Origin: Ministeria vibrans ATCC 50519
Lineage: Eukaryota > Protista > Filasterea
Length of the DNA stretch: 53,659 nucleotides
Direction: 5' to 3'
Assembly (NCBI GenBank): GCA_943704425.1
Contig: CALSCP010001092.1
Span: forward strand, 1 to 53,659
Positions 1-53,659 of the stretch are shown here, in pieces. A program made the translations under genes and the position numbers. Below the pieces are notes generated by a model that worked only from the letters and a program-made list of their open reading frames with translations, made no database searches and was not told the origin of the DNA. Position 1 is the stretch's first letter; each line of letters starts with the position of its first letter.

Positions 1-100
<100 letters not shown>

Positions 101-129
101 AGTATTGCTATTGCGTTGTTGCACGAAAT

Positions 130-1070
130 TCAAGCTATTCTTACGTTGAGAAACACTTGTTGACCAAAGAGAGAAAACGATATGTCCAGAATCGAGTTTA
201 ACATTAAGATGATGGTGACGACAAGGAACACCAGGATGGTGCGGCGCATCGAGCGCCAAGTGCCTGTTTCTGACATAAGGGCGAATGCTGGCCGCAAAAT
301 TGACAAGAGCTCTTTCACATTGGTGAATCGGCTCTCCAGCATATCCCACACACGTCCAACAATCCTTGAAAAAGACACGCGTACGTTGATAAAAAATAAC
401 AATAATTATATAAAAATAATAACTTTCTTATGAGAGGACAATCAGCGCTTTCTCCGACGTTGTGTAGACTTTGCTTACCTCGAGAGGAACAGAACCAGAC
501 ACACATAAAAAGCGATGCAAGACATCAACAAAAGGCCCATGTGAAGACCAAGAAGAAGCCATTCGTTAGAGTCGAGAAAGACAATGGGGCAGAGGGCGGC
601 CTTAAGACTGAACAGAATTTGACCTGTGTGTGTGTGTGTGTGTTTTCAAAACGACGGAGAAAAGAGGAAAAAAAAAAAAAAAAAAAAAACCAAACGTCGT
701 TTTCAAAGAGAGCACTATTGAGGCAAATGACGGCGGCAAAGAACACATTCACGTGGTAGTGGTAACTGTTGCGGCGACAGCGTCGACTTACACTCAAGCA
801 AAAAAATCTCACAAGGGAATTTTTTTTTGACGAAATATTTTTTAGACACGTTGAGGCACTGACATTCCAAGCGAGCAGGATAGGAACACTTTGAACGGTG
901 CGTGTTGTTAATATGCGACGATGGGCGAAGATTCTCAGGCATGGGGGGGCGAAGGGATGGGCAAAACAGAAGAAAAACACAGTCAGCGAAACGAACCGGT
1001 CACGGACGCGTTCTCTTCTGATGCGAGAATGGTTGGGTTGCAACTCAGGCCCAAGATGAATGGATCACTA
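130..1070 (-). CDS. Possible multi-exon membrane protein (exon chain unresolved)
   Basis: Minus-strand open segments with hydrophobic stretches (WLLLGLHMGLLLMSCIAFMCVWF at ~480-560; ILVFLVVTIILMLNSIL in ORF 130..402) separated by poly-T/CA intron-like tracts. I could not build a phase-consistent model. Confidence 0.25.
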
Positions 1071-1191
1071 TCAGAGGACATGATACACCGAATAGACAAA
1101 AAAAAGGTTTTTTTATTCTGCCACTCATTGACGTGTGATTTTTTTAGAATGACATTGATTAAAATAATATTTTTTTTTCCACTTTTTATTC

Positions 1192-4100
1192 TCACTCTGT
1201 TGTACTGGCCAACCTGGCTCTTTTACTATTCACCACTTCCCTTAGCATCTCGGAGGCACTCGTTGGAGCATCCCAGTGCAATTGACGTTCGCAGCTCAGC
1301 CGGACGAGAGCCTGCTCGGCGACAGTGGAAGGAGCCTGCTCGGCGTCAGTGGAAGGAGCCTGCTCGGCGTCAGTGGAAGGAGCCTGCTCGGCGTCAGTGG
1401 AAGGAGCCTGCTCGGCGACAGTGGAATCACCCAGTCGCTGCACCACAGCCTCCAGATGCTGCACCGAGTCACTCTTTTCAACATATTCCAACACAAGGCG
1501 CGCCAAATCGGCAACACCCTTCAATTCCTCTACAAGTAAATAAACATGAGAAAAGAATAAAAAATTCCCCCATGACGAAAATCGTACCATCAAGTTTATC
1601 ACAGGTCCAGCGTTGCTCCTCATCACACGGCTGAAAGGCGGGCGCCATTGCCTTACGCTTCTCAATGAGCTTGGTGCGGAAGAAAGAGTTGTCCGCCACA
1701 CCATCCATTGGCGCCGGCATCATCAATAGCGGCAGACCAGCCGCAGAGATGGACCGTTCGAGGGCCGGCTGAAACAGCTTCAGGATGAACTCGTCGCCGG
1801 CGGCGTGTGGGAAGTCCATCAGGGCCGTCTGCACCAGTTTTAGTTGCCACTCTTCGCTCAAATGTGTCATGCACGTTGCAATCAGCGAGCTCACAACTGT
1901 AGAGGAATATTAATTAGAAAAAAAAAAAAAACATGAGGGAGAAAGAATAACAAGAATTAACAACACTTCTTACAGCGGTGAATGGTCTCCGTGGAGAAGG
2001 TCATAAGGGCTGGAATAAGAAGATCAAAGCTTCCCAGAGCGTTAAGTTCGCTAACGGTCGCACAGCCGGTAAAAAGACGGCGAAGGGTCTGCACAGTGGG
2101 CGCCCAGTCATTGGCCGATGCGCCGATCACTGTTTCTGAGCACGTGAGCACCAATGCTGCAGACCACGACAACCCAGAGTTTGTATCAAGATCTCGTTGA
2201 GACTGTTCTTTAAGCAATGCATAGCCTGCAAAGTTGTTGCTAAACAGCATGGGGAGCATGGTGTCGCGTCGACGCGCATCGCCACACATCACCAAACGCT
2301 CAGCGGTTGCCCATACGTCGCGAGCAAGGGTCTGGCTAAGATCTTGCAGAGGAGCATTGGCATTGCGTGCAAGGCGCAACGTCATAGGCGCATGGCTAGC
2401 TGCCCACACAAAAAACTCGTCGAGGGCCAAATTGCCATAGGGCGCGTACGCCTCAAGCTTAAACGTCTTATTGTTCTTGCGTAGGCTCACGAGAGCGGAT
2501 TGATCGAGCTTGAGAAGATCGCCATCAAAGAGACCAGCGGAGCGACGACACGCGCGCTTCACATTCTCGTCGGTCAGCAACACACCCTTGAAGCAGTAAA
2601 AGTGCCAGGCGGCCGTGAAGAAGAGGTCGTCGCGGTCGCGGAAGTTGGGCTGACTGTGGAAGCGCTTCATGACAGCGGCGCAAAAATCGGGCGAGTGGGT
2701 CGCGTCAAGCAGCATCACAAGGTTACGAGGCGTCACAAGTGACAGGGCACGCGGGTACTCTCTGACAAGCTGCTCAAAGGCGCTGTGATCCGTAACCGGA
2801 TCCTCCTTCCACTTGCTGCGGAGACCCTCGTCGTCGAGTGCTAGACCGTAGATGACCTTGAGACGCAGTGTGTGCAGGTCGCGTGCCGACACGGTGTCGC
2901 TCACCAACTGGTACGTGTGCACTCGGTCCAGATAGGCAAGACCTTCAATCTCGTGCCTTGATGGCTTGGTACCCGTCGGCATCATGTAGGGAAACTGGTG
3001 CGGTACCTCGATGTAAGAGAAGCGCGAGAAGCTCGCAAGGCACTCAGACACCTGCTCGTGCAGCAGCGTCTCGTCAATGACGTTGTCACGGTCTCCTTCA
3101 ATGTGGGCCGCGCCGAAGCGACACATGTACACCAGGTAAATGGCAATCTTTGAGGGCGGATTGAGGCGATGCATGAGGTCACCATTGGGCAGCAGTTCGT
3201 TGGAGGTCGACCAAAGCAACTCGTTGAAGGTCATGCTGCGTCCAGGGTTGTGCATGTCGTTGAGTGCCGCGTTGACCAACAGAAGTGAGGGAGGCAGCTG
3301 CGACACAGGCTGGTTTTGGGGACACAAACGACCCACATACGAGGCGGCGTATCTCTTGATGTCGCCCGCAAAGTTCTGTAGAATCTTGTGCACCACATGA
3401 TAGACGGCATCGACAAGGTCGCGAATGAACTCGTGACTTGTCGACTGGAACTTGCGGTGAATCTCGTGTACAAGCGCATTCTTGTTGGTCTCCAGGTCGA
3501 GCACACCACCGCTGCCAATGGTGCGAATGAGCTCATCAAGGAAGCGCCACGAGAGGGTGTTCTCACCCAGTAGCGATCGCAGAACCACCACGAGCACATG
3601 AAGGTAGACGTGCGCCGAGTCGCCCTGGTGCTCCCGCAGACGCTCCACAATGCTCTCAAGGTCGCCCTGGCACATCAACACAGCACACCTATCCTCATCG
3701 CCAACGACGTGTTCTTGGATGATGTCGAGCATCGTCTGGTCGTACCGATTGCCCACCATCAGCAGAAACATGCTCTGGTCGCGCACCAGCTTGCAGATGC
3801 GCACGAGCGCCGCACGATCGACATAGTGACACTCATCGAGAATGAGCACTTGGGGTAAAGCCCGCTCGTGATCCCTGGGCGGTCGCAGCAAATCCTGGGG
3901 AGCCATTTGGACAAGATCCTCCGAGCTGCCATCGAGAACTTGCGTGAAAAATCTTCTGTTGCGCTCAAAGTCTTGCACGGCCACCGACTTGCCCACACCG
4001 GGCGGGCCAATAAACAGACGAACTTTGACCTGGTGAACTTGAATCGTCAACAACCGGAGCGACTCTTCACGCCATGTATGCGTCACCAGGTACTTGGTCT

Positions 4101-7100
4101 CGACGGGACGCACGTCACACAGCTGTTGGACGGTCCAGCGTTCGAGGCCACTTGCCTGTTGCAACGGCGAGCTCGAGCCCTGGTGCATGCCAAAAGGTCT
4201 TACCGAGTGTACAATGAGTCGCTCGTTGAGTTCGGGCGCACGGAAGGGTGTCTGCAATCCCTCAAAGATGATCGTCACCCACGGCTGTCGCTTGGTTCGC
4301 TCGCAACACCACTTGAGACTCAGGTCGGGATTGCTCAGCTTTGCTTCCATCACATAGACAAAGCACACTCCTCGATCAATGGCATCCTGTAGCTTCTGAA
4401 AGAGCGCCGCCGGCGTCGAGATGTGCGCTCCATTGATAATTTCGTACTGCACACCGTGACGCTCAAGCGCCCCCAACACGTTGAGCACACGGTCGACAAG
4501 ATGCACGCCAAACCAGTGACCGGCACGCGTGCTGATGGCCTGCAGGTCGGGCGACAGACAACACGCGTCCACCAGTGCATCCTTGGCGCGCATCACACTC
4601 TCGCCACCACGGCGCCAATATGCTCCGAGTGCCTGTGCAAACGATGCAATGATGAGAGACTGCTCGGGCGTGCCCTCAAAGGCATTTGTAGTGAGACTCT
4701 CGCCCGTGTCACTCGCCAAAATGCGCATCGCGCACTCAAGCACCTGGTACTTGAGATGCTTGGGCAGCGGACTCAGAATCATTTTGATAAACACCTCCTC
4801 AATCTCCTGCTCGGCGTTGGCACTGTTGCTTGACTCCGACACGGATGCGGGCCCAACATTTTGCTGCGCCGCCTCATCTGCCGCTGCCGCTGCCGCTGCC
4901 GCCTCGGTGAACAAAAAGTTGTCATCTTCGTCTGGAATGATGTTAAACACGTTGGTGGGGCGACGCGCATTGGCGTTGGGTTCTTCATCCGCGACAATAG
5001 GGTCGTCATGGGCTGCCTCTTGGCCATCAACTAAGTCGTGCGCTCCCAATTGTACCTGCGGTGCAACATGGATCATGGCCTCGCCAAAAACACGAGCCAC
5101 GGCGCCCAAGAGAACGCCAATGGGCTGACCGTGTGTGGACGAGTAGCGCAACGACCATTTGCTTGGCTTCAACATCTCCCAGTGTAGACGCGGCAGCCGT
5201 CGTTGGTCAGAGCCGCTTATGGCGTTCAGCGACAAGGCACGCGTTACGGAGCGTTGGTCGTGCCAGTATTCGGCGACGGCGCGTGTATTGGCACGGAAGA
5301 AGTCGTTGTGTAGTTTGGCCATGCCTTTGGCAAACTCACCGGAGAGCAGCGGATGGTCCTGGTAGACGCCTCGGAGCAAGTCGAGGACAATGGGGCTGTT
5401 GACACGCGAGAGACACTCCTCAAGTTTGTTCCATCGGGCCGGACCGTGATGCTCGCGCAGTCGCTTTATCCTCCCGTAGTTGTTGTCACACGGGTCTTCC
5501 AGCCAATCGATAACAGCCTGGCGCAGGTTCGAGGTCAATGGGGCAGCACGCTCATCACAAGCAATCGTCACAAGCACACCGCATATGTTGTCGGTAAAGT
5601 GGTTGCGCGACAGATTCATGCCTTTAAGTAAGTGAGTGAGACAGCAATGGCTGCGGTCGTGCGTCTGATGCGTATTTTCTTCACAACAAATAGGTCCCAA
5701 GCCACCGTCGTTGAGAGCCGACGTACCCGCATCGTAGCCCGCAAAGAGTGTTGTGATCATGTCGCTGGACTTGTCAGAAAAGGTGTCGAGAGCCCAGTCG
5801 ACGGGGACACGTACCACGTGCACCTCCCACACCTTGCTTCCTTTGACAAGCACCACACCGTCGCACACAAGCACCAGCCCCTCGTGCGCCTTCTCGCAGA
5901 AGAATAGCCAGCACATTTCGGACGAGACAAAGTTGCGTAAAATCTTGCTGCTGTTCAAGTTGGGACGGGATGCCGCCGACAGTTTGTGGTACGCGACGAT
6001 CTGGTTGTTTCCATACGCGTCGGCCGAGTGCACCTTCTCGAGCACAACGTTGGCAAGCGGCTTCAGCTGAATGGTCGTGTAGAGATGCCAGGGGTCGACA
6101 CGGATCATGCTGCGTGCGTCCACCACCGAGATTGCGTCCATGGTGTTTGCCATAGCCATCTGTGTTGGCCATGTAAAAATGCCGCCGGCCGCGTTGTCCA
6201 AGCGCGCCGGCGCCTCTCCTGCGTTTCGCTGCCGCAAAGGCGACCAGGCAGGCACATTGCCATTTGCCAAGTGAGGTGGGTTGGCAGCGTTTCCAGCGGC
6301 AGCGCGGGCAGGTGGCACTGTGGGCGCCTGTGTCCTCATGTTCTCCACGCGCCTCTTTTTTGCCTCCTCATTGAGCTTCAAAATTTCCGCCTTTGTGAGT
6401 TTGGGCGTGACTGTAGGGTCGGACAGACACGGCACGATAAACTGATGGACATACGGATCGTAGAAGCCGTCGGACAAATCAATCGCGTGCGCCATGCTGC
6501 GAGCGGTTGCAAACGTCATGGAGCCACCGGACAGGTGTACGATACAGTCGTCAGAGAGGAGTGTGCCCGACAGCGCGTTCTTCCAAAACTCACTCACCTG
6601 CTCAGCGTTCAACTCTATCAGAGGAAACCGCGAGAGATTCAATTCAATGAAGACTTTGCGCAGCGACAAGTACGGCAACATGTCGTCCAACATCAACACT
6701 GACGCCATGACATGAAAGAGAGCCGCAGAGAGCGTTTCGCACCTCATGCGTGCCTCGTCGGCGAACAGTTGCTCATGCGTCACAGTCTTGCCGTACAACT
6801 CCGACGGGAAGCGTGAGTGCACCTCAGCCTTGAAAGCCTCAAGGAAGCTCCGGAGGAAATCAAGTCCTTGCGGGCTGCCGGGCAGCGTAGGGGTTTTGTC
6901 GGCATACAGAAGAAACACAAAGAGAGTGGTAAACTCCTTGATGTACGCTCGAGGTGCGTCCAGATTGTACATGTAGCCTGGCTGGGCGGCGCGCGGGTCG
7001 TTTTCATCCTGAGCTAACTTGGACATCCACTCCTGTACGACGTTGACTGTTCTGGGTGGCTCGCCGTCGAGACTCATGGTCACCTCGGCGGGCTTGCGCG

Positions 7101-10100
7101 CTTCATAACACTCAAGGAGCACGTCGACAATTCCCTTGCCAATGCTCGAGGCAATCTTCAGCGCCGCATGTTGGTACTCGTCCGTGGCGGGGTCAAGACA
7201 GTCGTTTGAAATCTCGTTGGCAATGTCGGGGCTGGGGCAGATGGCGCGCAGACGCGCGAGCGTGTACAGAATTTCGTCGACCGAACGATCGCCACCGAAT
7301 CGCAATGGTGAGTGCTGCACCAGATGATTCACCAGCTGTGTCGGCAATAGGCGTTCACCATCGAGTTGTAGCTGGTCCGAGACGTGCTCAAGCTGGTCTT
7401 CAATCTCGCTCTCTGGCACCTTGAGCCACCCAGCAAGCACGTCAATTGTAATTCCAAACGAGATAAACCACATCACAATGAGACCAAAGGTGACGCGACC
7501 CGTGCTCACACACGAACCGTTTGGATTGTCCGGCACTTGGCTCGGTGGATCATCCGGTAACGTCTCCACGACAACCACCGGCTTGTGAATGGCTTCCTGG
7601 GCAAAATCTTCGACACGGATGCCTTCGGGAGTCGGGTCGGGCATGTGCTCGGGCGGGAGAAAGGTTTCCAAGTGCTCGAGCACTCTCTCCGCAAGGGCAT
7701 TACACTGATCATCCTGACCCACAATTGCAGCGTCATTGGGCACCACGTAGACGGTGTACTTGTAAAAGGTACAACGTTGTTGTGCGTTGCGAAATGCGTA
7801 CTCAGGAATGAGGACACCGGGCAAAATACCGCCTGTCTTGCGCTGCACAATACACTTGGCTTCGGCAACATCGGGGTGCGCGCAGGCGTACTTGGTGGGT
7901 TCGTCAAGGGCAAAGTAGGAACCGCTAAAACGTGAGTGAGTGACCGCATACTGAAGGTCCGCATTGAGTGGATGGATAGACTTGTGGAGGTGCTTGAGCG
8001 CAATCAGATTGGTGCGAATGGTCTGACGGTCGACGCACGAGGTGACGCTAAAGGGCACCAAAAGGTCCTCAACCATGCCGCGAGGACGAAAGAGCGCCTC
8101 TTCGTCGGGCACGGGCCAGCCACTGATGTCGTCCTTGATTGTCTGGAGTGCATCGGCCGGGAAGATATTCCACACAAATGCAATCTCGCGGTCAAAGTCG
8201 TTGCGACTATACGTCTGGGGCTTGTGAATGCAAAAGAGCTTGCGATCCGTTTCACTGGAGAGCCCGATGCGCTCGCGCTGGTCGGGAGTGAGACGATAAC
8301 GGTCGGCAAGACTGAGCTTGAGCGCATGCGACAGAGTATGCTGTGCGCCAAGCAGGAGAGCAAGTGAGTTTGCTGTTGTCACCTGATGACGCACGCATGT
8401 GACAAAGTCGATCGAGGGCATGCTACGCAACATGAAGAGATTGCAAAGGTCCGACTCGGAGGGATCAAGCTCCCAAAGGGGTCGGCGACACCAAAGAATG
8501 AGCGCAAGTGTGCGGTGGGTACCCGTGCAAAGACGCTGGTCTCTTGGCAGGGCATCAAGAACTGCCTGAAATCCAGATGAGGGTGACAGAATGGAAGCGA
8601 GCTGGTCCGCCACAATGCTGATGCGTACACGGTCAACGCCTTTCGATGCGTCGGCATACTTGTTGAGCAATTCGATCCCGAGCAGTGACATGCGCTCCAC
8701 GGGCGCATACCCAGCGTTAGGCTCGAGAAAGCTACGGAACGAATGCTCGCGCAGGACGCACACGACGCGTCCAATAGTGGGCACCGCATACTTGTTCAGA
8801 TTGAGCGGAAGCAATGCCAGCACAGTCTTTCCAGCGGGGGTGCTCAGGAACTTGTTAGCAAATTCAAAGTCGAGCGGAGCACCAGGTTGCACAAGCGTGA
8901 ACATGTTCACCAGTCTCTGCGTCACGGCCTTGTTGCTTCCAGATGAGGAGACATGAGCAAGCCAGTACTCATGGGAGAGGGAAACCAGAGCACTGAGTGC
9001 GTGAATGTGGGCAAGTTTGCAACATTGTTGCAAGAGGCGCGCCAGGGCGTCAGCTGAAAGCGATGCAAAGCACGTCCAGAAGGAACCTGAAAAGAGGGTT
9101 TCACGCGGACTGGTGCTGCTAAGGGTGCGCGACTGGGTGAGCGCCTGAGCGAGTGTGCTGATGGCGTTGTCATCTGACGACGAAGCTATCTTGTCCAGGC
9201 GGGCACCGAGCTCGCTGGTGCTTGCAGACGGGCGCGAGAGCCAGGCAAGAAACCCAATAAAAGGGTGTGCAATGACGCGCTTGTCGAGGGCGGAGATGTT
9301 CGTACCGGATGACACGACGCACATGAGAAAGTCAACAAAGGCAGAGCCGAGCACGTCGGGTTTGGCCGAGGGGCCCGGCAGCAGCGAGAGCAGGTTGCTT
9401 CCCTGCGAGAAACGGTCGACAAAGTGCGGCTGTTTGAGCAGCATGTTGACTTTTTCGCCAGAGGAACCAGTGTGGTTGTCGAGGCCAACAACAACGCTGA
9501 GCACCGACTGCGCAATGACATCGAAGTCGCGCAGACGAATGTTGCGTTCAAGGAGCAACCGAAGGTCGACAGGAGTGAGGACAAGTGCGCAACGGAGGTG
9601 CTCCGGCAAGTGCGGGGCGATTTCGTTGGTTTCGATGCACAGACGCAGCAGAGCAAGGTGATCCTGCAGGTGGGAATCCACAAGATTTGCGTCTTTGATG
9701 AGCGGATGGTTGAGCTGCTCGGCGAGACGCAAAAAGTTGCTGTTGTGAATCTGTTCGGGCGAGAGATTGGCGAGTAATTCAAAGAGATGCGGCACGGGGA
9801 TGAGACTGATGAGTTTGAGGGGGTGCGCTGTGATGGCGAGCGCCTCGAGAAGCCGGTCAAGCGACACGGGAAACTCGGGTGCGCTGCTAATGAGACGCGC
9901 AGGCAGCTCACCGCCATTGACGAGCTCCTGCATGATGAATTCGTCGACGGTGAAGGTGGAGTCGAACGAAGGCTCGAGGTAATACGGACCATTGCCAGCG
10001 TTGAGGCCTACACCGGCACCGTTGCCCTCGCCCATCTCAAGAATGGTGAGCAGACAGGGGCTCAGACGGTTACCTTCGGGTAAGCGCGGGAGCAGCGACG

Positions 10101-13100
10101 TTTCCAGAGGAGCAGTACTCGTCAAGTTCCACACGTAGGTAAGGTAGTCGGCGGCGCGTGAGGACTGATTGGAAAACTGCGCGGCGGGGTACACGGCCCA
10201 GAAGTCACGGAAGGTCAGGAGGGGCACGGCGGCGCTGGCGCCCATTGCGACAATTGCCGCAACCAAGTTAACTTGGGAGAGTATGGAGGGGTCGTTTACG
10301 TTGTCAATATTCTGCGCCTGGACGGCCCTGATAAAAGCCTCGACGGAGATGCTGGAGCACTCACTGGCGCCATACTCAAATAAGTGATTGGCCAGTGTCT
10401 GGGGGTTGGCCTGAAGAAGCGCCACGAGAATGGGGTCCTCGGCGAGCACATCGTAGGTGGCGACACCCACAAGACAGAGAGCGGAGACAAGGGTGATGGG
10501 AGCATGAAGAGCTGCTATGAGGCTGGTACGGTCGGGATTTCGAGAGAGTAGCTCTTCCACCTCGTTCGAGTGATGACGGCCTGCAAAGGGCAGGCTGAGG
10601 AGGTAATCGGCAAGCCAGGCGGTGGCAGCCGGGGCGTCGACGGAGGCGTGAATGATCTCGTCGTTACCGTTGAGTTTGACGTCGGTGGGGTAGACGCGTT
10701 GCTGTACTAGAACGAGTCGAATGCCGTTGCGTGCGCAAATATCAACAAGCTGCGCCTTCTCGTAGCTGACAAACGAGTCGCTGTGGAGCACGGTGACGCA
10801 CTTGTCATCACTCGTGAGAGCCGAGTCAATGATGCCACGCACTGCGGCATTGGCAACAATGAGTTGGAGCTGGCGGCGATTCAAGGCGGAGCTAAAGTCG
10901 AAGACGGCGCTGCGGAAGCCGCTGGCAGCCAGCATGTGGCTTACAACAGCCACATTCTGCGTGCAGACAATGGCAAGGGCCCCACGACCGACACGGTTGT
11001 TGCTGCGATCCAACGCCTCGCGGATGGTGGCAATCCATTTGGTCTGACGCTTCTGAGCGTGCGTCTCAAGCATTGTCTGGCTCTTCCTGAGTTCTTGGAA
11101 GGCACGATTCGGAGTGAAATTGGCACTCATCCAAATGATATTGGCGAATGCGGTGAACCCGGCGGCGGCGGACACCACCTCGCTGGCAGCGGCAATGGCG
11201 GGGATATTAGGGTCGCGCATGATGAGGTCGGCAACACCACGGGCGTTGCGAATGAGGCGACTCACGGCCGGATTGTTGACAGTAATGAGACGGAGGTTGG
11301 GCGCGCTGCGAATGGTCTCGATGAGGGCGTCAAACTGTGTGTTGGACAAGTCGGCTTCGATGTACACAAAGAAGACAAAGAGGGCGACATCTTGAGCACG
11401 CTGGCGCATGTGTGCTAGGAGAGCGTCAAAGTTTTGGGCGGTGACGGTGCACTTGGCCGTGCCAAGCGAGAGGGGCTCCTCCACAGAGTCAATGGTATTC
11501 ATAATGAACGAGAGGTTGTTGTCGGCGGGATCGGCAAGGAGAATGGCACTCTGAGGGGTCCCGTCGTTGCCACTGTGAACCAACAAATTACGCAGGGTTG
11601 TCGTGTCACCAATCGCTCGATCGAGTTGCTCTCTAAGTTGCCCGAGAAACTCGGTGAGTAAGGGTCTCATGGGACGAAGCTTCATGAGAGGAACGCTGAC
11701 GTGCGTGGCGAGCTCACGAAAAAGACCGGTGTGGGCAATATCAAGGGCTCTACCAGCGGCATTTCTTGCGTGTTGCAGCACAAAGTCGGCTGCGTTTACA
11801 AGCGTGTCGGCGGACTCTTGGAGATGATGGAGAGTCAGGAGGCCCTCACGGATGCTGTCACACGTGTTCGCCACAGCCGGGTCAATACCCTGCCTGGGGC
11901 CTTTGAGGTAAAGAAGGCCAAGGCGCATGAAGGGCCGGCGAGAGTCGCCAGGGGAGTCAGGCATGTAGCAGATTTTGCGGGCACCCGGTAGGAGAGTGAG
12001 GGGCGAATCGCGGAGGGCGATGGGGTTGTCGGGCCTCGCCTGGTCGATAAAGCAACTCTCGTGAAAGATGTCGTAGCGCACGGGGATGTTGCGGTCGCCG
12101 AGGAGTTGGTCGTGGGCAATGCTGACGTCCAAGAGGATTGTTTTGATGTCGGCCTTGAGAAAGAGCATGGCAATGTCGTGTTGGCCGTTGAGGACGCGCT
12201 GAAGAATGAGCGCACCCGCGCCATTGAGGTCGGGCACAACGGAGCAGGGGACGTCGGCAAAGATGCCCACTTCGACGATGATGTCGTTGGTGCCAGGGAT
12301 GGGCCTTCGGTGCACGGCAATAAGGGTGGGATCGATGACACGGACGACCGAAGTAGATGGGGTTGGTGTAAGGGCGCGTGCGACGAACAGTTCGAGGACA
12401 ACTTTGGGTGTGATCTCCAGCGAATTGGGGAGATTGGCGTCCTTGCGAATCTCACGCACCTCGGCCGCTGCTTTGATTGCCGCTTTGACCCGGGCAGTAA
12501 TCTGGGGTACTCTTCCTTCAATCCTTTTGATGCGTTCAGCCTCGTCGGGCGAAACAAAGGAATACTTGACGAATTCAGCGTAGCGGGTGAGGAAGGCGGT
12601 CTGTTGAGTGCTGGTGATCGTTGCGTCAATATCCGTGACGGGAGGCAGATCGTGGACAAGGTTGTTGGTGCGCAGTGCAAGATGCACCTGATCAATGATG
12701 TTGCGCAAGACGACACGCTTTTTGTCGGCGCGCATGGTCATGGAGAAGCCGAGTGTAAGCGAGACACGGTCGAAGAGCAGCCGAGACATGTGATTGACAA
12801 TGTCGGCGCCAAGGAACTCGTCGGAGCCGCACTCTTCGATGACACGCTGGCACAAGTCAACACCCATGAGAAGTTGTAGTGTGGTGAGCATGATATTCCT
12901 CATAATGGGTGCCTGGCCAAACATTTGAGGTCGCAGACGGCGCATCAGAGTCGCGACAAAAGCCACTGCGTTTGGTGAGCGGTCCAGGCCGAGGGCGCAC
13001 TTGACGTCGTCAGGCAGTAGGTTTTGGATCGTCTCACACGATTGTTCATCAAGCGAGTCGTCTGGTGAGCAGCTCACAATTGTGTTGAAAAGTGTCGCGT

Positions 13101-13257
13101 CATCAACACTCGCGATAAACTTGAGAGCACACACTCGGGCAGTCACCACCGACCAAGTTCCGTCGTGGTGGAACTTGTGTCTGCGCAAGAATGCTTGAAG
13201 CTCATGTTTGCTTGCCGTGGAAGGATCCAGGGCTAAGATGTTGTCGAGGAGCGTCAT
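1192..13257 (-). CDS. Giant AAA+/P-loop NTPase-like protein A (~3,976 aa), uncharacterised
   Basis: Exons 13257-1974, 1896-1588, 1529-1192 (GT-AG, phase-consistent, 11,931 nt). First ATG is at 13257; the ORF-track start is TTG. Walker A GPPGVGKS (~3985-4008), Walker B LILDECH (~3826-3846), sensor-1-like VGNR, sensor-2-like LSWRFL. Many motifs shared with the gene at 35220-48804. Confidence 0.85.
1308..1426. repeat. 24-bp tandem repeat x5 encoding (STDAEQAP)n in the last exon of giant gene A
   Basis: Unit GAGCCTGCTCGGCG[A/T]CAGTGGAAG repeated head-to-tail with no spacers. Confidence 0.95.
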
Positions 13258-13679
13258 TTGTACGAAATGTACACTGCGCACCAATATTGCTCCACCGTTG
13301 TCCAGCCGCGGCGGAAAACAAAGCGAAGACTAGCGAAGAAAAAGGGCTGCACAAAAGAGAGCATATTAGTCAAAATCTGCCCAACTCACCCAACAGTCAA
13401 CAGAGCATAGAAGGTGTAGGGGGCTGAAGAGACGCTCGCCCAAACTCGAGACAACACCCCTCGGCCGGAAAAAAAAAACCAAGCAAGCAGGGGGAAATTA
13501 TAGAGAAATTATAGCGAACGGGAAGCTTCAAAAACGAATCTGTTTAAGACGATGGATATAACAGGTGCGGTACATCTTTAGACCGTTTACAGCCCCTCAC
13601 GTCCCCCTGTCTTTTCAGCGGCATTTCGTCTCTCTGATCAAAAAGAGATTGCGTTTTTTTTTTTTTTTTTTTTTTTTGG

Positions 13680-13687
13680 NNNNNNNN
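13680..13687. other. Assembly gap (8 N), flanked by poly-T and GA-rich repeats
   Basis: N bases in the sequence; the 5' part of NCBP1 is missing here. Confidence 0.99.
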
Positions 13688-13783
13688 ATAGAGAGAGAGA
13701 CAAAGTGATAGAGAGAGAGACAAAGTGATAGAGAGAGAGAATGTATATATATTATGTGGCTGTTAATGTCTGTCGACGTTTAG

Positions 13784-14362
13784 ACTCAACACAAGCACGA
13801 AGCGACTACTATGTCTACCTTGTGGCCCAGTCGCTGCCATGGGTTGGAAGTGAGCTGACTAAGCGCCACCGAGGCGACTTTCAAAAAGTCTTGGATGACA
13901 TTAGTGAGTACCTGAGCACACGCGATGTCGCAGAGCAGCTCACGGCGTTGCGCGTCTGGAGTGATGAAGCAACTACCGAAACCTCTGACGACCTTGCCCC
14001 ACCACCACCACCACCATCGACGACAGAGCAAGGAGGCTCATCCGCAGCAACAGAAGACGCAGCGCGGCTGTTTGCACAGTCACCTCCCACACAACACGAA
14101 GGACTCACTCACCTGTGGACTCAGCTCAACTCAATGCGTCTCGACGACTGGCACGAGCAGGCGCTCTTCCGTCCCTATCGTGACTTTGAACGGCGCCTGT
14201 GCGATGCCCTCCCGCACGGTCTGCCCCGTCTTACTGTCCCACGCGTCACCATCTCCCTCGCACACTACCCAGTCCCGCGCGTCGTTTTCCGTCTCTTTGA
14301 CGATACATACTGTGCCAGAGTAAGCCTCGCAAATAGAGAAAGAGGGTGTGTGTGTGTGTATG

Positions 14363-14399
<37 letters not shown>

Positions 14400-16608
14400 T
14401 TGTCTCGTGTGTATTGACCAGGGTTTCTTGCATAGCTGTCGCGCATTCCTCCTTCGTCGAGCATTGACCGGTACATCTATGAGGAGATTCTTCGCGATAT
14501 GCTCGTGATGTACGAGAAGAGCCGCGATGTAAGTGTGTCCTCGGGGGGTGTGTATGGGTGTGTTGTACTGATATGTGCAATGTGCGTCTCGTTTTGTCTG
14601 TGTGCGTATGTTTAGGACTGTGTGCGTCACATTCTGTCCTTTCCCGAGTCACACACATTCCCTCTCGCGTCCATTGCATTGGAAGTCATCTTTGGCGAAA
14701 TACTGCGCCTTCCTCAGGCGTCCCATCCTCCCCTCTACTACACAATGGTACGCGTCACCCTACACACCAAGCACCTACACGTACTTCACCACTCATTTTC
14801 AACTCGGTCTGTCTCTCGCCAACCACTCACCGCTAGGTCCTTGTTGATCTGGCGCGGCAACTCCCGGCCCTTCCGCCCCTGATGCACGACGTCCTGATGA
14901 TTTTGTTCCACCGTCTGCCCCACATGGACCTCGCATGCATCGACCGCACGACCGATGCTCTTTCCATCTACCTCAGCAACACTGCCTTTGTCTTTCCGTC
15001 CCAGTCCCTCTTTGCTCAGTGGGCGCCTTTTCTCGACCATGGCGATGTGGAAGACCTCGAACCAACTCCCTATGTCTATTGGTTCAGAGAGCTCCTCGAC
15101 AAGTCTGTTCGGTATCACTTACTCACTCACTCACTCACACACACACTCACACTCACACTCGATTACTATAGTCTGTCGTACATCGACAAGATTCAGTTGA
15201 TGGTTCCCGAAGACCTGCACCATCTGATGCCTGTGGCCCCTGAGCCCCACTACCGATACGCAGTTGGCTCTCTCGACTCCCTTAGCCCGCGCGCCCGTCA
15301 ACTCGTCGAGCTTTATTCGCAGAAGGCTGAGCCCCAGCGCATTCTTGACTGCCTTGCGTCGCCCGTCTCTGCGTCTTCCTCGCGCGCTCCCTCACCCGCA
15401 AACCAACTCACCGTCTTTTACTTGTCGCTCCTTTCACTCGCCTCAAAGACAGTCACACACCTCTCAGTCGTCTTTGATCGGTATAATTCCAATATTATAA
15501 ATTTTAGTTTTACTCACTGGAACACACACGCACACACAATAATAATTATAATTATAATATTATAATTATAATAATTATTATATATATGCGCACACTTACA
15601 CGCTACTTCACTGACTTGCTGGCTTAGGTACGAGGAAGTGTTTACTACACTCGGCGCACACAAGACGCTTCTAGTGCCATTGACACATGAGTACTTTGCG
15701 GAGCAGCCGACAATGCTCACCACGACACTGCAGCAGCTACGCTTGCGCGGCTTTGTGGATCCGTCGTGTGTTGTCGAGTGGGTGTTCTCGCATGCGACGC
15801 TGACCAGCTACTTCCGGAGCTATGTGTGGGCGGTGCTGGATGATGTGCTTGCTGAACTGGTGGCGCATGCGACGCAGGTGGATGAGCAGGTGGCACGGCT
15901 GTCGCGCGAGCACACGCTGCACACGGTGGGACGCGAGCGAGAGCGCGATGAGGCGCGCGAAGACCGCGAAGGGCTGATGGACCAGCTTAAACAACTCGAC
16001 GAGAAAGCTGCAGCGAGCGCCAACGAGCCGTCCGAGGAGGATTCAGAGGGTGATGCTGTGCATGACGACGATGGTGCGTCTGCGCGAGCACAGGCCAACG
16101 AGATTCGCGACGCACTGGCAAACACCGCTGAACGTCTGGCGGAAATGGAGCGGGAAAGCTCGGCCGAGGAAGAGCGCATTGCGCAGCTCAAGAACGACTC
16201 GGTTGCTTCTGTCAGAATCATCAAAGAGACGTTTCTTATTGTCTTTCAGGTACCGTCTTGGGCAAAGAGACCGAGACAGAGTGAGATTGTCTGATTTTGT
16301 ATGCTGTCATCTTAGCGAGTTGTGATGTTGTTTATGCAAGAGAACCAAGACATGTCACCCGAGTGGAGCCGCCTTGTCCTCTCGCGTCTGTTGCATCTCG
16401 GCCGAACTGTACAGAGATAGAGAGAGACAGAGAGAGACAGTATGTGTGTGTGTGTCTGCTCACTGACTCACTCTCCTCTTTCACATTCTCGTAGTACCAC
16501 ACACACATTGCTGCGTTTCTGCGCTCCCTTGAGAATGTCGTGTTCACTCCCGCTGTCGATGACCGTCTCATTTCTGTCTTTAAACTTTTCCGTTCACTCC
16601 ACCAGTAA
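13784..16608 (+). CDS. NCBP1: Nuclear cap-binding protein subunit 1 (CBP80), 5'-partial, multi-exon
   Basis: Motifs matching CBP80 across exons: RSDYYVYLVAQSLPWVGSEL, YPVPRVVFRLFD, IDRYIYEE, EVIFGEILRLPQASHPPLYY, CIDR..LSN, SKTVTH, IIKETFLIVFQ, C-terminal SLENVVFTPAVDDRLISVF; stop at 16606-16608. Confidence 0.93.
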
Positions 16609-16757
16609 AAAACTGGAGTGTCACTTGGGTTTTGGTTTCTCTTGGGTTTTGTTTTTCTGTTGCGCACAATCAATACAGAATCTTTCTCTCTCTCTTCTCT
16701 CTCAGTCTCCTTCTCTGTCCCCTCTCTCCCTCTCTTGCTCGTTTCTCTCACTCCCTC

Positions 16758-17508
16758 TCAGGCTGTAAACTGTGAAATAAGTTGCTCCTGCTCACGTTTG
16801 GCGCGCTGCAGTGCCTCAAATTGAATGGAGAGTCGCGCAAGCTCCGTTTCCTTCTCTGCAATGACCGTCCGCAATTGCTGCCCTTCCGCCTCTCGTTGCT
16901 TTGCCAACGTCTTGATGAGATTTCGCGCTCCAAGTGCCTATAAACAAGTGGAGTGTGTAGGGGAAGGGTCAGATGTGCTTGTGCATATGCGCGCCCCTCT
17001 CCTCGCTACCTTCATCTTCTCGCGGTTGACGATCTCTGCAAGTTGCTCTTGCGTCTGCACAAAGGTGCCTGTCACTTTGTGAAACTGATCGACACCTGTC
17101 GACAAAAACACAATATGAAAACGCACAGGAGCTTTCGCAGCATGCATGCATGTGTATGTAAGTCGTACGTTCAATGAAATCGCGGCATTCGTCCCGGAGA
17201 TTCTCTGTTTCTGTGTGCGCTTCAACCTGCGCCAACAACCGTTCAATATATGAAGTATCATCCAAGACTGTTCCTTCGACTCCAACTTACATCCATCACC
17301 CGAATTCGACTAAGCTCATCAAACGATATCCCTGCAGACAAAGATAACACCAACAGCACCAACACCAAGAGCCTCAGTGAATTTTCAAAAGTTCATAGCA
17401 ATGTCATAGCAACGAAATAAAAGATGATAAAAAAATAAAAATAAACAGGCACGAACCTTGCGGGGCGCTAATGTGTTGGCGACTACTGATTTCCTGAATG
17501 GTAGCCAT
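16758..17508 (-). CDS. IFT20: Intraflagellar transport protein 20 (5 exons)
   Basis: Exons 17508-17457, 17331-17291, 17226-17169, 17095-17010, 16937-16758 splice to ...GISFDELSRIRVMD-VEAHTETENLRDECRDFIER-VDQFHKVTG...NREKMK-ALGARNLIKTLAKQREAE...EQEQLISQFTA*, matching IFT20 (FDEL.KLRVLD, ECKDF, EKMKAIGARNL). Not represented as one ORF in the track. Confidence 0.93.
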
Positions 17509-17610
17509 ATTGACAAATAAAAACTAATTATTGGCATTTCGATAAAAAAGAAAAACTTATTTCTTGTGATTCATTTCCTTCTGACCTTCTCTGGACCATC
17601 GGTTTTCTTA
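17509..17610. promoter_or_regulatory. Putative bidirectional promoter between IFT20 and GMPS
   Basis: Only 102 bp of AT-rich DNA between the two divergent predicted ATGs. Confidence 0.5.
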
Positions 17611-18143
17611 ATGAGTCAGGCCCCTCGTGAAGTTGTTGCCATTCTGGACGCAGGCGCTCAGTATGGCAAAGTGATTGATCGCAAAGTGCGCGAGCTCAAG
17701 GTCGAAACAGACCTCCTGCCGCTTGAAACACCCGCCGAGACACTTCGCCAGGGCAACTACCGGTACCCACACGGTTGATCGCATTCCTTCCATCGCTGTA
17801 CTCCCCGTTTTTGCGCCAACTCATCCCAAAACGTGACATTTTCAATCGCGTCGCTCTCTCTCTCTCTCTCTCTCCTTCCTCTCCCCTTCTCTCTCGCTCC
17901 TGCTTCGCACTGACACGCTCCCCTTGCGATGCGGCAGAGGCATTATCATTTCGGGCGGACCCAACAGTGTGTACTCCGCCGATGCGCCGCAGTACGACGC
18001 GGCCTTTCTCGACCTGGGAATCCCCATCTTTGGCATCTGCTACGGAATGCAGCTGTGCAATCTTCACTTTGGGGGCACCGTCCTGCGGAAGGACGCGCGA
18101 GAGGACGGACAGGTACGCGCGAGAGAGAAACAGAGAGACAAAG

Positions 18144-18233
<90 letters not shown>

Positions 18234-18662
18234 AAGAAACAAAGTAATAGAGAGAGAGAGAAGAGACACAAGAGAGTGTGAACATGACATTGCCTTATAG
18301 GACGATGTCACCGTGGATCCTGAGAGCGCTTTGTTCCAGGGCATGGAATCACGACAGACAGTGCTGCTGACTCATGGAGATTCTGTGGGCAATGTGGCGC
18401 CGGGATTTCGTGCAACGGCGCATTCGGGGGAGATTGTCGCGGCGATTGAAGACGCACAACGCGCCATCTTCGGCGTTCAGTTTCATCCCGAAGTGGACCT
18501 CTCAGTCCACGGTCAGCAGATGTTTAGCAACTTCCTCTTTGGCGTGTGCAAGCTCAGTGGCACATTTACTATTGCCGATCGTGAAGAGGAGTGCCTCAAA
18601 GAAATTCGATCCATTGTCAAAGACAAGAAGGTGACAAAGACTCAAAACGAAAACAATATAAA

Positions 18663-18730
<68 letters not shown>

Positions 18731-20209
18731 TGTTTTGCCCTTTCAAGATTCTTGTGCTGGTGTCGGGGGGCGTTGACTCGAGCGTGTGTGCTGCGCTGGT
18801 GACGCGGGCAGTGGGTGCGGAGCGGGTGATTGCTCTGCACATTGACAATGGGTTTATGCGCGCGCGAGAGAGTGCGCTGGTACACGACTCGCTTGCCCCA
18901 CTTGGGCTCAACCTGCGCACCATTGATGCCAGTGCGGAGTTTTACAATGGTGTGACGCAGATCAAGCGACGTGATGGGACGCAGTACAGTGCAGGGCCGC
19001 TCAAGGAGGTGGTGTCGCCCGAAGACAAGCGCAAAATCATTGGCGACACATTTATGCGGGTCACCGAGACTCAAACCAACGCTTTGAATCTGCGCGCCGA
19101 GGATGTGTTTGTGGCGCAGGGCACACTGCGTCCGGATCTCATTGAGAGCGCATCTGCGCTGGCGAGTGGCAAGGCAGACGCTATCAAGACCCACCACAAC
19201 GACACGGAACTGGTGCGCGCACTGCGGGCGCAGGGCCGTGTCATTGAGCCGCTCAAGGACTATCACAAAGACGAAGTAAATTGTGCACTATTGTAGAGTG
19301 AGTCCTCTCAACAAAAATTTCTTTACTTGCTCTGCGGTTTAGGTGCGGGAACTGGGGAAGCTGTTGGGTCTTCCCGATGAGCTTGTGATGCGACAGCCGT
19401 TTCCGGGTCCTGGACTGGCAGTGCGAGTGCTGTGCACTGAGCGGCCCTATGTCACAGAGGAGTTTGACGCGACCAACGAGCGCATTGGACATCTGCTGGG
19501 GGGCGCTGAGGACGCAAGTGGAGAGGCGCTGGAGCGCATTAAAAGCGCGCTGGGGTCGCACGATACGTTGGAGGCGGTGCGTGAGGCAGGCAAAGGGCTG
19601 GTGGGGACGCTGCTGCCCGTGCAGACGGTGGGGGTACAGGGGGACGGCCGCACGTACAGCTATGTGTGCACTCTGGCACTGCGCGCCGACGACGGCTCTG
19701 CGTCGTGCATGCCGCACTGGCCCCACGTCATGTTGCTTGCCAAGCTCATTCCTAAGATCTGCCACAATGTCAATCGTGTGGCATTTATGTGGGGTGGCCA
19801 GGCGCGCCAGACGGGCGGTGCGGTGCGTCGCGTCACCGAGACCCACATGATTCCACCTGTGCTCGACCAGCTGCGCCAGGCCGACAGCGTTGTCAACGCA
19901 CTGCTCCTCAAACACAACCTTGTCACATCGTTGAGTCAGGTTCCCGTGGTGTCAGTGCCTGTTGATGTGGACAGCCAGGGCACCAGTCCCGACGGTGTCG
20001 ATCCCGAGATGACCGGTCTCCGCTGCATTGCCATCCGCACTTTCATTACCGCCGACTTTATGACTGGCGTGCCTGCCGTGCCCGGGCGTCAGATTCCCGA
20101 GGATGTCCTCGCCGCCATGGTGAGCGGTCTGCGCGAGTCGGTTCCGCGTCTCAGTCGCGTCCTCTATGATTGTACGTCGAAGCCTCCGGGCACAACAGAG
20201 TGGGAATGA
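17611..20209 (+). CDS. GMPS: GMP synthase (glutamine-hydrolysing), multi-exon
   Basis: [24 protein letters not shown] (catalytic Cys), [14 protein letters not shown] (PP-loop), [45 protein letters not shown]. Exons approx. 17611-17762, 17938-18112, 18301-18630, 18748-19275, 19343-20209. Confidence 0.98.
18146..18229. repeat. (GA)n microsatellite in a GMPS intron
   Basis: Perfect dinucleotide run. Confidence 0.97.
18666..18730. repeat. (TAA)n microsatellite in a GMPS intron
   Basis: Perfect trinucleotide run. Confidence 0.97.
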
Positions 20210-20809
20210 AAAACATCGTTGCTTGCTTGTCGTACACACTCCTATCCTCCAACTGAATAACACTTTCTAAACTCCTACTCTGGCAACTTGCCGACTAAAA
20301 GAAAGAAAGAAGACTAATAATGCATAATAATAGTTTTAAATTTTACGATTTCTGGATCAACGCTGAAGAAATGATTAAAAAATGCCGACCAACCAACCAA
20401 CTGATCAGTCTGAGGAAGAAACACGGAAGAAAGACACAAACAAACTCGCCTGCTCACGCTCTCCGCCGGAAAAGCGTATGAAGCAGCGCCTCATCCAACT
20501 ACCAGCCCTCTTCCTTGTCCCTCCCTTGTTCCCTTATCCTTAGGTTCCGCTACGATTGATGCTGTCAGCAAAAGAAAACAAACGCGCAATTCGCACTTTT
20601 CCACCTTCCAAGTGCCACTAAAACGGCATGGGGCCAACAGAGGTAGACTGCAATGACTGTTCTACAATTTCTGTTTGCATGGCAACGGTTAAAAGGACTT
20701 TTCGTTTTCGGTTTCGTCAGCAAAGAATAAAAAAAATTATTCAATGCGAATTTCTTCTCATTCAGATTTTCAGATTTTTTCAACAACAACAACGAACAAC
20801 TACGACAAC

Positions 20810-23116
20810 ATGGCTGATAGGTAATCAAGTGAGCATGGGCGCGCTTGGCCAATGCACAACTCTCATTGGAGTGGTTTGCATCGCTTTCGCTTTTTGGCGC
20901 CAACACACTCCGTTTCTCGCCAGACGCCCTTCAACCGCGTCCGCTTCCCCTCCCCCATGGATGTGTGGGGTGTGTGTGTGTTGCTGGGCCAAGAACATTG
21001 GGGATTTGAAGGCGTCTTCATGGCGAACGTGCGGCCACGTGGAAATAATTGATCTTTTTGTTGTCATTTGCCTTGTCCCCACGCGAAGTGTCCCTCGCAC
21101 TCGTCCCGGGCTTCTCGCGCCTCCCTTGTGCGCCCCACACTGTCTTCTGGGGTATTCCAACTCACTGTGCTCCACGCGCATGTGGCTCGCGCGCTCTCTG
21201 CAGTGACACAAGCGTCAAGTGTTGAGGAAAAAAAAAAAAAATCGTTTTACCCTCATGTTCGCCTTAGTCAGCACCTCCACCTCCCTCCCCATACGTGCAG
21301 CACGCTGTTGCATTGCCCCTGGCCCGTCTGGCCGTGACGCCATGCTCTTTGGACAGTCATTTCATCGACTTTATTTATTAACGCAAATCGCCTCCTCTTC
21401 TCTTAGTCAGTACAAGGAGCCCGATTCGGGAGTGGCCGGTATGGAGCCGGAGGGAGAGATTGAGGTAGGTTGAGATAGAAAGAGAAACCTCTCGAGTCTT
21501 TTTTTTTTTTTTTGTTGTTTTATTTTGATGAGACTATCAAAAATTATTATACTAACGTTTTTTTGTTTTGTTTTTTCCTTCTTTTTCTCTCTCTCCTCTG
21601 TAATCGTCAGTCCAACTGGGACCAGGTCGTCGACAACTTCGACGACATGAAGCTGCGGGACGAGCTTCTGCGCGGCATCTACGCGTATGGTTTCGAGAAG
21701 CCGTCGGCGATCCAGCAGCGGGCCATCCTGCCGTGCATCAAGGGGCGCGACGTGATCGCACAGGCGCAGTCGGGCACGGGCAAGACGGCCACCTTCAGCA
21801 TTGCCATCCTCCAGCAGATTGACGTCGACCTGCGCAAGACGCAAGCACTCATTCTGGCGCCCACACGTGAGCTCGCTCAGCAGATTCAGAAGGTTGTCAT
21901 CGCTCTCGGTGACTACATGCACGCTCAGGTACAAAAAAAACACCCTCCTATTTCATTGTTTTTTAATTGTCGTGTGTGCGAAATGACGAAAATCTCTTCT
22001 TATCCGGATGAAAAAATGCCGAAACAAACCCATTTGAATTTAAGCTCAACAGATCTGATCGCCCCATTTACATAATAATTTGTTTTTTTGTGTGTGTGTT
22101 TCTGTCTCTCTCTGTTAATCACTGACTCTCTCTATCTCTCTCTGTCTCTGAAGTGCCACGCGTGCATTGGCGGCACTAACGTGCGTGACGACATCCGCAA
22201 GCTGGAGAGCGGTGTGCACATTGTGGTGGGCACGCCCGGCCGTGTGTTTGACATGATCAGCCACCGCCGCGCACTCATCACCGACGACATCAAGATGTTT
22301 GTGCTCGATGAGGCCGACGAGATGCTCTCGCGCGGATTCAAGGACCAGATCTACGATGTGTTCCAGCTTATGCCTCACACCATCCAGGTCATCCTGCTCT
22401 CGGCGACCATGCCCGCCGAGGTCCTCGATGTCACCAAGCGCTTTATGCGCGAGCCCATTCGCATTCTCGTCAAGAAGGAGGAGCTTACCCTCGAAGGTAT
22501 CAAGCAGTTCTACGTCGCTGTCGACCGTGAGGAGTGGAAGCTCGACACTCTTTGCGATCTCTACGAGACGCTCACCATCACACAGGCCGTCATCTTCTGC
22601 AACACCCGCCGTAAGGTCGACTGGCTCACCGACAAGATGCACCAGGTACAGATATGTCTTTCGCCAAAACCCCTTTTTTTTTGTCTGACCTCCCCTTCTT
22701 GCGTATTAGCGTGACTTTACCGTCTCGGCGATGCACGGTGACATGGACCAGAAGGAGCGCGATGTCATCATGAAGGAGTTCCGCACAGGCTCGTCGCGTG
22801 TCCTCATCACGACCGACCTTCTTGCGCGTGGTATTGACGTCCAGCAGGTCTCGCTCGTCATCAACTACGATCTGCCGGGCAACAGAGAAAACTACATTCA
22901 CCGTATTGGTCGCGGCGGTCGCTTTGGCCGCAAGGGTGTCGCCATCAACTTCATTTCCCAGGACGATGTCCATGCTCTCCGCGAGATTGAAGTCTTCTAC
23001 AGTAATCATTAATCCATCACACAAACAGATAAAGACTCATCTGTGTTGTTTTTTGTTTTTTTTTTCTAGACACTGTCATTGAGGAAATGCCCATGAACGT
23101 GGCCGATCTCATCTGA
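20810..23116 (+). CDS. EIF4A: Eukaryotic initiation factor 4A (DEAD-box helicase), 6 exons
   Basis: [64 protein letters not shown]-terminal [12 protein letters not shown]. Exons approx. 20810-20820, 21407-21464, 21611-21928, 22154-22645, 22710-23001, 23070-23116. Confidence 0.98.
21978..22062 (+). ncRNA. Candidate intronic box C/D snoRNA in eIF4A intron 3
   Basis: Terminal stem GCGA/TCGC; box C-like ATGACGA (21983-21989); D'/C'-like ATGA and ATGCCGA; box D CTGA (22055-22058). The segment 22040-22052 (TTAAGCTCAACAG) is complementary to the conserved LSU rRNA sequence CUGUUGAGCUUGA. Confidence 0.75.
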
Positions 23117-23306
23117 TCTTGTCCATTGCAACTGGAGATGAAAGAGAGAGCTAATGCGAAGAGAGCGATGTGGGACTATAATACACTGAACAGAACTATG
23201 TGAAGAAGAGAAAATTAAAAGACGATAATGTTTTTTGGACGATTATACGTGTGACTGCAACAGATTACGAACTCAAAAAATAACTCATTTTTTGACACAC
23301 ATATAT

Positions 23307-25640
23307 ATGAGCGACCAGCGACCGCCGGCACGTCTGGGACGTCCAAAGTCTGTTGCGATGGCCACGGTGTCGGCATCCTCCGCAACCGGCTCGAAACCAA
23401 CGGGTGAAATGCAGCTGCAACAGCAACAGCTCGCTGAGGGCATTCCCATGACCAGCCAGGCGCTCCCCGAGATGCTTGACGAGGCACACGAGTATGTCGA
23501 TGACAGCGAAGAGCCCATTGAGGTGTCGTCGCCACGGTCTGTCTCGCCTCTTATTTCCGAAACCAACGAAACGAAAAACGCCGCGACTGCTCCCTCTACC
23601 TCGACTGCCTCTGTCTCTGTCGGCACGAGTGGCACCGGAGATGCGAATGAGAAGAGAAACGCCGAGAAGGCGTCGTCGGAGGCGGGCGGGAGTCGTCCAA
23701 CGTCGTCGTTTTGGGACTGGCTGCCGACTTCACGGCCGTTTAGCAACACTAGCCAGCTTGCCGAGGCGGTTGACGCGGTAGTCGACAGCGTCGACTCGGG
23801 TCAAGTCACTCCCCAGGCAGTGGACGTGGCGCCTATGGCGCTTGCAGCGACGACGGAGGCGCTGGCGTCGATGGCAGATCCCGCAGCGTCTTTCATGCGC
23901 GACCGATTCAGCGCGATGACACAACAGCCGCGACAGTACCACTTGCCGGTGGGAGAAAAGTCGTTGTTTAGCACGCTACAGCTATCACGCTGGGACAACG
24001 TCATGGGTCCCCGTGTCATGGCCGTGTGGCACTGCAAAGAACCCGTCAGCGACGAGCTGCTCAAGTACATTAGTGGACGCGCTCTCAACGGCGAAATTGG
24101 CCGTCCCGAATCGACCGTGATCGAAACGAAATTCTGCGTGCTCACCGACATCCAACAGCTCGTGACGGCATTCACATTTATGGCAAAATCGCGTGCCGGC
24201 ATCAAGGCCGACTCGTGCATCTACTCACTGGCTCTGCTGCTGCCCATGCGCTATCTCAACGACTACCTTCCCTTGCACGAGGTCGTCGAGGATCGCTTCC
24301 TTACCCTCGTCGGCGATCTCCAGCTTCTGCTCCAGAAGCAGTTTGTCACGGCACTCGACGTGTTCACTACGCGTCTGGGGCCAGTCCTGGTCAACCTGGC
24401 CAACCTCAACGAGCCCGTTGCGCGTCTCCCCGAGCACGTCAAGATCAAACTCACCCTCTTTGGACCAGACCACGCCGACCAGGTCGACGAGGCCTTCCTG
24501 GGGCGCGCCTTGTCGTCCCACCTGCAAACTTCGTCTACCGTGGTCGTGGGTTACGACCCGCACCGCGTCAACACGATGATTCTCAGTCTGTCGCTCTTCC
24601 TCAGCGAACAGGAGCGTCGTCGCTCGCGCTTTGCTGGGCTCGAGTGGACGCGCGTTGAACCCGACATGATTCTTCAAGGCATCATCCTTACGCAGCCCAA
24701 CTCCCCTGCAGGTTCCGCTCCTTCTTATGCTGGTGCAACCACAGCCACAAGCACATCAGGCACATCAGGCACAGCCAATCCTTCTGCAGCGTACCAACCG
24801 TACATTGGGACGTACGCCACTTCTACGAGCACCACCAACGCCCCTCTCTTTCCTGACCCCTCCAACCCCACCAACAGCAACAGCAATAGTAACGGTGGCG
24901 CGCAACAGAATGGCTCGCAGCTGCTCGACGAAGATATCATCCGCAATCGTGGACCCGTCACCATTGTCGATGTGTCTGCCAAGGTGGTCTTGCAGACCAA
25001 ACCGTTCAATGAGTACCTTGTGACACGCAATCAGACCTACCTGGACCACACGCGCGAGAAGCTGCTGACTGCTCGAGCAGGAACGAGTGGCAGTGGTGGG
25101 GGTGGGGGTGGCCCTGGTGCAGGTGTGGGTGCTGCAACCATGAACACGACGTACAACAGTCAGAGCAGTTCGGCCGGGCCAACTGGCTCAACTGGTGGTG
25201 GAAATGCAACTGGTGGTGGGGGTGGGGGTGGAAATGGCGGTGGAAATGGTGGTGCGGACGCCGGTGACGGGTGGACTGCCGGCGGAGGAGGTCTGCTGGC
25301 ACCTGCCAAAGATGTGTCGCTGCTGGTGCGTACTCTTGTCGCTGACCTCCAGCGCATTCAGCCCATTTACCTGCGTGAGCAGCACATTGTGCACTTCAAC
25401 ATGCTGCTCACACGCAAGGCTGTTGCCTTTTTGGCCTACGCCGACTCCCATCCGACCCTGCCGCTTCCCGATGCGCTCATCCGGCAGCTACGACACGACC
25501 TGGCCCTCAATGCCGGCGACTTTCGTGTTGTTCTAGCACGCGCTGAGAAACTCCGTCCAGGCGTCTCCTTTGACGTGCTCGGCAATCCTCTTGCCATGCA
25601 GGAGAAGCTTGACTACATGATGATGGGGTTTTCTCTCTGA
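23307..25640 (+). CDS. C9orf72: C9orf72-like longin/DENN protein (intronless, ~777 aa)
   Basis: WDNVMGPRV..VW, LNGEI.R, ETKFCVL, YLPLH.V..DR, FL..ALSSHLQT...VVVG, LSLFL...ERR.S, RKA...L.Y and DL.L...GD..V.LA.AEKLRPG all match C9orf72 family motifs in order. Confidence 0.92.
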   Translation: MSDQRPPARLGRPKSVAMATVSASSATGSKPTGEMQLQQQQLAEGIPMTSQALPEMLDEAHEYVDDSEEPIEVSSPRSVSPLISETNETKNAATAPSTSTASVSVGTSGTGDANEKRNAEKASSEAGGSRPTSSFWDWLPTSRPFSNTSQLAEAVDAVVDSVDSGQVTPQAVDVAPMALAATTEALASMADPAASFMRDRFSAMTQQPRQYHLPVGEKSLFSTLQLSRWDNVMGPRVMAVWHCKEPVSDELLKYISGRALNGEIGRPESTVIETKFCVLTDIQQLVTAFTFMAKSRAGIKADSCIYSLALLLPMRYLNDYLPLHEVVEDRFLTLVGDLQLLLQKQFVTALDVFTTRLGPVLVNLANLNEPVARLPEHVKIKLTLFGPDHADQVDEAFLGRALSSHLQTSSTVVVGYDPHRVNTMILSLSLFLSEQERRRSRFAGLEWTRVEPDMILQGIILTQPNSPAGSAPSYAGATTATSTSGTSGTANPSAAYQPYIGTYATSTSTTNAPLFPDPSNPTNSNSNSNGGAQQNGSQLLDEDIIRNRGPVTIVDVSAKVVLQTKPFNEYLVTRNQTYLDHTREKLLTARAGTSGSGGGGGGPGAGVGAATMNTTYNSQSSSAGPTGSTGGGNATGGGGGGGNGGGNGGADAGDGWTAGGGGLLAPAKDVSLLVRTLVADLQRIQPIYLREQHIVHFNMLLTRKAVAFLAYADSHPTLPLPDALIRQLRHDLALNAGDFRVVLARAEKLRPGVSFDVLGNPLAMQEKLDYMMMGFSL

Positions 25641-26041
25641 GAGACTCTCTGTAAAAAAAAAAACAATAAATTATAATAATAATTTTACTATAAGAATTAT
25701 TAATGTCAGAACTGATAGCCTCATACACATAAAACCTTAAAAAGTACGTTCATCAGTAAAAAATAAACTGTCTGTCGTTTGTTCACAATTTATTGTGCCA
25801 CTTGTCTGGCCACCAGCCGACCTGTTTCCGCTCCCTTTCAGTGCTTCTGTCGCTTAGAAAGTGAATCAGCTGTTTGTGTTGTCGATTTTCGTTTCTGATC
25901 GATAATGAAAATAATATTATTATTATTATTATTTTTGTTATCTTTAGAGCAGTGAGAAGTTCCTTCAAATTTCAAAATTGTCACCTTCTTTTTGAGAAGA
26001 GATACATCTCTCGCCCACATTGCTGCACAGACGCTCGGTAG

Positions 26042-26390
26042 ATGGTTGTGGCGCGCCTGCCGGCCTTTCCGCCGCTGAGCCTGCTTACCGATGTGCCCGT
26101 CTTCTTTCGCGCTCCTGCCGTCTTCCTGCTCTTCGTCTTGCTCTGGGGCGTGAACACCATTGTGCTACGGTCGCGTGGCATCCACTACGCGCAGCTGCTG
26201 GCGCTGCCGACAGACGTGGGTGCGATATCGGGCAAGCGGATCGTGCAGACGGTCCTGCTGCTCTACGCCCTTCTCGCCGCCTTCTTCTACCTCTACGCCG
26301 AGTCGCAGGCCTCGCACACCATCAACCCCGACCTCATCCCCTCTCTCTACTACATCGGCATGTCGCTAGTGCTTCTCTGGCCTGGATCGC
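26042..26390 (+). CDS. EXS-family (ERD1/XPR1/SYG1-like) N-terminal exon; remainder not found
   Basis: P.FFRAP..F...LLWGVNTIVLRSRGIHY..LL followed by hydrophobic helices, resembling the start of an EXS domain. A GTAAG donor at 26391 has no identifiable downstream EXS exons. Confidence 0.6.
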
Positions 26391-26920
26391 GTAAGGAAAC
26401 GAATCACACACATACAAAAAAAAAAAAAAAAAAAAAAAACTCTGAAAGTGCGATCGCTGCAACGAGCGTATGAACGACCAGCTCCAGCTGGCAATTTGTC
26501 TCAAACAGCGGACAGACGCGTGAGGCAAAGGCAGTGGCGAGCGTGTGTGACACTTTTTTGTGAAAAATAATGTGGACACGCGCGTGACATTGATTGACGT
26601 GTTGCTGCGTGCATCTCATTCCGGCAAATGGCTCACGTGGGATGCAGAGAAGAAAAACAAAGCTTACCTCTTCGATGTAGGTGGGCAAAAAAAATGATTA
26701 AAAATAAAAAATTAAATAAAAATTAATAATGGTTAATCACTGTTAATGAATTAAAAAATATAATTATTTTTCCACGGATTTTCCATCTTTTTTGTATTTA
26801 TTCGAGATTTATACTGGGAATAAAAAACTCCATAGAAACTCGTCGAGAGGTCGAGTGCGACAAGCAGCACACACACACACACACACACAAATAAAACTTA
26901 GCACAAATCGCGGCGACTTA

Positions 26921-29370
26921 TCAAAATTCAACCACGTCCACCGTAGCATGGACCCTTCCAAGGTCCCTGAGCTTTCCCCACACAAGAACGTCAGAGTCAA
27001 AGTGCTAAGCATGGTCATAAAAAATAATAATAATATTAATAACAATAAAGAGAGGAATGTTTAAACGTACAATGTGGTTGCGCATGAAAAGGAAGTTACG
27101 ATCCTGGTCGCTAAGCTCGTGGAAGACACTGGAGGCAGCCAAAAAAAGGTCCTTAAAGGTTGTTTGCCGATTGACCGCGATCGTTTTCGATACGCTTCTG
27201 TATCGAACGGTGATTAGGTCCACCTCACCTGCCCCCATGGATAAAAATAATAGTAATAATAATCATAATAGTGACTACGTCGTCTTCTTTTTGTTCAAAA
27301 ATAGATATATTTTACCTTCGAGACCACGGGGAACAACGTCAACTTGGGCAACAGCCTCGCGAGCGTCTCGGAGACGTTTCTCTTCGGCATGCGTCTGTGC
27401 GCTGAGATACGCCACGCGTCTCTGCAACTCATCCACAGTGTTGCGGAGAACATTCTCTTCGTCGCGCAACTTCGGAAGGTTGTCGTTGTACTTGGTTTCC
27501 TCCTCAATGCGGTCAATAATCATTTGAGCCACCTCACGTTCGTGGTCCTCCAGCTTTTCGATGCGTGCGACAGTTTGCCTCTCCAAAGACAACAGCGTTT
27601 CCTTCTGCTCTTGCTGACTTGCAAGTGACTTCTCCGACTCCGCTAGCTGAACCTGCAGTCGCTTTGTGGACGCCAGCATCTCGGCCTGCTTCCGCTCCTC
27701 CTCCTGTGCCTCTAGCTCGTAGTTTTGCTTGAGCGCACTGAGCTCAGCGCGCGCCTCCTCAATTTTTCCCTGAAGCTCCTCCAGCACCTTCTCCGACACG
27801 TCTGGCACGAGATTCAGTTCTTGCGCCACTTCTTCGTTCACTTGGTGGACGTCGTCGGTCTGGGTCTGGGTCTGCTGGACGCTGTCGGCCTGCTGAACTT
27901 CCTCCGGCTGTTGCAGGTTGCTCCCGTCGTTCTCCTGGGGATCATTTTGGACAATCGCCGCTGCTGTTGTAGCCTCTTCAGCCTCCGCTGCCACGACATT
28001 CTCCGCCTCTAGCTGGCTCGATTCCGACGACAATACGTCGATGATCATGCCCTCAGGAGAGTCCACAATGTTTACATTGGCCACTGGGGCGTCTTCTTGT
28101 TCCGGCACGGCGTTCTCGGATGGCTTACTGGAATCTGGTGCTTTTGCGGTGACTGCCTTCGCGTCAGTGGTGGCAGGAACTTTGGCAGCGTTGGGCGGTG
28201 CATCTGCAGGCGTAACGTTCCACTCCTCCAAGAGAAATTGATACATCGTTTGTGGTGGCGCCTCGGGCAGACTTGGCGCACCCTGGTCCATCTCCGCCTC
28301 GAGCACCAGCATGACTTTTTTCAGTGTCATGCCGACGTCGGCGCGGAAGAGCGTACTCTTGTCAAACGACACAAATGCCTCTGCGTAAGCCAAGGGGGTC
28401 TGTTAGGACGTAACGGGGGAGGGGGGTGGAAAAAATAATTATTGGAAAACGTACGGGCAATTGTGGCGTGGGGATCGACGGAGACCGAGCACACCGTGAC
28501 GTGTTCGGTGGTCGCAATTGGCTTGAAGACCATCGCCATTAAATTGCCGAGCATGGGTACATTCTGCGGCATGACCTCTGTCTCGACCACAAGAAGAACC
28601 CTTGACGAGCGCATTGGGGTGGAGTGGAGGTGACGCAGGTCGCCGGCGTTTGTCCAAACAAAGGTTTGAGGGATGTCCACGACGGAGACAGAAGTGGGAA
28701 CACCTTGGTCATCGTCGTGTCGCTCACACACCACCGTGGGACGGATGACTGTCTGCAGCACACCCTTGCCGTGAAAATTAAGCCCCGCAACCGCATTGAG
28801 GTCGTTGGTGCCGCGGACACGCCACACCGCAGGCGCCAGATAGAGCGTTGTGCTGCGCTCGACGGTGCGCAACACCAACCCGTGGCTTGTGGGGCGTTTG
28901 ATAGGTCCCGTTATCACCATGTTGGGAAGTTTCACTGCCAAAAGTGAGAATTGTGTGAGAAATAATGAAAGGAAAGAGAAAAAAAAAAAAGAGAAAAAAA
29001 TAAAAGAGAAAAGAGGAAAAAAAAAGTCGCAGAAGCGGTCCGCGCCGTCAAAATTCAATACATAGAAGATAAAACACCATGGTAGCACGCATGGTGCCCG
29101 AAAGAATGGCTAAAGCAATCGGCGCTCTTTTTTTTTTTTTCTCAAACTTGAATTTTTCTTACGTCGGATACGAACACTGTCGCTTTCGGCCGAGGTGACG
29201 GGCTGAACCGACTCAATACGGGCGTGGGGAAGAGGTCGACTGCCATTCATCGTGTCGAAGGCACAAATGCTGACGGCTGTTCGCAGGAACATGTCGACAT
29301 TGTGCTCGCCTGCCCACTGGGGCAGTCCGTGGCTGTGCACCAGTTCCGTGCACGAAGGTATGCCTGCCAT
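26921..29370 (-). CDS. Orphan protein (~664 aa): beta-rich N-terminus, acidic linker, coiled coil, possible C-terminal ubiquitin-like fold
   Basis: Phase-consistent model with exons 29370-29163, 28934-28455, 28380-27316, 27228-27071, 27004-26921. E/Q/K-rich heptads at ~27350-27800. Ends ITVRYRSVSKTIAVNRQTTFKDLF...KLRDLGRVHATVDVVEF*. Confidence 0.6.
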
Positions 29371-29709
29371 TGAGATGCAAAAAAGAATATGATTATTAAT
29401 ATCTATAGCTGTTTATTTTAATCATGGGTTGAGTTTGTGAAAAGTTGTTGACATAAATTGATTTCAATTTTTTCCCCCCTGAGGTTGTTAATTCTAGAAT
29501 TGTTAGGAACAATTGGAGCGTGCACGTGTCTGTCAAAGTGAGATATCCCAAACGGCAAAACCACCATAATATTATATATTAGAGTCATTGCACACGTAGA
29601 GAATGACGAATGTAGACAGAAGATTGTATACGATATTTTTAATTTTTACTATTAATAAATTTTTCGTCCTTGTGTATTTAATAATAATAATAATTATATT
29701 TTTTAAAAA

Positions 29710-30121
29710 TTAATTTTGGTTTCCTGATTGATGCATCAGGCGCAAATGCTTGATAGCTACCGTAAGAGCCTGCCAGGATGGATTGATGGGTTTGGTGCAA
29801 ACGAGGGTCTGGAGGAGCGTGCCGTCTCCAGGACAAATGACGGTGTTGCCATGGGACGAGTAAGCACCAAGGCAGCCAGGCACGGCGCCTCGGCAGAGTC
29901 GTCCAATAATGGTATTCATCTCGTCAAGGTAGGTTGCGGCGGCGTCCGAGTTCCACGGTGTGATGCGACCGCTGACGGTCAAAGTCCTTTCCTTTGGAAT
30001 GACTGTGTACTTTTCAACGCAAAGGACCCGTTTTGATTGCTGCTCTCCCGTGTCCGGATTGCACTGGTTCTTGTACAACTGGAAAAGATGGCATAATGGG
30101 AAGGAAAATAATAAAAATAAT

Positions 30122-30165
<44 letters not shown>

Positions 30166-31743
30166 TAATAATAATAAAAGAATTATTATAGTTCTTACGT
30201 AGTAGACGGGCCTGTCTTGACTCATCGACTGAAGTACGATAAACACATCGTCGGAGAAGTTGAGGGAGTTTGGTTGGAAGACAATGGGGTTGGTTGGGGT
30301 GACAATGAGGTCGCACACGTGCTTAAACGGCATGTTGTCAATGTTGACCACGGTTGCGTTGGCGTCGAGAAAGGAGACAACCATGTGTAGGTCGCGGCTG
30401 TTGCGATCGTTGCGGTGTTGGTAGAGAAGCGTCAGACAACCGTTGGTCTGCGACCCTACTTCGCTCGAGAGGTCGCAGTGGATTCGTATGCGCTCCCCAT
30501 AGACGGTTTTCATCTTCTCAGGCGGAAAAATCAGTTTCCTGAAGATGCGAGCAGCCGATGGTTCTTCGTGGTACGTGTCCTGGATGTCCGTGTTGTCAGA
30601 CTCGTGCAAAGTCTCAGCTGGCAGCTTGCCTTCTGAGGGGTCCTTGGCCTTCGTATCGGCATCCTTGGTCTCCGTATCGGCGTCCTTGGCCTCCATATCG
30701 GTATCCTTGATCTGCGTGTCGGTGTTCTTGACCTGCGTGTCGGTGTTCTTGACCTGCGTGTCGGTGTCCTTGATCTGCGTGTCGGTGTTCTTGACCTGCG
30801 TGTCGGTGTTCTTGACCTGCGTGTCGGTGTCCTTGACCTGCATGTTGGTGTTCTTGACCTGCGTGTTGGTGTCCTTGACCTGCGTGTTGGTGTTCTTGAC
30901 CTGCGTGTGGGTGTCCTTGGCGTGCGTGTTCGTGTTACTGACTTGCGTTGTCAGTTGGGTAAACACATCGCGGGCCGACTTGATAGTTGACACCCCGGCA
31001 GTTGACGTTGTCGGCGTGGGGTGATCCGAAGTGGCAGGTGCGTTGTCGCTTACACGCGGCGTCTTGTTGGTGTTCATGGCAACTGGCACAGGCGTAGCTA
31101 GAGGAGCGGCCTTAGCTGTAGTTGATGGGTCGGCGGCTTTCTTCGAACGTGTGGTCATACCCAGAGCGCCTGCCAGAGAAGTCAGTGCCGTCTTCGGTTT
31201 TGATGTGGCTTTCATCCGTTGCCTTCTAAGAGTAGTAAACAAAAAATAGCATAGCGTCCAGGCACCAATGTGCCAGTCAGGGGCGTCAGCGTATAAAATC
31301 AGACAGTGCTTACTCGGCGAGGCCATCAACGGTGAATCCTGCAGGCTTGCTCGGTACATGCAAGCCATCGGAGGTGTCCTTTTTGAAATGTGTATCCAGC
31401 ACCTCAACCACATCGTTCGCTTGGACATTCTGATGCCTAAGAGAACACAGCGCAACTGAGCACACGCGTTATTTTTATGCGACTCTTTTCACTTCTCTTG
31501 TGTTTGCACGGAGCGCAAAGCGTGAAAAACTACCCCCTCATAGTCTTCCTGTCTCTGCTGTAGCACAGCTTTGATGCTTTCTTCGATTCTACAACGCGAG
31601 CAGTTGTCACGGTCGTGGTGAGCGGAGTGAGAGCGCAAAAAAAAAAAGAAAAAAAAACAAAAAACAAACAAAAAGACATACGCTCTTGTCTCCTGCGCCA
31701 TCCTCTCGCGCTGTTGATGACGCATAACTAACATTTCATCCAT
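29710..31743 (-). CDS. Orphan protein (~558 aa) with a Thr-rich 7-aa repeat and a globular C-terminal domain
   Basis: Phase-consistent model with exons 31743-31682, 31588-31493, 31436-31314, 31225-30199, 30078-29710 (1,677 nt). Confidence 0.6.
30642..30950. repeat. 21-bp coding minisatellite (~14 degenerate units; [VI]K[DN]T[DN]TQ)
   Basis: Unit approx. TTGACCTGCGTGTCGGTGT[TC]C in tandem. Confidence 0.93.
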
Positions 31744-32307
31744 TTCTAATCTGGTACCATTCCAGAGTTTAGCGTTAAACAAACGAGTGACACAATTTTT
31801 TTCTCTTTACTCTTCAAAAGTTGATATCACACAGAGAGGGTTCAGAGAGGGTAGGCCAAGCAACTGTTCAGCGTCTAGCAGTCCCACAGTCAATTAGGAA
31901 TGATTAAAAAAGTGGATCTCCACGCTTGACAGTGATGACACGGACTTGACACTCCCAAAGGGTAAAAAAAAGTTCGTTAACGGACGCAAAAAATTAAAAA
32001 ACGAAACTCTGGCTCGCTTATTTCAGAAAAAGCTCTCCGCCCATGCCGCGACCCCCGGCTTTGCGGAGATATAAAGAGAGGATACATGTTTGCCCAATGC
32101 GTCTGTTTCTATATCAGTGGGCGAACTGGCTGTCGTTTGGATGACTTTGACTTTTGTTGTGACGAAGTTGTGACGCATTTGACAGTGAGTGAGCAGAGTT
32201 TGATTGTGAAATTGTAAATTTGTAGTAATGATTATTAATTTTGCTTTCTTGTAGCTCTATTGAGATTATAGTGGTTGCACTGGCTATTGCGCGAGAAGCA
32301 CCGCGCC

Positions 32308-32805
32308 ATGGCGGATGAATTAATGCAGGATCGCCTGCGCTATCGCATGAGGCAAAACGAAGCAGCGCGTCAGAAAGAGGCAAACCAGACAGAAGAGTGG
32401 GCTCCTTCGCAGACAAGCACACTTGTCAACGCCACAAGGTTGCCTCCTGACAACGCTCAGAAGCATGTGGTGGGAGACAAAACTGTGACAACAAGCAGGA
32501 CAAACGTCGCGGATGAAAACGACAGAAATCAACAATCTCCAACCCTCCCCAGTTCTTTCACAGCGGTCGATATACAGCCGTCATCTTTGAACATGGCAAA
32601 GAGCGCATCACCCGCTGTAGCGAAGGGTCATGGGCAGCACACGGTTGGCACTACTGCGACTGCGCCGCGCACGTTCAAGGTTGATGTGGACGCATTATGC
32701 AACGAAGAAGCGGACTCAAACTCGGAAAGCAGCGACCGACGCACTAATAGTCCGTCGAGATCAGCCAAAAAGAAGAGCTTTTGGGGGGGCTGTTGTATTT
32801 TGTAA
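32308..32805 (+). CDS. Small disordered protein with polybasic tail and CaaX box (KKKSFWGGCCIL*)
   Basis: GC-rich ORF in AT-rich flanks; terminal CCIL prenylation motif; AATAAA at ~32883. Confidence 0.7.
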   Translation: MADELMQDRLRYRMRQNEAARQKEANQTEEWAPSQTSTLVNATRLPPDNAQKHVVGDKTVTTSRTNVADENDRNQQSPTLPSSFTAVDIQPSSLNMAKSASPAVAKGHGQHTVGTTATAPRTFKVDVDALCNEEADSNSESSDRRTNSPSRSAKKKSFWGGCCIL

Positions 32806-33051
32806 ACGCAAAAGTCCAAAGCAAGGGAGAGGGCATCTCCCCCCTTTCTCCTTGGTGGCAATTGGGCGATCAGTGCAGGAAGAATAAAAATTTATTATAA
32901 TAATTATTCAGATTCACAGACTTTTATTAGTTCTTTCAACGGTACAAGCTTCACACGACGCGTCCTTACATTACCATACAATACAATACCCTTTAAAAGT
33001 TGAGGTTGAGATTAAATAATTAGTGCGTTTGTAGGAGAAGAGAGTGGAAAA

Positions 33052-33312
33052 ATGTCAACTGAAGTTATGACTGAGCGAACTCGCTTGAGACAACAGCTGC
33101 ACAATGAAAAGAGGCTGGCGGAGTTGCAAGCGGAGCAAGGCAAACAGGCCGCCAACAAAAGAGAGGAAGGACCGGGCTGCAACGACAGGGCTTGCGACGA
33201 GTGTAGCCGAGACATTTGTATTTGTCTTCCTGATTTTGTGTGGAATTTATTCGCCTCTCTTTGCTGCTGCTGCATCTGCCGGAAGAGAGATTCGAATTCG
33301 CCACCGTTTTGA
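33052..33312 (+). CDS. 86-aa protein with a Cys-rich hydrophobic C-terminus (CYSTM/palmitoylation-like)
   Basis: Charged N-terminal helix, then C..CICLPDFVWNLFASLCCCCIC. Confidence 0.55.
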   Translation: MSTEVMTERTRLRQQLHNEKRLAELQAEQGKQAANKREEGPGCNDRACDECSRDICICLPDFVWNLFASLCCCCICRKRDSNSPPF

Positions 33313-33722
33313 GAAAATATAGCAACACGATAAAATGAATGAGAGCCAGATTGTGTTTGTGCGTCTTTGTGTGTGTGAGGAGAAGGAACGATCGATGAAA
33401 GGAACAAAAATCGTTCAGACTTGCATTCATTCGGGGGCCAAATATTTGATTATTGATAATAATTATTATCATTATACAGAGTGCAGATGTGAGATGCCTC
33501 ATATGACATATAACATATTAGACTTGCCAGTACTAGTGTCGAGTGGAACCGGAGAAATTAGTTGCAAAGTGAAATGTCAATCAGTGCCCTCGGGTGTCCA
33601 AATTCCAAAACGAACATAAAAGTTAAAACAATAAAAACATTATTTTTTCAACGTAAACTTGCAGATTTGAGCAAACTGATTGTAACGCTTCACGCCTAAG
33701 CAGTGAACGGGTCCTATTTGTT

Positions 33723-34223
33723 ATGGAAGAAATAATTATTGAGCGCGCAAGAATTCATTCCGAACGACGGAAAAATGAAGGAGAGTCTACTGCGCCTGCC
33801 TCGTCGGAAGACAGCCCGACGGTCGAATTCGAACCCGAGACAGAGTCAACCCATTCGCCTTATATGATGCTTGCATCCGTTGGTAGTCATCTTCTCAGTT
33901 GTCTACCAGAGCGCGAGACGGTAGTGAACACCGTCACGTCAGTCGTGTGGTCGGCGGCCACGCGTATCCCCATTTTCCGAAGTGCGACGCCGTCGTCCAT
34001 GGATGCTGCGGCTCCGCCCGGCGATGGCTTGAGTACTCGCGGACGTGAACGGCAAACGTTTTTTAATATCGACCAGAGTGAACTGGATGAGAATGTCGAA
34101 GAGTTGGACGCAAATCAGTTTGAACACGATGATTATGATTCGCTCACTGAATCTGGCCAAGGTGTCATCGTTCACTACCCACCATCTACTACGACGCGTG
34201 CTGAAGCGTTCCCACACAAATGA
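33723..34223 (+). CDS. 166-aa orphan acidic protein
   Basis: ATG-initiated GC-rich ORF in AT-rich flanks; N-terminus resembles the two preceding small ORFs. Confidence 0.55.
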   Translation: MEEIIIERARIHSERRKNEGESTAPASSEDSPTVEFEPETESTHSPYMMLASVGSHLLSCLPERETVVNTVTSVVWSAATRIPIFRSATPSSMDAAAPPGDGLSTRGRERQTFFNIDQSELDENVEELDANQFEHDDYDSLTESGQGVIVHYPPSTTTRAEAFPHK

Positions 34224-35219
34224 ACCGGAAATGAAATTGTAACATATTTTTGTCAAAGTGTACATTATAACTTAGAAGTGTCAGTAATTCAGTATCGAGC
34301 TATCGGAGAATTTGAAGTAGGCGCCGACTCGATCACCGCCGAGGTCGTCTTCAGCTAAAAACGAACAAACAATACTCTTTATATGGTTATCAGTTCTCCA
34401 TCAGTTCGTTATTCACTAATCAATTAAACTCAATAATTCAACTCATTTTTTTTTCCTGTGTTGAAGACTGATTCTTTTCAGGTATGCCATATGGCTGCTT
34501 TGAGCTTTTGACCGTCGCAACAAATCATGTGTGTGTGTGTGTGTGTGTGAAGGATAGTAGTTTTGTGGGCTTGTGAAAAGAATGTGAAAACGCCCAGTGG
34601 ACAAAACCCTCATATTCTCTTCTCCCTTGAGCGGATCCTTGCAGCCTGCCCCTGTTCTTTGTACGCGCATTTGTTTCTCGGCCTTAGTTGAACATCAGTT
34701 GACAATTTCAGTTCGTGGCCGTAAATTTTTTTTCTTCTTTTTTTTTCTGTCTCGCTCTCTTCAACAAAGCAAGAACAATACGTGTGACACCGCCTCCCAA
34801 CCGTCACCAATCTCTCCATACACTCATTACACGGCCGTGGCATTGACGCCCTGCTCGTCGGACAGCCGGAGAATCCTCCTATCCCCTGCTTGGTTTTTCC
34901 TTCTTTTTTCCCACATGATTGTTTTTTTTTTTCGTTCGCCTATTTTCATAAATCCTCTCATTTTGCTCAAAAACTTCCCGGTTATGACGAAAACGCTTTG
35001 TAAGCAAGGATGTTTTTATTCTGTAGCGGCGGTTCGGCCGACTACAAATGAGATTTTTTTTTTTTTTTTCGTTTTTTTCGACTTTGATTGAAAAAAGGAA
35101 ATCAATTTTTTTTCTCACATTTTTCCCAGCAGTTTTTGCGGAGGGAGGAGCACTTAAACACACAAATACGCAGTCAATTGAACCATGATGTCCAATGTCA
35201 TATTTGTAGGAAGGAGAAA

Positions 35220-38200
35220 ATGGGGAATTTTGAGATTCCCGAAGATTTCGAGCAGCGCTGGTGCGCTGAGCTTAAACGGCACGACGCTGCCTTGCAGACG
35301 ACCGAAGGGATCATGGTGCATCTTGAGGCTGAGTTTGGCGTGTCGTGCTGCGAGCGGCACATCGCGGCGGACCAGGCCAAAGACGTCCTGAGCCTGCTCG
35401 CCATCTGTCGCATTCTTGATGTGACGCCCCAGACGATGCGCGACCAGCTCCACCGCGGCATGCCCAGAGTCAAGGAGATTATGTTGTGTTTTGACATGAC
35501 TCACATGACTGACGTCGAGGAACTGCGCCGCTTTATCTCGTCCATTTGGCCGGATGACAGCGATAACATTGACAACATTGACAATGGTGTCGTCGTTCCT
35601 GCTGCTGCTGGTGGTGGTGGTGGTGGTGGTACTGCTGCTGCTGTCATTGACGCGCCCGGCTTTGAACCTGGCGCCATCGCTTTGGCCTTCATGGACGACA
35701 CATTTTCTGCGGCACTCGACACGATCCTCGTCGACCCTGACAACGCTCAGCAAATTCCGTCGCTCCTTCTCCCTCCAAACTGCCCACTGCCACCTGGTAC
35801 GAACCAGCATATTTGCACGCTGAGCAATGAAGCCAGATTGGCTCTCGTCGTTGTCGGCATGCTCATTCAGCACATTCCGTCACTGACGCTTGAATGCTTC
35901 CTCGACACCGCGTACGAGGAGCTTTGGGCAGACACTGACGCTACGACACTCCTTCAAAACTGTGGTGTCAATTCACTGGCCGAGTTGCGTAACATGCTCA
36001 TCCCTTTCAAGCTGACGACGAGTTCGCTCCCGCGCGATCCCGTTCTGTTGGCCATTCTCGGAGACGACTACCTTCTCGAGACCAACATTTGCACACCCGA
36101 CGACATTGTGAACATGGCGGCTCGCGACTTTGCCACATTTAAAAGGACTTTGCAACGCCTTCACATGCAGCCTAAAGCGTACGTCATCATCGACACCACG
36201 ATCAACAAGCCTATGTTGGTTGGGGATCTCGGCAAGGTCATGGACTGCGCTCAGAAACTGGTCGAGCTGTCGAGACTCCACCAGGCCACAGGCCGACTAA
36301 TCGATGCGCTTGTCGACGGCCAGGCGACCCTCAATGACATTGAAGTACTTCTTGAGACGCACCGCGAGACTTTCATGGCATCCTACAACCCCAGTGCTAC
36401 GCAAGTGTTTGCCCCCTGCTACGCCACGCTGGACGACGCTCACGCCGACGAGGGTAATCGCAAGCTCGAACACCAGCTCCATCTCTTGCTTCACCTCGAT
36501 CACCACACGGACCAACTTTGCGCGCTCCAGCAAGACATTGGCAGTCAAGTCAACGACGAGGTGGAGGTCACACTCGCGCGCGTCACCTCCCGCCTGCGTC
36601 CCCCCGCTGACCACCGCATCAAGGGCGTCGTGTGCACCGACTCCAGCCTACTCGGTGCCGCCTACACAACCGTCTTTAACAGCAGCACCGTCAGAGGCAT
36701 GCCTCCCGCCCCGTCTCCTCCCTGCCCGCTCCTGGACGTTGTCGAAATTGGCCTGTCGCTCGACCGTGACTACTTCACTCGCCCTGCAAACGAGGCAAGC
36801 TTGTTATACGACGCCAAGATCTGCCCGGTGGTGGTTATGGGTGGTGGCGTTGAGGGCGGCGATGTGGCATTCAGTGCACGCTCGCTTGGCCGTCGAGCCG
36901 GCATGGGCACGCAACAGTCCAACATCGAGCTGCTTCACGTGCAGGTCGACGAGGCCATCGGGTGCATCGAGCGGAAAGGCTGCACCGCCGAGCCTAACGA
37001 TCGCGATTGGGTCGAGGAGATTAAACGCATTCTCCAACGCGGCATCTCTGTTCCCTTTCTCAACGTGGCCCTTACGAACCCTTCTCGTTCTGGCGACTGG
37101 ATCGTGTTGCCCTGCAGCCCTTGCGAAATGTACGTCAACAAGCGACCCTTTTGGCGTGTCGCGCTTCTCATGCGTCCCCGCATCAAACACGTTGAAGAGG
37201 ACGTGATCGAGCTACGACGTCTTGTGCTCGACCGCCTCTCGCCGGGCTTTCTCGAGCCGGGTCGCGTCCTTGCGCAAATGATCAAGTTTCTCGCGACGGA
37301 GCGTCAACTGGCTCCTTCGCACACCCAACCGACACCCGAGCACGTTCGAGCCACCATGGGCACTGCCGAGTTTGAGGCGCTTCTGGGCACCATCAGTGGC
37401 AAACTAATTTGCTCCCCGATGTTTCGCACGCTCCACCAGGCCGTCGTTGCCATCTGGTCCGCGCGTCTTGGCATTGACCGCGCCGTCAGCCAGCCGCTCA
37501 TGTTTCCCGAGGACAAGGTCAAGGAGGCCTACCTCGACACGGTCAGCGGTTCTACCCTGCCCTGCGTGCTCATCGAGGAGTCACACATGGCCACGCTGCG
37601 TTGGTACATCAAGCAGAGTGGCCGTCCGACACCGAGCGAGCTGATTGAGGCTCGCTCCTTTGACAAGTTCCTGGACACTCTTAGCGAGCGCAAGTACTGC
37701 TCGATTCCTTCCGAGATGATCGTCACCTTCTCCGAGGACATCACTAGTGCCCATCTCAATCGCATGTTCCTCTTCCTCAGCGGCGTCTTCAACGCGCGCA
37801 TCTTTGTCACGCTCACTCCGCACCTTCTCGGTCTCATCCACGATGTCGATGTTCCCGAGCAGATCCTCAAGTGGTCGTCGTTGACGCACCAGGGTAATAC
37901 TACTGTGCGTACGGCGTATGACGATGCGCAGACCTTCAGCAGCGTGCTCACTGTGACCCCTCTGTCCAAACACGAGGTGGCACAGCTCGATGACGATTCT
38001 AGTCCGCTTGCCAGCGCGCTCTGGTCGCGTTTGGAGCACCGCCTTCATCGTGTCAGCGACGAGTCGATTGTCAAGAGTCTCTCCTCGTGGATCACGAGTA
38101 AGCTTAAGCTTCAGACTGGCATGAGCCAGTCGACCCTCGTGCTGCTCACGGTTGACCAGCAGTATGTGCACACGCTCATCGACAAGCTTCAGCAGACACT

Positions 38201-41200
38201 TCGAGGGAGCGCCAATCACGTTGACATTGTTGACCCTACGTTGCAGGCCATCAATTCTCTCGCCTCCTATGCAGGTTCATCCGTCCGCGTTGTATTCTCC
38301 GCCGATCGTCTCAGCACGGACACGAAGAAACGTCTGTGTATGCGCGCACCGGGCGCCGCCGTTGTCCATTACGTCTTTGTGTCACAGTCTCGAGTGCCCT
38401 CTGACATACTCTTGCCAAATGTGTTCATTCTCGAATTGGACACTAGTATCGCCACCCTTTCCCAGTCGATATCTCTGGCCAAGGCCGGCACCGCTGCGTC
38501 TGTCTCGACTACCAACAACAACAACAACAACAACAAGAGTGGTGGCTCATTGGGCGTTGGAAATGTCGCAAGTAGTCGTGCCGATCCGCGTCGCATGCTT
38601 GCCATTCATCTTGTGTTTGGCTCTGTTGTGCGTCTTTCCTTGCTCTACTCGCTGGACGACCAGGAGGCGTTGCTCGCGCATCTGTCTGCTGCAACACAGA
38701 GCGTGTCTGTGTCAGCATCCAGGGTGTTCCTTGACGAACTCATGAAGCTATGCATCCAAGATTCACTTGCGTTTGTCGACGAACACCTCTTTAAACTCAA
38801 CGTGCGCGAAGAGACCCGCATTCGCCGTCTCGCTCGTATCATCTTCCTCTGTGCGACCGTCGCTATTGCGAAAGATGTCGAACCCATCAGCTTTGAGGCA
38901 TTCCTTGCGGACCCCGCCTGTCAGGTGCGCTCCTTCGACGCCCGTGTCCTTCTCTACCTCTACTACCTTCGTCGCTTTCTTTCCGTCTACTACCCCAAAG
39001 CGGTGTTTGTCACTGACGACGAAACATTTTCATGGTCCGCCGTACTCCCTCCCTCGGCGCATCTTGTCGACTCCGTCGTGTTGCTCAACTTTTTCACTGG
39101 CGATCCCTGTTCGTCGAGTTACCGGGCAACACCACGCGGCGCTGTCTTGACCGGCTCGCAAGAAGACCAGTACGCAAACCTGGCCGCTCGTCACCTGTCG
39201 CTGCCCTGGTCGCGAGTGAGCCGCGACGCTGCATTCCCATCGACGATGCATGTGCTTGAAAAGGTTCTGTGGGCATCGGTTGAGCCGGTCAAGGTGCTCG
39301 CCTGTTGCCTCAGCTCGTCGCTTTGCAACTGGGGCTCGAGTTTGCACATTGGCTCGCTGACGACTACTCGCTGCCAGGGTATGCCCGCGTCGCCCGAGCT
39401 CACACGCCTTGCCTGGAGCTTTGCCGGCATTGTTGCCTTCCTCACCGATCCCACAGCAGTCGCACCCGTTGCAGAGTCCTTCATGCGGCACTCAGCTGTG
39501 ATCAAGTTTATCATGGCACTGAATGGCGCAGTGGTCTTAGAAATAGCCAAGATTCTGCAGCAGTCCGAGGCGCTTCTGAAGCAGGCGCTACGCTTCACCA
39601 GCGTCGATTTTGACATTCTGCTGTCTCTGGGCATTCACTTTTCGCTCGAGATGCTTGAGGTGCTCCCGCTCGACATGAAGATTATGCTCATTGCAATGGA
39701 CGTGGGCCTTGCCGCTAACCCCTTCACAACTCAAAGTGGGTTGTCCATGTTCCTCGCGCGCAGTGAGTCTACTGGACTCCTTGACGGCACCGACAACTCA
39801 CCAACGACCGAGACGCGTGTCGAAGTGGGCTCGGCTCTCATCGAGTTTCTCCTCAACGACATGGCGACGCCCAACGACGCGACACACAAGCAGAGTTTGC
39901 TGCGCCATCCTTTTGCCACAACGCTGCGCCAGATCATGATCAGTCCTGACTCAATCCTTCAGTTTCTCGGCGAGGGTGACAACGATGACGCGATCGAACC
40001 CTACGCTTGGTGTTCCAATGATAAGTTTGACGTCGAAGCGGCGCAAATTTTGTCAACGGAGAGTATCAGCGAGGAAGAGGCGCATAATGCCAGTTTGACA
40101 CTTGGGGAGCTTCCTTCATTTGGTGTGTGGTGTGCGCTCACCCCCGACTCGTTTGGCTTGCTCTTTTCGCTGTGCACCAGCGAGTCTCAGGTGGTTTTTT
40201 GCCTCGGCATGTTGGCACGCGTCTCGTTCGCAAAAGAGTACTCAGAGGCACGCCTTGACAAAGTTCTCAGCCATGCACTTCAGGCGGTGCAGCCCTCGTC
40301 GTCGACCGACTTTGAGCTTGTTTGCCTGCTCAGCCAGCAACATCCCGGTGAGCTCCTGGCGCCCGTTGTTGCCTCCTTTCATCGGCTCTTCCGCTCTCCT
40401 GTTGAAGAGGACTGCATTGACGTGAACGCAGACATTACGACAACCCTTTTGCATTTTTGCAACGCGCGTCTCTCCCTGACGTTGCAATCGTTGCTCACCA
40501 AAAACATCAAGCTCTTCTCCGACGCACAGCAACCTGTGCCCGTCGAGTACTTTGACTTTGCCATGGCGGCGCTTCTCGAGCAACTTACGGACGCCGAGGT
40601 GGGCTTCCCGTTCACTAAGGACAATGTCGACAGCGTCACGTCACGCATGAAGCAGCTCATGCTTCTCCTGACACCCCTTGGCTTTCAGCGAGTACAGCAG
40701 ACAATCCAGAGCTCGGAGAACATGCTGACGACCCATCGCGGTCTGCTCCTCATCGCCTGGCTGCGCGAGCCCATGTTCAACATTGAGCTTGACGACACCC
40801 TTGTTGAGAGTCTCGATGCGATTCTGAACACCGCCGCGACCGCCGACTTTGTCGACCATGTTCATAAAGCACCCACAGTCGTGTGTTCTTTGGCGCAGTA
40901 CCTCGTCATGCCCGAGCTTCTCAGCACCACCAGCTGCAACCACTTCAACAAAATATTCAAGCGCAGCCAGATTCCCGTCGACATTTTTGTCGTGACGCAG
41001 CGTCGCACGCTTATCTACCCGCCTTACGTGCTGCTCGTTTCCCATCGCGAAGTGCCGGCGGAACAGGCGGAGCTCATTCTTGATACGATCACAGTGAATG
41101 AGTGGGAGGATTCGACTACGCTTACACCGGGCTTTGCCGACCTCTCCTTTGATCAGCAACTCAAGTGCTTCCGCCTCGACATTGACTCGGGATTGCACCA

Positions 41201-44200
41201 ACAGTCTATTGTGACCAATCTCAAGGCACTACGACACATCCGCACGCTCAAGATGATTGAGGTGAACGGACACGAGGAGGCGGATCCTCTTGCGGATCGC
41301 ACCGGTCGCATGCTGGCCAACGTCGTGTGGACGTGGTTTCGCTGCTGGGGCGCCACCTTTGCGTTATTGGAGCGCTTTATTGTGCGTCACACGAAGGAAA
41401 AGTCGGGCTATTTGGTGGATCTGGTCGAGCCCATGCTGCAAAACTATTCGGTGGAGATTGGCGATGCGGCGTCGCACTTTCCCCTGCCAGCTCTCATTGA
41501 CACCACTCCCGTGCTGCCTAGCATCACAACACTGGCGGGCACCACAGTTGAGGATGTGCGCTACACACTGGCGCGCTTCAACGCGCTCATCAATCGCTGC
41601 CCTCCATCCGAGGATCGCCAAAGACTTCTTGGTAATGTCACGAGCGCTATGGTGGCGAGCACCAAAGAGAATGCAAACATGCCGAGCGCCGAGTTGAACT
41701 CTTCTCGTTTGCGCATCTGCGCCGAATACCTCAAGTGCGTCACACGCGAGTTTGGCGCTGTCGTTGCCAAGGACGCGTGTCAAATCTATCGTGAGGGTCA
41801 GGAGATTCGTGAGCCGGCCAACCTCAGGGTGCAGCGCGCCTACGACCTCAAAGAGCTGCAGCACGTGCTCACTCCCTTCGTACTGCTTCTTCGTCAGCTC
41901 ACGGCCATTGACGATCTCACCTCTGCGGCGATCCGCATTGACGACGTCCTGAGCAACTTCGTTTCGAGTGCTAGAGATACCATTGAGCGAGACGAGAGCG
42001 ATGTCACCGTCAAGGAGGTGTGCCAAGCGATTCTCTATCGTGCCGTCGCGAGTGTCATTGGCGTCTCCTCGTGCTCCACCAACAACCACTGGCTCATTTG
42101 CCGATTTCACTCGGTCTATGTGGAAAAACACATGTGTCAGTGTCGCCTGACACTCAACGAGCACAACTGGGCCAACAACAAAGACTTCCTGCCTATCGAC
42201 ACGTCCCTCGGCCCCCTGCGCTTCTCGGCCAACGGATCGCCGGGCGTGGAGTGTAACAAGCGCATGATTCGCAGCGATCCCGGCATGGCGGTGCTCACGC
42301 CACATATTGTGAAACAATTCACTTCCAGGACGATGCATTCTACTCGCGCTCAGTCGATCAACCGTGACACCTTTGCTGATACGGCGCCTCCGCGCAACAG
42401 TCGGAGCAAGGCGGAGTCCGTCTATAAGGAAACTTTTTCGAGTCCCGTTGACCCCGCTGCAGCTGCAGCCGCGGCGGCCTCCCCCGCCTCAACGTTTACG
42501 ACAGAGGCTGAGGGTGACAGTGTGTTCTTCACGGCATCCACTGACCTTGTTGACGAAGGGAATCGTACTCGTGGTGGCCTGAGTGTCGTCAGTGGTGTAG
42601 GTAGTTCCGAGCATCACACTGACGAGCACATTGCTCTGGTGCGAAAGCTCATTGAGGCTGGCGAAGGACTTGTCTTTGACTGTTCCGAGGTGGTCAAGTG
42701 TGACTTTGACACAATTGACAACATTCGCTATGCGACAATTTACGTTCCTAACGGCGGCTCCATCTTTCTCACGCACAACCGCAGCAACAACAACATGACG
42801 TACTGGTCGCTGACGGCGACACCCAGGGCGCATCCCGGCACCGTCGTCAAGCGCGAATTCTCGTCGCACTCGGACGCCTGGGGCTTTCTCTGCGACATGT
42901 CCAACAAGAGCGTGCTGGTGCTGGGCGAGTGTCTTCTGCGCAAACAGCACGGCTCGTTTGTGCCCTTCACCTTTGACTGGAAGTCGGTGCGCAAGACGTT
43001 CATCATGTTTACGGAGAGTCGCAATCTGCTGGGCCACCAGAATCTGCTGCGCGAAAGCGCGTGGTGTCTGCTCGACAAAATGTGTCACCTTTTGATGGCA
43101 CAGTTTGTGCCCGAGGGTGCGCACAAGGCGCTATTCAGTGACTCCGAGATGGTCTCGTCGTTCATTCGCCACGTGTACTACCCACACTTGAGCAAAACTA
43201 CCGTGGCCATACAGCAGCGTAAATCTTTCGACAAACTCATGATCACGATCATGAGATACACGGTGATGGCGCCGCTTATTTCCAAGTCACTTCGACTCGT
43301 TGCGCAGTATGTCTACTCGCACCTGAGCACCGGACAGAACACGGTGAACATTATTACTCGCGAGCAGCTGCGCGCAGGCTCTGCCGATGTGTGGCGCAAC
43401 ATTACTGACACACTCCACACATCTTGTGATTGTGTCGACGATGACTCGGCGCTCACGTCGCTTGTCGAGTGCTACGCTATGTACCGAAGAGGTGCCCGGA
43501 TTAACGCCGCCGATCAAGCTGCCACACTCTCGACAAATGTCTTTAAGACCTTTCTGAACATTCTCAAGACCATCAGCGACGGTGCGCAGGAAGAGACTGA
43601 TCCCGTGGACGCACTGATTGGCTTTGCCCGTGTGCAACGCAGAGAATGTGGTGGGCTTCCCGGTCTTGAGCTACTCACGTCTGACCTGAGTGTGTTGCAA
43701 ACACTGATGCAGACGGTGGACGCGGCGATTCTGAGCGTGGGTGGCGTCAGCGACGGACTAATGGTGCCCCGACTTTTGTTTGCAGAGTTTCGCGAGCATC
43801 TTCTTGAGCGACTTCCCATCATCACTGTCAATGACCGCATTCAGCTGTTCCGTCTGTTCCAGCGCAAGGTGCTTCCGACGGCGCTTCAAGTTCAGACTGC
43901 GATTTTATATACGGGGGTCGCGGATCCTCATGAGGAACTTGATGAGTGGGCCGCACGCCAAGTGTTTTATCAGTTGCAATTGGCTGGCGATGGTGCGGCT
44001 GCTGCTCCTGTAGCCGCCCAATTGCACCCTGCGCCACCGCTGCCCGGTGTGGTGCTTGAGCTGGTGACTGCACTGAGAGAGCTACCTACGCACGACGCGG
44101 CCAATGCGGCAACGCTGGGAAATGCCGTCAATGTCGACGTCCTCGACGCCATGTCGCCCGAAGTGCTTCGGGCACGACTGGCGCTGCGTGAGCGTGTACG

Positions 44201-44830
44201 CGAGGACAGCAACGTGTTCTCCAAGGGGGGTGAGATTGGAGCGGACGACAGCGGCGACGGCTACAACGACGGTCTGGTGATCACGCTGTTGTCGGCGCAA
44301 GCACGCGTGCCCATCACGTACGCCATGTTCCAGAGCCGTCATGAGATTCAGCAGCTTGAGGTGAAGGACGACTGTAAGCGACAGCGCGCCGTGCTCGGCT
44401 TTCTGTTTGGCAAGATCACACTGCCACAGCCGGAGCAGACCCTTGGCTTGGAGGTGTTGGGAGAGACGAAGCGGCTGCAGTCGTGGCGCAACTGGATGAT
44501 TCAGGTGATGCGTGCACCCTTGCGTAAGATTGTACAGAACACAGTCATGTCGATGATCCTCGACAATGACGCGGGTCAGGGCTTCGATCGGTTGGCACAG
44601 CCGTCCATGACCGAGCTGATTGCTCTGCATGCGCTCACCGAGCTCACGTTTGACCTGGACATGCCACAGCGCAGTCAAGTGCTGAAGCAGAGTCTCGGCT
44701 GTGTGCAACAAGTGCCCAACGAACGACTGCTTGCGCGAAAGGGTCACAAGTACGTTGTCAAACTCGCTCAAATTTTTATAGTGTATAGCGTTATTTTTAA
44801 GGATTGCTTTTTATAATAATAAGAATGATA

Positions 44831-44877
<47 letters not shown>

Positions 44878-47800
44878 CATATTGTTTCGTATTATTTTTA
44901 AATTATTATTATTATTATTATTATTGTAAAATTATTATAATTATTATTATTATTAATGTCTTCTTCTCTATTATTATTCATATGAAACTAATTAAATCTT
45001 TTCTCTGTCTGTTTGATAGGTACGGAATGGTTGTGCAGACACAGGCGGCTGGGCGTGACATTGCGTGGGAACTGCGAAAAAAGAACATCAATGTGGAGAG
45101 TCTGGACATGCGGGAGATGGCCGAGACTGCCGGAGTGACGGACGAGCTGCTATTCAACCGCATCATTGGAGGATTTGCGTCGGGCGCCGTCATTGTGGTC
45201 GTGCTCATTGACAACATGTCCAACAAGTGCTACAAGTGGTGCGCGGAGCACACGCGCAAGAACCCGTGGCGCTACATTTTCTTTGTGGGTCTTCATGTCC
45301 ATGCGTTGTTGCCGGAGAACATTGACCGCACAAGCTTTGTTGATGGCATGGGCGACATCAATCTCTTTCGCGCAAACAACCAAAACAACAGCACGGTGCA
45401 GATGAGTCTGGTGTCGCTTAAGCCCATTGAAAGTGTCGAAGATTTGCCGCTGCCTTTTGCCACCCACCTGTACCAGAGAGCGCCCGAGGAGCACGAGGTT
45501 GATGTGGACCCTGCCGCGGCAGTCAATGCGACGTACACACACGAAGAACTCAGGGCGAGCCCGGCTGTGCTGCAGCAGTTCTTCCGCTCACGACGCTTTG
45601 CGTCGAGCTACTCACGCGACTGGTTCAATCACGCGGGCGGGAACATTTCGTCGTCGGCTGACTTTGCGCTGGTGGGACCGCCGGGCATTGGCAAGACGTA
45701 TCTTCTGAATGAGCTGCTGCGCGAGCGAGTTGACCTGCCCAAGATGACTATTGACGCGAGTAGCGAGGACATGTGCAACCAGTCGCTTGAGGCGTTTGTG
45801 CAGGAGCAAGTGGATGTGCGTCGAGAGTTCAACAAGCCGCTGTTGGTGGTCATTGACGAGTCACATATGCTTGAAGTGGAGCGACTGCACATGCTGCTGG
45901 TGCTGTTGCGTCGCTACGAGATCAACGTGATGATTGTGCTCATTAGCAACCGCTTTGACCAGGAGCAGACGGAGCTGATCCACCAGCACTTTGAGAGTGG
46001 CATGGTGCTCAACTGTGGCAATGCCTTTGAGCGCCTCTCCACCGTCTTTGACGATGTGTGGGCGGGTGACCAACGCATGTGCAGCTTCTTTGAAGTGTTT
46101 GCTCGTGGACTGCGTCTGATTTTTGGCGAAGACATGTGGTCGTTCCGTCTGCTTGTCAACAAGAAGGGCACCATCCTTGAGTGGTACTCGCTGTACGGTG
46201 ACGGCCCAAATCACGAGCACTTCAGGCTGCTAGCGGAGATGCTCCAGAGCAAGGTGCCGCTGCAGTCGCGCTTCTTTCTGGAGACGGTCTGCCAGCAACT
46301 GTGGGAGTACTTCCTGGAGGCCCACCGGCTTGAGAGTTTGCACGCGGCTGTGGTGGAAAGGTTGCCTGATGTTGAGAACGGTGGTGTCTCGGTGGCGCGT
46401 GCGCTGGTGCACGCGGCCCTGACGGCGTCTCTTCACAATGCCGATACGGCATTGTCGTACCCAGAGTTTACACGACGCCTAGCACAGCCCTACTCGACGC
46501 ACGCCGCCGTCAAGATTGCAATGTGGATGCTGTACTGCTATGCGTTGTCGGACGCCTACATTGAGAATGCGCCGGTGTTTGTGGCGCATGTGGGCGGAGT
46601 GCTTGGTAGGTTGCACGATGCGTTTGCGGCGTGCGACGCGCCCGACACCTTCCCTCGTCTGGAGGTGACTGCGAGGCCGGGGAATGCACAGCCGCTGTCG
46701 AGTTGGACGCATAATGGTCATGTGCTGTGCCAGCGAGTCGACTACAGCGACTTGTGGGCCGTCAACAAGATTGTCGAGCGCGGCTTTGGCGTCGATCACG
46801 AGCGACTGCAGCAGGCGCTCAGGACGAACCCGCGCGTCGATCCGCAGCAGCTGATTCGACTGGCCGAACGACTGCCCTTTGTACTCACGCTCATGACGCC
46901 CGACCATTTGCGCGCACTGATGCTTATGCCGATAAGTCGGCAACACGGTTTGCACGAGCGCGTCTTTGTGTTTTTGCAGGGCAACGAAGTCGACGCACTG
47001 TCGCACCATCGTAAAAGCTCTTTTATGGTTGCGTCGTGGTTGCTGTACTGCGAGCGCCGGTGTCGCACAGAGCCACCTACAGTTGACGCTATTGGGCGAC
47101 TGATGTGGCATGTAGTGGTCGACGAGCACACGGTGGCCATCGACGTGACGGTCCTGTTTATCTGGGCAACCGACAATGCATATGATTTGTTGGGCTTCTC
47201 GTCACAGCCAACAAAGCTGTTTGCGTTGCTTAAGCAGGACCTGACAGCACTGAGCGCGCTGCTGGTGGAGCAAATGGGTGTAGTTGCGGTGATAACGGAG
47301 CAAACCGAAGCGAATGCGCGTGCTGAAAGTGCGCTTGTAGTGCTCTTCAGCGGACTATTTGCGCGTCTGGCGGGCCAGTGCTGCAAATCGTGGCAGGGCC
47401 ACCACGCACTCATTACAAGCTGCTACCCACCGCGCGCAAACTGGTCGCCGCTGCTGCAGCACATGAGCCACGCGTGGCACTGCCATCTCTCGCCCGACGG
47501 CGCCCTTCTCCTCGACAAGAACCCCGGCTTCTGGGAGTTTGTCAAGAATCTCCATCATGCTGTACAGTCCAACTGTAAGCCAATAATAATAATAATTGTA
47601 TTGTTGATTGACTTGATTCGTGATTTTTTTTTTGTATTTTTGATTATTATAATAATATTATTATTATTCTTCTTTGGCTTTTTGTATTGAATTTTGTGCC
47701 TCTGTCGATATTATTATTACTTTAATGCGCTCTGACTCACACTTGGACTCATTCAACTCTTGTTTATTGCTTTCTGGTGTAGATATCAAAGGGATTGTGA

Positions 47801-48804
47801 TGGTACGCGGTGGCTTCCTTCCATACTCGTGGCAGCTGAAGATTCTACAGTCGAGCGTGAGCGTGGGGGATGAGCTGGCGGACCATGTCTCGCGCTTCTC
47901 GTGGGCGCTGCGTCGGCTCAAGGGTGCCGCAGCGACCGAGCACAACCTGTCGATTCAGCTGCCGCAATCGAGTCTGTTTTACCAGTGTCTCAAGCGCTAC
48001 GAGGCCAAGCTGTTCCACGAGGTGAAGTTTGTGCGACACTTGGTGCTGGCGTTGGCGGACATGCCACCGCCCGTGCACTGTGTGTTTCTGATCGACACGA
48101 GCCACAGCATGCTGGGCAAAAAGCCTCGGCCGACGCACGAGGACTTCCGCAAGGGGAACCCGACGACCAACAATGCGGTGGGCTGTGTCTTTGAGAAGAT
48201 CCGTTTCTTTATCAATATGCGCGTCGACCTGGGCACCAACGATATGTTCAGCCTGGTCTTCTACAACACCGACGTGCACATGCCCGAAGAGAGTCTCTTT
48301 GTGCGCACTCCTGAACTCGCGCGCATCAACGACGTGCTTCGCAGCTACAAGGTGCAGCGCGGGCAAGGCACGAGCTTTGCACCCGCCCTGCACGCCGCGG
48401 CCGAGCAGCTCCAAAAGGGAGCGCAGCGTAACAACCACCTTCTGCCTGTGGTGCTGTTCCTCACGGACGGCGTGGATCCTCATCTCGTCGAGAGAGATCC
48501 GAGAACGGGAGAACTGATGGTCCCACCACCCAGTCATGATATTCTGAAGAAAATTAATTGTTCATCGCGAACCTTGCTGGGCAGACTCGTGACCAGGCCG
48601 ACGGTTTTTCCCGTGTACTTCCAGACATGCGAGGGAGCGGAGCTGGTTGAGTACAGTGTGGGCATGCTGCGCGCGGTCACCAGGGCCTTTACGAAGATGG
48701 ACGACGAGGACGACGAGGACGACGTGACTGTCTTGTCGGCGACGAGCAACGAGGAACTTGAGACGAGTTTCAAGTCGATTGCAGCGGATTTGGCGAACAA
48801 GTAA
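35220..48804 (+). CDS. Giant AAA+/P-loop NTPase-like protein B with C-terminal vWA (MIDAS) domain (~4,368 aa)
   Basis: Exons 35220-44749, 45020-47574, 47783-48804 (GT-AG, phase-consistent, 13,107 nt); an upstream exon is possible. Walker A GPPGIGKT (~45675-45698), Walker B VVIDESH (~45846-45866), ISNR, WSFRLL. vWA motifs VFLIDTSHSM, GTSFAPAL, VLFLTDG. Confidence 0.87.
44830..44956. repeat. (TTA)n-rich tract in intron 1 of giant gene B
   Basis: Interrupted trinucleotide runs. Confidence 0.9.
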
Positions 48805-49066
48805 ATTCAATTATTGTGAAATCTGTGAAAATGCAAAATGATTCTGCAATGATTATGAAAATCAATAATAATAATTATTATTATTTATAAATTAACCAGA
48901 AGAAGAATACAGCCCATTTAATAATGATACAGTCACGCCAGACCGCCTTGCAAACTCCAGGGGTAACATGGGAGAACAGAGGCAGGTCGAAGTGCTGTGT
49001 CGTCACTATCCAGTGAGGCAATCGCAATGGTACGCCATACCCTCAGTGGGGGCTTGGGGCTCTGAC

Positions 49067-49590
<524 letters not shown>

Positions 49591-49899
49591 GAAGTGTACT
49601 GAAGGAAAAGAAATAATAGGGAAAGAGTAATGCATAATTATATGCAATACTTTATATTTCTGGTTGTGCCATAGATAACACCAAAACGAGGTTTATAACT
49701 GATTAATAATAATAAGAAGAAGAAGAATAATACAACCCATTTATTAATGATACAGTCACCACGCGAAGACACAGAATAAGAAGAAGAAGAAGAATACAAG
49801 AATATAATAATAATAATTTAATGAGAGATCAATTTTCTAACTACTGTCAACAATTCAATTTTTTCTCCGGTACACACGTCGAAAACTACGGTTGACTTG

Positions 49900-52800
49900 A
49901 TGCGTTCAACGCCTCTCATTGTCACCCTTGTCGTGGCGCTGTCGCTGTGCTTGGACATTGCCAGCGGGGCGTGCAGTGCCGGGTTTACGGCCGTGACAGT
50001 GTTGGGCGAACTGCGCACGGCCGATCAGCCGGCGGTTGCGGCGTGCTCGTCGGCGGCGGCGGCGGTGGCTGTTGAGCAGGCCGTTGAGCGCTGCGTCGCC
50101 ACCAACGCCACGGCGACGGCCACGGCGATGTGTGGCGCTGCGGCGGCAGTGTGTGCAACCGCATCGACGACACGCTGCTTTGCCGCATCTGCAAGCGCCA
50201 CCGTCGACTGCGTGTGCTCGTCGGGCTTCACGGGCGCCACCTGCGACGCCGCGAACCTGTGCGAAGCCAGCCCGTGCGCCAACGGCGGCACCTGTGTCCT
50301 GGATGGGTCGTGCGAGTGTCCCGTCGGCTTCTCCGGCCCATCCTGCAGCACTGCCGCGCCTGTCCCGTCTGCGTCGACGTCCACCGAGCCACAGTCGTGT
50401 CTTAATGGGGGCACTGTGGGTCGTGGGGGAGGTAAGGAAGAGCGAGGAGCAGTTGACGAGTGATTCAGTTTGACGGAGACAATCAAGAGAAGAAAAAAAA
50501 ACCACATCCTACTTTGCACGATGTTTCCCAATGCCCGCCTTGGTATCTAATTGCTTGCGGTGGGGTTTATATCGATTGTGAACGCGTCCGATGCGTAGCG
50601 ACGTCGTTCCGTCTTCTTTTTGTGTCCTGAGAAGTTTGCGGTTTTGCCGTTTTTTTTTCTTTTTTTTTTTTTTTTTTTCGCTTTCGTGTGGTAATTCACG
50701 GGGCAATCAGCACGTTTGCTGCGCAGTCCACTGGGTCTCACATTGGTGCACATCATTCCTTTCAAGTTTGGCCCGTTCTCACTCGTTTTTTTCTCTCCTT
50801 TTTTGTCTTTGGGAATCGTTTTAGAAACATTTTCGTTGTCGATCTTTGCGCATGACGACGCTGTTGCGACTACGGGCTGTTCCGCGAGTGCCAGCAGCGC
50901 GTGCACCGAAGGTACAGCTGAAGTATTCATTGCGGGTGCTGTGGATGCCTGTGTGAAGGTGTACGGGCCGGCGCAGGCGGTGTGGGCGCGGGCGACACGC
51001 GATCCGTCGACGGCCGCTTCGGCGATCACTTCGTCGCTCGTCGTCAGCCTCTACAACGACTCGAGTTGCTGCCATATGCTTGAACGTAGTTTGGATGCGT
51101 CACTGTGCGTGTCGGTGCCGCCTACACAGACGCTGAGCGCCCTGTCAGTCTCAGTGTGCGAAACAAACCAGACTGGGTTTCACTTCACCCTTGGCGTCGC
51201 CAGCAATGGATTACCCTATGCGTGTGCCTGTCCACCCGGCTACAGCGGACACTACTGCGAGTTGGAACAGTGTACGCTGACTGGCGTGTGTGCGGGTCAG
51301 GGTGAGTGCTCAAGCGATGCAGTCGCTTCGCCAGACACACTGGCCTACACGGCCGCTAAGGGTCTCGAGCTCATGACCAATCCCAATGGTGGAGAGTGTC
51401 CTGCGGCCGAGGCAGTCGCCGGCACGCCATGGCTCTACTCGGCGCCTCTCGGTCGCTGTGTGACGACTCTTGCTAATGGCGACCTGGTTCTTGCAAGTCC
51501 CCTTTCGACGACCTTCTCGGCGGCGCTCACGCCCGTGCTTGCGTCCCTTGGCGCAAGTTTCACTGGCGCTGCCGTCTCGTCGATTCTCACTGCACCCCGT
51601 CCCACCACAACCACCGCAGTGGCGTGTTGCCCGCTGAACATGTATGGTCCAACGTGTGCCGACACAGACGCCTGCCTGAGCTCTCCCTGTCCCGTGACCA
51701 TCTCTGTGTGCTCGCGCAGCGCATCGACCTTTGAGTGTTTGTGTGCGCCTGGCTATATTGGCGCCCAGTGCGACGCGACACCATGTACGTCGTCGCCGTG
51801 CATGCACGGGGCCACATGCGACGCGACCACGACCACAGCGTACACGTGCCAGTGTGCGCCAGGCTTCACCGGGACCCTTTGCGAGACGGACATCGAAGAG
51901 TGTGCGACGAGCCCTTGTCGCTTTGGCGGGACGTGCAGCGAGCCTCCAACGGGCGGTTTTGTGTGCACGTGCACCGCTGGGTTCACGTCGGCCGATTGTT
52001 CACGGAGCATCAACGAGTGCGACTCGTCGCCGTGTACCAACGGCGGAAACTGTCTGGACCGATCGGGGTTCTTTGAATGTTCGTGTAAGTCGGGCTTCAC
52101 AGGCACCATTTGTGATATGGCAGTGAGCGAGTGCGACTCGAACCCGTGCGGCGTGGGCGGCACATGCGTTGACTTGGCCAGTAGCTTTTCGTGCTCGTGT
52201 GCACCTGGCTACACGGGGGTCCTGTGCAACATTAACCCTGACACGGAGTGTGCGTCGTCGCCATGCCAGAACGGTGCCACTTGTGTCAATCTGCCGCTTG
52301 CCTTTGCGTGCACGTGCCCTGCGTCGGCGACGGGCGAGTTGTGTGAGACTCTGCTGCCCTCGGCGGCATCGTCGTCATCAATTGTGCCCATTGTGATTGG
52401 TGTAGTGGCTGGTGTGCTCTTCCTCATTGTACTTGTACTGGCCATTGTGCTGGTGCGCGAGTACCGTCACAAACACAAGCGTGTCTTCCACACGGGCTCA
52501 TCTGCGTCCAACGCCACCGCAATGGGCTCTAGCTTCTTTTCGCGTGCCTCGCGTGCCGCCCTGACTGGCAATCGCGAAGACGATGCCGAACAGATTGGCC
52601 TGTCGAACCGTCCGTCTAAAGCTAACTCACTCACTCCCTTTGTGCTATCCGAGTATCAAACGACTGACGACGACGACGACGATATTGACATCGGCGGTGG
52701 CGTTGTACCTGCCTCATCGTCGACCACTGCTGGTGCCGCAGCGGCCGACGCAGCACCGGTGGCGGCACTATCATACATGCCATGGATGGCTGTGGGCGCA

Positions 52801-53522
52801 GGACCTGCGGGTGCGCCCACGGGTACGCCTTCCGTCACCGAGACGAACGTCGAGAAGCAACAGGCGCTCAAGAATCGCTTTGCAAAGATGCGACTGGATG
52901 ACGACGGTGACGATGACGACACGAGTGCAGCAGCAAAGGAAAAGGAGGAGGATGGGCCGCCGGTGATGGAGGACGCCGTGGAGACAGAGGAACAGTGGCT
53001 GGGCGACACCGAGGTCATGGCTGCGGTGGTGGCGTCGCTCAACGTGACATTCAGTGCACGGCCGACTGTGGTCAACCCCATGGGCACCGTTGCACTCCCT
53101 GCGCCCTTGGCGTATGCCGGAGAGGTGGATGGCAAGCGAATTGTGATGGGGGCGCTCAAGATGGAAGGGCGCTTCACGACAGTACACCAGGGCGGACTGC
53201 GGCTGGACGGGGTGCGCGCTGTGCTAGTGCGCGCCCTCAAGCCAGGCTGTGCAGGGAGTGCCTTTGAGACGGCCTTTACCGAGTTTCGCGATGAGCTGGA
53301 AATCCTGGAGCAGTGCCACCACGCCAACGTGTGCAATGTGCTTGGGCGGGTGTCACGCACGGTGCTCCCGTCCGGTTGGCGCGTCCTTCTCGAGCACCCG
53401 CTCTCGTCGCTCGTCGTCTTCCTCCGCGGTGCTCGCAAGTGGCCCGAGCGCGACCAGTGTGCCATGGCTCTTCAGGTTGCTTACGGACTGCACCATGTCC
53501 ATCAGCAAGGTTTTGTGCACCG
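49900..53522 (+). CDS. EGF-repeat single-pass receptor (tyrosine-kinase-like, probable pseudokinase), 3'-partial
   Basis: Signal peptide MRSTPLIVTLVVALSLC. Exon 1 approx. 49900-50431; exon 2 is open from 50825 to 53522 (absent from the ORF track because there is no in-frame stop before the window end). About 10 EGF-like units, including six Notch-type ones at 51661-52350; TM IVPIVIGVVAGVLFLIVLVLAIVLV (52381-52455); kinase N-lobe through ALQVAYGLHHVHQQGFVHR. Confidence 0.88.
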
Positions 53523-53548
53523 GTACTTCAAAAAAACAAAAAAAAAGG

Positions 53549-53659
<111 letters not shown>

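Follow-up and report, generated by a model that had tools for sequence, protein, structure and literature searches.

A family of giant AAA+ proteins seen in protists, with a MIDAS-bearing VWA domain in one of two paralogous partners

Few giant AAA+ machines are known (dynein, midasin, and RNF213), and each of them runs a major cellular process. Midasin takes hold of Rsa4 and Ytm1 by their UBL domains. AAA+ proteins also work in pairs with VWA proteins, as in the MoxR-type pairs CbbQ/CbbO, NorQ/NorD, and RavA/ViaA, and the BchI and BchD subunits of Mg-chelatase are paralogs of one another. To our knowledge, the mechanism by which RNF213 acts in immunity and Moyamoya disease is not yet clear. 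Here, we describe a further kind of giant AAA+ protein, which has a different build, is encoded in conserved gene pairs, and carries a MIDAS in one partner of the pair.

We analyzed a window of 53,659 nucleotides from Ministeria vibrans ATCC 50519, the whole stretch of contig CALSCP010001092.1 from position 1 to position 53,659. Two giant genes, A on the minus strand and B on the plus strand, lie in divergent orientation on this contig. The exons of the two genes were searched separately rather than as joined proteins.

Genes A and B

The main open frame of gene A spans positions 1957-13284 of the minus strand (3,775 aa), and an AATAAA follows immediately past the stop of the gene (Table 1). 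Its product lacks a VWA domain and has a short C-terminal tail containing four AEQAPSTD repeats. The contig contains runs of N close to both ends of gene A. Gene B begins with an open frame of 3,242 aa on the plus strand (35088-44816), followed by two more at 44982-47690 and 47674-48804. Both of its introns were confirmed by transcript-like public contigs from three runs in two studies; gene B is transcribed, and its splicing agrees with the prediction. In contrast to this transcript support, the introns of gene A are inferred from sequence only.

Genes A and B are intact, collinear, distant paralogs. All nine of the motif pairs on which the original prediction had based this collinearity were found, in strictly the same order in both proteins, and the two also align well outside the P-loop. 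BLASTP matched A residues 1224-1667 to B residues 1468-1946 (E 6e-6) and A residues 2972-3579 to residues 103-740 of B exon 2 (E 4e-19, 22% identity). Intron 1 of A and intron 2 of B have the same position and phase, with WQLK[LI] 16 residues downstream in both, and this phase-1 intron is common to A and B alone among the four paralogs that the family profile detects in the M. vibrans genome. The two further genes are C, which encodes a VWA domain, and D, which does not. We found no transmembrane segments or internal repeats in A to D. In a tree of the family, A and B are each closer to proteins of other organisms than to one another; a sister relationship of the two was not rejected (AU p 0.135). 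The idea that A is simply a recent local duplicate of B does not hold, given their identity of approximately 22%, the 22 kb between them, and the housekeeping genes in that interval.

The two proteins had been described as differing at their termini, and they do, B ending in a VWA domain and A in its short tail; the difference at the C terminus is systematic. The VWA domain with its MIDAS occurs in only one partner, in B and not A, and likewise in C and not D and in their respective orthologues. Alignment of the B domain with the VWA domains of C, of a further family member (P0017), and of a Barroeca protein showed that its MIDAS residues are complete. A VWA domain with full MIDAS is also present in C and its choanoflagellate orthologues, and none is present in D. 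The original prediction had recognized neither the VWA domain of B nor the two further paralogs.

Table 1. Positions of genes A and B and of their parts in the window
Feature	Position	Strand	Details
Gene A	1192-13257	minus	3,976 aa; ATG at 13257; stop 1194-1192
Gene A exons	13257-1974, 1896-1588, 1529-1192	minus	GT..AG, frame kept; stop included, coding to 1195
Gene A intron 1	1973-1897 (77 nt)	minus	predicted from sequence, GT..AG
Gene A intron 2	1587-1530 (58 nt)	minus	predicted from sequence, GT..AG
Gene A beta-rich domain	5815-6126	minus	confident model; ~aa 2387-2490 counted from TTG at 13284
Gene A degenerate AAA-like alpha/beta domain	4195-4557	minus	no P-loop; AF2 model and VIA-align
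Gene A motif KWCCERTKRQPW	4279-4314	minus	in degenerate AAA-like domain
Gene A conserved family module	2023-4431	minus	family profile A3, E 9e-165, and alignment with B
Gene A Walker A, GPPGVGKS	3985-4008	minus	
Gene A Walker B, LILDECH	3826-3846	minus	
Gene A sensor 1, in VGNRYDQ	3736-3756	minus	
Gene B	35220-48804	plus	4,368 aa if ATG at 35220 is the start
Gene B exons	35220-44749, 45020-47574, 47783-48804	plus	GT..AG introns; stop included, coding to 48801
Gene B intron 1	44750-45019 (270 nt)	plus	GT..AG; (ATT)n-rich; absent from contigs of runs X1 and X3
Gene B intron 2	47575-47782 (208 nt)	plus	GT..AG, phase 1; absent from contigs of runs X1, X3, and X5
Gene B conserved family module (exon 2)	45021-47573	plus	AF2, VIA-align, Pfam
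Gene B motif KWCAEHTRKNPW	45234-45269	plus	second half of degenerate AAA-like domain
Gene B active AAA+ base and lid	~45612-46295	plus	followed by helical/winged-helix-like extension
Gene B Walker A, GPPGIGKT	45675-45698	plus	
Gene B Walker B, VVIDESH	45846-45866	plus	
Gene B sensor 1, in ISNRFDQ	45942-45962	plus	
Gene B C-terminal VWA, full MIDAS	48082-48477	plus	PF13519 3.3e-8; PF00092 1.2e-4
Gene B MIDAS DxSxS element (DTSHS)	48094-48108	plus	followed by conserved T and TDG Asp

Domain order and the AAA+ module

Proteins of the family share one order of parts: approximately 2,900 N-terminal residues, a degenerate AAA-like domain, an active AAA+ module with its lid, and then a helical/winged-helix-like extension. 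The N-terminal residues, which make up most of each protein, contain no recognisable domain and are predicted to be mostly helical. An AF2 model of A residues 1890-3080 (1,191 residues) had a pLDDT of 58 and was confident over approximately 35% of its length, and a Foldseek search with it returned nothing significant; given these weak results, we make no claim of a new fold for this region. The model includes a beta-rich domain (pLDDT 76-93 at model residues 498-601) for which neither VIA-align nor Foldseek found a fold match. Two other searches with parts of A were unproductive: an ESM Atlas search with residues 900-2900 gave no usable match, and a word-indexed homologue search with residues 2900-3775 gave no match at all, so that an exhaustive HMMER search was needed.

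Each protein had been credited with a single intact P-loop near its C terminus. We found one Walker A motif in each, as expected, but the prediction overlooked the degenerate AAA-like domain upstream of it. In A this domain is modeled at pLDDT 83-96 (model residues 1021-1141) and aligns over approximately 118 residues with dynein AAA1, RFC, Cdc6, and NVL (VIA-align Z 8-8.8). Its family motif is KWxxExT...PW...ExxDR. The active module is marked by [SG]PPGxGK[ST], DxS, hhhhDExH, NR, and SxR, and the extension by an invariant Pro and Trp. These motifs are nearly invariant across 74 family members. Both A and B carry the full set of motifs that provisionally define the family, at the C-terminal end of proteins of at least 3,000 aa, and in A, as in B (profile E 5e-186), the family module comprises the degenerate domain, the active module, the lid, and the extension.

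Judged by its motifs, the active module is a catalytically complete AAA+ of the clamp-loader/ORC-Cdc6 type. In A and B we identified Walker A, Walker B (hhhhDE), a polar sensor-1 residue, a sensor-2-like Arg in the lid, and the AAA+ fold. A sequence search against solved structures placed RFC1 and ORC1 at the top (3e-5), and the best structural matches of the AAA+ region are ORC4, RFC, and Cdc6 (VIA-align Z 11.8-12.9). For the AAA+ at residues 198-425 in the model of B exon 2 (pLDDT 82.6, pTM 0.82), Z was 12.9 against ORC4 and 12.8 against the RFC small subunit, and the module matches PF00004 at 4.7e-8. An Arg approximately 23 residues past sensor 1, present in 58 of 74 members, is from its position in the model a putative arginine finger of the clamp-loader (SRC-like) type. 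The residue is Gln in A and Gly in B, so these two proteins may be poor hydrolases or regulatory subunits.

Relatives, gene pairs, and neighbors

A profile of the A/B module detected 139 relatives among 1.84 billion proteins (HMMER); giant viruses and prokaryotes were covered only through this search. Many of the relatives are 3,000-4,900 aa long, with the module at approximately residues 2,500-3,400. The named ones are unannotated proteins of protists (choanoflagellates, Bodo, Kipferlia, dinoflagellates, and Amoebophrya), and the 30 clusters of relatives that we checked by name contained no animal, fungal, or plant protein. The entries checked are labeled hypothetical or uncharacterized or bear a bare AAA+ domain label (in Symbiodinium, 'PAT23'). 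The only matches from PADLOC and NCBIfam were weak and of the generic P-loop kind, and searches of the literature and by accession found no description of the family. These proteins of 3,000-4,900 residues form an undescribed family seen only in protists. The original proposal of a separate family of giant ATPases is borne out: our comparisons of A and B with midasin, RNF213, VWA8, and sacsin revealed no orthology, either over the full length or of single domains. We see the family in the unicellular lineages nearest to animals, the tractable model Monosiga brevicollis among them, and in kinetoplastids, metamonads, and dinoflagellates.

We considered several described groups for A and B and rejected each of them. 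The six-AAA_5 ring of midasin does not apply, with no AAA_5 match and one further AAA-like domain in the 1,100 residues upstream of the active module. No midasin homology was found among the top 60 listed matches of the module profile (E up to 1), with exon 1 of A or of B, or among the name-checked family matches. The helix-2-insert clade was set aside on the lack of AAA_3, AAA_5, and Mg_chelatase Pfam matches, with RFC, ORC, and Cdc6 closest; RNF213 on the lack of AAA_5/AAA_7, E3 module, RING, RZ, and IBR in both proteins; VWA8 (tandem AAA_5 then VWA, approximately 1,900 aa) on the lack of AAA_5 and the RFC/ORC type of the module; and sacsin on the lack of HATPase_c-like sacsin repeats, DnaJ, and HEPN (Pfam, E up to 0.01).

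Family genes with and without a VWA domain tend to be neighbors. C and D lie head-to-head in the M. vibrans genome, as do their orthologues MONBRDRAFT_38958 and MONBRDRAFT_38957 in M. brevicollis, and in two metagenomic protists genes of the C and D types meet tail-to-tail, for a total of four organisms. Another VWA-bearing member is followed by a gene of >3,266 aa. Bodo saltans, with at least eight family copies, has two loci at which a subclade 1 gene precedes a subclade 2 gene in tandem. The spacing of A and B, with unrelated housekeeping genes between them, is unlike that of the tight C/D pairs. An 857-codon open frame head-to-head with the A-like protein P0077 (locus L016) has no similarity to the family.

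RNF213-like genes adjoin family members on four separate contigs. In searches against solved structures, these neighbors matched only or mainly RNF213 (C733 of M. vibrans, 3e-21; L020 of Bodo, 4e-20; L013, 5e-7; L021, 3e-30). The Bodo and L021 lineages may be related, so the associations may number three independent cases rather than four. We found no RNF213-like gene on the contig of A and B, and none beside the family genes in Monosiga (visible side), L012, or L016. BLAST of A to D against the neighboring RNF213-like open frame gave no match. The four neighbors lend circumstantial support to a role in immunity, which the original prediction had raised, and their repeated adjacency gives a concrete starting point, open to test, for tracing what RNF213 did ancestrally and with which partners.

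Possible function and comparison with known systems

We tentatively propose that the family forms a putative two-subunit AAA+/MIDAS machine acting alongside RNF213-like ligases, perhaps in defense; we regard this reading as plausible rather than probable. VWA-bearing and VWA-less paralogs would form a hetero-oligomeric, ATP-driven machine that is switched or moved as its RFC/ORC-like modules bind and hydrolyze nucleotide. By analogy with midasin and with BchI/BchD of Mg-chelatase, the MIDAS could act as a 'hand' that grips an acidic residue of a partner, perhaps in a ubiquitin-like domain. The machine might act in concert with giant, RNF213-like ubiquitin ligases, and a plausible role is the cell-autonomous defense of bacterivorous protists. 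In a more specific version, which we consider unlikely, the two giant paralogs and a physically coupled RNF213-like ligase would make up an ancient, pre-animal, three-part machine of cell-autonomous defense, and the MIDAS might, for example, take hold of a ubiquitin-like domain in either the ligase or its substrate. If that version were true, RNF213 biology would gain a partner that was lost in animals.

A different reading, which we judge improbable, makes these proteins STAND/NLR-like sensors, whose NTPase is a nucleotide switch rather than a motor and would oligomerize the protein in response to a ligand sensed by the N-terminal region or by the VWA domain. STAND NTPases (Avs, NLR, SAMD9) have the same order of NBD, helical, and winged-helix-like parts and comparable fold scores: Avs5, Avs4, and the plant NLR NRC2 come near ORC and RFC in VIA-align (Z 11-12.4), these alignments extend to the beta-hairpin region near residue 586, and SAMD9 is among the Foldseek matches. 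The missing putative arginine finger of A and B also suits a switch, and immune sensors would fit both the expansion peculiar to the Bodo lineage and the RNF213-like neighbors. The motifs, however, are those of AAA+ proteins (Walker B hhhhDE, invariant sensor-1 Asn, sensor-2-like Arg), most family members keep Arg at the clamp-loader finger position, and the top sequence matches are RFC1 and ORC1. Furthermore, the NTPase is C-terminal, not flanked by an effector and a repeat sensor, and no repeats or repeat sensor domain were found.

It is similarly doubtful that the family is a housekeeping remodeling machine with no part in defense, for example in assembly of large complexes, in membranes or cytoskeleton, or in the flagellum, and that adjacency to RNF213-like genes reflects shared regulation or chance. 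The head-to-head arrangement of C and D has been kept in a filasterean-like protist and in Monosiga, which implies long-term purifying selection; the named members all belong, as far as is known, to flagellates or to organisms with a flagellate stage; and A and B are surrounded by housekeeping genes. Of the named members, just those from Symbiodinium and Amoebophrya come from organisms known not to be free-living. Against this reading stand the patchy distribution, the very high divergence of the paralogs, the expansion in B. saltans, and the four RNF213-like adjacencies.

We consider it very unlikely that A and B are strongly divergent representatives of the midasin, RNF213, VWA8, or dynein families. 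B resembles midasin in its giant size and C-terminal MIDAS, and dynein motor domains come first in Foldseek for the B exon 2 model, but these dynein matches have TM scores of 0.15-0.21 and are not taken as homology. AAA_5 and AAA_7 matches are missing from A and B, and a phmmer search of solved structures with exon 1 of either gene was blank, whereas the same test gives 1e-20 to 1e-30 on the true RNF213-like neighbors. Those of the 139 profile matches that we checked by name include no midasin, RNF213, or dynein, and each protein has two AAA or AAA-like domains, an active and a degenerate one, instead of six. That the genes are pseudogenes, products of misassembly, or chance open frames has a negligible chance of being right, and is refuted for gene B: the N runs near gene A would allow it, but the open frames of 3,790 and 3,242 codons, the spliced transcript contigs of B, and the relatives in many organisms contradict it.

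Compared with known systems, the proposed two-subunit machine shares single features with several of them. RNF213 (mysterin) is also a giant AAA+ protein in which a minority of AAA modules is active; it has a dynein-like AAA core (AAA_5/AAA_7) and an E3 module, and A and B show no homology to it beyond the generic AAA fold. RFC, ORC, and Cdc6 share the Walker B DE, the sensor-1 Asn, the lid Arg, and, with most family members, the SRC-like Arg, and they function as hetero-oligomers of paralogs, to which we liken the family. Their subunits are only 300-900 aa and act on DNA or clamps, whereas the family shows no sign of DNA binding, and the E-values that connect them are at superfamily level only. 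Midasin (MDN1/Rea1) is likewise giant (approximately 4,000-5,000 aa) and combines AAA+ with a C-terminal VWA/MIDAS, as do B, C, and the orthologues. Its six concatenated AAA_5 domains near the N terminus are followed by a linker and a D/E-rich region; in the family, one active RFC/ORC-like domain and one degenerate domain follow approximately 2,900 residues, and the proteins come, unlike midasin, as paralog pairs of which one lacks the VWA domain. In that respect the family is like Mg-chelatase BchI/BchD and the MoxR pairs, in which adjacent genes encode an AAA+ protein without VWA and one with a C-terminal MIDAS/VWA, as in the C/D-type pairs. Those proteins are small, are prokaryotic or plastid, and belong to the helix-2-insert clade, whereas the family is of the clamp-loader/initiator type and its two partners, unlike theirs, are both approximately 4,000 aa long and both have intact Walker motifs.

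Gene models and expression of A and B

Genes A and B, the two giant AAA+ genes of the window, are divergently oriented. Gene B is expressed and spliced as modelled, because transcript-like contigs skip exactly both of the introns that we had predicted from its sequence. The intron-skipping contigs come from three public runs in two studies, and they end 44 nt past the gene B stop codon. We infer the introns of gene A and the 5' ends of both genes from sequence; AATAAA lies immediately 3' of the gene A stop codon. The intron that follows the conserved core of the proteins, here called the module, has an identical codon position and phase in A and B, with WQLK[LI] 16 residues downstream in both genes, and is absent at this position from the paralogs C and D, two further family genes on contig C733 of the same genome. 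Similarity searches for A and B were run exon by exon.

Several features of the assembly were recorded alongside the gene models. Runs of N lie at both sides of gene A, one of them approximately 350 nt 5' of the start codon, so the sequence of the gene A promoter and 5' UTR is incomplete. Long (ATT)n/(TAA)n microsatellites occupy the gene B introns and the region downstream of gene B, and genomic contigs from the public runs break at the first of these.

Coordinates of genes and other features in the window and on contig C733
Feature	Position	Strand	Description
Assembly gap	2-427		N run near gene A 3' side
Gene A	13257-1192	-	ATG 13257; exons 13257-1974 (11.3 kb), 1896-1588, 1529-1195; stop 1194-1192; 3,976 aa
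Gene A repeats	1300-1400	-	four tandem 24-nt repeats in last exon
Gene A region noted for finger Arg	3826-4008		putative finger Arg replaced by Gln
Gene A beta-rich domain	5815-6126	-	~100 residues; pLDDT 76-93
Assembly gap	~13600-13650		N run upstream of gene A
NCBP1-like gene	15638-16294		MIF4G fragment
GMP synthase	19343-20209		C-terminal exon
C9orf72-like ORF	23235-25640	+	801 codons; DENN-type domain PF15019, 1.3e-27
Gene B	35220-48801	+	probable ATG 35220; exons 35220-44749, 45020-47574, 47783-48801; 4,368 aa
Gene B intron 1	44750-45019	+	270 nt; GT..AG
Gene B intron 2	47575-47782	+	208 nt; GT..AG
Gene B region noted for finger Arg	45675-46020		putative finger Arg replaced by Gly
Microsatellites	44808-44968, 47580-47690, 49080-49600		(ATT)n/(TAA)n
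RNF213-like gene	C733 50002-61320	+	at least 3,800 aa; tail-to-tail with C
Gene C	C733 61866-75725	-	4,620 aa; AAA+ and VWA domain
Gene D	C733 77198-89074	+	3,959 aa; no VWA domain
ORF directly downstream of D	C733 89418-94601	+	1,728 codons; weak 3'-5' exonuclease match (PF01612, 5e-4)

The conserved module and the ends of the proteins

The original prediction described A and B as divergent paralogs sharing nine motif pairs, and all nine are present and strictly collinear. The two proteins can also be aligned outside the P-loop: BLASTP joined A 1224-1667 to B 1468-1946 (E 6e-6, collinear) and A 2972-3579 to residues 103-740 of B exon 2 (E 4e-19, 22% identity), with weaker collinear segments between these two main alignments. 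Each protein contains exactly one Walker A motif, as expected from the claim of a single intact P-loop. The C-termini do differ, for a reason that the prediction had missed: that of B is a VWA domain (PF13519, 3.3e-8) whose MIDAS metal site is complete (DTSHS, a conserved Thr, and the TDG Asp, in this order), and that of A is a short tail in which AEQAPSTD occurs four times as a repeat. Apart from the VWA domain and a weak generic AAA domain, Pfam recognised nothing in A and B.

An AF2 model of B exon 2, built from a 40-sequence alignment (pLDDT 82.6, pTM 0.82), places an AAA+ base and lid at residues 198-425. Their best structural matches were ORC4 (Z 12.9), the RFC small subunit (12.8), and Cdc6 (11.9), and RFC1 and ORC1 were the top sequence matches among solved structures (3e-5). 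STAND proteins (Avs5, Avs4, NRC2) and dynein AAA modules score slightly below ORC4, RFC, and Cdc6; the family may also be read as a STAND-like switch. Across 74 family members, [SG]PPGxGK[ST], DxS, the Walker B motif hhhhDExH, sensor 1 NR, the SxR arginine of the lid and, further on, a Pro and a Trp are invariant or nearly so, and for this reason the AAA+ module looks catalytically competent. An Arg approximately 23 residues past sensor 1, a putative equivalent of the clamp-loader SRC finger, is present in 58 of the 74; it is replaced in both A and B, absent in D, and kept in C. Given this absence, the A/B pair may bind ATP yet rely on other subunits, or may serve as a switch.

The domain directly upstream of the active AAA+ domain bears the motif KWC.E.T....PW, which the original prediction had picked out. 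A second AF2 model, covering A residues 1890-3080 and confident solely for residues 490-600 and 930-1140, shows this domain as a five-stranded alpha/beta fold whose top matches are nearly all AAA+/RecA-type P-loop domains (dynein AAA1, RFC, Cdc6, NVL; Z 8 to 8.8 over approximately 118 residues). Because it lacks a P-loop, we interpret the modelled domain as a degenerate AAA-like domain. Within the 1,000 residues preceding it, AF2 predicted no further AAA-like domain, mostly at low confidence; the model there is largely helical, apart from one beta-rich domain predicted with confidence, for which a fold search gave no match. This stretch belongs to an N-terminal region of approximately 2,900 residues.

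Family extent and linkage of VWA-bearing and VWA-less paralogs

An exhaustive search of 1.84 billion representative proteins, using a profile built from the A/B module alignment, returned just 139 at E of 1e-3 or better, none of them an ordinary AAA protein. Many have 3,000 to 4,900 residues, with the module at approximately 2,500 to 3,400. Named members belong to the choanoflagellates Monosiga brevicollis, Salpingoeca infusionum, Codosiga hollandica, and Barroeca monosierra, the kinetoplastid Bodo saltans (at least eight genes), the metamonad Kipferlia bialata, Amoebophrya, and four Symbiodinium species, in which they are mislabelled "PAT23"; the other named members are annotated as hypothetical. 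The 30 clusters that we looked up held no fungal, plant, animal, or prokaryotic protein. Similarity reaches far into the N-terminal region: B 1172-2332, for example, aligns with 864-1929 of the family member P0002, and proteins of Bodo and Codosiga match A 794-1383 at corresponding places along their length; we therefore regard the family, on these alignments, as full-length and not merely a common domain. Searches of solved structures by phmmer with the large exon of A and with B exon 1 gave no match, and neither literature nor accession searches returned a description of the family.

The 29.7-Mb genome contains exactly four family genes: A, B, C, and D. C and D are arranged head-to-head with 1.5 kb between them; a maximum-likelihood tree built on the module puts them in two well-supported clades, C-type, whose members all have a VWA domain, and D-type, whose members have none. 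C-type and D-type genes are adjacent in four organisms: this one, Monosiga brevicollis (MONBRDRAFT_38958 and MONBRDRAFT_38957, head-to-head, approximately 1.3 kb apart), and two metagenomic protists, in which they are tail-to-tail. Monosiga brevicollis can be transfected and genome-edited, and its differential expression on exposure to Pseudomonas aeruginosa or 2'3'-cGAMP has been tabulated (PMC8592570). On a fifth contig, a VWA member is followed by another gene of >3,266 aa, and in Bodo saltans a subclade-1 gene precedes a subclade-2 gene at two separate loci (CYKH01001819 and CYKH01002203). The genes stay adjacent although their orientation varies, which points to a functional link between two distinct paralogs.

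A and B belong to a separate 14-sequence clade marked by GPPGxGK (SH-aLRT 100), in which a VWA-bearing metagenomic protein groups with B and VWA-less proteins group with A, all on long branches. The AU test did not reject A and B as sisters (p 0.135). The 22 kb separating A from B contain NCBP1-like and C9orf72-like genes, GMP synthase, and a coiled-coil gene. The local duplication and rapid divergence originally proposed may have occurred, but an old VWA/VWA-less pair kept linked fits the family pattern better.

RNF213-like neighbours, proposed mechanism, and known systems

In four of approximately nine contexts with enough flank, spanning at least three family clades, a family gene lies next to an RNF213-like gene. 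The neighbour of C has AAA_5, AAA_7, and weak terminal IBR matches, and RNF213 was its only match among solved structures (3e-21). The other three neighbours gave the same outcome in that search. In Bodo saltans, the gene upstream of the family pair P0043/P0059 matches RNF213 (4e-20), giving a locus that runs in a single direction from the RNF213-like gene to subclade 1 and then subclade 2. The gene directly upstream of the family member P0021, on a 1.18-Mb metagenomic contig (ENA ERZ25333236), matches RNF213 at 3e-30, and the gene head-to-head with P0069, on an unrelated protist contig, does so at 5e-7, with a precomputed weak RZ-finger match. The contig of A and B has no RNF213-like gene. 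Chance adjacency is unlikely, because family genes (just four) and RNF213-like genes are both scarce in this genome.

Sequence and structure models place in these proteins a site of clamp-loader/initiator type, intact for ATP binding and hydrolysis and preceded by a dead AAA-like domain. One partner per pair carries a VWA domain with a MIDAS-competent sequence, and the pairing is conserved. The two partners could form a hetero-oligomer, as do RFC/ORC subunits and the Mg-chelatase paralogs BchI/BchD; nucleotide state would then control or move the MIDAS domain, which, like its midasin counterpart, would grip a ligand protein by an acidic residue, and the RNF213-like ligase would be a target or co-worker. 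Taking the ligase as target or co-worker would further suggest a cell-autonomous defence role in which the family works with it. The machine may instead serve a housekeeping function.

The original proposal of a separate giant ATPase family agrees with our sequence and structure searches, by which identity as RNF213, VWA8, or sacsin was rejected; membership in midasin or BchI/BchD was likewise rejected, as sequence similarity is absent outside generic domains. We conclude that this is an undescribed family of AAA+ machines with a MIDAS hand. Its likely mode of action resembles that of midasin, although AAA_5 modules and a ring of six modules are both absent, and that of AAA+/VWA pairs of the BchI/BchD type, but it belongs to a different AAA+ clade.
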